From the sequence record DRR723986_3102: a stretch of 62,568 bases of DNA, one strand, 5' to 3'. The notes beneath the pieces were generated by a model. It was not told the DNA's origin. It ran no database searches and worked only from the letters and a program-made list of their open reading frames with translations. Both the position numbers and the translations under genes were made by a program. Below, in pieces: positions 1 through 62,568 of the stretch (within the stretch, counting starts at the first letter, position 1; each line of letters begins with the position of its first letter).

Positions 1-34
1 CTGCCAGGGACGGCGGCACCTATCGGACGGTGAC

Positions 35-1147
35 CTAAACCGGGGCCGATCTTCGGCTAACAGCAAAGTCCAGGTTTTCCTGGACACGCGGTCTTTGTTC
101 CTCGGGTAATCGCCCGCTATGGAGTAATTGCTCACAGAGATCGCGACTCTCCTCGAAGCGGCCGGTCCAATAGGCAGCGATAGATAATTCGTCCAGGGCG
201 CGCCAGAGCCAGACACTCTCGTCTACGAAAAGCAGGTCAGCTTGCGGCAATGGCGTCTGCACCGCCTGCTTCGCATAGAGGTAGGCCTGGTTCCAGCGTT
301 TGCCTACCCTGGAAATGCGTGCCAGGTGGCATAGTGGTTCTGCACGCTGGGGGCGGAGTTCCCAGGCATCCAGGAGTGCGGCGCACACCATGAGGTCACT
401 GGCCCCCTGTGCCTCGAGGCTCAGACCCACACGCATCTGGGCGAAAAACACCTCCTCCGCCCAGCCGTCCATCTCCACCCGTCGCCGGTACCACTTTTCG
501 GCGTTCGGCATATCGTTGTGGTCGTAATAACTCTGGGCCAGATAAAAAACGCTGCGCGTATCGGCAGGGTCGTTCTCAACGGCATTCCTTAGCAGCGCTA
601 CGTCTCGCGCATACTTCTGGGCATCACGATTACGGACCCCACCGAGCCGCCGGGCGACAATATGAAAGTTGCCAGGCAATCGCTCTACCGGGGCCGGAAC
701 TTCGCAGTGCGGGTACTCGTGAACAACGCCACAGTACTGCCAGGGCAAGTCCATCCTGAACAGCTGCCGCCGCCAGTAGGAGCAGCCATCCCCGAGTCGA
801 TAGAGGAAGTCATAGGAACCGGCGGTCAGGGAGGTAAAATCCGGTGTGCCCACAAGATAGTCATCGGCATCGATAACCCAGGCGTATTCCGCCTTGCCGC
901 TTACCAGGTCGAGGGCGAGAGAGCGATTGTGGCCGAAGTCGCGCCATTGATGGTGATGCAGTTCACCCGGGATGCCTTTCTGCTCGAAAAAGGCCGCAAT
1001 GATGGAAGCCGTATCATCGCGGGAGCCGGTATCGCAGATTATCCAGTAGTCGATGTAGGCCGCGACACTCTCAAGGCACTCGGCTATCACATGCGACTCG
1101 TCCCGCACGATCATGTTGAGGCAAATTCGAGGCCTGGTTTCAGCCAT
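35..1147 (-). CDS. GT2-family glycosyltransferase with C-terminal TPR repeats
   Basis: N-term ICLNMIVRDE...ICDTGSRD, FGHNRS, IDADD (DxD) and VHE motifs; TPR-like helical C-terminal half (FYLAQSYYD, RAEPL). Confidence 0.85.
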   Translation of the reverse strand: MAETRPRICLNMIVRDESHVIAECLESVAAYIDYWIICDTGSRDDTASIIAAFFEQKGIPGELHHHQWRDFGHNRSLALDLVSGKAEYAWVIDADDYLVGTPDFTSLTAGSYDFLYRLGDGCSYWRRQLFRMDLPWQYCGVVHEYPHCEVPAPVERLPGNFHIVARRLGGVRNRDAQKYARDVALLRNAVENDPADTRSVFYLAQSYYDHNDMPNAEKWYRRRVEMDGWAEEVFFAQMRVGLSLEAQGASDLMVCAALLDAWELRPQRAEPLCHLARISRVGKRWNQAYLYAKQAVQTPLPQADLLFVDESVWLWRALDELSIAAYWTGRFEESRDLCEQLLHSGRLPEEQRPRVQENLDFAVSRRSAPV

Positions 1148-1216
1148 CGTAGCGATTATCCACGCGAGTCACAGCGATGTTGATTGCCTCGCCGGCATCA
1201 CCCGCCGAAGCCTGTT

Positions 1217-3719
<2,503 letters not shown>

Positions 3720-3726
3720 AAACTGC

Positions 3727-3918
3727 CTAATTCACAAGGTATAACAGCAACAAGCCAAACAGCATACTGCCGAGGCCGAAGTTGCGGATTACGCGGTCTT
3801 CCATCTGCGCCACCGTGATGATCATCTGGCGCCAGCGGCCGGGGCTGAGGAAGGGCAGCATACCCTCAATAACAAACACCAGCGCTACCGCCACCGGAAG
3901 CACCTGCCAAAAATCCAT
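3727..3918 (-). CDS. DUF2065 (YjeT-like) small membrane protein
   Basis: ALVFVIEGMLPFLSPGRWR signature; lies between hflC and hisZ. Confidence 0.9.
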   Translation of the reverse strand: MDFWQVLPVAVALVFVIEGMLPFLSPGRWRQMIITVAQMEDRVIRNFGLGSMLFGLLLLYLVN

Positions 3919-4073
3919 CACGTCTCTCTGGTGGCTCGCCACAAAAAAACCGCGGGCTCGAACGTCTACGTCTACAACGTCGAATCCCACGGTTGAAGAA
4001 TTCTATCACAGGCCGCTTGCTCTGCACCTGTGATTTTTCCCGGGTCAGGGCCCCGGAAATCGCCCGAAAATCG

Positions 4074-4110
4074 GGCTGTCAGGGGCCATCAACTCCAGCT
4101 CCTGACAGCC
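4074..4110. terminator. inverted repeat/hairpin just downstream of hflC
   Basis: GGCTGTCAGG(4074-4083)...CCTGACAGCC(4101-4110), a perfect 10-bp stem; no long U tract immediately adjacent. Confidence 0.45.
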
Positions 4111-4120
4111 GGGCGCCGGC

Positions 4121-4996
4121 TTATTTGGCGCCCATGGGGTCTTTCAGGTAACGGAAGAAGTCAGAATCCGGCTGGATCAGCATGACATCGCCCGAGCCCT
4201 GGAACGCGTCCTGGTAGGCGCGCAGGCTTCGAGTGAAGGAGTAAAACTCCGGATCCTGGTTAAATGCATCGGCATAAATACGGGTCGCCTCTGCATCACC
4301 CTCACCGCGAACCTGCTGGGCATCGCGATAGGCGTTGGCTGCAATCACGGTGACTTCACGATCCGCCGCGGCGCGGATACCCTCGGCCAGTTCCTGGCCC
4401 TGGGCGCGGTGCTCACGCGCTTCCTTCTCGCGCTCCGCGTTCATCCGCCGGTAGACCGATTCTGACACATCCGGCGGCAGGTCGATCTGCTTGACCCGAA
4501 CATCCACCACTTCCACCCCCAGTTCCTCACGGGCCACCACATCCAGCTCCTTGGTGATCGCTTCCATGAGCTGGTCACGCTCACCGGAGACAACTTCCTG
4601 GATGGACCGGATAGCCACCTGGTTACGCAGGCCATCATTGATACGCTGGGACAGCAGGCCCATTGCCCGGCTCTCCTCACCGTTGGTAGCGGTGTAGAAC
4701 TTCGCCGTATCGGCAACCCGGAACTTGGCATAAGAGTCGACGATCAGGGCTTTCTTCTCCTGGGTGAAGAAACGCTCAGGATTGGAATCAACGGTCAGCA
4801 CCCGACCATCGAACTTGCGCACATTGTTCACGAAGGGGATCTTCAGGTGCAGGCCAGGCTGCACATTGGGATTCACAACCTCACCAAACTTCAGCAACAC
4901 GGCGCGCTCGGTTTCCTTGATCACATACAGTGAATTGCTGGCCAAAAACAGCAGCAGCACCGCCGACAGGATAAACGTTACATTACGTCCAGACAT
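4121..4996 (-). CDS. hflC: FtsH protease modulator HflC (SPFH)
   Basis: N-terminal TM, SPFH domain, VDVRVKQIDLP, FYSFTRSL; follows hflK. Confidence 0.97.
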   Translation of the reverse strand: MSGRNVTFILSAVLLLFLASNSLYVIKETERAVLLKFGEVVNPNVQPGLHLKIPFVNNVRKFDGRVLTVDSNPERFFTQEKKALIVDSYAKFRVADTAKFYTATNGEESRAMGLLSQRINDGLRNQVAIRSIQEVVSGERDQLMEAITKELDVVAREELGVEVVDVRVKQIDLPPDVSESVYRRMNAEREKEAREHRAQGQELAEGIRAAADREVTVIAANAYRDAQQVRGEGDAEATRIYADAFNQDPEFYSFTRSLRAYQDAFQGSGDVMLIQPDSDFFRYLKDPMGAK

Positions 4997-4997
4997 A

Positions 4998-6161
4998 TTA
5001 GCGGCTCCCCCTGCGATTGCCGGTGGCCGCAGCATCGCGGCGCAATTGCTCCGTCACCGCGTTGGTGAGCTCACGAATATTGGAGCTGTCCACGCTGAGG
5101 TTGCGGGATGGCGCGCTGCCAGCGGCAGGAACCATCTTGTCGAGCGGCAGGTACATAACGTTATTGCCTCCCTCTACGTCAACCAGCACTTTATTGGTAT
5201 TGGTGAAGACGGTTTGCACCGCTTCCAGGTAAAGCCGCTCGCGGGTAACTTCCGGCGCCTTGCGATACTCGGCCAGCAGCTTGTTGAAGCGGTCGGCTTC
5301 ACCCTGGGCATTGGCGATCACCTGCTCGCGGTAGGCACCGGCCTCCTCAAACTGGCGCTGCGCCTGGCCGCGTGCTTCCGGCACGATACCGTTGGCATAG
5401 GCCTGGGCCTCGTTCTTCACCCGCTCCTCGTCTTCCCGGGCCTTGATCACGTCATCGAACGCCGCCTGCACCTGTGAGGGCGGCTTGGACTCGTCGACGT
5501 TGACCTTGGCGATACGGATACCCGTCTCGTACATATTGGTGTATTCCTGCAGGCGCTGTGCCACATCGATACCGATCGCGGCACGGCCTTCGGTCAGCAC
5601 CAGGTCCATGCTGCTGCCACCCACCACGTGGCGCAACGCGCTCTGGGCAGCGTGCTGGAGGGAATTCTCCGGGTCGCGCACCTTGAGCACAAACTTCGTG
5701 GGATCGTCGATGACGTACTGGACCGAGAGACTCACCTCGACGATGTTCTCGTCCTGGGTGAGCATGATCTCCCGGAAGGTCGCGGCGCGAACCTTGGTGG
5801 TATTGACCTTGATCACCTCGTCGATCAGCGGCGGATTCCACTGCAGACCGGGCTGGACAGTGTCCAGGTATTTACCGAAGCGCAGTACAACCGCTCGCTC
5901 CTGCTCATCGATCTGGTAAAAGCCCATCAGCGCCCACACCAGCAGCGCACCAGCGGCTATAACACCCAGCAGGGCCAGGGAAATACCCGCGCCACCACCA
6001 CTGCCGCTGCCACCACCGCCACCGGAACGGCCGCCAAACAGGCCACCCAGCTTTTCCTGCAGCTTCTTCAGCGCCTCATCGAGATCCGGTGGACCCTGAT
6101 CGCCACCACCCCACGGATCGCGGGGTTTGTTGTTGCCGCCACCCGGTTCATTCCAGGACAT
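4998..6161 (-). CDS. hflK: FtsH protease modulator HflK
   Basis: MSWNEPG...DPWG...GPPDLD N-terminus, SPFH domain, APEVTRERLY. Confidence 0.98.
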   Translation of the reverse strand: MSWNEPGGGNNKPRDPWGGGDQGPPDLDEALKKLQEKLGGLFGGRSGGGGGSGSGGGAGISLALLGVIAAGALLVWALMGFYQIDEQERAVVLRFGKYLDTVQPGLQWNPPLIDEVIKVNTTKVRAATFREIMLTQDENIVEVSLSVQYVIDDPTKFVLKVRDPENSLQHAAQSALRHVVGGSSMDLVLTEGRAAIGIDVAQRLQEYTNMYETGIRIAKVNVDESKPPSQVQAAFDDVIKAREDEERVKNEAQAYANGIVPEARGQAQRQFEEAGAYREQVIANAQGEADRFNKLLAEYRKAPEVTRERLYLEAVQTVFTNTNKVLVDVEGGNNVMYLPLDKMVPAAGSAPSRNLSVDSSNIRELTNAVTEQLRRDAAATGNRRGSR

Positions 6162-6228
6162 ATTCAGCTCCTAAGTTCATATCGCGCGAAAGTCTAACAG
6201 GTTATACGTCGAAACGGGCTTGCCGGCG

Positions 6229-7497
6229 CTATCCGGGTGCACCCTCGGCCGCCATCAGTCGATCCCAGTCGGCCCGGGGCAGGCGCACACTCAGGCGGGC
6301 GGTGCCATCATCGCCATGCTCTTCCGTCTCCACCGCCCCCAACCGGTACAGCGCCGCCCTCAGCCGCCCCTGGGCAGGATTCAGGCGCAGTTCTTCAGAC
6401 ACCATATCGTCACCAACCAACTCGGCGACAGCCGCCAGCAGAAGTTCGGTGCCCTCACCGGTGGCAGCACTGAGCCAGACCCGTTCCGGCCGGCCCTGGT
6501 CATCGCGATCAATCCGCGGTGACTGCTCCAGTAAATCAATCTTGTTGTAAACCTTGAGCTGCGGAATCTGTTCGGCCCCTATCTCGGCCAGCACTTCTTC
6601 CACCTGGTGAATATTGTCCTCGCGCTCAGTACTGGCGGCATCGATCACGTGCAGCAACAGCTGGGCATTGAGGGTCTCCTCCAGGGTCGCCTTGAACGCA
6701 TCAACCAGCTTGTGGGGCAGATGGGCAATAAAGCCCACCGTGTCGGCGAGGATGACCGGGCCGGCATGCTCCAGCTCCAGCCGTCGCAAGGTCGGATCCA
6801 GGGTAGCGAACAGCTGGTCCGCCGCGTACACATCAGAATTGGTCAACCGGTTAAACAGGGTGGATTTGCCGGCGTTCGTGTAGCCCACCAGCGACACCGT
6901 CGGGACCTCGGCCCGGCGCCGGGACCGGCGGCCCTGGTCACGCTGGCGCCGCACTTTGTCGAGCCGGGCGGTGATCGACTTGATCCGCGCCCGCAACAGG
7001 CGGCGGTCAGTCTCCAGCTGGGTTTCACCCGGTCCGCGCAGACCGATACCGCCTTTCTGCCGCTCCAGGTGAGTCCAACCACGCACCAGGCGGGTTGTCA
7101 TATGCTGTAACTGGGCCAGCTCCACCTGCAGCTTGCCCTCATGAGTGCGGGCGCGCTGGGCGAAAATGTCCAGGATGAGGCCGGTGCGGTCGAGGACCCG
7201 GCACTTGAGTTCCCGTTCCAGGTTGCGCTCCTGGCTGGGGCTCAGCGCGTGATTGAACATCACGATTTCGGCCTCGTGAGTACGCACCTCGGCGGCAATC
7301 TCCTCGAGTTTGCCGGTACCGACAAAGAAGCGCGAATGCGGCGCATCCCGCTGGCCCATCACAAAGGCCACCGGATCACCCCCCGCAGACAGCACGAGTT
7401 CCTCGAATTCGCGCGGGTCCTCCCGCTCGGTTTCACTGGCGAGGTTCAGGTGGACAAGGACAGCGCGTTCTCCCGAATCGGGACGCTCAAAAAACAA
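6229..7497 (-). CDS. hflX: ribosome-splitting GTPase HflX
   Basis: FFERP, GPGETQLE, GYTNAGKS, DTVG, NKID; TTG start. Confidence 0.98.
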   Translation of the reverse strand: MFFERPDSGERAVLVHLNLASETEREDPREFEELVLSAGGDPVAFVMGQRDAPHSRFFVGTGKLEEIAAEVRTHEAEIVMFNHALSPSQERNLERELKCRVLDRTGLILDIFAQRARTHEGKLQVELAQLQHMTTRLVRGWTHLERQKGGIGLRGPGETQLETDRRLLRARIKSITARLDKVRRQRDQGRRSRRRAEVPTVSLVGYTNAGKSTLFNRLTNSDVYAADQLFATLDPTLRRLELEHAGPVILADTVGFIAHLPHKLVDAFKATLEETLNAQLLLHVIDAASTEREDNIHQVEEVLAEIGAEQIPQLKVYNKIDLLEQSPRIDRDDQGRPERVWLSAATGEGTELLLAAVAELVGDDMVSEELRLNPAQGRLRAALYRLGAVETEEHGDDGTARLSVRLPRADWDRLMAAEGAPG

Positions 7498-7527
7498 GAT
7501 GACCTCGGCTATTGGTAAGCCATACCG

Positions 7528-7549
7528 GGCGCGCCCACCGGGGCGCGCC
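7528..7549. terminator. GC-rich hairpin between hfq and hflX
   Basis: GGCGCGCCC-ACCG-GGGCGCGCC perfect 9-bp stem. Confidence 0.45.
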
Positions 7550-7559
7550 TAAAAACGCC

Positions 7560-7811
7560 TCAACTGTCGCCGGCATCGTCTTCCGGTGGCTGCTGCATCG
7601 GCACGCGAACGACGCGTGACGGCACCACAGTTGAAATAGCATGCTTGTAGACCATCTGGCTGACGGTATTCTTCAGCAGCACCACGAACTGATCGAACGA
7701 CTCGATCTGGCCCTGCAGCTTGATGCCGTTTACCAGGTAAATGGAAACAGGAACCCGTTCCTTACGCAAAATATTCAGGTAAGGGTCTTGTAGCGTGTGC
7801 CCTTTTGACAT
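7560..7811 (-). CDS. hfq: RNA chaperone Hfq
   Basis: [28 protein letters not shown]...[10 protein letters not shown]. Confidence 0.99.
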
Positions 7812-7919
7812 AACTCTTCTCCTACCAGGCTCAACCCGAGCCGAAAAAAATGGAAGCTGGCCTCTTACCGCGGGCCCTCATTACTACTACTGGCGTCCGC
7901 AGGGGACTATCACAGCATA

Positions 7920-8912
7920 CTACATGGGGTTGATACCGAGATAGTTCAAGACCAGATCTGCCGGATCGACAATCTTTCCGGATTCATCCCCACAGGCGTC
8001 AGACAGCGTCGATTCGACAACGTTCCCTGCAGAATCAGTCCATATCCACGCCAGATCGGGCCATTTCCGGAGCCAGGTCAACTGCCGTTTCGCCAGTTGG
8101 CGGGTCGCGGCAATGCCCCGGGCGACCGCTGTATCGAGGTCACAGTCCCCATCCAGATGCTGCCACAACTGGCGATAGCCCACGGCGCGCAGCGCTGGCA
8201 GATCCGGCGCCAGGTCACCCCGGTGACGCAGCGCCATCACTTCATCGAGGAACCCTGCAGCCATCATTGCGTGGAAACGATGCGCAATGCGGTCGTGAAG
8301 CACCGCGCGATCCCGGGGACACAGGGCGATCTGCACGACCCGGAACCGGTCCAGGACAGTCATCCCCTGATCCCGGGCGTGCCAGTCGCTCAGCGGTATG
8401 CCGCTGGCCCGATACACCTCCAGGGCCCGCGCCAGGCGCTGGGAGTGGTGAGGATGAATCCGCCGCGCCGCCTCCGGATCGACCCGGGCAAGCTCGGCGT
8501 GCAGATGGGGCCAGCCGGACTGCGCCGCCTCGGCCTCGATGGCCGTACGCAGCGCGGGATCAGCCTCCGGCATGGGTGACAGACCCTGCAGGAGGGCACG
8601 GAAATACAGCATGGTCCCGCCCACCAGCACCGGCGTCCGGCCGCGATCAGCGATTTCCCCGACCAGTGCACCGGCATCGCGGGCAAAATCCGCCGCCGAG
8701 TAGACCTGCTCCGGATCGCGGATAGACACCAGGTGGTGCGGGTACTCCGGCTTGGCGCTGCCTATCTCCAGACCCCGATAAACCAGGGCCGAGTCAACGC
8801 TGACCAGTTCGCCGCCCAGGCGCTCGGCCAGTTTTATCGCCAACTCGGTCTTACCCGAGGCGGTGGGGCCCATGAGGCATAGCAACAGGGGTTTCACACC
8901 GGTGCCCGCCAC
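7920..8912 (-). CDS. miaA: tRNA dimethylallyltransferase
   Basis: GPTASGKT, SVDSALVY, VGGTMLY, TRQLAKRQLTW; start uncertain (GTG 8912 or 8897). Confidence 0.96.
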   Translation of the reverse strand: MAGTGVKPLLLCLMGPTASGKTELAIKLAERLGGELVSVDSALVYRGLEIGSAKPEYPHHLVSIRDPEQVYSAADFARDAGALVGEIADRGRTPVLVGGTMLYFRALLQGLSPMPEADPALRTAIEAEAAQSGWPHLHAELARVDPEAARRIHPHHSQRLARALEVYRASGIPLSDWHARDQGMTVLDRFRVVQIALCPRDRAVLHDRIAHRFHAMMAAGFLDEVMALRHRGDLAPDLPALRAVGYRQLWQHLDGDCDLDTAVARGIAATRQLAKRQLTWLRKWPDLAWIWTDSAGNVVESTLSDACGDESGKIVDPADLVLNYLGINPM

Positions 8913-8916
8913 CGGG

Positions 8917-10746
8917 TCAGCGACCGCGCAGGAACAGGCGGTCCAGTTCTTCCAGTCCGAGCTGGGTCCAGGTGGGACGGCCGTGATTGCACTGCCCGGA
9001 ACGCTCGGTCTCCTCCATGTCCCGCAACAACGCATTCATTTCCGGGATGGTCAGGCGCCGGTTGGCGCGCACCGAGCCATGGCAGGCCATGGTGGACAGG
9101 ATCTCATCCAGGTGCGACTCGATCCGGTCGGAGCTGCCGTATTCAATCAGGTCCGACAGCACATCGCGCACCAGCTGCTCCACGTTGGAATCCCGCAGGG
9201 CCACCGGGATCTGCCGGATCAACAGGGTTTCCTCGCCGGCCACGTCCAGGGAGATACCCAGGCCAAGGAACAGCTCGGCATACTCGTCGGCCACCTGGGT
9301 CTCGCGCTGGCTGACGGCAATCGCCTGGGGGACCAGCAAGGGCTGGCTGCGAATACCCTCGGCAGCGCGCGCCTGTTTGAGCCGCTCGTAGGTAATCCGT
9401 TCGTGGGCCGCGTGCATATCCACCAGCACCAGGCCCTGCGTATTCTCGGCCAGAATATAGACACCCTTGAGCTGGGCGAGGGCGTAACCGAGGGGCGGCA
9501 CATCCTCCTCCCCGCCCGTCTCCGGCAGCGTTGGATGCAGCTGGCCATAGCTGCGCATCTGCTCGCGGGCACCGCCCGGACCGGGATGGCTGGCCGGACT
9601 ATAGCTCGACGATCCAGGGCCGGCACCCGTACCCGGCGTACCCCAGGCCAGGCCACCCTGGTGGCTGAGCTCCCCGGTGGCGACATCCACGGTGCCTCCC
9701 CCGGCCAGGGCAAGCACGTTGTCCTGCACCTGGTCTGCGGGCCGCAGTTCGGCCAGGGCCCGGTGCAGGCTGCTGAAAATAAAATTGTGTACTTCCCGCC
9801 CGTCGCGAAACCGCACCTCGTGCTTGGTCGGGTGCACATTGACGTCCACCTGCGCAGGGTCGAGCTCGAGGTACAGCACAAACGCGGGGTGGCGACCGTG
9901 GTAGAGCACATCGCGGTAGGCCTGCCTGACCGCATGGGCCACCAGTTTGTCGCGGATTACCCGGCCGTTGACGAAGAAATACTGGAGGTCGGCCTGGCTG
10001 CGGGAAAAGGTCGGCAGGCCAACCCAACCGCGAAGCCGCAGGCCCGGTACCTCGCGTTCTATCGGAACTGCCTGTTCCATGAACGCAGGCCCGCACAGCG
10101 AGGCCACCCGGCGCCGCTGCTCGGCCTCCGCGATGGCCGGACGCAGGCTGTGGATCACACGCCCGTTGTGGCGCAGGGTAAAACCCACATCAAAACGGGC
10201 CAGGGCGAGCCGCTTTACCACCTCTTCCAGATGGGTGAACTCGGTTTTCTCGGTGCGCAGAAATTTGCGCCGGGCGGGGGTGTTGAAGAACAGGTCGCGG
10301 ATTTCAACCGTGGTCCCCCGGGGGTGGGGTGCCGGCTTGATATCAACCGCCATTTCCCGGCCCTCGCAGGAGGCGCTGTTACCGGCACTGCTGTCACTGG
10401 CGGTATTGGTGGTGATGGCCAGCCGGGAGACTGAGCCGATACTCGCCAGGGCCTCGCCGCGGAACCCCAGGCTGCCAACCCGCTCCAGGTCCTCGAGGGA
10501 AGCTATCTTGCTGGTTGCATGGCGGGCCAGGGCCAGGGGCAGGTCATCGGCCTCGATTCCGCTGCCGTCATCGCGAATGCGGATCAGCTTGCTGCCGCCC
10601 GACTCAACCTCGACCTCGACCCGGGTCGCACCCGCATCCAGGCTGTTCTCCAGCACCTCTTTCACCACCGAGGCGGGTCGTTCCACCACTTCGCCGGCGG
10701 CGATCTGGTTGGCCAGCCTCGTGCTGAGGCGCTGAATGCGGGACAT
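8917..10746 (-). CDS. mutL: DNA mismatch repair protein MutL
   Basis: [31 protein letters not shown] endonuclease motif, CNHGRP. Confidence 0.99.
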
Positions 10747-10755
10747 GCAAACCTG

Positions 10756-12060
10756 CTAGCTTGTCGGGATTTTTAGGGTCTGCCCCACGAGGATTCGGGT
10801 GCTGCTCAGGCCGTTGACATCCTTGAGGTCATTGACCGAAATATTGAATCGCTGGGCAATCCCCGAGAGTGTATCACCCCGCGCGATAACGTACTGCTGC
10901 CCGCCCTGCTGCTTATTCCAGGCCAGCAGGGTGCCCTGCGGAGGATGGGCGGTGAAAAACTCCCTGATACCGGCGTGAATCTGCCGGGCCATCTGCTCCT
11001 GATAACTGCGGGTGGCCAGCTTCTTTGCCTCGCCCGGGTTCGAGATGAAGCCGGTCTCTACCAGGATCGACGGAATATCCGGCGACTTCAGTACCGCAAA
11101 GCCCGCCTGCTCCACATTGGCCTTGTGCAGGTGGGCAATGGTATCCATCTTGCGCAGCACACGATCTCCGACCTTGAGGCTCCGATCCAGGGTGGAATCC
11201 ATCGACAGGTCGGCGAGCACCCCCGCCAGCAGGTCGTCCTTGTCCGACAGGCTCACCCCGCCCACCAGGTCGGCCGCATTCTCGCGCTGGGCCAGGTAGC
11301 GGGCTGCCGTGCTGGTAGCGCCGCTGGTCGACAGCGCGTAAACCGAGGCCCCGTTGGCCTCCTTGCGCTTGAAGGCGTCGGCATGGATCGATACGAACAG
11401 ATCCGCCTGGCGCTTGCGAGCCAGGTCCCTGCGCCCCTTGAGGCTGACATAGTAGTCACCGGTGCGAATCAGGGTAGGCTTGAAGCCCGGCTCGCGCTCA
11501 AGCAGGTCGTGCAGCTTCTTCGCGATCGCCAGCACCACGTCTTTCTCGCGCAGGCGGTTGGGGCCCAGCGCGCCTGGGTCTTCACCCCCGTGACCGGCAT
11601 CGATCGCCACCACCAGGTCACGCTTGCCCGAGGCCTCGACAACGGTCTTGCGCGGCCTGGTCGCCGCCTCGCTGGCATCGTACAGGTCCAGCACCAGGCG
11701 ATCGCCCGCCTGCTCGTTGGCCTTGAGCGCGAAACTTCGCGGGTTAACCCGCGCGGAAATATCCAGCACTACCCGCAGGTCATCACCCTCGCGAACTCCG
11801 GAACGGATACCACTGATCGGCGTGTTGTCGAGTTGCAGGCTGTCGAGGCTGGCTTTGAGGGAGGCATCAGTGATGTCGAGAACGATCCGGCTCGGATTCG
11901 ACAGCTCCAGCAGCTTGTGCTCTGCGGGGCTGGTCAGGTCAAACACGATGCGGGTATGGTCAGGCGCTCGCCACAGGCGCACGTCGTGCACCTCCGCGGC
12001 CTGGGCAGCGGTGGCCAGAAGCAGAACCAGGATCGCGACGATCCGGTGTAGGCTGTTCAT
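10756..12060 (-). CDS. amiB: N-acetylmuramoyl-L-alanine amidase (AMIN + Amidase_3 + LysM)
   Basis: signal peptide, IDAGHGGEDPGA, SIHAD, LVETGFISN, C-terminal LysM (GDTLSGIA); between tsaE and mutL. Confidence 0.93.
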   Translation of the reverse strand: MNSLHRIVAILVLLLATAAQAAEVHDVRLWRAPDHTRIVFDLTSPAEHKLLELSNPSRIVLDITDASLKASLDSLQLDNTPISGIRSGVREGDDLRVVLDISARVNPRSFALKANEQAGDRLVLDLYDASEAATRPRKTVVEASGKRDLVVAIDAGHGGEDPGALGPNRLREKDVVLAIAKKLHDLLEREPGFKPTLIRTGDYYVSLKGRRDLARKRQADLFVSIHADAFKRKEANGASVYALSTSGATSTAARYLAQRENAADLVGGVSLSDKDDLLAGVLADLSMDSTLDRSLKVGDRVLRKMDTIAHLHKANVEQAGFAVLKSPDIPSILVETGFISNPGEAKKLATRSYQEQMARQIHAGIREFFTAHPPQGTLLAWNKQQGGQQYVIARGDTLSGIAQRFNISVNDLKDVNGLSSTRILVGQTLKIPTS

Positions 12061-12099
12061 TTCACTCCCGCCCTGCACAGCAACTGCGCGAACGACTGG

Positions 12100-12582
12100 T
12101 TATCCGCGGTCAGGACCCAGGCCTGCCTCCCGGAGGCGACCGAGCACGACTTCCCCTTGCGTCGTGTCGGCCCGCAGCGTCACCCGGCGCCCCGTACCGT
12201 CAACCGCTATGGTAATCACTAAATCCGCCGGGGGCAAAACCCGACCGCCCCGTTCGGGCCACTCGATCAGGCACAGGCTGCTGCCATCCAGGTAATCCCG
12301 GATGCCCATAAATTCGAGCTCGCCCGGGTCACCGAGCCGATACAGGTCAAAGTGATACACCGGCGGCGTCAGCGACTGGTAGGGTTCCACCAGGGTGTAG
12401 GTGGGGCTCTTCACCGGGCCCTCGTGGCCGAGGCCCTGGATCAAGCCCCGGCTCAAGGTGGTTTTGCCAGTACCCAGCTCGCCCTGCAGGTGCACCACCA
12501 GGCCCGGCTTCAGGATCCGCGCCAGGTGCCCACCCAGTGCAACCATGGCGGCCTCATCCGGAATATGCAGGGTGTGCTTCAT
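12100..12582 (-). CDS. tsaE: t6A biosynthesis ATPase TsaE
   Basis: GELGTGKTT, SPTYTLVEPY, HFDLYRL, IEWPE. Confidence 0.98.
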   Translation of the reverse strand: MKHTLHIPDEAAMVALGGHLARILKPGLVVHLQGELGTGKTTLSRGLIQGLGHEGPVKSPTYTLVEPYQSLTPPVYHFDLYRLGDPGELEFMGIRDYLDGSSLCLIEWPERGGRVLPPADLVITIAVDGTGRRVTLRADTTQGEVVLGRLREAGLGPDRG

Positions 12583-12585
12583 CCC

Positions 12586-14082
12586 TCAGTCCAGCAACTC
12601 GCGCATTAGCGGGATCAGATCCGTCGCCGCCAGGCCGCGCTGTCCATCTTCGGCGGCCAGGTCGGCGGCCGCTCCGTGCAGGCACATACCGAGGATCGCG
12701 GCATCACGTGCGCCCAACCCCTGGGCCAACAGCGCTCCCAGCACCCCGCTCAGCACGTCACCCATGCCTCCGCTGGCCATCCCGGGATTACCGTAGTCAC
12801 TGAGGTAGATATTCTCCGCGTCCGCTACCAGGCTGCCATTGCCCTTGAGCAGTACGACGCCACCAAAACGCTGCTGCAGGGCCCGAACCGCAGCGAAGCG
12901 GTCCTGCTGCACCTCGGCAGTGCTGCAACCGAGCAGGCGGGCAGCCTCCCCCGGGTGCGGCGTGAGAATCCAGTTGTCGCGTGCCGCGGCCGCCAGCACG
13001 CGACCTTCCGCCAGCAGGTTGAGTCCGTCCGCATCGAGCACCATTGGCAGACCGCTTTCGGCGCCCATCCGCAAGACCTGCTCGGACCAATCCGACCGAC
13101 CCAGACCGGGTCCGATCACCAGCACCGTGGACGCATCGATCATCGGCAGCAATTCCAGGCCATCATCAATACCCCGCGCCATGACCTCGGGGCTGCGGGC
13201 GATCGCTGCCGCCACGTGTTGCGGCCGGGTAGCGAGGCGCACCAGACCGGCACCGCAGCGCAGCGCCGCCTCCGCCGCCATCACACCGGCACCCCCCATA
13301 CCGAGATCACCGCCGATAACCAGCACCGACCCGAAATCACCCTTGTGGGCAAGCGCTGGCCGCCGGGGCAGCTGGTCGAGCAGCGTATCAAGCTCCAGCA
13401 GGTAACAGTTTGCCGGCACCTCGGCATATACCGCTTCGGGCACCTCAAGGCCGGCGAACAGGCGCTCCCCCGCCCGGTCGGGACCATGCAGGCAGAACAA
13501 ACCTCGCTTGAGGCCGATAAAGCTCACCGTGAGATCGGCACCCACTGACTCGCCGAGAATACGCCCGCTGTCCGCGCACAGGCCCGACGGAATATCCACA
13601 GCCAGCACCGGCAAGCCGAGACTGTTCAACTCCCTGATCGCCCCGAGATACGGTTCGCGCACCTCGCCTCCCAGCCCCGTTCCCAGCATGGCATCCACCA
13701 ATACCCCCCGGGGTTCCAGCAGCCCGCCCTGCCAGGGCAGCACAACCACCCCGTTGGCCAGTGCCTGCTCCCGGGCCAGCGCTGCATCGCCAGTAATTTT
13801 CTCCGGCTCACCCAGCTGGTAGACCACCACATCTATACCGCGCTTGTGGGCAATATCCGCAAGCAGGTAACCGTCGCCCCCGTTGTTGCCGGTCCCGCAC
13901 AGCACCTGAACGTACTCGGGATCGGGCCACAGCGACTGCAGCGCTTCGAAAGCGGCATGGGCGGCGCGGGACATCAGGGTGATGCCCGGTATTCCATGCC
14001 GGTTGATCGCACTGCTATCCAGCTCGCGGGTTGCCGCTGCGGTATACAACGGTTCCAGGCTTGTCAGGTTTATCGGGTCCAT
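12586..14082 (-). CDS. nnr: bifunctional NAD(P)HX epimerase/dehydratase
   Basis: GTGNNGGDG, DIPSG, HKG, GPGLG, LDADGL, TPHPGEA, GGMGDVL. Confidence 0.96.
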   Translation of the reverse strand: MDPINLTSLEPLYTAAATRELDSSAINRHGIPGITLMSRAAHAAFEALQSLWPDPEYVQVLCGTGNNGGDGYLLADIAHKRGIDVVVYQLGEPEKITGDAALAREQALANGVVVLPWQGGLLEPRGVLVDAMLGTGLGGEVREPYLGAIRELNSLGLPVLAVDIPSGLCADSGRILGESVGADLTVSFIGLKRGLFCLHGPDRAGERLFAGLEVPEAVYAEVPANCYLLELDTLLDQLPRRPALAHKGDFGSVLVIGGDLGMGGAGVMAAEAALRCGAGLVRLATRPQHVAAAIARSPEVMARGIDDGLELLPMIDASTVLVIGPGLGRSDWSEQVLRMGAESGLPMVLDADGLNLLAEGRVLAAAARDNWILTPHPGEAARLLGCSTAEVQQDRFAAVRALQQRFGGVVLLKGNGSLVADAENIYLSDYGNPGMASGGMGDVLSGVLGALLAQGLGARDAAILGMCLHGAAADLAAEDGQRGLAATDLIPLMRELLD

Positions 14083-14223
14083 AGAAGACGTGTCCCGCCT
14101 TGGTTAAGTGATAGCCAGCGCTGCCGCGGCATGATCGGCCCCTGTACTGGTCGCGGCACACGCGCGGAGCGCGCTACACTGCTCGGGTTGTTGGAGAGAA
14201 TACACCAAGTGCGAACAGAGTTG

Positions 14224-15291
14224 ATGACCACTGAACTCACGCCGGAGCTGTTGCGCGGGCTTGCGGCTGACATCCGCCGCTGGGCGGCGGAGCTGGGATT
14301 CCAGCAGGTGGGGATCACCGATGTGGACCTCGGCGAGAACGAAGCCTACCTGCAGAAATGGCTGGATGCCGGTTACCACGGCACCATGGACTACATGGCG
14401 CGACACGGAACCCGGCGCTCCCGGCCGGCAGAACTCGTGCCGGGCACCTGCCGGGTGCTGTCGCTACGGATGGACTACCTCACCGAAGACACCCAATCCC
14501 TCGAGGTACTGGAGTCAGCGGAAACAGCGTATATCGCACGTTACGCGTTGGGCCGGGATTATCACAAACTGATCCGGTCGCGCCTGGCACAGCTGGCCCG
14601 GCGCATAGAAGCCGAAGCCGGTGGTGGCCATTACCGCGCCTTTGTTGATAGCGCCCCGGTACTGGAGAGAGCAATTGCCGAACAGGCCGGCCTGGGCTGG
14701 ATTGCCAAGAACACCATGCTGATAAATGAGCGCGCAGGTTCCTGGTTTTTCCTGGGCGAAATCTATACCGATCTGCCGCTGCCGGAAGATACGCCCAGGT
14801 CAGAAAAACACTGCGGCAGCTGCCGGGCCTGTCTCGACGTGTGTCCGACCGATGCTTTCACCGGGCCATTCAGCCTCGATGCCCGGCGCTGCATCTCCTA
14901 CCTGACCATCGAACACAAGGGCAGCATCGATGAGGAGCTGCGCCCGCTGATCGGTAACCGGGTGTTCGGCTGCGACGACTGCCAGCTGGTCTGCCCCTGG
15001 AACAAGTTCGCCAGACCCAGTATCGAAGCGGACTTCCTGCCGCGGCACGGCCTGGAAAACAGCAGAATTTTGACCTTATTCCTATGGGACGAGTCGACCT
15101 TCCTTCATAATACAGAAGGCTCTGCGATCAGGCGTATCGGCTATGAGCGCTGGTTGAGAAATCTGGCCATCGCCCTCGGCAATGCCCCGACAAGCCCCGA
15201 GGTCATTGCCGCGCTCAAGCTGCGCAGCGACTACCCATCAGAGCTCGTGCGCGAGCACGTTGCCTGGGCACTTGACCGGCACCTGGCTTGA
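14224..15291 (+). CDS. queG: epoxyqueuosine reductase
   Basis: YALGRDYH, DSAPVLER, CGSCRACLDVCPT, GCDDCQLVCPWN. Confidence 0.97.
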   Translation: MTTELTPELLRGLAADIRRWAAELGFQQVGITDVDLGENEAYLQKWLDAGYHGTMDYMARHGTRRSRPAELVPGTCRVLSLRMDYLTEDTQSLEVLESAETAYIARYALGRDYHKLIRSRLAQLARRIEAEAGGGHYRAFVDSAPVLERAIAEQAGLGWIAKNTMLINERAGSWFFLGEIYTDLPLPEDTPRSEKHCGSCRACLDVCPTDAFTGPFSLDARRCISYLTIEHKGSIDEELRPLIGNRVFGCDDCQLVCPWNKFARPSIEADFLPRHGLENSRILTLFLWDESTFLHNTEGSAIRRIGYERWLRNLAIALGNAPTSPEVIAALKLRSDYPSELVREHVAWALDRHLA

Positions 15292-15360
15292 ACGCAGGTA
15301 GTTCAATTGAGATAAACTAGGCGGGAATCGCCGCGACCGGCGACCAGGATCAGGACAGGG

Positions 15361-16221
15361 ATGACTCAATTTGCCGCCAGTACCCACCCGGGACTCAAGC
15401 GCGATCACAACGAAGACTGCTACGAGGCGAATCCGGCCCTGGGACTCTGGCTGGTTGCAGACGGTGTGGGTGGCCACGCTCACGGCGAAGTGGCCAGCGG
15501 TATCGTTCGCGACACGATCAGGGATGGTATCGCCGCCGGGCGTACATTGCTGGAAACCATCCAGGATGCCCACCAGGGTGTGCTGGAGGAAATCAGGCAG
15601 CGCGATAGTGCGAGTAATATGGGGTCGACGGTTGTCGCGCTGCAGTTGCAGGGAGACAACTATGAACTGGTCTGGGTGGGCGACAGCCGCGCTTACGCCT
15701 TCGATGGCAAGACCCTCCGCCAGCTGACCCGGGACCACAACCCGGTCAGTGAACTTCAGCGTCGTGGAATCCTGACCCCGGAGCAAGCCGCGGTACACCC
15801 CGATCGCCACGTACTCACCCAGTCCATCGGTGTATCCGATGACATCAGCGCCAGCCCTGACCGGGTCACCGGCCAGCTGCAACCGGGGGAACAGATCATC
15901 CTGTGCAGCGACGGCCTCAGCGATGAACTGACCGATGCCGGTATCGCCGATGTCATGGCCCGCGAAGCCACGCCGCAAACCCAGGTAGACGCCCTGATCA
16001 ATGGCGCCCTCAATGCCGGCGGCAGCGACAACGTCACCGTGGTGATTGTCGGTGCGCCGGTGGGCAGGACAGCCCAGGCACCGCTACCGCAGGATCTGGA
16101 AACCACCCAGAATATCGGTCACGCTGTGGCCAGTGATAACACCGAGCGGGTAAGCCATTCAGGCAAGATCTGGCTGCTGCTGGCGGCCATGGTCATTCTC
16201 GCTGCCTGGTTATTGCTCTGA
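15361..16221 (+). CDS. PP2C/PPM-family Ser/Thr phosphatase with C-terminal TM helix
   Basis: RDHNED, VADGVGG, MGST, VGDSRAY, CSDGL, GGSDNVT; hydrophobic C-terminus. Confidence 0.93.
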   Translation: MTQFAASTHPGLKRDHNEDCYEANPALGLWLVADGVGGHAHGEVASGIVRDTIRDGIAAGRTLLETIQDAHQGVLEEIRQRDSASNMGSTVVALQLQGDNYELVWVGDSRAYAFDGKTLRQLTRDHNPVSELQRRGILTPEQAAVHPDRHVLTQSIGVSDDISASPDRVTGQLQPGEQIILCSDGLSDELTDAGIADVMAREATPQTQVDALINGALNAGGSDNVTVVIVGAPVGRTAQAPLPQDLETTQNIGHAVASDNTERVSHSGKIWLLLAAMVILAAWLLL

Positions 16222-16232
16222 ACGATGGCATC

Positions 16233-17135
16233 GTGAACGGCGATCGATTCGGTCATTTTCGGCTCCTGCAACACATCGACGATGGCGGCTCAGCGGATGT
16301 CTATCGCGCCATCGACGAATCCTCCGACACCACCGTTGCCCTCAAGATCCTGAAACCGGAGCTCCGCACGGACCCCGAACTGGGGCGTAAACTGCTTGAA
16401 GAAGGCAATCTGCTGCGCCAGCTGGATCACCCCGGCATCGTCAGTGTCCGGGAAGTGGGCACTGCCGCAGACGCACCCTACATCGCCATGGAATTGCTTG
16501 CGGGCCAGACCCTGCAGCAACTGTTGCAGGACACAGGCCGTATTTCGCAGCGTCAGGCGCTGCAAATCATTGCCAGGCTTGCCGAGGCACTCGACTACGC
16601 CCATGAACAGGGACTGGTGCACCGGGACCTGAAGCCCGCGAATATCATGGTTCACCGCGACCGGGTGACCCTCACCGACTTCGGCATCGCCAGGGTAAGC
16701 GGCGTGAAAACCACACGGGCGCTGGCGACCCCGCGCTATATGTCACCAGAGCAGGCCGCCGGCAACATACTCGAAGGCCGATCGGATCTTTTTTCCCTGG
16801 GCGCCATCGCCTACGAGATGCTGTCGGGCAAACGCGCCTTTGATGCCGACTCGCTGTCGGCCCTGATTGAGCAGGTCAAGAGTCGGCAGCCACCGGCGCT
16901 ACAGGACAATGCACCGGGCCTCAGCCTGGGCACTCTTGCCATCGTAACGCGACTGCTGGAAAAGGATCCCTCAGCACGCTTCGCCCGCGGCAGAGACGTG
17001 GTTGAGGCCATTAACAAGGAACTCGCGCGGCCCACCGCGCCAGCGGTGACGCCCGCCAATCTGTGGCTCAGGAAACTGGTCATCGCCCTGGCGGCTGCCG
17101 GGCTGCTGGTAATCGCGATCTGGTACGGGGCTTGA
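16233..17135 (+). CDS. Hanks-type Ser/Thr protein kinase with C-terminal TM helix
   Basis: VALKIL, HRDLKPANI, DFG, YMSPEQ, DLFSLG; GTG start. Confidence 0.93.
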   Translation: MNGDRFGHFRLLQHIDDGGSADVYRAIDESSDTTVALKILKPELRTDPELGRKLLEEGNLLRQLDHPGIVSVREVGTAADAPYIAMELLAGQTLQQLLQDTGRISQRQALQIIARLAEALDYAHEQGLVHRDLKPANIMVHRDRVTLTDFGIARVSGVKTTRALATPRYMSPEQAAGNILEGRSDLFSLGAIAYEMLSGKRAFDADSLSALIEQVKSRQPPALQDNAPGLSLGTLAIVTRLLEKDPSARFARGRDVVEAINKELARPTAPAVTPANLWLRKLVIALAAAGLLVIAIWYGA

Positions 17136-17141
17136 GCTTGC

Positions 17142-17873
17142 TCAGTCTTTCTTGAGCGCGTCTGCCACCGGGCTCTGGATAAAGGTCGTCTTGTTGGCCG
17201 CATCCGACTCGCTGCGTACCCGAGAGTAACTCTCACTGACCCGGAAAATAATATCGTGGAAACGCAGCTCGTCCTCATTACGCAGGGCCTGCTTGCGCTC
17301 AATAGGACGGCCATTGATCACTGTCCCGTTGGAGGAGCCGAGATCCTCGACATAAAGCTGATCGTCTTCAATGCTCAGCCGGGCATGCTGTCGTGACACG
17401 TGCGGACTGACCACGGCGATATCACACTCCAGCGCCCTACCCAGCACCAGCGCACTGACTACACCGAAACTGAGCCCCGCGAGCGGGCCGGTTTCTGCGG
17501 TGAGAATCCACTGGTACTCCGGGTGATGCTCGCCCTTGCGAAAATAGGTCGTAACCCCGCCGGAGCGGCGATCATTGATCGGCGCAATATTGGACAGCAC
17601 CCGACGCTCGACAAAGGAGGTGGTGCGCACGATGCCCTGGGGAGTGATCTGGAAGAACCAGGCCATGGCGAAGGTCAGAGGAAAACCGGCCACCGCGAGA
17701 TAGAGGAAATAGCGCGAGGCCATGTCTGAATCGAAGCCCAGCGCCGGAAAGAGGATATCGCCGACCTGCAACGCACCCCAGCACAATACGATATAGACCA
17801 CGCAGGTCCGCGTGACCTTCCTGCGCTTGAGTTCCCGGAAAAAGGAACCGGATTCCTGTTGGGAGTCAGTCAT
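17142..17873 (-). CDS. membrane-anchored FHA-domain protein
   Basis: N-terminal ELKRRKV + two TM helices; FHA motifs LGR, VSRQHA, DLGSSNGT. Confidence 0.88.
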   Translation of the reverse strand: MTDSQQESGSFFRELKRRKVTRTCVVYIVLCWGALQVGDILFPALGFDSDMASRYFLYLAVAGFPLTFAMAWFFQITPQGIVRTTSFVERRVLSNIAPINDRRSGGVTTYFRKGEHHPEYQWILTAETGPLAGLSFGVVSALVLGRALECDIAVVSPHVSRQHARLSIEDDQLYVEDLGSSNGTVINGRPIERKQALRNEDELRFHDIIFRVSESYSRVRSESDAANKTTFIQSPVADALKKD

Positions 17874-18045
17874 TGTTCCTCGCAGTCACCCCGGGTTCTC
17901 GTCCTTCGCTCAAATGTACTGCGGATGGCCGCGGGACGCCACCGTAAATCGTACCGGTAATCACCCTATCCCTGGGAAGACGCCCCGCAGCCAATAAGAC
18001 CTACTCCCGGCACCGCAGAAAGTTGGTCTTTTTTTACAATTTTTT

Positions 18046-18588
18046 TCAGACGCGCAGGAAATGCTCCCGGTAGTAACGCAACTCACCGATTGACTCGCGA
18101 ATATCATCCAGCGCCTGGTGGGTCCCGGCTTTGGTGAATCCTGCCTCCAGCTCGGGCCGCCAGCGCTGCATCAATATTTTTACCGTGCTCACGTCGAGGT
18201 TCCGATAGTGAAAAAAAGCCTCCAGGCGGGGCAGATGACGCACCATGAAACGGCGATCCTGGCAGATCGTGTTGCCGCACATGGGGGATGCACCCGGTGG
18301 CACCCACTGTTCGAGGAAAGCCACGGTCTGGGCGCTGGCGGCCTGCTCATCAATATCGCTGGCGCGCACCCGCTCCACCAGCCCGGAGCGGGTGTGATGC
18401 GTGGTATTCCACTCATCCATGCCCGCCAGCACCTCGTCAGTCTGGTGAATGGCAATGACCGGGCCCTCGGCCAGGGTTGTGAGTTGGCTGTCTGTCACTA
18501 TCGTGGCGATTTCAATCACCACGTCCGTATCGGGATTCAGCCCGGTCATTTCAAGATCGACCCACACCAGGTTGCTGGGATCCTGCAT
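18046..18588 (-). CDS. orn: oligoribonuclease
   Basis: [28 protein letters not shown]. Confidence 0.98.
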
Positions 18589-18672
18589 GCCGCTTTTTCC
18601 TTGTTCTGTCCGTGTTCCGCATAGAGAGTGTAGCAAATTGCCTCGACATGCTCAGGGCCGACCCTAATAATA

Positions 18673-19692
18673 ATGACGATGAGCAAACGCAAACTGACGC
18701 GGCAGCAGGCCTGGCGGGTATCAAAGATCCAGGAGGAACGTGCGAAACGCGCCCAGCAGCGCGATGCGCTCGCCGATGAAGCGTTGACCAGCGGTAATCT
18801 TGGCCCGGAGCAGGAAGGCCTGGTGGTCGCCCATTACGGTACCCAGGTCGCTGTCGAGCACCAGCCCGGGCAGGGACAACGCTGTCACATGCGGGCCAAT
18901 ATCGACAGCCTGGTAACCGGCGATCGGGTGATCTGGTGCGCTGGCGAGACCACCGGCGTCGTGGTCGCCCGTCTGGACCGTCACGGGGAACTCTGCCGGC
19001 CAGATGCCTCCGGCGCGCTGAAACCGGTAGCGGCCAATATCGACCAGATCGTAATCGTGATCGCCCCGCTGCCCGAGCCACACGCCAACCTGATCGACCG
19101 CTACCTGGTAGCCGCCGAGGTGTCCGGCATCGAACCGGTGCTGTTGCTGAACAAGCTCGACCTGCTGACCGGCAACCCCGGCCTCGCCGAGGATATCGAC
19201 AGCTTGCTGGCCGTCTACCCTGAGCTCGGTTACCGCCTGCTGCGAACCTCAACCACCGAGAACCATCTCGATGACCTGGCCTCGGCGCTCACCGATCGCA
19301 TCAGCGTGTTCGTCGGTCAGTCCGGCGTGGGCAAGTCATCGCTGGTGAACCGTTTACTGCCGGAGGCAGCGCTACGCGTGGGTGCCCTGTCCGAATCCAC
19401 CGCCAAGGGTGTACACACCACCACGACTGCACAGCTGTTTCACCTGCCCTGCGGCGGCAACCTTATCGATTCGCCCGGAATCAGGGAGTTCGGCCTGTGG
19501 CATATGACCCGGGAACAGGTGGAATACGGTTTTCGGGAATTCAGGCCCCACCTGGGGCACTGCAAGTTTCGCGATTGCTGCCATGACCAGGAACCGGAAT
19601 GCGCCATCCTGGCAGCCAATGCCCGCGGTGAGATCAGTGATTCGCGGCTGGCCAGCTACCGCTTCATCGTCAGTTCGCTGGACGGCGACTAG
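18673..19692 (+). CDS. rsgA: ribosome small subunit-dependent GTPase
   Basis: [33 protein letters not shown] Zn site. Confidence 0.98.
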
Positions 19693-20540
19693 TCCGCGAC
19701 GGTTGCCAGCGCTTCGCCGAGCCGGGTAGGCGTACCGGGACCGTAGTGCGCCTCCCAGGCCATGGAGCCCCTGGGGAACAGCAGGATAACGGTAGAGCCC
19801 AGTTTGAAACGGCCCATCTCCGCACCTTTCTCCAGCACGAGCGGCTCCGGCAGTACCTGGAAATCCTTGCTGACCGGCGCACGCGGCGGCGGCGCAACCT
19901 GGCCATCCCAGACCGTTTCGATACCGGCAACAACCAGCGCGCCGACCAGGATCATGGCCATCGGCCCAAGCGCGGTGTCGAAGTAGCAAACGAGGCGTTC
20001 ATTCCTGGCAAACAGCCGCTCGACCTTAGCCGCAGTAACACCATTCACCGAGAACAACTTGCCCGGGATGTAACAGGTCGCGGTCAGGGTCCCGGCAAGC
20101 GGCATATGCACCCGGTGATAATCCCGGGGAGACAGGTAGATGGTGGCAAACTGTCCGTCAGCAAAGGCCGCAGCCCGGTCGTCGTCACCACCCAGCAGTT
20201 CCAGGGTAGAAAACGACTGGCCCTTGGCCTGGAAAATCCGACCCGATTCGATAGTCCCGATCTGGCTAACCGCGCCATCGGCAGGGCAGACCACAGGCGC
20301 ATCGGCTAGCGGGCGCGCGCCGGCGCGCAGCGGGCGGGTAAAAAAGGCATTGAAGCTCTCGTAGGCCTCGGGATGAGGGTGCTGCGCCTCCGCCAGATCC
20401 ACGTCAAAGTGGGCGACAAATCGCCGGATAGCCCAGTTTTTCAGGAACACGGGCGAGCGCAAGGCCGCCAGCCAGCCTGTTAGCCGGGACAGGCCGTGTT
20501 GGGGTATGAGATGTTGAAACCAGATAAACAGCGAATCCAT
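19689..20540 (-). CDS. psd: phosphatidylserine decarboxylase proenzyme
   Basis: [31 protein letters not shown] autocleavage motif. Confidence 0.97.
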
Positions 20541-20586
20541 GCCGCTTAGTGTATCCTTTCAATGGTTAAAGGGAAGCGGGAACACC

Positions 20587-21675
20587 ATGAGAATCTGCTT
20601 ACTCCTGACACTGCTGATGTCTCCACTCATCGCCACCGCCCAGGCAGGCGATGCCCTGGCGACGGATTCCTGGCAGTTGGCTGCCTCCGATCAGGAAGAG
20701 GATACGATCGCCGGCTGGGAACCTGCCCTGCCCGAGGAAGACCCCAACGAACCACCGATCAACTGGCTGGACACCAGTCACGCCGCGCTGACCGACCGGG
20801 CGCAGAGAATGACCGAGTGGATGGACGACTTTTTCGGCGACGAGGAATACATCCTCGAGCAGGCGGAATCACAACTGCGCATCGAATTCATCGACAAATA
20901 CGAGACTGATCGCGGCAACGACTTCAAAGTTCGCCTGCGTGGCAAGGTACAGCTGCCCAAGGTATCCCAGCGCCTCAACCTGGTATTCAGTGGCGAGGAG
21001 TCGGAACTGGATACCGAGGAAGATCGTGACCTGAACAACGAAGCGGGCCTGCAACTGCAGCTGGGGGACCAACGGGAAGACAGGCGCTCTCGCTTCGACC
21101 TGACCATGGGTTACTCCTCCGGTCACCTGCGGCCGGGGATAAAATACCGCAACCAGGGCTCCATCGACGACCGCCACTCCTATCGCTTCCTCGAGCGCGT
21201 GCAGTATGAGCACGGGGAGAACATCTACTCAATAACCCAACTCGACCTCAACCGGACCATAGACGAGGACAGTATCCTGCGCTGGGGGAACCGCATCATT
21301 TACGGCGAAAAAACCGAGGGCGTGGAATGGCGCACCGGGCTGACCTTGCGCCAGCGCCTCAACGTCAATGGCCGCCGACCAGTCGCGATCAACTACTTTG
21401 CCGGGGTTAACGGTGTCACCCGTGAAAGCGAGTTCATCAAGAACTACCGGCTAGGCTTTCGCTGGCGCCGCCAGGTCTATCGCGACTTCCTGTTCATGGA
21501 GGTAGAGCCTTCCTACAACTATATCCGGCGCGAGTACGAGGACAAACGCGACAGCGTGTTCGGTATCGTCCTGCGCCTGGAGGTCGCCCTGGAGCGCGAC
21601 CTGCGACGGGTGATCCGGGATGAGCCGGACCCGGAGCCAGCCATGGCCCCGGGCACCGGAGACGCTGGCTTTTAG
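20587..21675 (+). CDS. secreted hypothetical protein, probable outer-membrane beta-barrel
   Basis: signal peptide MRICLLLTLL...AQA; acidic N-terminus; many amphipathic beta-strand-like segments. Confidence 0.6.
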   Translation: MRICLLLTLLMSPLIATAQAGDALATDSWQLAASDQEEDTIAGWEPALPEEDPNEPPINWLDTSHAALTDRAQRMTEWMDDFFGDEEYILEQAESQLRIEFIDKYETDRGNDFKVRLRGKVQLPKVSQRLNLVFSGEESELDTEEDRDLNNEAGLQLQLGDQREDRRSRFDLTMGYSSGHLRPGIKYRNQGSIDDRHSYRFLERVQYEHGENIYSITQLDLNRTIDEDSILRWGNRIIYGEKTEGVEWRTGLTLRQRLNVNGRRPVAINYFAGVNGVTRESEFIKNYRLGFRWRRQVYRDFLFMEVEPSYNYIRREYEDKRDSVFGIVLRLEVALERDLRRVIRDEPDPEPAMAPGTGDAGF

Positions 21676-23108
21676 AGGTTTTCCTCGGCGAATGCCGCCA
21701 GCCGCGAGCGGACAATGCCATTGACATGCATTATCCCCGCGTGGGGGTAGCTCTTGCTCTTCTCCACCAGGTAGGTGAGCCCCGACGTCAGGGGTGAGAT
21801 GTACTTGTTATCGATCTGTGCCAGGTTGCCCAACACCACGATCTTGGAGTCAGCCCCTACCCGGCTGATGATCGACTTGAGCTGGAACTGGGTCAGACCC
21901 TGGCTCTCGTCGATAATGATATAGGCGTTGTTGAATGAGCGGCCGCGCATGAAATTCAGTGACTTGAACTGGATATTGGCCCGCTCTTTCACATAATCGA
22001 TGCTGCCGTGGCAGGATTCATCGGTACCGTGGAGAATCTCCAGGTTGTCGTCGAATGCCGCCAGCCAGGGGGCCATCTTCTCCTCCTCGGTTCCCGGCAG
22101 GAAGCCAATATCCTCGGCAATCGGCGGCGTTGAGCGGGCCACGATCAGCTTGCTGTACTTCTTCTGCTCCAGAATCGCGTGCAGGCCATAGGACAGGGCC
22201 AGCAGGGTTTTGCCCGACCCGGCCGGGCCGGTCATCACCGCCATATCGACATTCTCGTCATCGAGCAGCGACATCGCCATCGCCTGCTCGAGGTTGCGCG
22301 GGGCCAGGCCCCAGAAGCGGCGATTCATCAGGCTGTCGCGGCTGTCGCAGCGCAGGTACACGTACTCACTGTCCATCCGTTTGACGAAGGCCATGAACTC
22401 CTGGTCATCGTAGAGGAACATATTCGGATAGGCCTGGGGCAGGGATTTGCGTGGAATCCGGTGCAGCGTGCAATCCCCTTCCCGCAGCGTGTCGACCTCG
22501 GAAATCGTCGACCAGAAATCGCCTTCGATATGCTCATAGCCTCGCGCCAACAGGTCGATGTCGTCGAGCACCCGGTCACGGCGGTAGTCCTCCACATGCA
22601 ACAGGCCGGACCCCTTGGCCTTGATCCGCATGTTGATGTCCTTGGTTACCAGGCAGACGAACTCATTGGGGTTCATCGCCTGCAGCTTGAGCGCAACATT
22701 GATAATCCGGTTGTCGTTGGCCTGGGCCTGGGTGTCATCGAGGTAGGGCACATCGGAGTCATCACTCAGCAGCTGGTCGGGGTAAATCGCCAGGGTGCCA
22801 TAGAGACCGTCAATGCCGGTGCCCGGCACTTCAACGCCTTCCTGTATTTGCTGGGGCGTTGCCGAATCGACCACCTTGTCAATCATGTTAATGGCTATCC
22901 GGGCCTCGCGGCTGACGGTTTTCTCGTGACGGTCCTTGATATGGTCGAGCTCTTCCAGGACGGTCATTGGGATGACCACATGGTGTTCGTTGAAGGCGGT
23001 GACCGCTGTCGGGTCGTGGAGCAGGACGTTCGTATCCAGAACGTATGTCTTCTTGATGACGGGTTTAAGGGTGGTTTTTTCTACTCGCAGGGCTGAGCCT
23101 GATTCCAT
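21672..23108 (-). CDS. PIN-domain + PhoH ATPase protein (PhoH2-like)
   Basis: YVLDTNVLLHDP, TVLEELD, NDNRII, VTKDINMR (PIN); GPAGSGKT, GFLPG, RGRS, IIDESQ (PhoH). Confidence 0.93.
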   Translation of the reverse strand: MESGSALRVEKTTLKPVIKKTYVLDTNVLLHDPTAVTAFNEHHVVIPMTVLEELDHIKDRHEKTVSREARIAINMIDKVVDSATPQQIQEGVEVPGTGIDGLYGTLAIYPDQLLSDDSDVPYLDDTQAQANDNRIINVALKLQAMNPNEFVCLVTKDINMRIKAKGSGLLHVEDYRRDRVLDDIDLLARGYEHIEGDFWSTISEVDTLREGDCTLHRIPRKSLPQAYPNMFLYDDQEFMAFVKRMDSEYVYLRCDSRDSLMNRRFWGLAPRNLEQAMAMSLLDDENVDMAVMTGPAGSGKTLLALSYGLHAILEQKKYSKLIVARSTPPIAEDIGFLPGTEEEKMAPWLAAFDDNLEILHGTDESCHGSIDYVKERANIQFKSLNFMRGRSFNNAYIIIDESQGLTQFQLKSIISRVGADSKIVVLGNLAQIDNKYISPLTSGLTYLVEKSKSYPHAGIMHVNGIVRSRLAAFAEENL

Positions 23109-23396
23109 AGAGCAATCCTCATTGGCGTTTCACTGGGGTTAGGTCTGGTAATGGTCTTGCACAGTGCCCGGCTTGTCCCGCCGGTGCCTGGTGGGTGGAA
23201 GGGGAGAGTCGTTTTGAATTGGCGTTGTCGGGAAACCGCCCGCCGGCGGGGCAGTGAACCGGGGCGTTTGCAGCCCGGTGGTGCGCTCTCGCGCGTGTTC
23301 TGTGTTTCGGTCAGGCCGACGGTGCCCTGTCTGGCCTGCATCCGGAAGTTTTTCAAAGGCGCTTCCCAACGGATGTATCACAGCAGCAGTCACTCG

Positions 23397-23426
23397 ATTA
23401 TTACGGCCCCGTGATGAACTTGTCAA
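23397..23426 (-). promoter_or_regulatory. putative sigma70 promoter for the PIN-PhoH gene
   Basis: minus strand TTGACA (23426-23421), 17-nt spacer, then TAATAAT (23403-23397). Confidence 0.6.
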
Positions 23427-23522
23427 TCGCGGGCGGTCTTCGGGCCATTATTAGCGGCTTTAACTGACAGGGAACCCCAATTCGGCTAGCATAGCCGGTC
23501 CAAACTTTAAGCTGTTCACGAC

Positions 23523-25535
23523 ATGCTCAACCAGGATTCACTCGCCCAACTCAAGGGACTCAAATCGCAAATGGAGGCCGAGAAGGAATGGGCCGAAGCG
23601 ATTATCAAGGGTACCCAGGCGCGCTACGGCTTCGCCGTGCTTGATGACGGCCGGGAGATCTTTATTCCCCCGGACGAGATGCTCAAGGTTTTTCCGGATG
23701 ACCGCGTCCGGATCTGCATCCGCCCGACGCGCGATAACAAGACCATCGCCGACATTGAGAAGCTGCTCGACAGTCCGCTAACCGAGTTCACCGGGCGCTG
23801 CGTTACCAAGGGCAAGGCCGTATTCGTCCAGCCTGACCTGCCCCAGATGAAACGCTGGCTGTTCCTGCCGCCCCATGCCCGCAACGGCGTCAAGCAGGGC
23901 GACTATATTCGCTGCGCCATCCTGCGCCACCCGATCCGGGACGGCAAACCGCAGGCCAAGGTGCTCTCGGTGGTCGGCGATGACAGCACCCCCGGCATCG
24001 AAAACATCTACAGCATGGCGCGACACGGCCTGGCGGGAGAGTGGTCCGGCGCTGCCCGCAAGGAACTGGAGCAGCGCATCGCGGCTTTCGACCCGCTGGC
24101 TGGCGGTACCCGCAGGGACCTGACCGACCTGGAATTCATCTCCATTGATGCCGCGAAGACGCAGGATATTGACGACGCCCTCTACGCCGACATCAGCAGC
24201 GACGGCTGGAGTCTCTACGTGGCGATCGCCGATCCCACAGCCTACATCCCCGCAGATTCTCCGCTGCTGGCCGAGATAGCGGCGCGCGGAACCTCGGTTT
24301 ACTTTCATGGCGACCAGGTGCCGATGCTGCCGGAGGCACTTAGCCAGCACAGCTGCGCGCTGTCGGAAGGCGATGACCGCGCGGCGCTGGTCTGCAAGAT
24401 AGCGGTCAGCGATGCCGGGGAAGTTGGCGAGTTCGAATTCTTCGAGGCGATCATCCGCTCCCGGGCCAAGCTGTCCTACTACGCCGTGGACCGCTACCTC
24501 GGCGGCCAGGATGACGAACTGATGAGCCACGCCACGCCCCTGGAAGCGCTGTACCAGTTGTACCGTGCGCTCCGGAATCGGCGGGAGGAGCAGGAACTGG
24601 TGATGGAGGATCGGCGCGAGTACCGCTGGATTCTCAGTGACCAGAAGCAGATTGAGTCGATCGAGCCCTACGAGAAGCTGCTGTCGCAACGACTGGTCGA
24701 GGAATGCATGATCGCCACCAATCGCTGCGCCGCCCGACTCTTGGCGGAACACGGAGCCAGCGGCCCCTTTGTCAGCCATCCGGGATTCCGCGGTGACCGA
24801 ATCGACGAGACCCGCAAGTTCCTGCAGATGCACGCTCCGGCAATAGCCGACTGTGACCTGGCCACCGTCGAGGGTTATCGCGAGGTCATGCGCGAACTGG
24901 GTGCGTCCGCAAACGCCCTGCCACTGCGTTCGATGGTCAATCGCCTGCTGACGCGGGCGGAGCTGGTGACCGAAGCCAGGCCCCACATGGGCATGGCACT
25001 CCCGGGCTATACCAATTGCACCTCACCGCTGCGCAAGTACCTGGATTTCATGGTCCACCTGCAAATCAAGCGGATCCTGCAGGGAATGACCGCAGACCTG
25101 GTGACCCCGGAACGGATTCAGGATCTCAGTGCCCGCCTCGGGCGCTCCCGGGCAGCCACCTTTGAGGCGGAACGCTGGCTGGCGGCCAGATACCTGGCGC
25201 GGCTGGCGGATGATGGCCAGCAGCGCTTCGAAGGCAGGGTTTCCCACATCAACAGCAGTGGGTTCAATGTCAGGCTGGACCAGAATGGGCTGGAGGGCTT
25301 TGTGGACCTGCGCAAGGACCCGGAGAAATTCAGCTACGACAAGTGGACCGCCAGCCTGACCAGCACCACGCGGCGTTTTCAGCTCGAGCAGCCGGTTTCG
25401 GTGATCCTGTCAGGTATCGACGAGCAACAGCAGTACCTCGCGTTGTTTACCCTCGAGGAAGGCTGTGGCCTCAAGCCACCAAAGCAGGAAAATACTACGG
25501 AAGACTCGCCCGCGGAGGACCCGCCGGCAGGGTGA
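23523..25535 (+). CDS. rnb: RNB-domain exoribonuclease (RNase II-like)
   Basis: LAQLK N-terminus, cold-shock domains, catalytic IDAAKTQDIDDA, VAIADP, TSPLRKY, C-terminal S1. Confidence 0.85.
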   Translation: MLNQDSLAQLKGLKSQMEAEKEWAEAIIKGTQARYGFAVLDDGREIFIPPDEMLKVFPDDRVRICIRPTRDNKTIADIEKLLDSPLTEFTGRCVTKGKAVFVQPDLPQMKRWLFLPPHARNGVKQGDYIRCAILRHPIRDGKPQAKVLSVVGDDSTPGIENIYSMARHGLAGEWSGAARKELEQRIAAFDPLAGGTRRDLTDLEFISIDAAKTQDIDDALYADISSDGWSLYVAIADPTAYIPADSPLLAEIAARGTSVYFHGDQVPMLPEALSQHSCALSEGDDRAALVCKIAVSDAGEVGEFEFFEAIIRSRAKLSYYAVDRYLGGQDDELMSHATPLEALYQLYRALRNRREEQELVMEDRREYRWILSDQKQIESIEPYEKLLSQRLVEECMIATNRCAARLLAEHGASGPFVSHPGFRGDRIDETRKFLQMHAPAIADCDLATVEGYREVMRELGASANALPLRSMVNRLLTRAELVTEARPHMGMALPGYTNCTSPLRKYLDFMVHLQIKRILQGMTADLVTPERIQDLSARLGRSRAATFEAERWLAARYLARLADDGQQRFEGRVSHINSSGFNVRLDQNGLEGFVDLRKDPEKFSYDKWTASLTSTTRRFQLEQPVSVILSGIDEQQQYLALFTLEEGCGLKPPKQENTTEDSPAEDPPAG

Positions 25536-25546
25536 CAGGGGCTTGC

Positions 25547-25855
25547 TCAGGGGTGGTGCAGGTGGCCCGGTGCGGCCATCGGCCGGGTGATAGCCGGCGC
25601 GCCGCCGGCCAACTGCGCCTGCACACGGGATACCAGCGCGATCATCTCGCCCACCCCCAGCGCTCGCAGGTAATCCCCCATTTCCCGGTGCGCGTCCATG
25701 CTGACATTGTGATCAACCACGCGCAGGGCCTGGATAATCAGTAACTCCGAGGCGCTGTAACGCTTGTCCTCCCCGAATATCAGCTTGGTGAACGTATCCA
25801 CGATCGCCATTTCGCTCACCGCCCCGGTTTCCTGGAGCAAACACGCCCTTTTCAT
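25547..25855 (-). CDS. small hypothetical protein
   Basis: 102-aa ORF with strong RBS (AGGGAGG) upstream of ATG; plausible helical protein. Confidence 0.6.
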   Translation of the reverse strand: MKRACLLQETGAVSEMAIVDTFTKLIFGEDKRYSASELLIIQALRVVDHNVSMDAHREMGDYLRALGVGEMIALVSRVQAQLAGGAPAITRPMAAPGHLHHP

Positions 25856-26040
25856 ATCGCCTCCCTACCGCCATCCGCGCACTCGCAGCAGCGCCAGCTT
25901 GTATGCATGTATTGAGTATGGACGAGCGGAAGGGATGAATTGCTCAAAAAATGGGCAATATGTCACAAATTAGACAAAGGAAGCTGCCGTTTGCCCCAAA
26001 GAAGGCGCTTGCCGACGCGGATTTCCGCGCCGGCGGCGTT

Positions 26041-27438
<1,398 letters not shown>

Positions 27439-27495
27439 TGGGATCCTGTAAGTCGTGGCTAAGAGCACAGGCGCGGAGCATACCGAAAGGGGTAT

Positions 27496-28065
27496 TCATC
27501 GCGCAATGCGGGTGATCTTGCTGCCCTCCAGGGTGAGGTTGTACATCAGGCCTTCATTGGAAAATATGAAGGCAATTATGGGCTGGCTGAGCTGCTTGCT
27601 GTCCAGGCTGCCACCGGCACCTCGCCTGGCGACTGCGATACTGCCGTCAAGCCCCACCTGCCAGCCGTGGCTGGCGCGAAAATCCGCCAACGCCTCATCG
27701 CTCATGAACAGAATCACCTCTGACTTGTACTGGGCGCCGAGCTGCAGACCAAACGAGGCTCCAGCAGTCGCGTAATAAGCCACCGGCTGCTCCGCTACCA
27801 GCAGAACGCCCTCTCCGTATTGTCCGCCGACGCCAAAGCCCATTTTCACCACGTCCGGGAACACCAACACCCCGCGAGCCTTGCTCAGCAGATCAGCAGC
27901 GCCGGCATCGTGCGCCCGCAGCCGGTCCAGTGCCTGTTCTGTCTGGGCATCGATGACCGCCTTGCTGTCGGCGTGAACCACCATGGAAAGCAGCAGCGAG
28001 ACTGTCACCAGGCAAGCGCCCAGCAAGGTCAATTCACGGCCCCGGCCCACGCGGCGCTCAGACAT
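27496..28065 (-). CDS. Ysc84/SYLF lipid-binding domain secreted protein
   Basis: ARGVLVFP, GGQYGEGVL, SFGLQLGAQ, GLMYNLTLEGSKI. Confidence 0.85.
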   Translation of the reverse strand: MSERRVGRGRELTLLGACLVTVSLLLSMVVHADSKAVIDAQTEQALDRLRAHDAGAADLLSKARGVLVFPDVVKMGFGVGGQYGEGVLLVAEQPVAYYATAGASFGLQLGAQYKSEVILFMSDEALADFRASHGWQVGLDGSIAVARRGAGGSLDSKQLSQPIIAFIFSNEGLMYNLTLEGSKITRIAR

Positions 28066-29005
28066 CAAAGCGCTCTCCCACCAGGGATTCGGACAGTGCC
28101 CAGAGGCGCTCTGCCGCCACCGGATCCAGGGCGAATGCCTCTACCCCGCCATCCTCGCCCGCCTGGGCTGGCGCCGCGACATGACAGTCTTCGAGGTAAA
28201 GCCCACCCTGCCCCGCAAGGTCCGGCGAACTCGCCGCCCACACCGTGGTTGCCGCACCCTGCGGAATCGACTTGAGGCGCATGGTATTGCCGGAAGGTGA
28301 GCTGCTTTTTATAGCGCTCATTTCCTCCTGTGTAAGATGCCGACTCAACTCGGTCTGGATCACCCCCGGGTGAACCGCGAGCGCGTGCACACCGCGAGCA
28401 GCCAGGCGCTTCTCCAGCGCTACCGTGAACAGGGCGTTACTGGTTTTGGCCTGGCCGTAGGCTTGCCATTTGTTATAGGGGCGATCCTGGTAGTTGGGAT
28501 CATCGAAGTCCACGCCGCCGATCTTGTGCCCCCCGGAACTCAGGTTGACGATCCGGCCGGGCGCGCCCGCCAGCAGCGCGGGCACCAGCAGGCAGGTCAG
28601 GAGGAAGTGGCCGAGGTGATTGGTACCGAATTGCAGCTCGAAACCCTGCACCGTGCGGCCCAATGGGCAAGCCATCACACCGGCATTATTGATCAGCAAC
28701 TGGATCCGGGGGACGCGCTGCAGCAACTCCCGGGCACAGCTGCGAATACTGTCGAGATCCGCCAGATCAACCTGGGCCGTCCCGATATCCGCATGCGGGA
28801 GCTCCTCTGCCAGGGCCTGCGCCACTGCCTGCAACTTGGCCTGGTTCCGGCCCAGCAGGATAACCGCGGCACCGGCAGCCGCCAGCGCACGCGAGGTCTC
28901 AACCCCCAGCCCTGCCGTAGCACCGGTTACTACCGCCGTCTGTCCGCTGAGGTCGATGCCGGCCAACACCTCGGTAGTACTTGAGTCAAAGCCAAATTCA
29001 GGCAT
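28058..29005 (-). CDS. short-chain dehydrogenase (retinol dehydrogenase-like)
   Basis: TGATAGLG, NNAG, TNHLGHF, YGQAK, HPG. Confidence 0.92.
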   Translation of the reverse strand: MPEFGFDSSTTEVLAGIDLSGQTAVVTGATAGLGVETSRALAAAGAAVILLGRNQAKLQAVAQALAEELPHADIGTAQVDLADLDSIRSCARELLQRVPRIQLLINNAGVMACPLGRTVQGFELQFGTNHLGHFLLTCLLVPALLAGAPGRIVNLSSGGHKIGGVDFDDPNYQDRPYNKWQAYGQAKTSNALFTVALEKRLAARGVHALAVHPGVIQTELSRHLTQEEMSAIKSSSPSGNTMRLKSIPQGAATTVWAASSPDLAGQGGLYLEDCHVAAPAQAGEDGGVEAFALDPVAAERLWALSESLVGERFDV

Positions 29006-29111
29006 GGTCACTTTCCCTTTCTGCGCCCGCAAGGCGGGCATTGTTGTCGCCCATGATAGACGGTTTAATGGCAATCGCCGCGATCCCGCGCCCAGTGTAC
29101 TGGAGAGTCAC

Positions 29112-29507
29112 ATGATCGACCCGACCGAAATCGAATTTCTCGAAGGTGGAAGTTACCTGAGCCTGGCTACCCGCAAGCGCTCGGGAGAATTCGTCCCCAC
29201 ACCGGTGTGGTTTGCTCCCCGCGATGGCGCCTACTACGTTTTCTCCGCCGGCGAGGCAGGAAAGGTGAAGCGGCTGCGCAACTTCCGCGCTGCCCGGGTC
29301 GCCGCCTGTACCGTGACCGGCACCGTGACCGGCGACTGGCTGGACGCCGAGGCGGAGATACTGACCACACCGTCCGACTGCGACCTTGCCCTGGCGGCGC
29401 TGCGCGAAAAATACGGCTGGCAGATGGCGCTGACTGACCTGTTTTCCCGGCTCTCGGGGAAATACGGACGTCGCGCTTATATCCGGGTGACGCTTAGCGG
29501 GGCATAG
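29112..29507 (+). CDS. PPOX-class (split beta-barrel) putative F420-dependent oxidoreductase
   Basis: YLSLATRKRSGEFVPTPVW, GKVKRLRN, KYG motifs; RBS GGAGAG. Confidence 0.8.
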   Translation: MIDPTEIEFLEGGSYLSLATRKRSGEFVPTPVWFAPRDGAYYVFSAGEAGKVKRLRNFRAARVAACTVTGTVTGDWLDAEAEILTTPSDCDLALAALREKYGWQMALTDLFSRLSGKYGRRAYIRVTLSGA

Positions 29508-30717
29508 TGTCGGCCAACTGCTCACGGCGCACCGCCTCCAGCTGGACGCGGTAGGTTTCCACATCTCCGCGCAGGGTTGCCGCCTCCATGGCCCGGGTAA
29601 TGAAACGGCTGGCACCATCGAGGTCTTCAAGCTGGTAGCGGATCAGGCCCGCCGCGTAGAGCAGGCGACTGTCCCCGGGTTTGCGTGCCAGCGCATCATC
29701 ATAGTGCTCTCGGGCTGCGGCCCAGTCACCGCCCTCGGCCGCCGTGTCGCCAAGCCAGGCATGGTAGTACGGATTGGTATTCCGGTAGCGCTCGACCCGT
29801 TCCTCCCAGTAGGCCTTTTCCACTTCCTGTCCCATCTGGTCGTACAGCACGACCAGGTTGTTCATCGCTGAACGGTCGCTCCGGTCATAGAGCAGGGCCT
29901 GGAAGTAGCTGCGCTCGGCAGCCTCGAACTGTCCGCTGCGCCGATAGATCGCCCCGATGTTGACCCAGAGCTGCTGCATATTGGGACTCAGCTGCAGGGC
30001 CTTCACCATCTGGATCCAGGCCGTTTCCAAATCATCCTCGGCGAAGGCATTCATCGCGATATTGTTGTGGTAGAGGGCCTCGGCATCCGCGTCAGAGAGC
30101 AAGCGGGTGTCGGCCACGTCCCGGGAGGGCAGCGGATCGATATCGACCATGAACTGCTCACCGGTATTGATCCGCACCAGCACATTGACGTGCAGCCGGA
30201 CCGCCACCCGCTCGCCCATCCGGGTCCACTGGGGGCGCACCTCCAGCCACTGGTAGCGCGCGTCCAGCCCGGCCTCCCGGGCCATGGCGACAAACAGGTG
30301 GGCATAGCTGAGGCAGTTGGCGGTACCCCGGTGGAAAGCCTCGGTCGCACTGCCCTCGGCAAAAGGATCGTATTGCATATCGAGCAGGGCAGCGCTTTTC
30401 ACCGCCTGGTGCAGGTTCAGCAGACGGGTGTGCTGGCTGCCACGGGTTCCGGCGTAGCGTTCCACGAAGTCACGCATGGGCTCATCAAGGATCAGCAGTT
30501 CAGGGGCGGGCGGCGCCAATTCGACATCGCCGCGCGTAACCACCCGGTCTCCCAGTTGCAGGGGTTCAATAAGCGCCAGGGAACTGCGGTCACCCGGTAT
30601 GCCGGCACAGCCCGCCACGGCGACCGCCAGCAGCAGCACAAGGAACTCCCGCAGGACGGGGGCTATCCTCCACCTGGCCGCGGTTCGGCGAAGACCTGTC
30701 GCTGCGCCATATCCCAT
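29494..30717 (-). CDS. transglutaminase-like + TPR lipoprotein
   Basis: lipobox AVAGC; ANCLSYA (Cys), HVNV (His), VDID (Asp); C-terminal TPRs; true start may be downstream of 30717. Confidence 0.8.
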   Translation of the reverse strand: MGYGAATGLRRTAARWRIAPVLREFLVLLLAVAVAGCAGIPGDRSSLALIEPLQLGDRVVTRGDVELAPPAPELLILDEPMRDFVERYAGTRGSQHTRLLNLHQAVKSAALLDMQYDPFAEGSATEAFHRGTANCLSYAHLFVAMAREAGLDARYQWLEVRPQWTRMGERVAVRLHVNVLVRINTGEQFMVDIDPLPSRDVADTRLLSDADAEALYHNNIAMNAFAEDDLETAWIQMVKALQLSPNMQQLWVNIGAIYRRSGQFEAAERSYFQALLYDRSDRSAMNNLVVLYDQMGQEVEKAYWEERVERYRNTNPYYHAWLGDTAAEGGDWAAAREHYDDALARKPGDSRLLYAAGLIRYQLEDLDGASRFITRAMEAATLRGDVETYRVQLEAVRREQLADTMPR

Positions 30718-30778
30718 TCGCTACTCCGGGTGGCGCGAGGCGCGCCACTACCGACAGTATAGCCACTGGCAGAATCCT

Positions 30779-31258
30779 TCAGCCAAACTGGAGGCGGCTG
30801 AACTCCCTGGCCATACTCTCAATATAGTAGACGTCTTCGGCACTGAATCGTTCCGGCCGTGGACTGTCGACATCCAGCACCCCGACGATGTCCCCGGCGC
30901 TGCGCAGCGGAACCACGACCTCCGAACGGGAGCGGCTGTCGCAGGTAATGTGGCCAGGAAAGGCGAGCACGTCGTCGACCACCTGGGTTGCCGCTGCCGC
31001 CACCGCGGTGCCGCAGACGCCGCGGCCGACGGGAATTCGCACGCAGGCCGGGAGGCCCTGGAACGGACCCAGCACCAGCTCATCCCCCTGCAGGAAGTAG
31101 AAGCCCAACCAGTTGATATCGTCCAGTTGTGCAGCCAGCAGGGCGGCGCAGTTGGCGGCATTGGCCACCAGGTCCGGCTCACCGCTCATCAACCCGCGCA
31201 GCGCCAGCAGCACGTCCTCCAGGGACAGTTTCTCACCCGGTTCCAGTTGAAACATCAC
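30779..31258 (-). CDS. msrC: GAF-domain protein, free methionine-(R)-sulfoxide reductase (YebR/MsrC-like)
   Basis: NWLGFY, LGPFQG..AC, GRGVCG, HITCD..SRSEVVVP, LDVDS. Confidence 0.85.
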   Translation of the reverse strand: MMFQLEPGEKLSLEDVLLALRGLMSGEPDLVANAANCAALLAAQLDDINWLGFYFLQGDELVLGPFQGLPACVRIPVGRGVCGTAVAAAATQVVDDVLAFPGHITCDSRSRSEVVVPLRSAGDIVGVLDVDSPRPERFSAEDVYYIESMAREFSRLQFG

Positions 31259-31281
31259 CCATCTCCCCTCAGCACCACGTC

Positions 31282-31295
31282 TTGACCTGGGTCAA
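31282..31295. promoter_or_regulatory. FNR/Anr-like palindromic site
   Basis: TTGAC-CTGG-GTCAA in the divergent intergenic region. Confidence 0.5.
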
Positions 31296-31372
31296 TGCCA
31301 CAGGCGCTGGAGGGGTGCAGTGTATTGCGTGCATAACAGTCTTTAGTCAGTGGTTAACGTGGGAGAGTCAAA

Positions 31373-31504
31373 ATGACCCAACACATTCTGCAAGAGGATA
31401 CCCTGGAAGACCAGCGCACCATGCACCGCCTGGCGGCGGTCATAGGCGGCTTCATGCTCGGCACTGCCGCCATGGCCCTGGTCATCGCCTTTATCGCGGG
31501 TTAG
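31373..31504 (+). CDS. 43-aa small membrane protein (below the ORF-track cutoff)
   Basis: MTQHILQEDTLEDQRTMHRLAAVIGGFMLGTAAMALVIAFIAG*; RBS GGGAGAG; single C-terminal TM; fills the intergenic gap. Confidence 0.7.
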   Translation: MTQHILQEDTLEDQRTMHRLAAVIGGFMLGTAAMALVIAFIAG

Positions 31505-31510
31505 CGCCCT

Positions 31511-32140
31511 TCAGGCCGCGGTGTGCAGACCACATTCGCGGCCGTCGAAGACCTTGGTCGGATCGAAATAGTGGCGACAGGTGGGCAGCTCATGGGCCCG
31601 CATATAGTCATCCACCTCATCGTCTGACCAGTAAAAGATCGGCGCTACCTTGAGGATGCCACGCTTATCCCTGGAGACGATATCCAGGGTTTTGCGGTGT
31701 TCTGTTTCCTCGCGCCGGATTCCGGTCAGCCAGACCTCCGGCCGCCATTCATCCAGGGCCCGCTCGAAGGGTTCCAGCTTTACCTGCCGGGTAAACTCCT
31801 CGTGCCGCGACTCTTCGTCCACCGTAGGGATTCCCCCCATGATCGCGTTGCGCCGCTCGGAGGTCATCTGGGGTGCGTAAACCTTGATGTTGAGCTTGAG
31901 GTCGCGGATCAGGCGCTCGGCCACCAGGTAGGTATCACGCAGGTTGTAGCCGGTATCCACCCAGATGGTGGGCAGCTCCGGTGCAAGCTGGCTCACCATA
32001 TGCAGCATAACGGCGGCATTGCGCCCCATACTGGTGGTGGCAATCGCCGGCAGTCCCAGTTCCAGCGCCCAGCGCACGATACGCTGCGGGTCGGCGTCGC
32101 GTAGGTCGCTGTTTGCTTGCTCGATGTCCGATTGCTGCAC
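31511..32140 (-). CDS. cysH: phosphoadenosine/adenosine phosphosulfate reductase
   Basis: VDTGY, KLEPF, TGIRREET, C-terminal ECGLH; start set at GTG 32140. Confidence 0.88.
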   Translation of the reverse strand: MQQSDIEQANSDLRDADPQRIVRWALELGLPAIATTSMGRNAAVMLHMVSQLAPELPTIWVDTGYNLRDTYLVAERLIRDLKLNIKVYAPQMTSERRNAIMGGIPTVDEESRHEEFTRQVKLEPFERALDEWRPEVWLTGIRREETEHRKTLDIVSRDKRGILKVAPIFYWSDDEVDDYMRAHELPTCRHYFDPTKVFDGRECGLHTAA

Positions 32141-32344
32141 GCCAAAAGGCCAGGTTGAATAAGGAAGTGAGACTCTAAAGAAGGAAAAACGCCAGCACAA
32201 ATAACCATGTTGCATATCGTTATTCTGACGCCCCGGTGCCCGGGCTGTCAGAAAGCGCCAGTTTGTCTGGCACCCCCCTGTCATTGTCCCCCTGCAAACG
32301 CCCGCCGATACTGAGCCGATTGAAAACCCGACGGAGTTGTCGTG

Positions 32345-33472
32345 ATGCGTAACGAACTGTGCGAAAAACTTGGGATCGAGTATCCTATCTTTGCCTTTAC
32401 CCACTGCCGGGATGTGGTTGTCGCGGTCAGCAAGGCTGGCGGTATCGGCGTCCTCGGTGCCGTGGGCTTCAGCCCCGCCCAGCTGAAAGAGGAGCTCGAC
32501 TGGATCGATGCGCACATCGGGGACAAGCCCTATGGGGTCGATGTGGTCATTCCCCAGAAGTACGAGGGCATGGGCTCCATGAGCGCCGAGGAAATGGAAG
32601 AGCAACTGTGGAAAATGGTGCCCCAGGAGCACATGGATTTTGCCCAGAAGCTGCTGGCGGACGCCGGTGTCCCCGAGTGGCCCGACGGCACCAAAACCAT
32701 GGGGCTGATGGGCTGGACCGACGCCACCGCCACCCCCCTGCTGGAAGAAGCCCTGACCCGTCCCAACTGCCGGATGATCGCCAATGCGCTGGGCACACCC
32801 CCGGCAGACAAGATCAAGATGGTACAGGACTCCGGCCGCCTAATCGGCGCTCTTTGCGGCCGGGTCAAGCAGGCCGTCGCACACAAGGAAGCGGGCCTGG
32901 ACTTCGTGGTTGCCCAGGGCGGTGAAGGTGGCGGACATACGGGCGACGTCGGCTCGATCGTACTCTGGCCGCAGATCGTCGACGCCCTCGGCGACACCCC
33001 CATGCTTGCGGCGGGTGGGATCGGCAACGGGCGGCAGATCGCCGCCGCGCTGGCCATGGGAGCCGCCGGCGTCTGGACTGGTTCCCTGTGGCTTACAGTC
33101 GAAGAAGCCCACACCCAGCCGGCGCAGAAGAACTCCCTGCTGGCGGCGTCCAGCGAAGACACCGTGCGCTCCCGGTCCTGGACCGGCAAGACCTGCCGTA
33201 TGCTCAAGAATGAGTGGACTGAAGCCTGGGAGCGGCCGGACACCCCCGAGCCCCTGGGTATGCCACTGCAGGGCATGATCACATCCGATGGCATGCGCCG
33301 CACCTCCGCCTACGCGGACGTGGCGGAATGCCAGAAGGTCGCCTTCAACCCCTGCGGCCAGGTTATCGGCCAGATCAAGGAGGTCGAGTCCTGCCGCCAG
33401 GTCATCTTCCGCCTGCTCGATGAGTACGTCGATGCGGTGGGCAAGGCGGGGAGCATGCTGCCGGAGGTCTGA
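32345..33472 (+). CDS. nitronate monooxygenase / FMN-dependent 2-nitropropane dioxygenase family
   Basis: LGIEYPIF, VSKAGGIGVL, QGGEGGGH, AAGGIGNG. Confidence 0.88.
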   Translation: MRNELCEKLGIEYPIFAFTHCRDVVVAVSKAGGIGVLGAVGFSPAQLKEELDWIDAHIGDKPYGVDVVIPQKYEGMGSMSAEEMEEQLWKMVPQEHMDFAQKLLADAGVPEWPDGTKTMGLMGWTDATATPLLEEALTRPNCRMIANALGTPPADKIKMVQDSGRLIGALCGRVKQAVAHKEAGLDFVVAQGGEGGGHTGDVGSIVLWPQIVDALGDTPMLAAGGIGNGRQIAAALAMGAAGVWTGSLWLTVEEAHTQPAQKNSLLAASSEDTVRSRSWTGKTCRMLKNEWTEAWERPDTPEPLGMPLQGMITSDGMRRTSAYADVAECQKVAFNPCGQVIGQIKEVESCRQVIFRLLDEYVDAVGKAGSMLPEV

Positions 33473-33588
33473 GCAGCACCGCGGCAAGCCCAGCGCCACA
33501 AGCCCGGGGGCTGGTCAGCAGGCATACGACTGTCGATCACCCCCGACTCGGGCTACTATTGCAACTCGCCAATCCCGGGATACTTTCC

Positions 33589-34656
33589 ATGCGCCTGATC
33601 CTGGCCACCCTGGTCTATAGCCTGCTCGCAGCCTGCAGCTCGACGCCGCCCATTCCGGACCCGGTGCTGGCCGGCACCGAGCTGGAGGGTTTTATCCAGA
33701 CCCAGGAACTGCGCGACCGGCGCGGCCGCTTCCGCGAGGTCCTGTGTACGGTACTGGAGAAACACGGCGAAGCCCTGCCCGACTACCGCAGCTGCAGTGA
33801 GGCCCTGACCCTGGTGGGTTCGGAGGCGGGAGCCAGCGGCGAGCCGGTTACCCTCGATCGCAGTAACAATGACTTCCTGGTGCTGATGATTCCCGGACTT
33901 GGCTGGGACTGTTTCGCCAATTGGCTGGATCTCGACGGCAGCGCTCCAGAGCATGCGGCCAGCCAGGGTTTTGAAGTCCGCTCGGTTCCCGTACAGGGCC
34001 TGGCGAGCAGTGCCATCAACGCCGGGATCATCAACGATTTCGTAGTCGCGCTGCCGCCGGAAGACCGGGAGCGGCCGCTGATTCTCGTCGGCTACTCAAA
34101 GGGTACACCCGACCTGCTGGAAGCCCTGGTCGACTATCCCGCGGTGCGTGACCAGACCGTCGCGGTGGTCAGCCTGGCGGGCGCGGTCAGAGGGTCACCG
34201 CTGGCGGACGATGCCAGCCAGGCCCAGGCCAATATGCTGACCCTGGTGCCGGGTTCGAGCTGCGAGAAGCAGGAGGGGGAGAATGCGGCCGTCGACAGCC
34301 TGCGTACGGCTACCCGCGAACAGTGGCTGGCAGACAACCCGCTTCCCGAAGGGATCCGCTACTACTCGGTGGTGACCTTTCCCCACCCTGACCGGGTATC
34401 CTGGGGCTTGGAGAATGCCTACCTCCTGCTGGGCAAGCAGGATCTGAGAAACGACACCCAGGTGATCGTCTTCGACCAGGTGATCCCGGGCTCAACGCTC
34501 ACCGCCTTCGTCAACGCCGACCACTGGGCCATTGCCGTACCGGTCGCCCGCCACCATCCGCTGATCGGCAAGACTGTGGTCAATCACAATGACTACCCGA
34601 GGGAAGCGCTGCTGGAAGCCCTGCTGCGCTTCGTCGAGGAAGACCTGGCGCCCTGA
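33589..34656 (+). CDS. lipoprotein alpha/beta-hydrolase (lipase-like)
   Basis: lipobox LLAAC; GYSKG nucleophile elbow, GSPLAD, ND and DHW candidate triad residues. Confidence 0.75.
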   Translation: MRLILATLVYSLLAACSSTPPIPDPVLAGTELEGFIQTQELRDRRGRFREVLCTVLEKHGEALPDYRSCSEALTLVGSEAGASGEPVTLDRSNNDFLVLMIPGLGWDCFANWLDLDGSAPEHAASQGFEVRSVPVQGLASSAINAGIINDFVVALPPEDRERPLILVGYSKGTPDLLEALVDYPAVRDQTVAVVSLAGAVRGSPLADDASQAQANMLTLVPGSSCEKQEGENAAVDSLRTATREQWLADNPLPEGIRYYSVVTFPHPDRVSWGLENAYLLLGKQDLRNDTQVIVFDQVIPGSTLTAFVNADHWAIAVPVARHHPLIGKTVVNHNDYPREALLEALLRFVEEDLAP

Positions 34657-35457
34657 CTAGGCCGCCCGTCGGGCGATAGACTTCTCCAGCTCATCGTGCA
34701 GAGCCAGGTACTGGCCGGTCAGCTTATGGCTGGGCGCCAGGTCGATCAGCGGGCGGTGATCCCGATGGGATTCCTTCATCTTTACTGAGGAATTGAGGTA
34801 GGTCGACAAAACCGGGTAACCCTCCTCCTCCAGCTCCGCCACCAGCTCGGCGGGCAGGCGCGCCTGGCTGTTGAACTGGTTGATGACGATGCCTTCGATT
34901 TCCAACTCGGGATTGTGGTCTTCCTGCAGTTCCGCGATGTTGTCCATCAGCGAATACAGGCTCTGGCGGGCAAACGTATCGCAGTCGAAGGGCACCAGCA
35001 CCGTATCAGCTGCAATCAGCGCCGACTTGGAATAGAAATTGAAATTGGGCGGGGTATCGATATAGATCCGGTCGTATTCCTCATTCAGCTTGTCCAGCGC
35101 GTCCCGCAGCTTGTAAATCTTGTAGCGCGACTCAAGCTCCTTCTCCATCGCCGTCAGCACGGGACTGGAGGGCATCAGGAACAGGTTCTCGTAGGGGGTT
35201 TCCCAGACGAAAGAATCCGGGTTCTGGCGCATCTTGCGCGAGCCCACCGTCTGCTTGAACAGGCCGGCGACTCCCTGGGCTTCCGCCGGGAACGCCTCGG
35301 CGTCAATTTCACCAACCAGGTAGTGGGTGGTATTACCCTGCACGTCGAGGTCGACCACCAGGGTTCGATAGCCCATGGCGGCGCCGATGGCCGCGAGATT
35401 ACAGGTAATGCTGGTCTTGCCGACCCCGCCTTTCTGGTTGAAAACAACGCGTCTCAT
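34657..35457 (-). CDS. orphan ParA-family ATPase
   Basis: NQKGGVGKT, DLDVQGN, IDTPP; no adjacent parB. Confidence 0.92.
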   Translation of the reverse strand: MRRVVFNQKGGVGKTSITCNLAAIGAAMGYRTLVVDLDVQGNTTHYLVGEIDAEAFPAEAQGVAGLFKQTVGSRKMRQNPDSFVWETPYENLFLMPSSPVLTAMEKELESRYKIYKLRDALDKLNEEYDRIYIDTPPNFNFYSKSALIAADTVLVPFDCDTFARQSLYSLMDNIAELQEDHNPELEIEGIVINQFNSQARLPAELVAELEEEGYPVLSTYLNSSVKMKESHRDHRPLIDLAPSHKLTGQYLALHDELEKSIARRAA

Positions 35458-35561
35458 GCTACTGGCACCGCTTGTAGGGTGGAGGAATGGAACGCCCCGA
35501 GTTTAATAAATCGCCGTGGCTAATGTAAGCGCCTGCCGGCAAAAGCCACGCAACTTGCGGG

Positions 35562-36728
35562 TCAGGTAGCCCAAACCCGCTGGTACAGGTCAACGATCTC
35601 AGCGGCGTCGGGAACCCGCGGGTTGTTGGCCGGGGAGCCGGAGGCGAGTGCCTGCTCCGCCATGGTCGGCAGGGAGGCGAACCAGTCCGCCTCGGCAATA
35701 CCGTAGGCCGCCGGACCGGGCACCGACAGGTCGGCGTTGAGCCTGCGCAGTCCCTCCACCAGCTTCGACACCGCCAGCGCGTCACTGTCAGCCGCTTCCG
35801 CCATACCCATGTGGCGCGCGCAGTCAGCGTAGCGCTGCTGTGCATGCCCCACGGACCAGGCGGTGATTTCCGGCAGCAACATGGCATTGCTCAGACCATG
35901 GGGAACATGAAACAGCGCGCCGATCGGGCGGCTCATACCATGGATAAGCGTCACCGAGGCATTGGCAAAAGCGATGCCGCCCTGGGTTGCCGCCAACATC
36001 ATCGCCTCCCGGGCAGCGCGATTATCCGGTTCCGCGCAGGCGGTGCGGATATTGCCGGCAATGGTGCGCATGGCAGTCAGCGCAATACTGTCAGTAAACG
36101 GGTTGGCCTTGCGGCTGACATAGGCTTCAAGAGCGTGGCACAGGCTGTCTATTCCGGTGTCGGCGGTTAGCCGGTAGGGCATGCTCAGGGTCAATTCGTA
36201 ATCCACCAGGGCGGCCTGCGGCATCAGGCCCAGCCCCATGCACAGCATCTTCTCCTGGGTTTCGGTATCGGTAATCACCGCCACCCGGGTAGCCTCGGAC
36301 CCGGTCCCTGCCGTGGTGGGAATTGCCACAATGGGCAGGCCGGTGTCGATCACCTGCGGCACCTTGTAGTCGCGCATCGGACCCTCGCGCAGGGCCAGCA
36401 CGGCTACTGCCTTGGCAGTATCGAGGGAACTGCCGCCACCCAGGGCCACCACACCGTCGTGAGAGCCTTGCCGTAAGGCAGCGAGCGCCGCGGCGACGCT
36501 GTCGGTGGTCGGATCGGGCACACAGTCGGCGAACAGCCCGTGCTCGACCCCGGCGGCGCGCAGCGCCTCCTGCAGGCGCCCGGCGTAGCCGCACTCCACC
36601 ATGAACGGATCAGTAACCAGCAGTGGACAGCCAAGGCCCAGCTCGCGCAGGGTAGGCACCAGTTCGCCGCTGGCGCCGGCGCCAACGCGCAGAATCCGCG
36701 GCAGGTTGATATTGGCGGCTTGAGTCAT
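35562..36728 (-). CDS. iron-containing alcohol dehydrogenase
   Basis: GGGSSLD, PTTAGTGSE, DSLCHALE, HGMS, HGLSN. Confidence 0.93.
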   Translation of the reverse strand: MTQAANINLPRILRVGAGASGELVPTLRELGLGCPLLVTDPFMVECGYAGRLQEALRAAGVEHGLFADCVPDPTTDSVAAALAALRQGSHDGVVALGGGSSLDTAKAVAVLALREGPMRDYKVPQVIDTGLPIVAIPTTAGTGSEATRVAVITDTETQEKMLCMGLGLMPQAALVDYELTLSMPYRLTADTGIDSLCHALEAYVSRKANPFTDSIALTAMRTIAGNIRTACAEPDNRAAREAMMLAATQGGIAFANASVTLIHGMSRPIGALFHVPHGLSNAMLLPEITAWSVGHAQQRYADCARHMGMAEAADSDALAVSKLVEGLRRLNADLSVPGPAAYGIAEADWFASLPTMAEQALASGSPANNPRVPDAAEIVDLYQRVWAT

Positions 36729-36739
36729 CGGGGTCAGGA

Positions 36740-37372
36740 TCAGTCCTTCACTTCGATCAGGTGGATATCGAACACCAGGGCAGTATTGGGCGGTATCGTG
36801 TCACCCGCGCCCTGCTCCCCGTAGGCCAGGGTCGGCGGGCAGGCAATACGCCATTTGTCGCCGGGTGACATCAACTGCAGGGCTTCAGTCCAACCGGGGA
36901 TGACCTGGTTCACCGCAAACTCTGCCGGCGTGCCACGCTCTACCGAGCTATCAAACACCGAACCATCGACAAAGGTGCCGTGATAATGCGTGACCACGGT
37001 GGACTGCGGCCCGGGACTCTGCCCCTCCCCCGAAGCCAGCACCTCGTACTGCAGGCCGCTGGCGGTGGTGGTCACCTCCTCGCGGGCGGCATTGGCGGCG
37101 AGGAACTGGTCCGCCAGCTGGCTGCGCTGCTCTGACAGTTTCGCGGCATGGGCCTGGGCCTTGTCCTGAATCGCCTGGTAGCTCGGGTTGAGCTCTGCAT
37201 CCGACAACTCGCTCTGCTGGTGGTCATACCAGTGCCGGATACCGGCCACGACTGCCTCGAGATCGAGCCCGTCGAACTGGTTACGGCGCAACTGGTCGCC
37301 AAATTGCAGGCCGAAACCGTAGCTGACCTTCTGCTCGTCTGTTTGCAGTTCGACCTCGGGAAGTAGTGCCAT
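36740..37372 (-). CDS. fklB: FKBP-type peptidyl-prolyl isomerase (FklB-like)
   Basis: SYGFG N-domain, SGLQYEV, HYHG, FDSS, VIPGWTEAL, LAYG. Confidence 0.85.
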   Translation of the reverse strand: MALLPEVELQTDEQKVSYGFGLQFGDQLRRNQFDGLDLEAVVAGIRHWYDHQQSELSDAELNPSYQAIQDKAQAHAAKLSEQRSQLADQFLAANAAREEVTTTASGLQYEVLASGEGQSPGPQSTVVTHYHGTFVDGSVFDSSVERGTPAEFAVNQVIPGWTEALQLMSPGDKWRIACPPTLAYGEQGAGDTIPPNTALVFDIHLIEVKD

Positions 37373-37440
37373 GGGAATTTTCCGCTATGCTGAATGTCGT
37401 GGCACCTTACCATAATCAGACCCTCTCGAAGACGCCCGCC

Positions 37441-38031
37441 ATGGCAGCGCAGGTCGAGGCTGTCCACAGTTTCTGGTTCGGCGCGCTGGATGCAGACGGG
37501 ATGGCCGCCACTGATCGCCACAGCCGCTGGTTTCGCAAGAGTGTGGAAACCGACCGGCAGTGCCGCGAGCAGTTCGGCGCACTGGTGGAGGCTGCGCTCG
37601 CCGGAGAGCTCGACAGCTGGCCAGGGTCGGACCGCGGTCTGGTCGCGCTAATCCTGTTGCTGGACCAGTTCACCCGCAACATCTATCGGGATACGGCGCG
37701 TGCATTCAGTGGCGATACGCAGGCCCTGGAGCTGGCGCGACGCACTATCGACAGCGGCCGCTATCACGATCTGCCCACCATCCACCGGGTATTCATCCTG
37801 CTGCCGCTGGAACACGCGGAAGATCTGGCGACCCAGGAGAGCTGTGTCACCCTGTTCGAGGCGCTGGCCAGGACCAGCGGTCATCCGCAACTGGCCGATT
37901 TCTGCCGTTACGCGAAGGCGCACCGGGAGGTGATCGCCCGTTTCGGACGTTTCCCCCACCGCAATATCCTGCTGGGCCGCAGCTCAAGCGAAGCCGAGAT
38001 CGACTACCTGTCCAATCATGGAGGATTCTGA
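37441..38031 (+). CDS. DUF924 family protein
   Basis: FWFG, LLDQFTRNIYR, PLEHAE, RFGRFPHRN. Confidence 0.9.
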   Translation: MAAQVEAVHSFWFGALDADGMAATDRHSRWFRKSVETDRQCREQFGALVEAALAGELDSWPGSDRGLVALILLLDQFTRNIYRDTARAFSGDTQALELARRTIDSGRYHDLPTIHRVFILLPLEHAEDLATQESCVTLFEALARTSGHPQLADFCRYAKAHREVIARFGRFPHRNILLGRSSSEAEIDYLSNHGGF

Positions 38032-38033
38032 CG

Positions 38034-38555
38034 ATGCGTCACGTCACCCTGCTGTTCCTGCTGCTGCTTGCCCAGGCGGCCATCGCCCAACCGGCCGCGC
38101 CCTTTGACTGCCAGCAATCCGCAGACCATCGGGCCTTCGATTTCTGGCTCGGGCAATGGGCGGTTCACGACAGCAAGGGCACGCTGCAGGGAACCAACCA
38201 GATCACCAGCGTACAGAACGGTTGCGCGGTCCAGGAACAATGGCGCAGCGTCCGCGGCGGCACCGGCCAAAGTATCAACTACTACCATCCCGAGCAGGAC
38301 AGGTGGCACCAGCTCTGGCACGACGCGGGTGCCAGCATTATCGATATCCGCGGCGGGATGGAGGCGGGATCGATGACCCTCACCGGCACCATTGTCTACC
38401 TGAATGACCAGCACAAAAGGGCTTTTCGGGGCACCTGGACGCCCCTACCCGACGGCCGGGTGCGCCAGTATTTCGAGGAGCAGGATGATGCCGGGGTATG
38501 GCAGCCCTGGTTCGAGGGCTTCTACAGCCGCTCGGATACCGGCGCGCGCGAGTAG
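38034..38555 (+). CDS. secreted hypothetical protein (beta-barrel, DUF1579-like)
   Basis: signal peptide; FDFWLGQW, W..WFEG.Y motifs; RBS GGAGG. Confidence 0.7.
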   Translation: MRHVTLLFLLLLAQAAIAQPAAPFDCQQSADHRAFDFWLGQWAVHDSKGTLQGTNQITSVQNGCAVQEQWRSVRGGTGQSINYYHPEQDRWHQLWHDAGASIIDIRGGMEAGSMTLTGTIVYLNDQHKRAFRGTWTPLPDGRVRQYFEEQDDAGVWQPWFEGFYSRSDTGARE

Positions 38556-39106
38556 TGGTCGCCCGTCATCTCCGTTTCCCAGACGCTGAAGACGCCGGCA
38601 TCGAGGTCGTCATAGGCCTGGCTGATGGCGTCGTTGACCTCGGGATAGGCCACCTCGTCCCAGGGACACTCCTGGCGACTGAAATACGCCGCCGCCATCG
38701 ACTCGGACCCCGGGGCCACCGCATCTGAGTCCACCTCGGCGCGAAAGGCAATGAATACCTGGTCAATAAAGGTGATGGTGCCGGTCATATACAGCTGCAG
38801 CTGCTCCGGCGGCACAATCACGCCGGACTCCTCACGCAGCTCACGGGCGGCGCCCTGCGCCAGGGTTTCCCCGCTTTCCAAAAATCCACCGGGTATGGCC
38901 CAGCTGCCGCGCTTGGGCTCGATATTGCGCTGCACCCAGAGCAGGCGTTTGCCACAGGCCACGAAGCAGGTCACCACGATCATCGGAAAGGCATAGCGCT
39001 GCTCACCACAGGTCTCGCAGTACCAGTGATTGCGCGGCTCGCCGCCGATCACACTGGGCACCAGCGCAGACCCGCACTGCGGGCAGAACGTCAGTTTGGC
39101 CACCAT
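38522..39106 (-). CDS. zinc-ribbon NUDIX hydrolase
   Basis: FCPQCG...CETCG; Nudix box GGFLESGETLAQGAARELREESG. Confidence 0.9.
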   Translation of the reverse strand: MVAKLTFCPQCGSALVPSVIGGEPRNHWYCETCGEQRYAFPMIVVTCFVACGKRLLWVQRNIEPKRGSWAIPGGFLESGETLAQGAARELREESGVIVPPEQLQLYMTGTITFIDQVFIAFRAEVDSDAVAPGSESMAAAYFSRQECPWDEVAYPEVNDAISQAYDDLDAGVFSVWETEMTGDHYSRAPVSERL

Positions 39107-39201
39107 GCCAACTCCTTCACTACCTGCCGCGAACATAGCACTTTGCCCGCGGGAAAGCATTGGCGCTATGCTTGCACCCCCGCACCTGGAGCGATACCAA
39201 C

Positions 39202-40494
39202 ATGACCGAACCGGCTTTCACCGTGCAGCTGCTGTTGACCGGCAGCGAGATCATGAGCGGTGACACCATCGACTCCAACTCCGCGCTCATCGCCCAACGA
39301 CTGGCCGAGACCGGCCTCAGCGTCTTCCGCAAGGTGACCGTGGGCGACGATCGGGCCCTGCTGCAGGCAGAACTGGCGCAGATGGCAGAACAGGCGGACC
39401 TCATTATTGTCAACGGCGGCCTGGGCCCGACGGTGGATGACCTGACTGCCGAAATCCTGGCGGCAGTGGCCGGCGTTACCTTGGAAGAACACCCGGATGC
39501 CCTGGCCCACCTCGAAACCTGGTGTGCCCGGCGCAAGCTGCCGCTTAATGCAGCCAATCGCAAACAGGCCCTGCTCCCCGCGGGCTGCCGGATAATCCCG
39601 AATCCCATCGGCAGCGCGGTGGGCTTCGAGCTCGCGGTCGGCACGTGCCGGATCATGTGTACTCCCGGGGTGCCCGGCGAACTTCGCGCCATGCTCGACA
39701 CCATCGTGACCGAGCTGGCCAACGCCCTGGGGCAGGCCAGCGAGCGCGATATCCTGCGCCTGCAAACTTTCGGCCTGGGTGAGTCCAGCGCCCAGCAACT
39801 GATCGCCGACCACCTGCCGGACTGGCCGGCTGAGGTGGAGCTCGGCTTTCGCGCCGGTGCACCGCAAATGGAGATCAAACTCACCGTCGACCGCACAGCC
39901 CACCTGCCCCTGCGCGATCGCTGCCGTGAGCAGCTGGAAACCCTGTTCGGCGATCACATCATCGGCACCGGAGACAGCTTGCTCGCGGAACAGGTGCTCG
40001 CCCTGCTACGCGAGCGAGAGGCCACCCTGGCCACGGCGGAGTCCTGCACCGGCGGCCTGATCGCGTCCATGCTGACCCGCATCCCGGGCTCCTCCGACGG
40101 TTTTCACGCGGGCTTCGTGACCTACGCCGATGACATCAAGCACCGCATCCTCGGCGTGGCGGAAGCCACCCTGGCGCAGCATGGCGCGGTCAGTGAAGCG
40201 GTAGTCCGGGAAATGGCCCTGGGGGCCATGGCCCGCGCCAACGCCGATTATGCGATCGCGGTATCCGGCATCGCCGGGCCCGATGGCGGCACTCCGGACA
40301 AGCCGGTAGGCACGGTATGGCTGAGCTGGGGGAGTCGCGAAGACCTGCGCACCGCCTGCCTCTGCTGGCCGGTCGAACGCACCCTGTTCCAGACCATGGT
40401 CGCGGCGGCGGGGCTGGATATGATCCGGCGCACGCTGCTCGGACTCCCCGGGGAGCCGCGCTATTTCGACCAGCGGCGGGTACGCCCGGCCTAG
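39202..40494 (+). CDS. cinA: CinA-family protein (MoCF-like + NMN deamidase PncC)
   Basis: GSEIMSG..DSNS, GGLGPTVDDLT, AESCTGG, GAVS, SGIAGPDGG. Confidence 0.9.
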   Translation: MTEPAFTVQLLLTGSEIMSGDTIDSNSALIAQRLAETGLSVFRKVTVGDDRALLQAELAQMAEQADLIIVNGGLGPTVDDLTAEILAAVAGVTLEEHPDALAHLETWCARRKLPLNAANRKQALLPAGCRIIPNPIGSAVGFELAVGTCRIMCTPGVPGELRAMLDTIVTELANALGQASERDILRLQTFGLGESSAQQLIADHLPDWPAEVELGFRAGAPQMEIKLTVDRTAHLPLRDRCREQLETLFGDHIIGTGDSLLAEQVLALLREREATLATAESCTGGLIASMLTRIPGSSDGFHAGFVTYADDIKHRILGVAEATLAQHGAVSEAVVREMALGAMARANADYAIAVSGIAGPDGGTPDKPVGTVWLSWGSREDLRTACLCWPVERTLFQTMVAAAGLDMIRRTLLGLPGEPRYFDQRRVRPA

Positions 40495-40958
40495 CCTTCG
40501 CTCACCGGCACCGACTCTTCCAGCCCGGGAATCTTGTGCCAGACCAGAGAGTGGAAGCGGGTCACCTCACCCACCTGGTCCTTGCCGCTGAGCACCAGGG
40601 TATGGCCATCCAGCTCCGCATGGCGCAGCTGCTCGGTGCCGGGGAAATTCGGGTTGAGGCTCTGGCTTACGTAGTGGATGACATCGCCATCGACCACCCG
40701 GTAGCGCCCCGCATAGTGAAAGTAACTGAGGAAAGCTGCCGCCTGCTGGCCCTCCGGTAGCTTGCGGAACGGCACCTCCTCCGGCAGCCGCTCGCGGTCA
40801 GGGCGACAGATCGAGGCACTCATCCAGCCGTCTTCGGTATACATCAACAGGCCCTGGGGGTCTTCGCCGAAAGGGTTACTGAAGTCTTCAGTGCTGGAAT
40901 AGCCGATGGTCCAGGATTCCAGCTGCCAGGTGCCCAGTAACTCGCGCTTGCTGATCAT
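40491..40958 (-). CDS. lipocalin-like domain protein
   Basis: LLGTWQLESW, GLLMYTEDGWMS, YAGRY. Confidence 0.8.
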   Translation of the reverse strand: MISKRELLGTWQLESWTIGYSSTEDFSNPFGEDPQGLLMYTEDGWMSASICRPDRERLPEEVPFRKLPEGQQAAAFLSYFHYAGRYRVVDGDVIHYVSQSLNPNFPGTEQLRHAELDGHTLVLSGKDQVGEVTRFHSLVWHKIPGLEESVPVSEG

Positions 40959-40968
40959 AGTGCGTCCC

Positions 40969-41613
40969 TCACGGTTGCAGTTGTTCGATATCCCAGTGCT
41001 GCTCATCGCGCCGTGTGTAGAGGAAGCGATCGTGCAGCCGGTGTTCACCGCCCTGCCAGAACTCGATCCGGTCCGGGATGACCCGGTAACCCCCCCAGAA
41101 ATCCGGCATCGGGATCTCGCCATCGCCGAACTTGCGCTGCATGGCCTTGACCTGCTCCTCGAGCAGGGCGCGGGCAGAAATGGGATGGCTCTGCCTGGAG
41201 GCCCAGGCCGCCAGCTGGCTTTCGCGAGGGCGACTGAGAAAATAGCGCGCCGATTCGACCGTGGACATCCGCTCGACAGTACCGCCCACAATCACCTGGC
41301 GATCCAGCAGGTTCCAGGGAAACAGCAGCGATACCCGGGGCTCTGCCTGCATGGCCCGGGCCTTGGCGCTGGCGTGGTTGGTGTAAAACACGAAGCCCCG
41401 GGTGGATACACCTTTCAGCAGGACAATGCGCTGCCAGGGCCTGCCCTCGACATCGATAGTCGCCAGGGACATTGCCGTCGGGTCCTTAAGCTCGGCACGC
41501 ACCGCCTGGGTCAGCCACTTTTCAAACTGGCTTATCGGGCAATCGTCCAGCATCTCACGGCTGAGCCCACCGGCCACGTACTCCCGCCGGAAATCCTCGT
41601 ATCGCACAGGCAA
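40969..41613 (-). CDS. pdxH: pyridoxine/pyridoxamine 5'-phosphate oxidase
   Basis: RIVLLK, FYTN..S.K, RPRESQ, EFWQGGEHRLHDR. Confidence 0.96.
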   Translation of the reverse strand: MPVRYEDFRREYVAGGLSREMLDDCPISQFEKWLTQAVRAELKDPTAMSLATIDVEGRPWQRIVLLKGVSTRGFVFYTNHASAKARAMQAEPRVSLLFPWNLLDRQVIVGGTVERMSTVESARYFLSRPRESQLAAWASRQSHPISARALLEEQVKAMQRKFGDGEIPMPDFWGGYRVIPDRIEFWQGGEHRLHDRFLYTRRDEQHWDIEQLQP

Positions 41614-41673
41614 TCCCTGCTAACCTCTTGTCGTTAATAGTAGCCACGCCAACCGGGGGAGGCAAAAGCGCTG

Positions 41674-42279
41674 ATGAGCCGTCACGCACCGCTGATCAGG
41701 GACGCGACCCGCGAAGACCTCAGCACCCTGGTCGATACCCTGAGCGACAGCTTCGCCAACGACCCGATTCTCACCTGGGTCATGCCGGAGGCCTCCGTGT
41801 ACCCCGATTTTTTCGGCCTGATCACCGAAGAGGTGTACCTGCCCCGGGGTATTACCCACATCGAGGACCAGGGTCGCGGCGCCGCCCTGTGGCTGCCCCC
41901 CGGCGAGCGCTTCGAGATACCGCCACGCTGGGCCATGTTCAGCATGATCGCCCGCCTGGTGCTGAAGCGGGGCCCGGCGCCACTGGCGCGTATCCGGCGG
42001 CAGGGTGCCCTGTTCGCCCGTCATCACCCGCAGGAACCTCATTACTACCTGCAATTCATTGGCTGCCGCCAGCGGGACCAGGGCCAGGGGGTAGGCGCAG
42101 CCCTGCTCAAGCAAGGCACCCGGACCTGCGACGAGGAAGGCGTCCCCGCCTACCTGGAAAGCTCAAACAGTCGCAATGTGCCGCTCTACCAGCGGCACGG
42201 CTTTGAGGTCATCGCTGAGGCAGATATTCCCGGAGGCGGCCCGAGGGCGTGGTTCATGTGGCGTGAACCGCGCACCTGA
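41674..42279 (+). CDS. GNAT N-acetyltransferase
   Basis: QGQGVG acetyl-CoA motif, AYLESS, YQRHGF. Confidence 0.9.
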   Translation: MSRHAPLIRDATREDLSTLVDTLSDSFANDPILTWVMPEASVYPDFFGLITEEVYLPRGITHIEDQGRGAALWLPPGERFEIPPRWAMFSMIARLVLKRGPAPLARIRRQGALFARHHPQEPHYYLQFIGCRQRDQGQGVGAALLKQGTRTCDEEGVPAYLESSNSRNVPLYQRHGFEVIAEADIPGGGPRAWFMWREPRT

Positions 42280-42283
42280 GCTG

Positions 42284-42838
42284 TCAGTAAGGCGGGAACT
42301 CGGCGAAGATTGCCGCCGCGGCCTCACGCCGATTGGCGGCTGATTTCTCGGGATCAGGCTGCGGCTTGAGCCGGGACTCGATAATCGAACGCCACACAGA
42401 GCGGTTACGCGCCGGGTCGATCATGTCGACGATGAAGGTGCCCTGGGTGTACTGGGTAACGCTCACATCCGACACGCTGGGACCGCAACGCCAGCAGTTA
42501 TAGTAGCTGGCCGAGTTATAGCTACGCACATCGGTGCGCTCCTGGGTTACCAGGTGCCAGGTCATCAGGACATCAGCAGCGCTATTGTCCTCGACCACGC
42601 GAAAGCCCTTGCGCTCCAGTTCATCGGACAGCGCAACGTTGATCCTGTCCACCTGCATGTCGGAAATTTTCACCGAGGCAACGTCACTGCGGGTGAAGGG
42701 CTGGATCCCGATGGTCTTGACGGCACTAAAGTCGAAGCTGTCATCGAAATCCATGTTGGCCACCAGCGGGCTGGCGCAGGCGTTGAGCAGGGCAAGCAAG
42801 GTCATGGCGGCGGCGGCCCGGATTAATCTAAGCATCAT
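42284..42838 (-). CDS. DUF4136-like lipoprotein
   Basis: lipobox LNAC; YTQGTFIVDMID...VWR. Confidence 0.8.
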   Translation of the reverse strand: MMLRLIRAAAAMTLLALLNACASPLVANMDFDDSFDFSAVKTIGIQPFTRSDVASVKISDMQVDRINVALSDELERKGFRVVEDNSAADVLMTWHLVTQERTDVRSYNSASYYNCWRCGPSVSDVSVTQYTQGTFIVDMIDPARNRSVWRSIIESRLKPQPDPEKSAANRREAAAAIFAEFPPY

Positions 42839-42872
42839 GGGATATCTCTCCAGAAAAGTTCGCCAATTATAG

Positions 42873-43178
42873 TCAATCGGAAGTTGAAGGGTAGACTGGG
42901 GCTCGCGCCATAAAACCCGGGATCTCCGGGAACGGGTGCAAGGCCTGCCAGTCGGGACCCAGGTCATCGGCGATGGCCCTGCCGAAGGCAGCGCGGTACG
43001 CGGCATCCATCGCCGCGACCAGTTCGCTCTCGCTGCCGAGACCGGCCAGCACCGCCGCTTCCATCATACCCTCCGCCCGCAGTCGCTGCCCGGGAGGCAG
43101 GTCATCACCTCCCGCCAGGCGCTCGAACATCGCCCGCCAGCGGGCCTCCAGTTCAGTCAACAACACCGTCATACTCAC
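42873..43178 (-). CDS. hypothetical protein
   Basis: ~100-aa ORF, co-oriented with the DUF4136 gene, ends RAPVYPST. Confidence 0.65.
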   Translation of the reverse strand: MSMTVLLTELEARWRAMFERLAGGDDLPPGQRLRAEGMMEAAVLAGLGSESELVAAMDAAYRAAFGRAIADDLGPDWQALHPFPEIPGFMARAPVYPSTSD

Positions 43179-43271
43179 TCCCCATCACAGGCTGCCGCAA
43201 CCGCGCAGGCCAGTGGGCTTGAACCCTTAAACAGGGTAACCTCTGCGCTCTCAAGTGCAACGGGTACTACT

Positions 43272-45023
43272 GTGAGTGTTCTAATCAAGCCGCTGCGGGC
43301 ATTGGCTTACCTGGCCCTGGTCACCGCTATTTCCGCAACCCAGGCACAGCCGGCCCCCGGCAGCGCCACGACGCCGATCATCGACTACCAGAACCGGTTC
43401 CTGCCGATCGTTGCCCGCCACGGCATGGTCGCCGGACCCGAGACCCTGGCCGCCGAAATCGGCACCCGCATCCTGCGCGAGGGCGGGAACGCAGTGGACG
43501 CCGCGGTCGCCACCGGCTTCGCACTGGCCGTCACCTACCCCCGCGCCGGCAATCTTGCCGGTGGTGGCTTCATGCTGATCCATCTCGAGCAGGAGCAGCG
43601 CCAGACCCTGATCGATTACCGCGAAACCGCGCCGGCCAGGGCAAGCCGGGACATGTACCTCGACGAAAACGGGGAAGTGGACCGGATGCTGGAGTACTTC
43701 AGCCACAAATCCACCGCGGTGCCGGGCACCGTGGCGGGGCTGGTCCACGCGCTGGAAAAGTACGGCACCCTGCCGCTGAAGACAGTCCTGGCACCGGCCA
43801 TCGAACTGGCCGAGAAGGGCTTTCCGGTGTCTTTTGCGCTGAACTACGAGATTGGCGCCCGGGCCGAGCGCCTGCGCATGAACCCGGAGGCCCTGCGCCT
43901 GTTCTTCAAGCCCGACGGTGAGCAATACGGTATCGGCGAAACCTTCCGGCAGCCGGACCTGGCCTGGACCCTGCGCCAGATTGCCAAACATGGGGCGGAC
44001 GGTTTCTACCGGGGCGATGTCGCCCGCCGGCTGGTTGCAGAGATGGAAGCCGGCGACGGCCTGATCAGCCTCGAGGATCTCGCGGCCTACCGGATCACCG
44101 AGCGGGAACCCGTGCGCGGTAGTTTCAGGGATTTCGACATCGTTTCCACACCACCCCCCTCCTCCGGCGGCGTGCACATCGTGCAGATGCTCAACATCCT
44201 GGAAGGACTGGACCTGGAGGCCATGGGCCAGAACAGCGCGGCCTATATTCACTACCTGGCGGAGAGCATGAAGCTGGCCTATGCGGATCGCAGTCGCTAC
44301 CTCGGCGATCCCGACTTTGTCGCGGTGCCGGTCGCTGCCCTTACCGACAAGGCCTATGCCCAGCGACTGCGCGCGCGCATCAACCCGGACCGCGCCACGC
44401 CATCCGCCGAGGTGAGCCCGGGCGTGGAGCTGGCGGCGGAAGGCGAGGACACCACCCACTACACGGTGGCGGACCGCTTCGGCAACGTGGTGAGCAACAC
44501 CTATACCCTGAACTTCAGCTTCGGCTCGCACATCGCGGTGCCGGGCACCGGGATACTGCTCAACAATGAAATGGCGGATTTCGCGGCGAGCCCGGGCAAA
44601 CCCAATGCTTTCGGCCTGCTCGAGGGCGACGCCAACAGCATCCAGGGCAACAAGCGACCGCTATCCTCTATGTGCCCGACCATGGTGTTCCGCGACGGCA
44701 AGCCCTGGCTTGCCACCGGGAGCCCCGGCGGCAGCCTGATCATCACTACGGTGCTACAGACCCTGCTCAACGCCATGGTCTTTGACCTGAATATCGCTGC
44801 GGCAGCCGCGCGCCCGCGGGTTCATCACCAGTGGATGCCCGACACCCTGCGGGTCGAACAGGGGGTGAGCCCGGACACGATCCGCCTGCTGGAGGCCATG
44901 GGGCACCAGGTCGAGATCGGTAACCGGACCCTGGGCCGGACCCAGTCGATCATGCTGCGCGACGGCTGGCTCTACGGCGCTACCGACACCCGGCGACCCG
45001 GCGGGCACGTCGCCGGATACTGA
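43272..45023 (+). CDS. ggt: gamma-glutamyltransferase
   Basis: GGNAVDAA, GGGF, DYRETAP, autocatalytic TTHY, PLSSM, GSPGG; signal peptide; start approximate. Confidence 0.95.
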   Translation: MSVLIKPLRALAYLALVTAISATQAQPAPGSATTPIIDYQNRFLPIVARHGMVAGPETLAAEIGTRILREGGNAVDAAVATGFALAVTYPRAGNLAGGGFMLIHLEQEQRQTLIDYRETAPARASRDMYLDENGEVDRMLEYFSHKSTAVPGTVAGLVHALEKYGTLPLKTVLAPAIELAEKGFPVSFALNYEIGARAERLRMNPEALRLFFKPDGEQYGIGETFRQPDLAWTLRQIAKHGADGFYRGDVARRLVAEMEAGDGLISLEDLAAYRITEREPVRGSFRDFDIVSTPPPSSGGVHIVQMLNILEGLDLEAMGQNSAAYIHYLAESMKLAYADRSRYLGDPDFVAVPVAALTDKAYAQRLRARINPDRATPSAEVSPGVELAAEGEDTTHYTVADRFGNVVSNTYTLNFSFGSHIAVPGTGILLNNEMADFAASPGKPNAFGLLEGDANSIQGNKRPLSSMCPTMVFRDGKPWLATGSPGGSLIITTVLQTLLNAMVFDLNIAAAAARPRVHHQWMPDTLRVEQGVSPDTIRLLEAMGHQVEIGNRTLGRTQSIMLRDGWLYGATDTRRPGGHVAGY

Positions 45024-45068
45024 CCGCCCTGCTGCGAGCTTAAGCCGAAACCGCCGGCGCTGCGTACT

Positions 45069-45098
45069 TTGTTACGTTAAAGCGCCTGTGGTTATACT
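45069..45098 (+). promoter_or_regulatory. putative sigma70 promoter of the 13-gene operon
   Basis: TTGTTA-N18-TATACT about 65 nt upstream of ATG 45165. Confidence 0.45.
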
Positions 45099-45164
45099 TG
45101 GCAGGACCAGTTCCAACAACTGATCGCGGTAACCCTTCACAGTGCCGCGAGCGTGACAGGCACC

Positions 45165-46520
45165 ATGACAGCATCCTCCGGCAAATCGCCGTTCGCCCTG
45201 GCAACGGCTCTGGCCCTGACGCTCTACGGCGGCAGCGCACTCGCCCAGGATCCGTCCGCGACGGTTACCGCCGAGGACATCCCAATCGCCAGCGCGGGCG
45301 ATGACCCCGCGCCGTCCGACCCGGTCGCCGTACCGACGGCCAGCGATCAAGCCGACGAACCGGTAGACAGCCTGCTGGACCAGGAGGACGACGCAGAGCC
45401 CCCCATTCCGGACAGTGCAACCGTTACCGATTACCGGCGAGCCGTGGCCCGGATCGAGGATGAATCCGGCGCCTATGGCGAGGGGATGTCAGAGCAACTC
45501 CTCGGGCTGGGGCTTGCCCTGCAACAGCAGGGTCGCCACCAGGAAGCGATTGACGTGTTCAAACGCGGCGTGCACCTGACGCGGATCAACGAGGGCCTGT
45601 ACGGCGCCGGCCAGATTGCCCTGCTGGAATCGGAGATTGCCAGCCATGTTGCGATTGGCGAGTTCTCCGCAGCGGACGAGCGCCAGGTCTACCTGTACCG
45701 GGTACAACAGCGGGCCCTGGCTACCGGGGCGGAGCGAGCCGAGGCCCTGATGCAACAGGCCCGGTGGCAACGCCGGGCCTATGACCTGGGCCTGGGTGAA
45801 TATGGCTACACTCGCCTGCTGACCATGTGGGACCTGTACCGCATGGCGTTGAACGACATTGCCGAGCGAGAGGGCGAATCTTCACCCAAGCTGCTGCGGC
45901 CGCTCATGGGTATGCTCAAGTCCCAGTACCTGATCGCCGGATTCCAGGGCGAGACCGCCAACGGGGCCTTTAACGTCGACGCCTTTGGCACCCGCCAGGA
46001 CGACGGCCGTTTCAATGCCTATCGCAGCTCGTCTTTCAAACGCGGCGAGGCGGTGCTTTCCGCCATCTACGAGATCAACAAGCGCAACACCGAAGGCGAC
46101 ACGCTGACCGCCGCCCGGGACCTGGTGATGCTGGGCGACTGGCGTTTCTGGCACGGGATGCGGGAGGGCGCACTGGACAGCTATCGGGAAGCGCTGGCGG
46201 AACTTGCAGCGCTCGATGATGCCCAAGAACAGGTGGAGCGCCTGTTTGGCGCTCCAGTACCGCTGCCGGATCTCGACGGGGTGCGGCCGCTGCCGCCGAC
46301 AACAAGCCCGGATATGGCGGATTTACTGGTAGAATTCGGGGTCAGCGCCGGTGGCAGAGTGGTTGACGTGAGCCGGATAGACGACGGCCTGGAGAACGAG
46401 TCCCAGGCCAATCGCCTGATCAGGCAACTGCGCCAGACCCGGTTCCGGCCGCGATTCGAAGGCAATGAGGCTGTGGACACCGACAAATTGAGCTGGGCAT
46501 ATGATACGGCAAGCTGGTAA
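45165..46520 (+). CDS. secreted TPR-like protein with C-terminal TonB-C-like domain
   Basis: signal peptide ending ALA-Q; helical TPR-like core; C-term VEFGVSAGGRVVDV...RQTRFRPRFEGNEAV resembles TonB_C. Confidence 0.7.
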   Translation: MTASSGKSPFALATALALTLYGGSALAQDPSATVTAEDIPIASAGDDPAPSDPVAVPTASDQADEPVDSLLDQEDDAEPPIPDSATVTDYRRAVARIEDESGAYGEGMSEQLLGLGLALQQQGRHQEAIDVFKRGVHLTRINEGLYGAGQIALLESEIASHVAIGEFSAADERQVYLYRVQQRALATGAERAEALMQQARWQRRAYDLGLGEYGYTRLLTMWDLYRMALNDIAEREGESSPKLLRPLMGMLKSQYLIAGFQGETANGAFNVDAFGTRQDDGRFNAYRSSSFKRGEAVLSAIYEINKRNTEGDTLTAARDLVMLGDWRFWHGMREGALDSYREALAELAALDDAQEQVERLFGAPVPLPDLDGVRPLPPTTSPDMADLLVEFGVSAGGRVVDVSRIDDGLENESQANRLIRQLRQTRFRPRFEGNEAVDTDKLSWAYDTASW

Positions 46521-47682
46521 CGCTTTGGACAAGGACGGCACAGTAATCAGGTTTGCCCTGATCGCCGCCGCCTGCGCGCTGCTCACCGGCTGCCCGAGTG
46601 CCAGTAACCCGACCATGCCGCAGCCGCCGTCAACTCCGAGTTCGGCGCCTTCCTCCAGCAGCTCGTCCAGCTCCAGCAGCAGTTCCAGTTCCAGCAGCAG
46701 CTCCTCCAGCTCGAGCAGCAGCTCGTCCAGTAGTCAGTCTTCGAGCTCTCCGTCCGCCAGCGCGCCACCCTCGGGAGCTTCCTCACCCTCGTCGCCCGGC
46801 AGCACCAGTGCGTCAACCGGCGGTGGTACACCTGCCAGCGAGGGCGGTGCCAGCGGTAACGAGGACATGGGGGATTTCCCCCAGGGCGAATTCCCTGGCG
46901 AAACTGCAGGCGGTGGCGACCCGACGGCCGGGGCCGGCGGCAATGCCGAACCTTCCTTCGAGGACGGCGGCGGCCAAGCGGGTGCCGAAGCCGGCGATCC
47001 CGGGTTCGGCGAGGGCATGGCCGGAGGCGATGCGCTGCCGGATATGCGAGATACGGAGCCGAGTTTTGAACAGGTCCTCGGCGCCATGGAAGATGCCATG
47101 GGTGAACCAGGCGACAGCGGCCAGGCGGGGGGGCAAACCGGCAGCGAGGGCACGCAGCAAGCGAGCGGCGGCGGTGGCTATCCCGGCTCACCGATGCCCG
47201 GGTATGAAGCGGGACAGGGCCAGCCCGGCGGCCAGGGTGGTCGCGGTCCGCTGACCCCGGCCGAGCAGGTGGCAATCCTCGATGCCCAGTTGGAGCAGGG
47301 TACCGGCGAATTCGACGCCATGATCCTCGAAGAACAGCAGGCCCAGCGCCAGGCTGCCCGGGAGCGACCAGCACCCAGCACACCTATTGAGCCCGCCGGC
47401 GGCAGTGGCGGTGGCGGTGCCTATGGCGGCGACCCCGCCTACGACAGTGAAGTCGCCGATGGCGGTGGTTACAGCGGTGGCGGCGGTATGGGCGGCGCTA
47501 CCCGGGGCGGCCAGGTACCGCAAAATACGGCGAAGTACCCGCCGCCGTCGGATATCCCCGACGGCAACGATGACGACGTGGTCGCGCGCCAGCTGCGAGA
47601 GGCCGCCATGCGCGAGCCAGATCCTGCGGTGCGCGAGAAGCTGTGGGACGAGTACCGCAAGTACAAGGGCATCACGCCGTGA
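46501..47682 (+). CDS. low-complexity Ser/Gly/acidic lipoprotein with ordered C-terminal helical domain
   Basis: lipobox LLTGC; poly-Ser; C-term DIPDGNDDDVVARQLREAA...LWDEYRKYK; start approximate. Confidence 0.75.
   Translation: MIRQAGNALDKDGTVIRFALIAAACALLTGCPSASNPTMPQPPSTPSSAPSSSSSSSSSSSSSSSSSSSSSSSSSSSSQSSSSPSASAPPSGASSPSSPGSTSASTGGGTPASEGGASGNEDMGDFPQGEFPGETAGGGDPTAGAGGNAEPSFEDGGGQAGAEAGDPGFGEGMAGGDALPDMRDTEPSFEQVLGAMEDAMGEPGDSGQAGGQTGSEGTQQASGGGGYPGSPMPGYEAGQGQPGGQGGRGPLTPAEQVAILDAQLEQGTGEFDAMILEEQQAQRQAARERPAPSTPIEPAGGSGGGGAYGGDPAYDSEVADGGGYSGGGGMGGATRGGQVPQNTAKYPPPSDIPDGNDDDVVARQLREAAMREPDPAVREKLWDEYRKYKGITP
46651..46734 (+). repeat. poly-serine tract (28 consecutive Ser codons)
   Basis: mixed TCC/TCG/AGC/AGT codons in frame. 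Confidence 0.9.
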
Positions 47683-48887
47683 ACCTGATCCTGCGCCTTG
47701 CGCTTGCCGGCTTGCTGACGACGCTGTTGAGCGCCTGCGTCAACCAGACCGTGAAGAGCACATCGGTACCGGCGATCCAGAGTGCCAGCGTGGAAGTGCC
47801 TGAGGGGCAGCTGCTGGATGTCGGCATCGCCATTTTTGATCCCGGCCTCGATGACTACGACGAAGACCAGCAGATCTACCCGGAAGTGCGCAAAGCCGAG
47901 GCGCGCTACATGCCACAGCTACTGGCAGACGCCATGCAGGATAGCGGAGCCTGGGGCGCAGTTCGCGTGGTGCCCGGACAGGCCACCATTACTGACCTGT
48001 TGGTAGAAGGTCAGATCCTGCAATCCGACGGCGAGGAATTGCAACTGCTGATCACCGCCACCGACTCGCGGGGCTTCGTGTGGCTCAACCGGAAATACAC
48101 CGGCAACGCGAGCCGTTACGCCTACGACAGCGTGACCCGCACCCAGTACGACCCGTTTCAGGTCATCTACAACCGGATTGCCAATGACCTCCTGCAAAAG
48201 CAGGAAGAACTGCGCGCGAAGGATCGCGAGTCCATCCGCACGGTCACCGAACTGCTGTTCGCACAGAGCTTCTCCGAAGAGGCCTTCACCGGCTATCTCG
48301 GCAAAACGCGCAAGGGCCAGTACCTGATCCTGCGCCTGCCCGCAGAGAATGACCCCATGCTGGAACGGGTGCGCAGCATCCGCGAGCGCGACCTGCTGTT
48401 CGTCGACACGCTGCAGGAATACTACGACGGCTTCAACGGCCAGATGCAGGACCCCTACCAGGAGTGGCGCAAGCTGACCTACGAGGAAGCCATGGCGCTG
48501 CAGGAGCTGAAAGCGGAAAGTACCCGGCGCCTTATCGCGGGCGGGCTGGCGGTGCTCGGTGGGATCGCAGCCGCGGGCGGTGGCGACCGGACTACCCGGG
48601 CGGCCGGGAACGTTGCCATCATCGGCGGCGGCTACCTGCTCAAGAGCGGCCTGGAGAAACGCGCCGAGGCGCAGATTCACGTTGAGGCGCTGGAAGAACT
48701 GGGCATGTCCCTCGAGGCGGAAATCACACCCCACGTGATCGAGCTCGAAGACCGCACGGTGATGCTGAGCGGCAATGTCGAGGACCAGTATGACCAGTGG
48801 CGCGAGCTGCTGGCAGATATTTACCGCGCTGAAATCGGTGCCCTGGAGCTGCCCGCCGAAGCGGGCACCGACAACGACACGCCCTGA
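47679..48887 (+). CDS. lipoprotein with glycine-rich hydrophobic hairpin
   Basis: GTGA overlap with previous gene; lipobox LLSAC; AGGLAVLGGIAAAGGG...VAIIGGG. Confidence 0.8.
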   Translation: MNLILRLALAGLLTTLLSACVNQTVKSTSVPAIQSASVEVPEGQLLDVGIAIFDPGLDDYDEDQQIYPEVRKAEARYMPQLLADAMQDSGAWGAVRVVPGQATITDLLVEGQILQSDGEELQLLITATDSRGFVWLNRKYTGNASRYAYDSVTRTQYDPFQVIYNRIANDLLQKQEELRAKDRESIRTVTELLFAQSFSEEAFTGYLGKTRKGQYLILRLPAENDPMLERVRSIRERDLLFVDTLQEYYDGFNGQMQDPYQEWRKLTYEEAMALQELKAESTRRLIAGGLAVLGGIAAAGGGDRTTRAAGNVAIIGGGYLLKSGLEKRAEAQIHVEALEELGMSLEAEITPHVIELEDRTVMLSGNVEDQYDQWRELLADIYRAEIGALELPAEAGTDNDTP

Positions 48888-48924
48888 ACGGGGCGTCCAA
48901 TCCCCTTTCCCGACTGAAGACTGC

Positions 48925-50469
48925 ATGCCAGCCGACAACAAGCCTGTTCAGCCAACCCCGTTCGAGGCCGCCCCTGCCAGTCAGCCGGCGGCAGCGACGG
49001 CGGACGCGACCCAGCAGAATGCCGCCAGTGGCCCGCCACCCTGGGTGCTGCCCGCACTCGGGGGCTTGTTGTTACTGGGTGCGCTGGTCGTGTTCTGGCT
49101 GCCGGGGCAGGTAGATCCCCAGGCGCCACCGGAAATCGCCGCACCCTCGACCGATACCGAACCCGGCTCGATATCGCCGGCGGGTAAACCGGCAACGACG
49201 TCGGCAGTCGAGGAAGCCTCACCCTGGTCAGACGCGCAGCTGGCCCGTCTGCGCAAGGAAGCCCAGGACGTGCTCGCGGAATTGCTCGACGTACAATTCC
49301 GGCTGGAGGAGCGCGGCATCGACCAGTGGGCAGCGGCGGCTTTCGCCGAGGCCGTGGCCATTGCCCAGGCAGGTGACGCGCTATACAAAAACCGGGACTT
49401 CGAGCCCGCCACCGCCGCCTATCGCGACAGCCTCGAGCGCCTGCTGGCGCTGGAGGCGGGGTTGCCGGAGGCATTTCAGGCACAACTGGCAGCGGCCAAT
49501 GAGGCCATCGAGGCTGGCGATTTGGAGCAGCTGGCCGCGGCACTGGCGCTGGCGGAACTGATCGAGCCCGGACACCCGGAGCTGGCCACCCTGGCCCAAC
49601 GCGGCGAGCGACTGCCAGAGCTGATGGCCCGGATGACCCGCGCCGCCGACGCGGAGCAAGCCGATGACCTGGCTACGGCCAGAGACTCGCTGCAGGCGGC
49701 GGTGGAACTCGATGGCGCCCACCAGCGTGCAGCGAGTGAACTCGCCAGGGTCAGTGCCGCCTATCAGCAGCAGCAATTCAACGATGCAATGAGTGCCGGA
49801 TACACCGCCCTCGATGCGGGACAGTTCGACAGTGCACGCTCGGCTTTCCGTCGGGCGGGCCAGCTGCAGCCCGGTTCAACCGAGGCCGCGAGCGCCCTGC
49901 AGGAAGTCGCCACCGCCGAAACCGGCAGTCGCCTGCAGCGCCTGCAGCAGCAGGGCGCACGCCAGGAAGGCAGTGAGAGCTGGCAAGCGGCCGTCGAGTC
50001 CTACCAGGCCGCACTCGCCATCGACAGTAATATCCTGTTTGCCCGTGAAGGACTGGAACGCAGCGAACCCCGCGCCCGCCTGGACAAGCAGTTCCGCACC
50101 GCGCTGGATGATCCCGATCGGCTGTCGGATGTCGCCGTCGCCGAGGCCACCGAAAACCTGCTGCGCCAGGCCCGGCGCATCACCGCTGCCGGGCCCGTGC
50201 TGCAGGAGCAGATCACGAAGCTGACCGCGCTATTGGAAAAAGCCAATACGCCGCTGGCTGTTGCCCTCAAGTCGGACGGTGAAACCGAGGTCATCATCTA
50301 CAAGGTGGCCCGCCTGGGCCGCTTCGAGCAGCACCGGCTGACCTTGCGTCCTGGCAGCTACACCGCCCTGGGTACTCGCAACGGTTATCGCGACGTACGC
50401 ACGACCTTTCGGGTCAGCCATGAATCCAATAGCGGGCCGGTGACCATCGCCTGCACTGAGCCCATCTGA
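48925..50469 (+). CDS. bitopic membrane protein: TM, long helical/TPR-like region, C-terminal PEGA-like domain
   Basis: TM WVLPALGGLLLLGALVVFWLP; Ala/Glu-rich helices; LRPGSYTALGTRNGY. Confidence 0.75.
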   Translation: MPADNKPVQPTPFEAAPASQPAAATADATQQNAASGPPPWVLPALGGLLLLGALVVFWLPGQVDPQAPPEIAAPSTDTEPGSISPAGKPATTSAVEEASPWSDAQLARLRKEAQDVLAELLDVQFRLEERGIDQWAAAAFAEAVAIAQAGDALYKNRDFEPATAAYRDSLERLLALEAGLPEAFQAQLAAANEAIEAGDLEQLAAALALAELIEPGHPELATLAQRGERLPELMARMTRAADAEQADDLATARDSLQAAVELDGAHQRAASELARVSAAYQQQQFNDAMSAGYTALDAGQFDSARSAFRRAGQLQPGSTEAASALQEVATAETGSRLQRLQQQGARQEGSESWQAAVESYQAALAIDSNILFAREGLERSEPRARLDKQFRTALDDPDRLSDVAVAEATENLLRQARRITAAGPVLQEQITKLTALLEKANTPLAVALKSDGETEVIIYKVARLGRFEQHRLTLRPGSYTALGTRNGYRDVRTTFRVSHESNSGPVTIACTEPI

Positions 50470-52536
50470 ATGACAGTCAGCGATCCCAACCCCCAGTCGA
50501 TTAAGCCCAGCAGCTTCCAGCCACTGGCGGACGCCGCACCACCCCCGCGGCAACGGGGCAACCCGCTGCGCTGGGTGCTGGCCGGCAGTGCCTTGCTGTT
50601 CCTGCTGATCATGGGCTTCCTGCTGACCTCGCGCTCGGTGCAGGTCGATGTGCTCGCAGAGGCTGAGGCAGAAATCGACATCAGCGGGCTGGCGCTGCCT
50701 TTCGGGGAGCGCTACCTGATGCGCCCAGGGACTTACCGGCTGCAGGTCAGCGCCCCTGGCTATTATCCTCACGATGCGGAGCTGCAGGTCAGCGAACAGG
50801 ACAGCCAGACCGTGCAGGTGGTCATGCAGCCCCTTCCCGGCCGCCTCAGCATCCAGAGTGAACCCGATGGCGCCCAGGTGCTGGTCGATGGCGAGCTTAT
50901 CGGCACCACGCCGCTCGCCGATCATCCGGTGGCGGCAGGTAGCCATGAACTCACCCTGCAGGCCGACCGCTACCAGCCGCTGGTCAGCCCCCTGGAGGTC
51001 GAGGGGCGGGAGATCCAGCAACAGCTGGAACTGCGCCTGGAACCAGCCTGGGCCGAGGTGTCGATTAACAGCGCGCCGCCCGGGGCCAGCATCCTGGTCG
51101 ATGGCGAGAACCTGGGCCAAACGCCCGCCACGGTCGAAATCATGGAAGGCGAACACCAGCTAATCCTGCAACTGCCGGCGTTCAGCGACTGGCAGCAAAA
51201 CCTGGAGGTGACGGCCGGACAGGCACAGGACCTGGGCGAGATCGCACTGCAAGCAGCCGCGGGGATTCTAAACCTGACCAGCAGCCCTGGCGGCGCCAAT
51301 GTCACCCTCGATGGTGAATTCCAGGGCCAGACTCCGCTGGAACTGGAAATCACCCCCAACCGTGACTACCGACTGGTACTGTCACGACCCGGGTATCGCC
51401 GCTACAGCGAGACCGTGCAGCTGGCAGCCGGCAGCCGTGCCGACAAGGCGATCACCCTGCGCGCCCAGCTGGGCGAGGTCCGTTTTGATATCGAGCCGGC
51501 CGGTGCCGTGTTGCGCCTCAACGGCAAGCCCGCGGGCAAGGGCAGCCAGCGCCTGTCGCTGCCGGCCTTCGAGCACAGTATCGAGGTCTCCCTCGACGGC
51601 TACGCCACCGTGCGCCGCAAGGTAACCCCGCGGCCGGGATTGGAACAGCTGGTGGCCATCAGCCTGCAGACCCGGGATGAAGCCCGTCTGGCCCAGCTCA
51701 AGCCGGAGCTCACCACAGCCCTGGGCCAGACCATGCTGCTGTTCAACCCGGCGGAATCACCGCGAGCCGAATTCACCATGGGCGCCTCGCGCCGCGAGCC
51801 TGGTCGTCGCGCCAACGAGGTCCTGCACCCGGTGCGCCTGGAGCGCATGTTCTACCTGCAGACCACCGAGGTGACCAACGCCCAGTTCCGCCAGTTCCTG
51901 GCCAGCCACAACTCCGGCCAGATCGAGGGCAACAGTCTCAACCGGGAGCACCAGCCCGCAGCACAGGTAAGCTGGCAGCAGGCAGCAAGGTTCAGCAACT
52001 GGCTGAGCAAGCGCGAGGGATTGGAGCCTTTCTACCGCGAGACCAATGGCATCATCAGTGGCTACAACCCCTCCTCCACCGGCTATCGGCTGCCCACCGA
52101 GACGGAGTGGGCCTGGGCGGCGCGAGTCCAGGGCGACCTGCTGCTCAAGTTCACCTGGGGAGACAACTTTCCCCCCACCGAGAAAGTGGAAAACTATGCG
52201 GACAACACCTCGGCCTACGTCACCGGGCGCATCCTCAACGGCTATACCGACGACCATGTAGTCAGCGCACCGGTGGCCAGCTTCCCGCCGAATCACCGCG
52301 GCCTGTATGACCTGGGCGGCAACGTCGCCGAATGGGTGCACGACGTGTACAGTATCCCTTCGGCCAACGGCACCCTGGAAGTGGACCCGCTGGGAGCGCA
52401 GAACGGCGACAACTATGTCATCCGCGGGGGCAGCTGGGCGCTAAGCAAACTGGCCGAGCTGCGCCTCTCCTTCCGCGATTATGGGCAAGCGGGACGGGAT
52501 GACGTAGGATTCCGACTGGCTCGCTACGCGGAATAG
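50470..52536 (+). CDS. TM-PEGA repeats-FGE/SUMF1-like domain protein
   Basis: about five PEGA repeats (S.P.GA.V.VDG...G.TP); FTMG, EVTNAQF, RLPTETEW, GLYDLGGNVAEW, RGGSW, GFRL. Confidence 0.9.
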   Translation: MTVSDPNPQSIKPSSFQPLADAAPPPRQRGNPLRWVLAGSALLFLLIMGFLLTSRSVQVDVLAEAEAEIDISGLALPFGERYLMRPGTYRLQVSAPGYYPHDAELQVSEQDSQTVQVVMQPLPGRLSIQSEPDGAQVLVDGELIGTTPLADHPVAAGSHELTLQADRYQPLVSPLEVEGREIQQQLELRLEPAWAEVSINSAPPGASILVDGENLGQTPATVEIMEGEHQLILQLPAFSDWQQNLEVTAGQAQDLGEIALQAAAGILNLTSSPGGANVTLDGEFQGQTPLELEITPNRDYRLVLSRPGYRRYSETVQLAAGSRADKAITLRAQLGEVRFDIEPAGAVLRLNGKPAGKGSQRLSLPAFEHSIEVSLDGYATVRRKVTPRPGLEQLVAISLQTRDEARLAQLKPELTTALGQTMLLFNPAESPRAEFTMGASRREPGRRANEVLHPVRLERMFYLQTTEVTNAQFRQFLASHNSGQIEGNSLNREHQPAAQVSWQQAARFSNWLSKREGLEPFYRETNGIISGYNPSSTGYRLPTETEWAWAARVQGDLLLKFTWGDNFPPTEKVENYADNTSAYVTGRILNGYTDDHVVSAPVASFPPNHRGLYDLGGNVAEWVHDVYSIPSANGTLEVDPLGAQNGDNYVIRGGSWALSKLAELRLSFRDYGQAGRDDVGFRLARYAE

Positions 52537-52539
52537 GCC

Positions 52540-52764
52540 ATGCTCCGAGTATTACCCAGCATCACCCTCGCCTTCGTCCTCACGGCCGCTGGCGCAGTTG
52601 CCCAGGAGCCGGTGGCGGAAAGCGACGAGTCCGCGGAGCCTGAAACCAGCCAGCCGGCGCAGTCAGGGGCAGCGGCCCCGGCCGGCGATGAATCGCCCTT
52701 CGACTACGAATCATCCGAGGAAATCTCGGAAGACCTGTCGGTCTCATTCCCGGTGGATATCTAG
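52540..52764 (+). CDS. small secreted acidic protein
   Basis: signal peptide ending AVA-Q; C-term EEISEDLSVSFPVDI; 3- and 9-nt gaps to neighbours. Confidence 0.75.
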   Translation: MLRVLPSITLAFVLTAAGAVAQEPVAESDESAEPETSQPAQSGAAAPAGDESPFDYESSEEISEDLSVSFPVDI

Positions 52765-52773
52765 GAAGCGTCA

Positions 52774-53571
52774 ATGAAAAATCGCATGTCATCCGAGTTC
52801 ATCTACCAGCTGTTTGCCCTGCTGATCGCCGTGATCGTGGTGCATGCGGTCTACGTCGGTGCCGTGCGGCCAAGCGCAGACGCCCAGCTCAAGCAGCAGG
52901 CGGAACTACAGGCTTCCGGGGCGGACTATGTCCCCGAGCGCAGCCTGGCGGTGGTCATTCGCGATTTCGAACAGGAGGCCTGTTTCATTCTCCTGATCTG
53001 GGCGCTTGCCATCATGGGCTACAAGGCCCGGCGCACCATCGCCGAGCAGGGGCTGGTCGAACGTGCCCTGGTTGATATCCCTGAGGGCACCAGTGTGCTG
53101 CCTGAAGACGCGCGGGAGTACAGCCGCGCCCTGGAGGCGCTGCCGCCACAGGAGCAGGACTACCTGCTGCCGCGCACCCTGCTCTCGGCCCTGCAGCGAT
53201 TCGCCACCACCGGCAGCATCCAGGCCGTATCCGACACCATCAAGGAACAATGCGATGTCGAGGCCGACCGGCTCGACTCCGAGCTGTCCATGGTGCGCTA
53301 TATCGCCTGGGCAATACCGTCCATCGGGTTCATCGGCACCGTGCGCGGTATCGGTGACGCCCTTGGCCAGGCCTACAAGGCGGTCGAAGGGGATATCTCC
53401 GGCGTGACCGTGAGCCTCGGAGTCGCGTTCAACAGTACCTTCGTCGCCCTGGTACTCAGCATCATCATCATGTTCTGCCTGCACCAGCTGCAATTGTCCC
53501 AGGAACGCCTGGTACTGGATTGCCAGCGCTACGCCGACAAGCGCCTGCTGCGCCACCTGGTGGCCCATTGA
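52774..53571 (+). CDS. MotA/TolQ/ExbB proton-channel family protein
   Basis: IPSIGFIGTVRGI and LGVAFNSTFVAL TM signatures. Confidence 0.9.
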   Translation: MKNRMSSEFIYQLFALLIAVIVVHAVYVGAVRPSADAQLKQQAELQASGADYVPERSLAVVIRDFEQEACFILLIWALAIMGYKARRTIAEQGLVERALVDIPEGTSVLPEDAREYSRALEALPPQEQDYLLPRTLLSALQRFATTGSIQAVSDTIKEQCDVEADRLDSELSMVRYIAWAIPSIGFIGTVRGIGDALGQAYKAVEGDISGVTVSLGVAFNSTFVALVLSIIIMFCLHQLQLSQERLVLDCQRYADKRLLRHLVAH

Positions 53572-53573
53572 CC

Positions 53574-54842
53574 ATGACCCCCGCACTGCTGGACATCAAC
53601 GACAGCAACCTGCAACTGTGGCATGGCGACAGCCTTGTGCAGAGTCCGGGCTACGCCCTGCTCGACGGCAGCGGCTACCTGTTCGGCAGCCCGGCGCGGG
53701 GCGCCGCGCGCCGCCAGCCGCGCAATATCAATACGCGTTTCTGGTGGCAGCTGAATATGGAGCCACTGCAACCAGCGCTGGGGCCGGCCCGGCACACCGC
53801 CGACCTGGTTCACGCGCACCTGCAGGCCCTGCACGGCGAGGCGGGAGCGCCCACTGAACTGATTCTCGCGGTCTCCGGCAGTCTTGGACGGGAGCAGTTG
53901 TCCCTGCTGCTGGGCATCATCCAGGTCTGCCCCTTTGATGCCATTGGGCTGGTGAATCGCAGCGTCGCGCTGGCCAGTCCCTACGCGGGCAACGGACGGC
54001 TGTTTCACCTGGAGATCCAGCTGCACCAGGCGGTGCTCACCGAGCTCGCCAACGACGGCGATACCGTCACCGTCGAACGCACCGTACCTCTACCCGGCTG
54101 CGGGCTGCTGCAACTGCAGGAACGGCTGGTGGAAATCATTGCTGCCGCCTTTGTCCGCCAGACCCGCTTCGATCCCCGGCGCAAGGCGGATACCGAGCAG
54201 ACCCTGTACGACATCCTGCCGGCGGCCCTGCGCGACCTGCAGCAGCGCGGGGAAATCAACATCGAGGTCAATGGCTACCGGGCGCGGATCAATCGCAAGG
54301 ATCTGCTGGACGCGGGCCAGCGCCTGTTCACCAGCGCACCGGAAGCCATGGGCGTCTGGCGTCCGGATGACCGGGTGCTGCTCGATCCCGTCGCGGCCCT
54401 GCTGCCCGGTCTGGCGGAGGAATTCGAGGCGGTCGAGGTACTGGCCGCTGATGCCCTGCCGCTCGCGGTCGAACGCAACCTGGACCACCTGTTGCAGCGC
54501 GGTGAAAGCCTGAATTTCGTGTCCACCCTGCCCTGCAGCGGCGAGCCGATCGCGCCGCGAACCGAGGGCCTGCAGTCGTCGCCACCGGTAGCGCCAGAAC
54601 CCGCAATCGCAGCTGCAACCCACCTGCTGGTGGCCGATGCCGCGCACCCCCTGCCCGGCTCGCCACTGCTGCCGGAGGGCTGGACCTTGCAGGCAGAAAA
54701 CGGCGGCTGGCGGGTGACAGGCCCCGAGCCGGACCTGCTGCGGGTAAACGGGGACGTCTACCGGGGCCAGGCCCTGGGCGCCGGCGACCGGATACAGATC
54801 GGTGACGGGCGGGAGGCCCGGCTGATCAAGGTTCTGGAGTAG
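53574..54842 (+). CDS. degenerate Hsp70/actin-fold domain fused to C-terminal FHA-like domain
   Basis: collinear similarity to the DnaK nucleotide-binding domain (see findings); C-term LRVNG...LGAGDRIQIG. Confidence 0.6.
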   Translation: MTPALLDINDSNLQLWHGDSLVQSPGYALLDGSGYLFGSPARGAARRQPRNINTRFWWQLNMEPLQPALGPARHTADLVHAHLQALHGEAGAPTELILAVSGSLGREQLSLLLGIIQVCPFDAIGLVNRSVALASPYAGNGRLFHLEIQLHQAVLTELANDGDTVTVERTVPLPGCGLLQLQERLVEIIAAAFVRQTRFDPRRKADTEQTLYDILPAALRDLQQRGEINIEVNGYRARINRKDLLDAGQRLFTSAPEAMGVWRPDDRVLLDPVAALLPGLAEEFEAVEVLAADALPLAVERNLDHLLQRGESLNFVSTLPCSGEPIAPRTEGLQSSPPVAPEPAIAAATHLLVADAAHPLPGSPLLPEGWTLQAENGGWRVTGPEPDLLRVNGDVYRGQALGAGDRIQIGDGREARLIKVLE

Positions 54843-54850
54843 GTCGCGCT

Positions 54851-55942
54851 ATGGTCAGGCGGAAGCGCGGATTCACCACCTTCAACCTGAGCTTTCTGGA
54901 TATTATGTCCTGTGGCTTCGGCGCGGTGGTGCTGGTCTTCCTGATCATCGACCACTCCATCGAAGTGGAATCCAAGGAACTCAACCGGGACCTGCTGTCC
55001 GAGGTGAGGCTGCTGGAAGAGGATGTCACCGACGGTGAGGAGGGCCTGGTGCGCCTGCGCAACACCCTGTCGGACGTCGACCTGCAGCTGGTCGAGGCCC
55101 AGGGTCGCGCCACCCGGATCATCGAGGAGATGTCCGAATACGAGGCCCTGATCGAAGACCTGCGCCGGGACGGGTTCACCGACAGTTCAGACATCGAGGA
55201 ACTGAAGGCGGAAATCCTGTCGCTGGAGGAAGAGGTCAAGAAACTGCGCCAGGCCTCCGAGGACGACAGCGGCAACAGCGCCCGGACCTTCGTCGGCGAA
55301 GGCAACCGGCAGTACCTTACAGGCCTCAACCTCGGCGGGCGCAACATTGCAATCCTGGTGGACGTGTCCTCGAGCATGCTGGCGGACCGGCTGGTCAATG
55401 TGATCCGCCTGCGCAACATGGGGCAGGATCTCCAGCGCCGCGCGGAGAAGTGGACCCGGGCGCTGAACACGGTGGACTGGCTCACCGCGCAATTGCCAGT
55501 CGGCAGCAACTACCAGGTGATTACCTTCAATACCGCCGCCACCCCGGCCCTGGCCGGCACCGAGGACAAGTGGCTCGAAGTGGCGGACCAGGCACAGCTG
55601 GAGAAGGTCACCGCCGCGCTGCGCGACATCACCCCCACCGGCGGTACCAGCCTGGAGAACGCCTTCCTCGCCCTGCAACGGCTGTCCCCTGCCCCGGACA
55701 ATATTTTCCTCATCACCGACGGCCTGCCCACCCAGGGCACCAAGCCCCCCCGTGGCACCACCATCAGCGGCCGCGACCGGCAGCGCCTGTACCGGGACGC
55801 AGTGAAGCAATTGCCCAAGAACGTGCCGATTAATATTATCCTCGCACCCATGGAGGGCGACCCGATGGCGGCCTCCGAATTCTGGCAGCTGGCCCAGGTC
55901 AGCCGCGGCTCGTTCATGAGCCCGTCCAGGGACTGGCCCTAG
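54851..55942 (+). CDS. ExbD-like TM + coiled coil + vWA domain protein (paralogue 1)
   Basis: NLSFLDIMSCGFGAVVLVFLII; MIDAS DVSSS...GGT...ITDG. Confidence 0.85.
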   Translation: MVRRKRGFTTFNLSFLDIMSCGFGAVVLVFLIIDHSIEVESKELNRDLLSEVRLLEEDVTDGEEGLVRLRNTLSDVDLQLVEAQGRATRIIEEMSEYEALIEDLRRDGFTDSSDIEELKAEILSLEEEVKKLRQASEDDSGNSARTFVGEGNRQYLTGLNLGGRNIAILVDVSSSMLADRLVNVIRLRNMGQDLQRRAEKWTRALNTVDWLTAQLPVGSNYQVITFNTAATPALAGTEDKWLEVADQAQLEKVTAALRDITPTGGTSLENAFLALQRLSPAPDNIFLITDGLPTQGTKPPRGTTISGRDRQRLYRDAVKQLPKNVPINIILAPMEGDPMAASEFWQLAQVSRGSFMSPSRDWP

Positions 55943-55954
55943 GAGCCCGCCGCC

Positions 55955-56956
55955 ATGCCGAGCAAGCGCCGCGCACCCGAAGAGTTCTCCCTGTCCTTCC
56001 TGGACGTGATCTGCTGTGGCTTTGGCGCGGTTATCCTGCTGTTGATGATCACCAAGACCGTGCAACCGCAGATCATCGAGGCTTCAACGGTCAACCTCGA
56101 GGGCCTGGTGGCCGAACTCCAGGAGCAGGTGTTTGAACTGCGCGGCGAGACCCGGATTCTCAACCGCGACCTGAACGCCAAGCAGGAGCAGTTGTCGGAG
56201 TATGAGGAGCGCATCGCCATCCTGCGCGGCCAGCTGGCCAGCTCGAAGTCCCGCTATGACAGCATCCAGGTACAGCGCAACAGCAATGACGTGATCACCG
56301 ACCAGCTGGCTATTGCACGCCAGTCGCTGACCGAGGAGATGAAGCGATTGCTGGGCAGCCAGTACCAGTCGAAGAACAACCTGATCGGCGGCATACCGGT
56401 CGACAGCGAGTACATTATTTTCATCATCGACACCTCGGGGTCGATGTTCTCCTACAGCTGGGACCGGATGATGGCGGAACTGGAGGCCACCCTGAGTATC
56501 TACCCCGAGGTCAAGGGCATCCAGATCATGAACGATATGGGTAACTATATGTTCAGCCGCTACCGGGGCCAGTGGATACCGGATACACCAGGACGCCGGC
56601 AGGTGATCATGCAGAACCTGCGCAACTGGAACGTGTTCTCCAACTCCAGCCCCGTGGAGGGCATCACCCAGGCAATTCGCACCTTCTACGACCCGAAAAA
56701 GAAGATCAGTATCTACGTCTTCGGCGACGAATTTACCGGTGAGTCCATCGCCCAGGTCGTCGACACCGTCGACCGGCTGAATCGCGAGGCCGCAGACGGG
56801 GCCCGCCGGGTGCGCATCCATGCGGTGGGCTTCCCCGTACAATTTATCAGGGCACCGCACCTGCAAACCACGGGCATTCGCTTTGCTACACTTATGAGAG
56901 AACTGACCTATCGCAACGGAGGCACGTTTGTCGGGCTTAACGATTTTCGCCCCTGA
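55955..56956 (+). CDS. ExbD-like TM + coiled coil + vWA domain protein (paralogue 2)
   Basis: SLSFLDVICCGFGAVILLLMI; MIDAS DTSGS...VFGDEF. Confidence 0.85.
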   Translation: MPSKRRAPEEFSLSFLDVICCGFGAVILLLMITKTVQPQIIEASTVNLEGLVAELQEQVFELRGETRILNRDLNAKQEQLSEYEERIAILRGQLASSKSRYDSIQVQRNSNDVITDQLAIARQSLTEEMKRLLGSQYQSKNNLIGGIPVDSEYIIFIIDTSGSMFSYSWDRMMAELEATLSIYPEVKGIQIMNDMGNYMFSRYRGQWIPDTPGRRQVIMQNLRNWNVFSNSSPVEGITQAIRTFYDPKKKISIYVFGDEFTGESIAQVVDTVDRLNREAADGARRVRIHAVGFPVQFIRAPHLQTTGIRFATLMRELTYRNGGTFVGLNDFRP

Positions 56957-57743
56957 GGTCCGTACCGGCCGTCGCCTGCTGCAGCGGGTCGGCCTGCTGC
57001 TCGCGCTCGCCTGCCTGGCGGCCTGCGGCACCCAGAAAGTCGTGGTCAAAGGCAACTTCCCCCAGCCGCTGATGAGCAAACTGCCCCTGACCATAGGGGT
57101 CTGGTACGACGAAGGTTTCAGCAAGCACGAATTTTTCGACGAAGCCAAGGGTCGCGCCGAGGCATCCTGGGTGGTGCAGACCGGCGCCGCCCAGGTCCAG
57201 ATGTGGGATATTCTGTTGGACGGGATGTTCAAGGAGCTGATTCACATGCGCGCTCGCCCGGCCCCGGGTGTGCTGAACCCGGTGGTCGATGCGGTATTGA
57301 TTCCCAGCGTGGAGGAGTTGCAGTACGCCATCCCGCAGCACACCAATGTGAAGGTGTATGAGATATGGATGCGTTACCGCTTTGACCTGGTCAGGACCAG
57401 TGGCGACCCCATCGCCTCCTGGACCATGTCATCCTACGGCAAGACCCCGACCGCCTTCCTGCGCTCGGACACCGAGGCCGTCAACCTCGCGGCGGTGGTG
57501 GCACTGCGTGACGCAGGCGCTAACTTCGCGGTAAATTTTACCCGCATCCCCGAGGTGCGAGACTGGATGGAAGGGCGCCAGCGCCCGGGTCAGCGGCAAC
57601 CGCCAGCAGCGGTCGCGCAGCCGGCCAATCCAATTGAAGCAACGGCTCCTGAGCAGGCGACGGGAGCCAGGGCACCAGGCGGCGCCAAACCAGCGCCGGC
57701 CGAGCGTTCGGTGGCAAGGCCGCCGGGAGATCGACGGACATGA
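56928..57743 (+). CDS. lipoprotein, hypothetical
   Basis: lipobox CLAAC; alpha/beta core; Pro/Ala-rich tail; start uncertain. Confidence 0.7.
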   Translation: MSGLTIFAPEVRTGRRLLQRVGLLLALACLAACGTQKVVVKGNFPQPLMSKLPLTIGVWYDEGFSKHEFFDEAKGRAEASWVVQTGAAQVQMWDILLDGMFKELIHMRARPAPGVLNPVVDAVLIPSVEELQYAIPQHTNVKVYEIWMRYRFDLVRTSGDPIASWTMSSYGKTPTAFLRSDTEAVNLAAVVALRDAGANFAVNFTRIPEVRDWMEGRQRPGQRQPPAAVAQPANPIEATAPEQATGARAPGGAKPAPAERSVARPPGDRRT

Positions 57744-58402
57744 AACTCTGGACCTTTGCCGCCGCGGCAGGCGTTGCCGCACTGTTGACCGGCTGCGTTA
57801 CCGCCACGGTCGACGAAATGGTGTTCAACGAACCCACCGAGGGCATTGGCGACTCGACGGTAGTCATCCTCGGCCGGCGTCACGCCAGCGATTACGAAAC
57901 CGAGCCGGACTTCATCAAGTGCGTGGGCAACCACATCGCCTCGCGCGATCGCTCCATCGAGGTGATCGGTGAGCTGGACTTCCTGAATGCCCTCTACCCC
58001 TGGTTTGAACCGCGCACCGCACCGCTGCGCCCGCAGGACATCGACAAACTGATGGCCCAGCCACCCGTGGCAGCCAAGATGGCCTCGCTGAGAACCGAAT
58101 ACCTGATCTGGATCGACGGCAGCACGGTGCGCACCAACTCGGCGGGCTCAATGACCTGTGGCATCGGCCCCGGCGGCGCAGGCTGCTTCGGTTTCGGCAC
58201 CTGGGGCAACGACTCGGATTACGAGGCGACGATCTGGGACTTCACCGACGCGGCAGAAGTTGGTCGGGTGAACACCAGTGCCAGCGGCCAGTCCTATATG
58301 CCCGCCCTGGTGGTGCCGATCCCGATCATTGCGCCGGTTCAGGGCACGGCCTGTGATGGCATCGGCGACCAGCTCCTCGAATTCCTGTCCAGCGAATACT
58401 GA
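57740..58402 (+). CDS. lipoprotein, hypothetical (Cys-containing)
   Basis: ATGA overlap; lipobox LLTGC; CGIGPGGAGCFG hairpin. Confidence 0.8.
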   Translation: MKLWTFAAAAGVAALLTGCVTATVDEMVFNEPTEGIGDSTVVILGRRHASDYETEPDFIKCVGNHIASRDRSIEVIGELDFLNALYPWFEPRTAPLRPQDIDKLMAQPPVAAKMASLRTEYLIWIDGSTVRTNSAGSMTCGIGPGGAGCFGFGTWGNDSDYEATIWDFTDAAEVGRVNTSASGQSYMPALVVPIPIIAPVQGTACDGIGDQLLEFLSSEY

Positions 58403-58408
58403 TCTGCC

Positions 58409-59851
58409 GTGAAGATGACGCTGAGATCACTGGCAAGCCTGCTACTCCCACTGGGCACCGCGCTGCTGCTTGCCGGCTGCTCCGGCAACCCGGCGACCGG
58501 CACGCCGACCGTGGTGCTGAGTTCTCAGGGCAAGGAAGTTGCCATCGGCGAGGAGATGCATGAAAAGATGATCGCCGAGGGCGCCGCCTACGACGATCCC
58601 GAATTACAGGCCTACGTCGATCGGGTAGGCCAGGCCTTGGTTGCCAACAGTGACCAGCCAGACCTTAAGTTCACCTTCACGGTAATCGACGCGCCGGACA
58701 TCAATGCCTTCGCAACTCCCGGCGGCTTTATCTATGTCAATCGCGGCCTGCTGGCCTACCTCGACAACGAGGCCGAGCTGGCAGGCGTGCTGTCTCACGA
58801 GATCGGCCACGTGACCGCCCGGCACCACGCCCGGCGCCAGACCGCCGATGTCACCAACAAGGTTCTTGCCACCACCGTGGGCATTCTCACTGGCAGCCGG
58901 GACGTGATGGATGCCTCCACCATGTACGGCGCCGAACTGCTCAGCGGCTATGGCCGGGACATGGAACTGGAAGCGGACGGCCTGGGCGCCGAGTACATGC
59001 ACAAAACCGGATACGACACCGATGCCCTGCTGGAGGTGATCGGCGTGCTCAAGGACCAGGAGCAATTCCAGCGGGTCAAGGCAAAGGCCAGCGGCAAGCC
59101 GGTCAAAAGCTACCACGGCCTGTACGCCACCCACCCGCGCAATGACAAGCGGCTACAGACAGTCATCCAGGCGGCGGGCGACCTGGACCGGGACGAGTAC
59201 ATCGAAAGCCCGGAGCAACCCGGTGAGTTCCGGCGCCAAATCAACGGCCTGGTCTGGGGGCAAAGCATCCAAGGCCAGTCTGACCCTGATCGCTATTATC
59301 ACAACAAACTGGGATTCACCTTCAAACACCCCCCCGGCTGGACGGTCAACGCCGGCGCGAGCGCCATCACCACGGCGGCCAGCGACAACAACGCGTCACT
59401 GACTATCACCTTGCGTCGCCGGGATGCAAAGGTCACCCCACAGTCGGTGCTGGAGAGCGGCGCCAACGGTACCCTGAGCATTGGCAAGGAACTGGAACAG
59501 GCCGGGCTCAATGGCTATACCGCAGTGGCGAGTGACGGCAGTACGGCGCGTCGCCTGGCAGTCATCGACCACAATTACAGCTACCTGTTCGAAGGCCAGG
59601 CCCAGGACTTTGCCAGCGCCGATGCCACGCTGCTGGCCATCATTGAGAGTTTCCGGCCAATGCACCCGAAGGAGCGCCAGAGCGGCACCCCCACCTACAT
59701 CAGCTACATCCAGGTTCCGCGCGGAGCGACCCTGGCCAGCCTCGCATCCAGCCTGCGGATTCCCGATGCAGAAGCCCAGCTGCGCCTGATCAACGGCTTC
59801 TACCCCCGCGGTGAACCCCGCACCGGCGACTGGATCAAAGTCATCAAATAG
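58409..59851 (+). CDS. M48-family Zn metalloprotease lipoprotein with C-terminal LysM-like domain
   Basis: lipobox LLAGC; NAFATPGG, HEIGH, ELEAD, THP; C-term VPRGATLASLA...LRLING. Confidence 0.9.
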   Translation: MKMTLRSLASLLLPLGTALLLAGCSGNPATGTPTVVLSSQGKEVAIGEEMHEKMIAEGAAYDDPELQAYVDRVGQALVANSDQPDLKFTFTVIDAPDINAFATPGGFIYVNRGLLAYLDNEAELAGVLSHEIGHVTARHHARRQTADVTNKVLATTVGILTGSRDVMDASTMYGAELLSGYGRDMELEADGLGAEYMHKTGYDTDALLEVIGVLKDQEQFQRVKAKASGKPVKSYHGLYATHPRNDKRLQTVIQAAGDLDRDEYIESPEQPGEFRRQINGLVWGQSIQGQSDPDRYYHNKLGFTFKHPPGWTVNAGASAITTAASDNNASLTITLRRRDAKVTPQSVLESGANGTLSIGKELEQAGLNGYTAVASDGSTARRLAVIDHNYSYLFEGQAQDFASADATLLAIIESFRPMHPKERQSGTPTYISYIQVPRGATLASLASSLRIPDAEAQLRLINGFYPRGEPRTGDWIKVIK

Positions 59852-59941
59852 CAACTGCCAGCTGCCCTTCGAACACTGCCGGGCAGGGCAGAATCCACTG
59901 AGCTGGCGTACACTTGGCCCCAGTCATCATCTGGAGCCGTC

Positions 59942-61660
59942 ATGCCTCGATTCATCCTGCTGTTACCCGCCGCCCTGCTGCTGTCACTGGCGAACCTGGC
60001 CCACGCCCTCACCGTCTACACGGCGGAGAAAATCATCACCATGGAGCCCGCCCTGCCGATTGCCACTGCCGTGGCCGTCGAGGGGGACCGCATTGTGGCT
60101 GTGGGCAGCCTGGAGTCGCTGGCGGGTCTGATCGAGCGCCGTGAGGCGACCATAGATCGGAGACTCGAGGGACGGGTACTGATGCCCGGTTTTATCGATC
60201 CACATGTGCATCCCATGCTGCCTGCGGTCATCACCCAGTTCCCTTTCCTCGCCCCCGAAAGCTGGAGCCTGCCGACCGGTGAATTTGCCGGCGCGACCAC
60301 ACCTGCTGCCTACGAGGCCCAGCTGAAAGCACTGGCCGCCGGGCACGACAAGCCCGACGTCCCCTTCATCGCCTGGGGCTACCACCCCCTGTGGCATGGC
60401 GAGGTCTACCGCGAACAGTTAAATCGCTGGTTTCCAACAACCCCAGTGATGATCTGGCATCGCTCCTTCCATGAACTGATCGGTAATGACGCGGCCTTCG
60501 ACCTGCTCGGTATCTCCGAGGCCGATCTGGCCGGCGCGCACGATGTTGACTGGGCGCGGGGGCATTTCTGGGAGAACGGTCTCAAGGCGCTGCTGCCACA
60601 GCTCGCCTTCCTGCTGACCCCCGAACGCCTGGGGGGCGGCTTTGTAACATTCCTGGAAATGCTGCACCTGGGCGGAGTCACCACAGCACTCGATATGGGC
60701 ACCGGGGTTTTTGGCAAGCCGGAGCAGGAGATCGCCCTGCTGCGCCAGGTTGCCGAACAGCGGGCCGCGCCGGTCCGGATGATCCTGACGCCGATCATCT
60801 CTGACTTCCTGGCACGCGGTAAGACGCCGGAAGAGGCGATGCGCGAAATCGACCGTTGGCGTAAGGGAAACAGCGAGCGGGTGAAGATCGATCGACATTT
60901 CAAACTGATGATTGATGGCGCAATTTTCAGCGGCCTTGCCCAGATGGGCCCGCCGGGCTACCTGGACGGGCACAAGGGCCAGTGGCTGACGCCGCCGGCG
61001 GTGACAACCGAGTGGGCCCGCGCCTTCTGGAAGGCGGGTTACAAACTGCACGCCCACACCAACGGCGATAAAAGCGCCGCCGCCTTCATCGACCTGCTGC
61101 GCACCCTGCAGACCGAGATGCCGCGACCGGATCACCGCTTCACCCTGGAGCACTTCGCCTACACCACCGAAGACCAGAACCGCCAGCTCAAGGCACTGGG
61201 CGCAGTGGTCTCGGCCAACCCCTATTACCAGTACATCCTGTCGGATGTGTACAGCGATCAGTGGCTGGGGCCCGATCGTGGCAGCCAGATGGTCCGCCTC
61301 GGCTCACTGGAGCGACTTGGGGTCCCATTCGCCTTTCACTCGGACTGCCCGATGGCGCCGCTGTCACCGCTGACCCTGGCCTGGAGCGCAAGCAACCGGG
61401 TCACTATTAACGGCAATCTGAACGGCCCGGAAGAACGCGTATCGCTGGAGGCGGCCCTGCGAGCGATCACTATCGACGCCGCGTGGATCATGGGCTGGGA
61501 AGACGAGATCGGCTCCATTCGCGCCGGGAAAAAAGCGGACTTCACGGTACTGGAGAGCGATCCCTACCAGACGGGCGCCAGTGGTTTGCGGGATATCAAA
61601 ATCTGGGGGACGGTATTCGAGGGCCAGCCCTATCCGATCAGCCGGGCAGGGCCGCGGTAG
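59942..61660 (+). CDS. secreted amidohydrolase (Amidohydro_3/YtcJ-like)
   Basis: PGFIDPHVH, HAHTNGD, LEH, HSD, GSIRAGKKADF. Confidence 0.9.
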   Translation: MPRFILLLPAALLLSLANLAHALTVYTAEKIITMEPALPIATAVAVEGDRIVAVGSLESLAGLIERREATIDRRLEGRVLMPGFIDPHVHPMLPAVITQFPFLAPESWSLPTGEFAGATTPAAYEAQLKALAAGHDKPDVPFIAWGYHPLWHGEVYREQLNRWFPTTPVMIWHRSFHELIGNDAAFDLLGISEADLAGAHDVDWARGHFWENGLKALLPQLAFLLTPERLGGGFVTFLEMLHLGGVTTALDMGTGVFGKPEQEIALLRQVAEQRAAPVRMILTPIISDFLARGKTPEEAMREIDRWRKGNSERVKIDRHFKLMIDGAIFSGLAQMGPPGYLDGHKGQWLTPPAVTTEWARAFWKAGYKLHAHTNGDKSAAAFIDLLRTLQTEMPRPDHRFTLEHFAYTTEDQNRQLKALGAVVSANPYYQYILSDVYSDQWLGPDRGSQMVRLGSLERLGVPFAFHSDCPMAPLSPLTLAWSASNRVTINGNLNGPEERVSLEAALRAITIDAAWIMGWEDEIGSIRAGKKADFTVLESDPYQTGASGLRDIKIWGTVFEGQPYPISRAGPR

Positions 61661-61713
61661 CGACCACTGGGAGGATAGTCCAGCCCCAGGCCCGACCCGG
61701 GGGCTCCGTTCAG

Positions 61714-61893
61714 TTAGGAGCCCGTCTCGCTCTTCAGGCTTTCGATTTTCTCCCGCAGCGCTTCCGCCTCTGCCGTGAGCGTGGAGTACAGGCGAATATT
61801 CCCATTACGCTGGGCCTGGAAGGCTTTGCTTACCAGCGCTTCATGTTCCTTCTGCCATTTCTTCAACGGCGAGCCTTTGAACAAACCAAACAT
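61714..61893 (-). CDS. 59-aa small protein, DUF6435-like (below the ORF-track cutoff)
   Basis: MFGLFKGSPLKKWQKEHEALVSKAFQAQRNGNIRLYSTLTAEAEALREKIESLKSETGS*; RBS AAGGAGG. Confidence 0.8.
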   Translation of the reverse strand: MFGLFKGSPLKKWQKEHEALVSKAFQAQRNGNIRLYSTLTAEAEALREKIESLKSETGS

Positions 61894-62033
61894 CGTACTA
61901 TCCCTCCTTGATGGCTAACATTGAAATTTACGTCCGGCCAGGAGCATAGGATTACCAAAGGCGTCATCTCACGAGAAAAGGCTTGTTCGCCTTACGTCAG
62001 TGCAGGGAAAAATCAGCGACGTGGCACGGCAGC

Positions 62034-62059
62034 AAAAAAAACGGGGCTCAGGGCCCCGT
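62034..62059 (-). terminator. rho-independent terminator of the P450 gene
   Basis: minus strand ACGGGGC-CCTGA-GCCCCGT followed by a T run. Confidence 0.85.
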
Positions 62060-62077
62060 CTCTGCATCGAGTCCCAA

Positions 62078-62568
62078 TCAAATTGCGTGCAGCTTCACCT
62101 GCATGGACTTGTAGCCCATCACGAAATTGGACTCCAGGCGCTCGGGTTCGTCCAGCAACTCGATATGGGAAAAGCGCGCCAGCAGTTCCTCCCAGAGAAT
62201 CTTGAGCTGCAGCTCGGCGAGGCGATTACCCATGCAACGGTGAATGCCGAAGCCGAATGACATATGGTGGCGGGCCCGGGGACGATCGATGATGAAGTCG
62301 TTTGGCCGGTCGATGACTTCATCGTCCCGATTGCCCGAGACATACCACATCACGACCTTGTCGCCCTTGCGAATCGTTTTGCCGCCAACTTCAACATCGG
62401 CAAGCGCGTTACGCCGCATGTGCGCGAGCGGCGTCTGCCAGCGAATGACTTCCGACACCATGCTCGGAATCAGGGAGTGGTCTGCCTTGAGCTTGGCGAA
62501 CTGCTCAGGATTCTTGTTCAAGGCATACACACCGCCGCTCATGGAATTGCGGGTCGTGTCGTTGCCGC
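62078..62568 (-). CDS. cytochrome P450, CYP153-like (5' part outside the window)
   Basis: GNDTTRNS I-helix, [14 protein letters not shown] (ExxR), heme motif [10 protein letters not shown]. Confidence 0.92.

Follow-up and report, generated by a model that had tools for sequence, protein, structure and literature searches.

Thirteen ORFs, all on the plus strand and here designated g1 to g13, are packed between positions 45165 and 59851 of the window (the whole 62,568-nucleotide stretch analyzed, from sequence record DRR723986_3102); the host of this block is a marine gammaproteobacterium. Junctions range from -29 to +37 nt: those from g1/g2 to g6/g7 measure -20, -4 (GTGA), +37, 0, +3, and +9 nt, and those from g7/g8 to g12/g13 measure +2, +8, +12, -29, -4 (ATGA), and +6 nt. 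The tight, co-oriented arrangement, the coordinates, and the gaps reported in the initial annotation were reproduced; the overlaps of 20 nt (g1/g2) and 29 nt (g10/g11), which are based on the sole in-frame starts before the lipoboxes, were absent from its list. The block is bordered by 141 free nt upstream and 90 free nt downstream, and no Rfam family was found within 44500 to 60500. A sigma-70-like promoter candidate (TTGTTA-18-TATACT, 9 of 12 matches; 45069 to 45098, plus strand) lies in the 141-nt gap before g1. Because the promoter scan found three sites versus 1.8 +/- 1.5 expected from shuffles, the promoter lacks statistical support; of the single putative promoter previously proposed, the candidate site stood and an excess over shuffled sequence did not. 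The products are distributed across the entire envelope: one is cytoplasmic, five are membrane proteins, two are secreted, and five are lipoproteins. No peptidoglycan-binding domain or outer-membrane beta-barrel was found among them, and Pfam and NCBIfam searches of all 13 yielded no TolR, ExbD, or MotB family.

Lipoproteins and secreted and cytoplasmic proteins

Five lipobox proteins, one of them an M48 peptidase, had been recognized previously, and all were confirmed. g2 (46501 to 47682; 393 aa; lipobox LTGC at residues 28 to 31) consists of a long Ser/Gly/acidic low-complexity region, including a poly-Ser run, followed by a short conserved C-terminal segment with a weak DUF6381 match (0.005). 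The lipobox Cys of the conserved lipoprotein g3 (47679 to 48887; 402 aa) is invariant in 20 sequences, and searches by sequence yielded no PDB or Pfam match. In the predicted structure of g3 (AF2, pLDDT 78.6), an alpha/beta domain of PelC/DUF330/TolB-N/CsgG type at the N-terminus precedes an extended helical hairpin that includes a Gly-rich segment. Foldseek matches in the PDB (DUF330 protein XCC0632, 1.2e-4; the PelC dodecamer, 2.4e-4; CsgG, ~1e-3; TolB, ~2e-3) were limited to the N-terminal domain, with TM scores normalized to the query of 0.2 to 0.25. As modeled, this N-terminal domain resembles a ring-type lipoprotein fold.

Translation of g11 (56928 to 57743; 271 aa) is taken to begin at TTG 56928, the sole in-frame start ahead of its lipobox (LAAC, residues 30 to 33), the Cys of which is invariant in 20 sequences. 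g11 had no PDB or Pfam match, and hhalign gave a weak link to the g3 N-terminal domain (E 2.2e-4, probability 45%) with the signal peptide included. g12 (57740 to 58402; 220 aa; lipobox LTGC) is a conserved Cys-rich lipoprotein in which the lipobox C19 plus C61, C140, C149, and C205 are invariant among 21 sequences. It likewise matched nothing in the PDB or Pfam, and its nearest named Atlas clusters (CsgG at 19%, CT253/DUF7499, and GNA1162-like) are below the tool's reliability guide and serve as leads only. g13 (58409 to 59851; 480 aa; lipobox LAGC) is an M48 zinc-metallopeptidase lipoprotein (Pfam Peptidase_M48, 126.2 bits) with a HEIGH motif visible in its translation; it scored 129 bits against NCBIfam BepA, versus a cut-off of 570, and residues 261 to 480 matched no Pfam family. 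From the residues after the Cys, and by the E. coli rule, we assume that the lipoproteins are sorted to the outer membrane.

The secreted protein g1 (45165 to 46520; 451 aa) was previously described as combining TPR with a C-terminal TonB-C domain, an assignment that holds. Pfam detected TPR_2 (27.2 bits), and a profile of 18 orthologs matched TonB C-terminal domains in the PDB (6i97_D, 6.2e-7, profile positions 363 to 433, together with further TonB/TonB2 entries); Pfam TonB_C was found in three of five orthologs scanned. The N-terminus, judged by eye, is like a Sec signal peptide. The second secreted product, g6 (52540 to 52764; 74 aa), is a small acidic protein with a hydrophobic N-terminus and, at its C-terminus, a nearly invariant motif, [FY]-x-[PA]-[ST]-E-x-I-S-E-D-x-x-V-x-F-P-V-D-I-COOH. 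In 76 of 77 loci, the interval from g5 to g7 contains an ORF that terminates in [FY]P.DI-stop, with E(-15), D(-10), P(-4), D(-2), and I(-1) invariant across those 76, and the GC content of g6 per codon position is 0.68/0.49/0.75. Judged from sequence, g6 is a real gene, and it is new here.

The cytoplasmic protein g8 (53574 to 54842; 422 aa) is predicted to combine an Hsp70 nucleotide-binding domain (NBD) fold with a C-terminal FHA-like beta domain. With its AF2 model (pLDDT 89.8), the top Foldseek matches in the PDB were the Hsp70 NBDs of Ssz1, DnaK, and BiP (E about 1e-14), which upheld that part of the initial annotation. The FHA tail proposed with it drew weak profile matches at residues 340 to 421 (CHFR, 0.063; EssC, 0.11; YukB, 0.37); g8 belongs to no Pfam family, and FHA was undetected by Pfam, while a neighboring Atlas cluster (score 0.94) has FHA in 99% of its members. 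At what we take to be the positions of the Hsp70 Gly-rich loops, g8 reads LDINDSN and HLEIQLHQ and presumably lacks Gly-rich phosphate loops.

Bitopic proteins and proposed motor core

Two bitopic inner-membrane proteins are encoded next to each other. g4 (48925 to 50469; 514 aa) has a cytoplasmic I-x-P-x-x-F-like tail, one transmembrane helix (hydrophobic segment 41 to 59), periplasmic TPR-rich helices, and a conserved C-terminal beta segment. TPR was confirmed (Pfam TPR_2, 29.0 bits; TPR families in five of five orthologs scanned), but the PEGA part of the earlier helical-PEGA call was detected by neither Pfam nor hhalign, the C-terminus included, and stays unconfirmed. g5 (50470 to 52536; 688 aa) starts with a cytoplasmic I-x-P-x-x-F tail and one transmembrane helix, followed by about five PEGA/CarboxypepD_reg beta-sandwich modules and an FGE-fold head. 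The PEGA and FGE assignments made for g5 at the outset were borne out by Pfam: PEGA (201.5 bits, four stretches), CarboxypepD_reg (55.2 bits), and FGE-sulfatase (142.4 bits, residues 434 to 685). A g5 profile matched FGE (1.3e-29), PorK/GldK (6.4e-25), and PvdO (1.6e-18) in the PDB, and the best NCBIfam family was GldK, at 103 bits versus a cut-off of 350. g5 contains no Cys at all, and after RGxSW a Cys is absent in 21 of 21 orthologs; the FGE-fold head is predicted to be non-catalytic. The g4 and g5 tails align (hhalign E 1.8e-4, probability 49%), and the putative common cytoplasmic I-x-P-x-x-F motif is new here.

g7 (52774 to 53571; 265 aa) is a channel subunit of the MotA/TolQ/ExbB family, as first annotated (Pfam MotA_ExbB, 54.3 bits; cut-off, 22.9), and it aligned with E. 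coli TolQ across the last two transmembrane helices (hhalign probability 93.5%, E 2.3e-7). Its pore motifs are conserved: W179, P182, G185, F186, G188, F219, N220, and T222 are invariant in 39 diverse relatives. g7 is presumed to form the pentamer of a 5:2 motor. In g9 (54851 to 55942; 363 aa), an N-terminal transmembrane helix bearing an Asp is followed by a coiled coil of ~115 aa and a vWA domain that has a DxSxS metal-site motif (Pfam VWA_2, 31.4 bits; cut-off, 27); the PDB matches of g9 were of the coiled-coil type only. g10 (55955 to 56956; 333 aa) is a g9 paralogue of identical architecture that aligns with g9 over the full length at 20% identity with all invariant columns in common; weak Pfam VWA/VWA_2 matches were found in four of five g10 orthologs scanned (best, 0.0012). 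Across 26 g9 and g10 sequences, S14, F15, D17, C21, G22, G24, and A25, as well as D171, S173, and S175, are invariant. The twin vWA proteins reported earlier were confirmed, with an invariant Asp in the membrane helix, but their description as ExbD-like survives as an analogy only: no ExbD/TolR domain was found, and hhalign of g9 and g10 with E. coli TolR returned nothing. We propose from these features that g9 and g10 may be the two halves of the motor's central heterodimer.

A comparable arrangement has appeared in print. In section 8 of PMC12204202 (2025), a tolQ-like gene with a heterologous vWA pair bearing a TolR-like transpore helix is proposed, in silico, as a new motor class, with no tolR or exbD beside the motor genes; in AF3 models of relatives presented there, which we liken to g9 and g10 by description, the Asp faces a ring of Thr. 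As no homology between g9/g10 and TolR is detectable, the reading of their helices as transpore helices depends on a single conserved Asp together with those published models.

Conservation of the block

Synteny was surveyed in 80 related loci, all within a single broad group of gammaproteobacteria (mainly Halieaceae, Microbulbifer, and Porticoccus); 52 of these loci reach far enough on both sides to count as long loci. g1, g4, g5, and g7 to g12 were found in all 52 long loci, g3 in 51, g2 in 43 (by BLAST), and g13 in 35; g13 is probably a dispensable accessory member of the set. Of the 52 long loci, 47 have ten genes (g1, g3, g4, g5, and g7 to g12) collinear on one strand. The flanks differ by lineage, and any given flanking gene family is present in at most 19 of the 80 loci. 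Collinearity persists even where g7 identity has dropped to 61%, with changing flanks. Over the 80 loci, identity is 61 to 88% for g7 and 25 to 87% for g10 (at least 49% in 78 of 80), and no other gene of the set is as well conserved as these two. The gene arrangement exceeds chance, and the ten remaining genes are co-inherited with g7, g9, and g10, in keeping with the co-conservation expected of a single system.

Discussion

With moderate confidence, we interpret the 13 genes as encoding one PMF-driven, envelope-spanning machine, a force transducer of the Ton/Tol/MotAB class with an unusual central dimer. Five g7 subunits would encircle the g9:g10 heterodimer, the two Asp residues of which would accept protons in the manner of MotB, ExbD, and TolR. 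Both vWA heads could be held by the coiled coil ~15 to 20 nm above the inner membrane, where they might grip an acidic ligand via their metal sites; candidate ligands are the invariant acidic C-terminus of g6 and the outer-membrane lipoproteins g2, g3, g11, and g12. With g9:g10 anchored in this way, proton flow would rotate the g7 ring, and the ring may work on the bitopic g4 (TPR) and g5 by analogy with ExbB/TolQ acting on TonB/TolA. In g5, five beta-sandwich modules would form a stalk carrying a non-catalytic FGE/GldK-like head. g8, the sole cytoplasmic product, is likely to dock on the I-x-P-x-x-F tails of g4 and g5 and could be a scaffold or regulator. The outer-membrane-proximal end would consist of the lipoproteins and of g1 with its TPR and TonB-C domains. 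We judge organization of the outer membrane or periplasm, a Tol-Pal-like task, to be a more likely output than motility or secretion, which, like adhesion, are conjectural outputs raised in the initial annotation.

In the strongest alternative, in our estimation an unlikely one, the block encodes a secretion or export apparatus whose outer-membrane conduit is a g3/g12 lipoprotein ring (compare CsgG and PelC), energized by the motor. Its model is T9SS, driven by GldLM with a PorK/N ring, and the GldK-like matches of the g5 head, the PelC/CsgG-like N-terminal domain of g3, the CsgG-type Atlas neighbors of g12, and the small secreted g6 as a possible cargo or plug all fit it. However, the GldK score is far under the family cut-off, true FGEs score as well as PorK/GldK or better, and g5 is a bitopic membrane protein rather than a lipoprotein. 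The g3 matches span one small domain, the g12 leads fall short of the reliability guide, and no translocon, ATPase, polymer synthase, or recognizable cargo gene was found in the block or its conserved flanks.

Less probable still is an Agl-Glt-like machine for surface motility or adhesion, with the motor moving a trans-envelope complex and the adhesin being a vWA protein. As passages of PMC11761067 and PMC3169522 describe it, Agl-Glt comprises a TolQ-like motor whose partners form a heterodimeric pair, as well as TPR, TonB-C, FHA-like, and vWA modules, all of which also occur in the block. Their distribution differs, however: the vWA domains here are on the inner-membrane-anchored g9 and g10, behind a coiled coil of only ~115 residues, whereas CglB is an outer-membrane lipoprotein; AglQ/AglS resemble TolR, unlike g9 and g10; and GltG carries FHA and TonB-C on one protein, whereas the block has FHA-like and TonB-C domains on g8 and g1, respectively. 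The outer-membrane barrels GltA/B/H and other Glt-specific genes have no relatives in the block or its conserved flanks. To our knowledge, gliding is not known in this family.

That the block comprises unrelated neighbors, or two or three separate small operons, and that the machine is an artifact of combining domain names, is very improbable. The 37-nt gap before g4 leaves room for an internal transcription start, and g13 is absent from 17 of 52 long loci; against this, collinearity is kept despite the turnover of flanks, the median junctions in the remaining loci are -4 to +27 nt, g11-g12, displaced in three loci, still adjoin the block, and the Pfam-less families g3, g8, g11, and g12 travel with the motor genes. 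A Zorya-like anti-phage defense system on a MotA-like channel is scarcely credible, for although MotA-like proteins occur in defense islands and a distant g7 relative on an Anabaena plasmid adjoins type III-B CRISPR genes and viperin, no PADLOC model matches the 13 proteins except for a coiled-coil LmuB match, Pfam and NCBIfam found no nuclease or other effector domain in them, housekeeping genes surround the block, and at the species-genome level the block is kept in one place across families.

The envelope-spanning machine favored here corresponds one-to-one to none of Tol-Pal, Ton, Agl-Glt, T9SS, and Zorya, in agreement, for the first four, with the initial annotation. That annotation also called the system undescribed, which may hold for the 12- to 13-gene machine surrounding the motor core, not found in print in the literature consulted; the motor core itself, in contrast, belongs with the motor already proposed in PMC12204202.

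Organization of the gene block

Thirteen ORFs, designated g1 to g13 in gene order, occupy the + strand at 45165-59851. With the starts placed ahead of signal peptides and lipoboxes, the junctions from g1/g2 to g12/g13 measure -20, -4, +37, 0, +3, +9, +2, +8, +12, -29, -4, and +6 nt, a range (-29 to +37 nt) that bears out the tightly coupled, co-oriented 13-gene set proposed in the initial annotation. Gaps of 141 nt and 90 nt isolate the block from its neighbors, a gamma-glutamyltransferase gene upstream and an amidohydrolase gene downstream, respectively. The accompanying proposal of one putative promoter was not supported statistically: a sigma-70-like site is present in the upstream gap at 45069-45098, but the scan gave three sites versus 1.8 expected in shuffles and was not above the control. 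An Rfam search returned no family in the block.

The remainder of the window encodes housekeeping functions as judged by Pfam (purA, hflKC, hflX, miaA, mutL, amiB-like, queG, rsgA, psd, RNase R, and others). About 28 kb upstream of the block, a PP2C phosphatase gene (15361-16221, + strand) adjoins a Ser/Thr protein kinase gene (16233-17135, + strand), and a gene for an FHA-domain protein (17142-17873, - strand) is grouped with them (15361-17873). Proteins of these three types make up a phospho-threonine signaling trio, and such trios control some envelope machines. The longest frame of the gamma-glutamyltransferase ORF (42936-45023) is 695 aa, with the Pfam domain starting at residue 178 and NCBIfam models at residues 120 to 163; the actual start codon is probably located far into this frame, or else an N-terminal extension is present. 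Just upstream of this gene, and outside the conserved block, a DUF4136 protein is encoded on the - strand (42284-43006).

Co-conservation of the block

A family profile of g7, the MotA/TolQ/ExbB channel of the block, was matched in at least 598 species genomes, and the best 80 loci (61 to 88% identity) were used for comparisons. The best 80 of at least 598 loci belong mainly to Halieaceae, Microbulbifer, and Porticoccus/Porticoccaceae; a few are titled Azotimanducaceae, Pseudohongiellaceae, or Spectribacter, and many are unclassified MAGs. In 52 of these 80, the sequence extends on both sides of g7, by 7.9 kb or more upstream and by 5 kb or more downstream. Within these 52 long loci from the best 80 of at least 598, g1, g4, g5, and g7 to g12 were present in every one (52/52), g3 in 51, g13 in 35, and g2, the detection of which is hard because of its low complexity, in 43. 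The genes g1, g3, g4, g5, and g7 to g12 are collinear on one strand in 47 of the 52, and the claim that the gene set is co-conserved is thereby upheld. Exceptions were two loci with g11-g12 just upstream on the other strand (L051 and L069), one in which the best g1 match lies elsewhere (L072), one without g3 (L076), and one ORF-calling artifact (L077). Flanking genes behaved differently. Even the commonest flanking family is found in no more than 19 of the best 80 of at least 598 loci, and the flanks seen in the window recur, among these 80, in L001 to L026 only. Because the flanks are lineage-specific, the unit of inheritance is g1 to g12, with g13 as a frequent add-on.

Instead of following g10, the g11-g12 pair precedes g2 and is encoded on the other strand at L051 (780-2274), L052 (696-2079), and L069 (1080-2449). 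Two of these are titled uncultured Pseudomonadales or Gammaproteobacteria MAGs and one is titled Azotimanducaceae; in all three, g4 is ~750 aa rather than ~510 aa in length and g6 ends in ISADNAVTFPVDI. Four other loci (L058, L074, L044, and L050) come from MAGs titled Saprospiraceae, Phenylobacterium, or Enterobacteriaceae, and their g7 proteins (62 to 64% identity) sit in the full gammaproteobacterial gene order. These odd titles are probably binning or labeling errors and not transfers.

The motor trio

The channel protein g7 matched PF01618 over residues 134 to 249 with 54.3 bits (gathering cutoff, 22.9), and the profile of its 39-member family aligned with E. coli TolQ over the last two helices (hhalign probability, 93.5%). 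Two stretches, W-A-I-P-S-I-G-F-I-G-T-V-R-G-I and L-G-V-A-F-N-S-T, are nearly invariant, and F219, N220, and T222 of the last transmembrane helix are invariant in 39 relatives. The organism-named close relatives of g7 are Halieaceae (Halioglobus, Parahaliea, and Pseudohalioglobus; 88 to 98% identity). A pore-lining role for the last-helix Thr, facing the partner Asp, is taken from the accessible part of PMC12204202.

The channel gene always precedes two single-helix Asp proteins, with no conventional partner present. These proteins, g9 and g10, are paralogs (20% identity) with a membrane helix of the form S-F-L-D-x-x-x-C-G-F-G-A, in which D17 is invariant in 26 sequences, a coiled coil of ~115 residues, and then a vWA domain. 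A helix Asp is the residue used by MotB, ExbD, and TolR. The vWA domain of g9 matched VWA_2 with 31.4 bits (Pfam cutoff, 27), and that of g10 was below the Pfam cutoff (E of 0.1 on the isolated segment) and is assigned through paralogy with g9 and weak VWA matches from its orthologs. D171, S173, and S175 of the DxSxS motif are invariant in both proteins, and we consider the vWA domains to be putative metal-site heads. A joint g9/g10 profile compared with the PDB returned coiled coils only. The initial description of the twins is correct as to the vWA domain, whereas ExbD-like is an analogy that does not extend to an ExbD/TolR domain or detectable TolR homology: Pfam and NCBIfam revealed no ExbD, TolR, MotB, or OmpA-like peptidoglycan-binding domain in g9 or g10, and the g9/g10 profile aligned with E. 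coli TolR at an hhalign probability of 0.6%. At most, g9 and g10 may be functional analogs of ExbD, TolR, and MotB, not members of those families. A Bat/MoxR-type vWA operon was ruled out because no MoxR ATPase or DUF58 family was found by Pfam and NCBIfam.

Searches of plasmids by tblastn with g7 yielded two distant MotA-like genes in unrelated contexts (Anabaena and Rhizobium), neither of which is accompanied by the other 12 genes, and g10 gave no match. The Anabaena cylindrica gene, on plasmid pANACY.03 (locus L082, 8650-10050), encodes a 466-aa MotA/TolQ/ExbB protein with 30% identity to g7 over half its length; it directly follows a type III-B CRISPR cmr operon, near a viperin-family gene, which is a defense-island context unrelated to the window block. 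On Rhizobium leguminosarum plasmid pRlBT01d (locus L083, 4865-14319), a g7-like MotA/ExbB gene (32% identity) adjoins genes for a PP2C phosphatase and for a PDZ-containing Ser/Thr kinase of 1180 aa and is followed by ORFs without Pfam families; none of the other 12 proteins matched there.

Bitopic, cytoplasmic, and secreted partners

The two bitopic proteins differ in their periplasmic parts. In g4, a tail and one helix are followed by TPR repeats; in g5, a short cytoplasmic tail and one membrane helix are followed by about five PEGA/CarboxypepD_reg modules and, last, an FGE-fold domain. PEGA had also been assigned to the C terminus of g4, but none was detected there by Pfam on the isolated segment or by hhalign against g5, which aligned the two proteins through the N-terminal tail only, with no common PEGA. 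An I-x-P-x-x-F-like sequence occurs in both cytoplasmic tails, with some 20 to 30 residues separating it from the membrane helix (hhalign E, 1.8e-4; probability, 49%), which is modest evidence for a common tail motif.

The g5 head scored 142.4 bits against the Pfam FGE-sulfatase family, and PDB comparisons gave similar scores for true FGE (1.3e-29) and PorK/GldK (6.4e-25). FGE catalysis depends on a cysteine pair. There is no cysteine whatsoever in g5, and none follows RGxSW in 21/21 orthologs. Because cysteine is absent, the head cannot be a canonical FGE. With a transmembrane helix and no lipobox, g5 scored 103.1 bits against NCBIfam GldK (cutoff, 350).

Residues 1 to ~320 of g8 adopt an Hsp70 nucleotide-binding domain (NBD) fold in a model with a pLDDT of 89.8, and the top Foldseek matches were Hsp70 NBDs (E of ~1e-14; TM scores of 0.56 to 0.68 normalized to NBD-only targets). 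Canonical Hsp70 proteins have Gly-rich phosphate-binding loops. At these positions g8 has LDINDSN and HLEIQLHQ, with similar sequences in 18 orthologs, and neither a Pfam HSP70 match nor a substrate-binding domain was found. The C-terminal beta domain gave weak PDB profile matches to three FHA-bearing proteins (E of 0.06 to 0.4), and the Atlas cluster neighboring g8 is 99% FHA; Pfam detected no FHA domain in g8, the isolated C-terminal segment included. Of the Hsp70-fold/FHA-like protein originally described, the NBD fold stands and the FHA part is tentative.

The TPR protein g1 has a TonB C-terminal domain at its end, as first proposed for a secreted TPR-TonB-C protein. Its profile matched more than 10 TonB entries in the PDB (6.2e-7), and Pfam TonB_C was found in 3/5 orthologs, one of them above the cutoff (29.3 versus 24.6); the window protein alone gave no Pfam TonB_C match. 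The N terminus is signal-peptide-like, and no hydrophobic 19-mer was found at the threshold used; hence there is no TonB/TolA-type membrane anchor, and the TPR region stands in place of the extended TonB/TolA linker. Single-sequence PDB searches with g8, g9, and g1 returned nothing useful.

Lipoproteins and the small protein g6

Signal peptides and lipoprotein sorting were judged by eye and with a simple script on sequence. Lipoboxes are present in g2, g3, g11, g12, and g13, and their Cys never varies in the families of g3, g11, and g12. The expected M48 protease among these five lipobox proteins is g13, which matched Pfam M48 with 126.2 bits and contains a HEIGH motif in its translation; its score against the BepA equivalog, 129 bits, was far below the cutoff of 570. 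A LysM domain suspected by eye in the C-terminal half of g13 was rejected, as neither LysM nor any other Pfam family was matched there. In g3, the N-terminal domain is similar to a small alpha/beta domain found in ring-forming lipoproteins and in TolB (PelC, DUF330, CsgG, and TolB-N; E of 1e-4 to 1e-3, at low coverage). No Pfam family was matched by g3, g8, g11, or g12, either with the window protein or with five orthologs each, so that at least four protein families of the block are without a Pfam model. Profiles of g3, g11, and g12 had no PDB match at E values up to 1 beyond chance-level ones, and hhalign comparisons of lipoprotein with lipoprotein gave weak matches, mostly in the signal peptide. 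In g2 (46501-47682), an unbroken run of ~30 serines lies inside a Ser/Gly/Glu-rich region; its orthologs range from ~230 to more than 500 aa, and only the last ~60 residues look conserved.

BLAST detected g6 in only 25/52 loci. Direct inspection revealed an ORF ending in [FY]-P-x-D-I-stop between g5 and g7 in 76/77 loci, and the sequence of the one exception breaks off at the locus edge. The protein has a signal-peptide-like start, a variable acidic linker, and then a 19-residue motif, all 76 copies of which retain E(-15), D(-10), P(-4), D(-2), and the final Ile. Judged by this pattern of sequence conservation, g6 is a genuine gene and not a filler ORF. Both the conservation of g6 and the g4/g5 tail motif are additions to the observations of the initial annotation. 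The g6 motif appeared in no publication found in a literature search.

A proposed mechanism and its significance

A working model can be built from these parts. Five g7 subunits and a g9:g10 pair would form a 5:2 proton motor, the central dimer of which would be a heterodimeric coiled-coil "driveshaft" with two metal-site vWA heads at its end. The coiled coil would set these heads at approximately the height of the five-module stalk of g5, where they may anchor through their metal sites to an acidic ligand, either the g6 C terminus or the lipoproteins. Rotation of the ring would act on g4 and g5, a TPR protein and a PEGA stalk with a dead FGE head, respectively. On the cytoplasmic side, the pseudo-Hsp70/FHA protein g8 would bring these two transducers together by holding their tails through the common I-x-P-x-x-F motif. 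The 50-residue secreted peptide of g6, with its invariant acidic C terminus, may be a ligand of the vWA heads (or of TPR/TonB-C). At the outer end, g1 would act with the lipoproteins, and the lipoprotein families without a Pfam model are candidates for the outer-membrane end.

As to output, an envelope-organizing role is favored over motility or secretion because no outer-membrane barrel, adhesin, translocon, ATPase, or cargo gene is found in the block or its conserved neighborhood, because the block sits among housekeeping genes, and because, compared part by part, it comes closest to Tol-Pal and Ton.

Systems known to take inner-membrane proton energy to the periplasm and outer membrane are few: flagella, Ton, Tol, Agl-Glt, T9SS, and Zorya. 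It is possible, although we hold the view tentatively, that the block represents a separate class of trans-envelope machine driven by protons, built from dedicated parts and performing an envelope task assigned to no motor so far; such a class may take its place beside the flagellar stator, Ton, Tol, Agl-Glt, GldLM, and Zorya. The block spans several marine gammaproteobacterial families, some members of which are culturable (Kineobactrum, Chromatocurvus, Congregibacter, and Microbulbifer), and the testable parts can be named: the helix Asp of each vWA protein, the DxSxS sites, the g6 C-terminal motif, the g4/g5 tail motif, and the cysteine-free FGE head. Given these named parts, the families without a Pfam model, and a culturable host, knockouts could reveal a new use of the 5:2 motor. 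Such knockouts could also show the roles of a noncatalytic FGE fold and a PEGA stalk outside Bacteroidota.

Comparison with known systems

The closest counterpart of the motor itself was proposed in an in silico study (PMC12204202; Mol Biol Evol 2025). As described in the accessible part of that paper, a tolQ-like gene precedes the genes for a heterologous pair of vWA proteins that are tethered to the membrane, each with a conserved Asp in its helix, with no tolR or exbD nearby; the arrangement occurs in Proteobacteria, and its function is unknown. In the AF3 models of that study, both Asp residues lie inside the ring of Thr in the pentamer, and the vWA proteins are predicted to replace TolR/ExbD as the central dimer, with no partners and no function given in the accessible text. 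The window trio shares the Asp helix, the C-terminal vWA domain, the heterologous pair, the adjacent tolQ-like gene, and the absence of tolR/exbD. In architecture it thus fits the class, the seed proteins of which are from Idiomarina, and for this reason the motor itself is not new. The difference lies in the surroundings: motor genes only are described in the accessible part of PMC12204202, whereas the window trio lies within a conserved block of 12 to 13 genes with 9 to 10 further partners.

Tol-Pal resembles the block in its TolQ-family channel (g7), Asp partner helix, and TonB/TolA-type C-terminal domain (g1), as well as in TPR proteins such as CpoB and outer-membrane lipoproteins; the g3 domain is also weakly similar to the TolB N-terminal domain. 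However, no TolR domain, TolB beta-propeller, or OmpA-like Pal was found in the block by Pfam, NCBIfam, and hhalign, and TonB-C resides on a secreted TPR protein rather than on a membrane-anchored TolA. To these parts the block adds vWA heads, a PEGA-FGE stalk, an Hsp70-fold protein, and g6. ExbB-ExbD-TonB likewise shares the channel family and TonB-C, and the bitopic g4 and g5 could be pulled like TonB, but the block has no ExbD, TonB-dependent receptor, or Pro-rich TonB linker, and its TonB-C is unanchored.

Myxococcus Agl-Glt, in the parts of the literature accessible here, combines a TolQ-type motor and a heterodimeric partner pair with TPR, TonB-C, FHA, and vWA modules across the envelope. 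Its partners AglQ and AglS are TolR-like and g9 and g10 are not; FHA, a transmembrane helix, and TonB-C are on one chain (GltG), whereas the FHA-like and TonB-C modules of the block are on different proteins; and its vWA domain is on the outer-membrane adhesin CglB, which, like the barrels GltA/B/H, has no counterpart in the block. A Glt "core complex" of unknown function was reported in Gammaproteobacteria (PMC3169522, accessible part), with TolR-like AglQ and AglS that are absent from the window block. In the Agl-Glt model of PMC11761067, again as far as its accessible text goes, the AglR pentamer is the predicted contact of an FHA domain located beside a membrane helix, and a cytoplasmic FHA-bearing adaptor is therefore plausible in the window machine.

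The T9SS/gliding core (GldLM [PorLM] with the PorK/GldK-PorN ring) is similar in uniting a PMF motor, a periplasm-spanning beta-sandwich stalk, and a noncatalytic FGE fold near the outer membrane. In contrast, g7 is of the MotA/TolQ type and not GldL; PorN, SprA, cargo CTD, and the GldL, GldM, and GldN families are absent; and g5 unites stalk and FGE head in one bitopic protein that is not a lipoprotein. Hsp70 shares the NBD fold with g8, which differs in having neither a substrate-binding domain nor Gly-rich phosphate loops and in its appended FHA-like domain. PADLOC models of Zorya and other defense systems matched none of 12 of the 13 proteins, and g9 matched the SMC-like coiled coil of LmuB only.

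For each of Tol-Pal, Ton, Agl-Glt, T9SS, and Zorya, then, at least one defining part was sought and found lacking, consistent with the original statement that the set matches no canonical operon. The same annotation called the machine undescribed, which is no longer apt for the motor class, already proposed in PMC12204202, but may hold for the surrounding 12- to 13-gene machine. Literature searches on the gene combination, the motor type, and the g6 motif returned only PMC12204202 and Agl-Glt papers, and the combination was nowhere described in the accessible text, although figures of PMC12204202 may show some neighbors. The window thus supplies missing context for the vWA motor of 2025, as presented in the accessible part of that paper: a block of 12 to 13 genes inherited as a unit.

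Follow-up and report, generated by a model that had tools for sequence, protein, structure and literature searches.

We have found that positions 52774-56956 of the window (the whole stretch of 62,568 nucleotides that was analyzed) probably encode the core of a PMF-driven motor of the '5:2-type', in which the ExbD/TolR/MotB dimer would be replaced by two different chains, g9 and g10 (5:1:1). The design of a vWA-tipped axle is genuine and widespread. Four proteins are encoded here, g7 to g10, all of them on the + strand. The open reading frames fit the coordinates stated in an earlier note on this DNA, and g8 was absent from that note. The host is a marine bacterium, a gammaproteobacterium. The features of the core are as follows.

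52774..53571, + strand: g7, TolQ/ExbB/MotA-family membrane protein of 265 aa, presumed pentameric proton channel
53338-53340, + strand: T189 of g7, in the conserved pore motif GFIGTVRG
53437-53439, + strand: T222 of g7, in the conserved pore motif AFNSTF
53574..54842 (ATG start), + strand: g8, cytoplasmic protein of 422 aa, between g7 and g9
54851..55942, + strand: g9 (vWA-A), 363 aa, basic N-terminus, starting MVRRKRGFTTFNLSFLDIMSCGFGAV...; heptad helix at ~aa 36-140, vWA domain at ~aa 165-363
54881-54949, + strand: trans-pore-type helix of g9, with Asp17 at 54899-54901
55361-55375, + strand: D171-x-S173-x-S175 (DVSSS) of the g9 MIDAS, completed by T266 (55646-55648) and D290 (55718-55720)
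55955..56956, + strand: g10 (vWA-B), 333 aa, paralogue of g9, starting MPSKRRAPEEFSLSFLDVICCGFGAV...; helix at aa 48-135, vWA fold at ~aa 148-330
55985-56053, + strand: N-terminal helix of g10, with Asp17 at 56003-56005
56429-56443, + strand: D159-x-S161-x-S163 (DTSGS) of the g10 MIDAS, completed by S232 (56648-56650) and D258 (56726-28)

The family of g7 is given by Pfam MotA_ExbB (PF01618, E 1.5e-14, 54.3 bits over a cut-off of 22.9), and the NCBIfam models of TolQ and ExbB matched at 5.4e-6 and 1.3e-3, both far below cut-off. BLASTP against E. coli TolQ, ExbB and MotA was not significant (E 0.44-1.6). The pore of E. coli TolQ/ExbB is lined by GTVWG and ATA, and the GTVRG and NST motifs of g7 align with these. 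T189 and T222, the threonines of the g7 motifs, were invariant in 73/73 orthologues. The protein may have three or four helices because of a second N-terminal hydrophobic stretch (~aa 68-83) that fell below the hydropathy threshold used.

The paralogy of g9 and g10, together with their basic N-terminus and single Asp-bearing hydrophobic helix, was already proposed in the earlier note and was borne out here. BLASTP aligned the two proteins across the first ~180 aa (3e-10), the comparison of their ortholog families with hhalign extended over 312 columns (prob 99.5%, E 3.4e-22), and each has one strongly hydrophobic segment, at residues 15-33. The conservation of the membrane Asp, which the same reading presupposed, is complete. 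In the g9 alignment (109 rows, made up of the query and 108 representatives with 31-74% identity) position 17 is D in the 96/96 rows that cover it (95 representatives and the query), the other 13/109 being N-terminally cut and showing gaps, and the same was found in 76/76 g10 orthologues. Invariant in this helix are F15, L16, D17, C21, G22, G24 and L28, among homologues that are 31-94% identical. A MAFFT alignment placed the Asp of g9 and g10 in the same column as the Asp that is essential in E. coli TolR, ExbD and MotB, with a similar basic stretch before it. The helix appears to resemble that of ExbD/TolR, as judged from a short motif and an alignment of five sequences. The description 'ExbD-like' stands for the membrane helix and fails for the rest, since neither g9 nor g10 matched the ExbD, MotB-plug or OmpA profiles at E<=10. 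Their N-terminal 60 residues matched no ExbD/MotB profile and, by sequence, no PDB chain.

Both proteins continue as a predicted coiled coil of ~100 aa, in agreement with what had been noticed before. The fraction of hydrophobic residues at a/d positions, computed per 28-aa window and compared with 300 shuffles, reached 0.81 in g9 (shuffled 0.55+-0.04, 0/300 reaching 0.81) and 0.70 in g10 (shuffled 0.57+-0.04, 2/300 reaching 0.70). The AlphaFold2 model of g10 has a single helix over 48-135; at residues 1-24 and 29-46 its pLDDT is < 50, so it is uninformative on the membrane helix. The vWA domain of g9 was detected by Pfam VWA_2 (3.1e-7, 31.4 bits, cut-off 27). No Pfam vWA model matched g10, even at E<=10; its modelled C-terminal domain (pLDDT ~73-93) was matched by Foldseek to integrin I-domains, ITIH1, alpha2delta, BatB (3ibs) and a Catenulispora vWA protein (E 7e-8 to 5e-5, prob 1.00). 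The DVSSS and DTSGS motifs translate as the earlier note read them, and the downstream Asp that it mentioned is D290 in g9 (109/109) and D258 in g10 (76/76). All five MIDAS positions, whose equivalence between the two proteins was taken from hhalign, are present in both domains. The conservation of the others is D171 104/109, S173 108/109, S175 104/109 and T266 95/109 in g9, and 76/76 for D159, S161 and S163 and 75/76 for S232 in g10.

The gene in between, g8, is predicted to code for an Hsp70-NBD/actin-like fold (~residues 1-325) followed by a small C-terminal FHA-like beta domain. Its AlphaFold2 model (mean pLDDT 92.3) was matched by Foldseek in the PDB to the NBDs of DnaK, Hsp70 and Ssz1 (E ~1e-13). 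Pfam FHA was matched by 2/37 orthologues (best 1.4e-10), and an Atlas cluster in which 99% of the members have FHA scores 0.94. No N-terminal signal or anchor segment was found in g8, the sole hydrophobic stretch (110-128) lying inside the predicted fold.

These four genes are embedded in a syntenic envelope cluster of 12-13 genes, surrounded by housekeeping genes and with even GC content. Over the 80 related genome loci used for all synteny counts, g9 and g10 were neighbours in unchanged order in 80/80, g8 was present in 77/80 and g7 in 76/80, its four misses being at contig ends. The synteny spans Halieaceae, Microbulbifer, Porticoccus, Pseudohongiella and Pseudoalteromonas, and protein identities drop in parallel. 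The remaining genes of the cluster are listed here.

45153..46520, + strand: g1, which opens the cluster; secreted TPR protein of 455 aa, its C-terminus weakly TonB_C-like (49/80 loci)
46501-47682, + strand: g2, low-complexity lipoprotein rich in Ser/Gly/acid residues (50/80 loci)
47643-48887, + strand: g3, lipoprotein without known family (60/80 loci)
48775-50469, + strand: g4, single-pass TPR protein (64/80 loci)
50470..52536, + strand: g5, periplasmic, membrane-anchored protein of 688 aa with four PEGA repeats and an FGE-sulfatase-type domain (69/80 loci)
52540..52764, + strand: g6, small secreted protein of 74 aa with a signal-peptide-like start and a variable acidic linker
52717-52761, + strand: near-invariant acidic C-terminal tail of g6, ...EEISEDLSVSFPVDI-COOH (…ISEDLSVSFPVDI)
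56928-57743, + strand: g11, lipoprotein without known family, lipobox-like ...LAAC (75/80 loci)
57740-58402, + strand: g12, lipoprotein without known family, lipobox-like ...LTGC (69/80 loci)
58409..59851, + strand: g13, lipoprotein peptidase, M48 (BepA-like) (57/80 loci)

The TPR matches of g1 came close to the Pfam cut-offs or barely reached them, TonB_C was found below cut-off in 3/8 orthologues (1.6e-4 to 6.3e-4), and many of the loci that have g1 end at a contig edge. A promoter-like site lies near it (45069-45098); such sites are no commoner in the region than by chance. The order of g2, g3 and g4 was the same across loci. In g5, which has one hydrophobic segment (36-54), Pfam detected PEGA (1.5e-60) and FGE-sulfatase (2.6e-41), the nearest NCBIfam model being that of T9SS PorK/GldK. 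The start and stop codons of g11 and g12 overlap the adjoining genes, and a Pfam search of the two window proteins and 10 + 10 orthologues gave no match. Peptidase_M48 was matched by g13 at 1.8e-36 and the BepA model at 1.6e-37 (129 bits, cut-off 570); this gene is often, not always, the last of the cluster. Between g5 and g7 there was an open reading frame in 64/64 loci that have both genes, and 63/64 of these g6 frames end in a [FY]P-x-DI tail (...PVDI in 62), the exception looking like a wrong-frame pick. The acidic tail of g6 is a candidate ligand for the MIDAS.

Taking these data together, we infer the following arrangement. Five copies of g7 would assemble into an inner-membrane ring, with one N-terminal helix from g9 and one from g10 in its pore. 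The Asp17 residues would face the threonine ring of g7 (T189/T222), taking up and releasing protons, and proton flow would make ring and axle rotate relative to one another. Beyond the membrane, g9 and g10 may pair in parallel as a heterodimeric coiled coil, roughly 13 nm long, with two vWA heads in the periplasm, the complete MIDAS of each head binding an acidic residue of a partner to which torque or pull would be handed. Candidate partners are the tail of g6, the GldK-like g5 and the lipoproteins of the cluster. On the cytoplasmic face of g7, g8 probably docks as anchor or regulator. The stator of the earlier note, a heterodimer gripping a protein ligand through its MIDAS sites, is partly supported, all of its predictions that were tested having turned out favourably. 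Our best guess for the cellular role is an envelope-spanning machine that would act on the outer membrane or the cell surface; in the literature we found no phenotype, expression or interaction data for any member of the cluster.

The pairing of g9 with g10 is suggested by their co-occurrence, by their spacing and by one fusion protein. It is rather unlikely that they form instead two separate motors, with A2 and B2 homodimeric axles (5:2) in different g7 pentamers. To our knowledge the B subunits are homodimeric in all solved ExbBD, TolQR and MotAB units. Besides, the distance between membrane Asp and MIDAS Asp, almost fixed in each family, is 154 in 51/75 g9 and 142 in 57/75 g10 sequences, a gap of 12 residues that makes an in-register parallel heterodimer awkward. 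Against separate motors, these spacings co-vary (r = 0.78), though in sequences that are related, and both genes accompany a single g7 in the 80/80 loci. One representative, P0212, carries a g10-type (57% identity, 4e-86) and a g9-type (50% identity, 1e-77) vWA domain in a single secreted chain, a Rosetta-stone hint of joint action by the two heads. Also, TPH-vWA genes are found 'predominantly in heterologous pairs' according to PMC12204202.

Unlikely too, and slightly more so, is that g9 and g10 are plain anchored vWA proteins of the BatA/BatB type, with the helix as a mere anchor and g7 working alone or with a distant ExbD/TolR. This would fit the BatB match of the g10 head, the lack of ExbD/MotB profile matches and the presence of the same type of head on other N-termini (a signal peptide only in P0212, and a different region with several hydrophobic stretches in P0250). 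However, a plain anchor would not keep F15, L16, D17, C21, G22 and G24 invariant at such divergence, an acidic residue in the middle of it is unexpected, and g7 adjoins in 76/80 loci. No ExbD/TolR was found within 10 kb. ExbD, MotB and OmpA profiles had no match in the 13 cluster open reading frames and 35 others scanned in the window, and tblastn with E. coli TolR, ExbD and MotB over the window and the 80 loci (~1.49 Mb) gave one unrelated MotB-like match ~10 kb off, an insensitive test because E. coli TolQ, ExbB and MotA queries missed g7 in every locus.

That the N-termini are cleaved signal peptides of soluble periplasmic or secreted coiled-coil vWA proteins is very improbable: a basic n-region before a hydrophobic stretch fits the layout and the heads of P0212 follow an ordinary signal peptide, but the helix, with an Asp within, is far too conserved for this, and by eye no small-x-small cleavage motif comes after it (...LIIDHSIEVE / ...MITKTVQPQ). 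Equally hard to believe is a Zorya-like anti-phage system with a MotAB-type unit as sensor, suggested by a PADLOC search in which g7 weakly matched ZorA (E 0.0097, 12.9 bits), since ZorB, ZorC and ZorD were unmatched, the other PADLOC matches were coiled-coil noise (LmuB/PbeC), and the synteny across the groups named above, the housekeeping neighbours and the even GC content do not follow the pattern of a defence island.

The proposed 5:1:1 motor can be compared with several known systems. With ExbB-ExbD and TolQ-TolR it shares the Pfam family of g7, the GTV-G and Thr pore motifs and, in g9 and g10, a single-pass chain whose N-terminus is basic and whose helix bears an Asp. It differs in having two different B chains instead of a homodimer, a coiled coil plus vWA as their periplasmic part and an extra N-terminal hydrophobic region in g7. 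No third subunit of the TonB/TolA type, with its SHLS helix, was found in the cluster. The 5:2-type architecture and the Asp in the B helix also recall MotA-MotB/PomAB, and g7 is possibly four-helix by eye, although its pore motifs are closer to TolQ/ExbB than to MotA; g9 and g10 lack the plug and the OmpA-like peptidoglycan-binding domain of MotB, and no flagellar genes were found nearby. BatA/BatB have a vWA head and an N-terminal membrane helix as well, but Bat operons include a gene for a MoxR ATPase and lack a TolQ-like one, and we know of no conserved Asp in these anchors.

The GldL-GldM/PorL-PorM systems have a proton channel of five subunits from which a long dimeric shaft rises into the periplasm, and they include a protein of the FGE-sulfatase fold (GldK/PorK). 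The locus resembles them in its predicted long shaft and in g5, whose nearest model is GldK (2.1e-29). However, g5 is membrane-anchored, has PEGA repeats and reaches 103 bits against a cut-off of 350, the shaft predicted here consists of a coiled coil tipped by vWA domains, and the host belongs to the gammaproteobacteria; GldM, GldN and the other T9SS models were unmatched. The Myxococcus motor AglRQS is of the TolQR type and has two TolR-like chains that differ from each other. The AglRQS-Glt gliding machinery is described as combining, like this cluster, TPR proteins, lipoproteins and a vWA protein in an envelope-spanning system, with the difference that its vWA adhesin CglB is a separate outer-membrane lipoprotein while the vWA of g9 and g10 is fused to the putative pore helix (PMC9946355, PMC11761067).

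The closest counterpart is already in print. The design is not new, because 'TPH-vWA' putative force transducers encoded beside tolQ-like genes were predicted in 2025 (Origin and Evolution of Bacterial Periplasmic Force Transducers, Mol Biol Evol, PMC12204202). The available passages of that paper, which started from an Idiomarina protein, do not mention the coiled coil or MIDAS conservation, nor the wider cluster, the Hsp70-like g8, the GldK-like g5 or the acidic-tail g6; Idiomarina was not among the best 120 matches of an Alteromonadales orthologue. They describe membrane-tethered vWA proteins of Proteobacteria with a TolR/ExbD-like trans-pore helix and a conserved Asp, mostly in heterologous pairs, tightly linked to tolQ with tolR/exbD absent nearby, a pentamer with a ring of conserved Thr residues, and AlphaFold 3 models that place the pairs inside the TolQ-like pentamer. 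The model preferred here was reached there independently. Judged by this description, the g7/g9/g10 locus has all the features listed for TPH-vWA.

We have examined a run of 13 ORFs on the + strand (45153-59851), closely packed or overlapping, four of which (g7 to g10) make up the finding. The earlier note had recognized g7, g9 and g10 as a set, rightly, and had left out g8, which lies between them. The window proteins were compared by tblastn with the best 80 loci of a scan using one genome per species, in which relatives were detected in at least 600 species.

Genes of the cluster, with the number of the 80 related loci in which each was found by tblastn
g1, 45153-46520, +: secreted TPR protein, first gene of the cluster; 49/80
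g2, 46501-47682, +: lipoprotein of no known family; 50/80
g3, +: lipoprotein of no known family; 60/80
g4, +: single-pass TPR protein; 64/80
g5, 50470-52536, +: membrane-anchored by a single pass, carrying four PEGA repeats and a domain of FGE-sulfatase type; 69/80
g6, 52540-52764, +: small secreted protein, tail at 52717-52761 (…ISEDLSVSFPVDI); 32/80
g7, 52774-53571, +: 265 aa, Pfam MotA_ExbB (PF01618); 76/80, adjacent there as in the window
g8, 53574-54842 (from ATG), +: Hsp70-like/FHA-like protein starting two bases after the g7 stop; 77/80
g9, 54851-55942, +: 363 aa, first 'ExbD-like' protein; 80/80
g10, 55955-56956, +: 333 aa, second 'ExbD-like' protein; 80/80
g11, +: lipoprotein of no known family; 75/80
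g12, +: lipoprotein of no known family; 69/80
g13, +: BepA-like M48 peptidase; 57/80

The assignment of g7 to the MotA/TolQ/ExbB family comes from its match to the PF01618 profile (1.5e-14, 54.3 bits against a gathering cut-off of 22.9). The equivalog scores were missed for both TolQ (26.3 vs 221) and ExbB (18.9 vs 135), so that g7 cannot be counted as a true TolQ or a true ExbB, and BLASTP against E. coli TolQ, ExbB and MotA gave no significant match. A putative cytoplasmic loop of g7 spans residues ~84-172. Two motifs of g7, GFIGTVRG (with T189) and FNSTF (with T222), were unchanged in all 73 orthologues. When aligned by MAFFT with the E. coli K-12 proteins they fall onto GTVWG and ATA of TolQ/ExbB, and Asp17 of g9 and g10 shares a column with the Asp of TolR, ExbD and MotB. 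These are alignments of five sequences over short segments, and thus the match of the g7, g9 and g10 motifs is a resemblance and not a proof of homology.

Proteins g9 and g10 are related from end to end, as indicated by BLASTP (3e-10, over the first ~180 residues) and by the comparison of their ortholog profiles with hhalign (99.5% probability, E 3.4e-22, 312 columns, 21% identity). Translation places the motifs SFLDIMSCGFGAV, SFLDVICCGFGAV, DVSSS and DTSGS where they had been described. In each protein the N-terminus is basic, and a single segment (residues 15-33) is strongly hydrophobic. For g9 we aligned the query with 108 of the 150 best representatives, those of 330-385 aa (42 were left out for length). 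The membrane Asp that had been called conserved is indeed so: position 17 was D in all 96 rows covering the column (95 representatives plus the query), no row had another residue, and the remaining 13 of the 109 rows were gapped because the predicted proteins begin downstream. In g10 it was kept in 76/76 orthologues, from 76 genome loci. Besides, F15, D17, C21, G22, G24 and L28 were unchanged in all three helix alignments made, and these invariant residues strongly counter the alternative that the helix is a cleaved signal peptide or a passive anchor of the Bat type.

The segment that follows scored as the coiled coil of ~100 residues proposed in the earlier note, with heptad scores of 0.81 in g9 (shuffled sequences 0.55±0.04, reached by 0 of 300) and 0.70 in g10 (0.57±0.04, reached by 2 of 300). 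In the AlphaFold2 model of g10 it is a single helix from residue 48 to 135, which at the helix rise of 0.15 nm per residue is ~13 nm long. The absence of a canonical ExbD- or OmpA-type domain was also borne out. Neither whole g9 and g10 nor their N-terminal 60 residues matched the ExbD (PF02472), MotB_plug or OmpA profiles at E<=10, and the C-terminal domain is a vWA. In g9 it matches Pfam VWA_2 barely above the cut-off (31.4 bits vs 27). No Pfam vWA match was obtained for g10; in Foldseek its modelled head (pLDDT mostly 73-93) was matched to many vWA/I-domains of solved structure with probability 1.00, so the vWA call made by eye was correct. Searches of PDB sequences with the first 45 residues of g9, whole g9, the g9 family profile and g7 returned nothing, coiled-coil proteins only or one insignificant match, and gave no solved structure for a relative of g7 or g9.

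Both heads keep all positions of a putatively metal-binding MIDAS, with D-x-S-x-S, Thr/Ser and Asp in three loops; the D-x-S-x-S and the downstream Asp had been pointed out in the earlier note. The positions pair in hhalign as (g9=g10) D171=D159, S173=S161, S175=S163, T266=S232 and D290=D258. Over the 109 rows of the g9 alignment, D171 is found in 104 (E in 4, Q in 1), S173 in 108, S175 in 104, T266 in 95 (S in 7, A in 6, a gap in 1) and D290 in all. In g10, D159, S161, S163 and D258 were kept in 76/76 orthologues and S232 in 75/76. The heads are also found on other proteins. In P0250, one of the representatives at 50% identity, the g9-type head follows an N-terminal region that is unrelated and contains several hydrophobic stretches. 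In P0212, another of them (473 aa), a signal peptide precedes two fused heads, one of g10 type and one of g9 type, and pore helix and coiled coil are lacking.

The best-supported reading of these data is that g7, g9 and g10 would form a 5:1:1 proton-driven motor. A pentamer of g7 would enclose the helices of g9 and g10, and their pair of Asp17 residues would cycle protons against the Thr ring of g7. The heterodimeric coiled coil of ~13 nm would then carry rotation or pull to the two MIDAS heads, and these could grip an acidic motif of a partner. The heterodimer is supported by the strict co-occurrence of g9 and g10 in 80/80 loci. The spacings from Asp to MIDAS are nearly fixed (154 residues in g9, 142 in g10) and co-vary (r = 0.78, among phylogenetically related sequences). 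The fusion of both head types in P0212 points the same way; it may be an assembly artefact, and it is not a read-through since the order of its heads is opposite to that of the genes. The difference of 12 residues in shaft length between g9 and g10 speaks against a simple in-register dimer.

The g9 family is large. Among 8000 candidates scored 4963 proteins were found at E<=1e-3, and the representatives at 50% identity numbered 1430 at E<=1e-3, 841 at E<=1e-10 and 319 at E<=1e-30. Their only name in the databases is 'VWA domain-containing protein'. All of the best 80 loci were gammaproteobacterial (Halieaceae, Microbulbifer, Porticoccus, Pseudohongiella, Pseudoalteromonas denitrificans and many MAGs), and the Halieaceae/Halioglobus proteins were 77-94% identical to those of the window itself. 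Carriers that can be grown in culture include Congregibacter variabilis, Pseudohalioglobus, Microbulbifer and Pseudoalteromonas denitrificans. Four MAG contigs (L046, L041, L052 and L058) are titled Klebsiella pneumoniae or 'uncultured Enterobacteriaceae'; their copies of the cluster show the identity seen in Cellvibrionales/Pseudomonadales MAGs, and their taxon labels look doubtful.

Gene order and orientation were kept across the loci with few exceptions (the best match lay elsewhere, for example, for g11 in locus L064 and for g13 in L075), and many of the gene misses correspond to loci ending at contig ends. The flanks did not travel with the cluster: the upstream GGT gene was found in 1/80 loci and the downstream amidohydrolase in 21/80. 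Outside the cluster the window consists of common chromosomal genes (purA, hflKC, hflX, miaA, mutL, amiC, tsaE, rnr and others) with even GC. The cluster is a vertically inherited core-genome cluster and not an island. A defence island was considered and rejected, given that PADLOC assigned no defence system, the GC is even and the surroundings are housekeeping genes. Zorya (ZorAB) in particular was dismissed, g7 reaching only 12.9 bits to ZorA (E 0.0097) and ZorB, ZorC, ZorD and ZorE being without match. Scans for promoters and terminators stayed at chance level (3 promoter-like vs 2.6 expected, 9 terminator-like vs 10.4 expected).

A conventional axle gene was also looked for. The 13 cluster ORFs gave no ExbD, MotB or OmpA match in Pfam, and no ExbD, TolR or MotB gene was found among the 35 other window ORFs scanned. 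Searching the window and the 80 loci (~1.49 Mb) by tblastn with E. coli TolR, ExbD and MotB produced one unrelated MotB-like match ~10 kb off, in a search that is insensitive because it also missed g7.

The gene omitted earlier, g8, was found in 77/80 loci. Its longest ORF opens at TTG 53520, overlapping g7 by 52 bases, and the orthologue alignment favours the ATG at 53574. The AlphaFold2 model (pLDDT 92.3) has the fold of an Hsp70 nucleotide-binding domain, actin-like, plus a small beta domain, and Foldseek matched it to DnaK, Hsp70 and Ssz1 (E ~1e-13). The C-terminus is degenerate FHA-like: Pfam FHA was found there in 2 of 37 orthologues, and an Atlas cluster related to g8 is 99% FHA. Lacking an N-terminal signal or anchor segment, g8 is cytoplasmic. 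Hsp70/actin ATPases carry glycine-rich phosphate loops; these are not seen in the family consensus of g8, which may thus act as a scaffold and not as an enzyme. Across its 77 loci g8 is 23-61% identical, far below the neighbouring genes. At 15361-17873 of the window, 35 kb away from the cluster, neighbouring genes encode a PP2C phosphatase, a Ser/Thr kinase and a protein with an FHA domain.

A small ORF was present between g5 and g7 in all 64 loci having both genes. The layout of g6 consists of a start resembling a signal peptide, a variable low-complexity linker and a conserved C-terminal tail, for which 63 of the 64 loci follow the consensus [FY]-x-P-[ST]-E-x-I-S-E-D-L-S-V-S-F-P-V-D-I-COOH. 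From Halieaceae through Pseudoalteromonas the final ~16 residues (…EEISEDLSVSFPVDI) hardly vary. As this tail is near-invariant, acidic, C-terminal and periplasmic, we infer that it is a candidate ligand of the MIDAS heads.

Regarding the other genes, Pfam gave no match for g3, g6, g11 and g12 of the window, nor for the orthologues of g3, g11 and g12 scanned. The lipoprotein g2 has ~30 serines in a row and long low-complexity stretches rich in Gly, Glu and Asp, and its conservation (50/80 loci, tblastn) seems restricted to its ends. The C-terminus of g1 is TonB_C-like, with no TonB-type membrane anchor; among its orthologues TonB_C matched below threshold in 3 of 8. The nearest NCBIfam model of g5 is PorK/GldK of the T9SS, with 103.1 bits that come from the FGE-type domain alone, so far below the equivalog cut-off of 350 that g5 as GldK/PorK proper was rejected.

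A wider and rather improbable reading is that the 12-13 conserved genes (45153-58402 or 45153-59851) make up, in marine Gammaproteobacteria, a single complete rotary machine that spans the envelope and has so far not been described. Its TolQ-like ring would drive the heterodimeric coiled-coil shaft, whose two MIDAS heads would clasp the g6 tail or a ring of the GldK-like PEGA protein g5, and cytoplasmic g8 would hold or gate the motor from inside. Were this true, it would be a functional analogue, built from other parts, of the T9SS/gliding or Agl-Glt machines, with lipoproteins of the outer membrane or a structure at the surface as its target.

Flagella, TonB-dependent uptake, envelope maintenance by Tol-Pal, gliding/type 9 secretion and Zorya defence all run on proton-driven 5:2 motors, and to our knowledge each new axle partner in them has to date come with a cellular process of its own. 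In the membrane the locus would work as ExbBD, TolQR and MotAB do, whereas g9 and g10 gave no match that would place them in the ExbD, TolR or MotB families. With GldLM-GldK and with Agl-Glt/CglB the parallel is architectural only, g5 being an echo of GldK in GldL-GldM-GldK. In the g9/g10 family the putative pore helix is joined directly to a putatively metal-dependent adhesion domain, so that the motor would pull or turn a bound protein with no go-between of the TonB/TolA type.

The closest precedent is the TPH-vWA design, the putative force transducers beside tolQ-like genes described in section 8 and Fig. 4c-d of PMC12204202 (Mol Biol Evol, June 2025). According to that part of the paper, they lack the SHLS motif of TonB/TolA, have a TolR/ExbD-like trans-pore helix with a conserved Asp, and are 'predominantly found in heterologous pairs'. 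They are given there as widespread in Proteobacteria and Verrucomicrobia (the range beyond Gammaproteobacteria rests on that paper), AlphaFold 3 models place them inside a pentamer of the TolQ-like protein, where threonines encircle their two Asp residues, and their function is stated to be unknown (PMC12204202). We found at our locus the conserved helix Asp, the vWA fold, the tolQ-like neighbour, no tolR, exbD or motB, and the heterologous pair. It agrees in every descriptive trait with that account, in which the seed is an Idiomarina protein; no Idiomarina was among the best 120 matches of an Alteromonadales orthologue. The design of g7, g9 and g10 is thus already predicted in print. Of the interpretation in the earlier note (a heterodimeric stator gripping a protein ligand through MIDAS sites), the anatomy holds and the mechanism is plausible, while the novelty it implied does not hold. 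Beyond PMC12204202 our literature searches yielded no other paper on systems of this type, no experimental work and no phenotype. The context of 12-13 genes, g8 and the acidic, near-invariant g6 tail are absent from the text of PMC12204202 as far as seen. What is new in this analysis is therefore the context and not the concept. For what is a large motor family, this context makes the published TPH-vWA prediction testable, with the g6 tail as a candidate ligand, g8 as a putative Hsp70-like partner in the cytoplasm and g5 as a protein resembling GldK.
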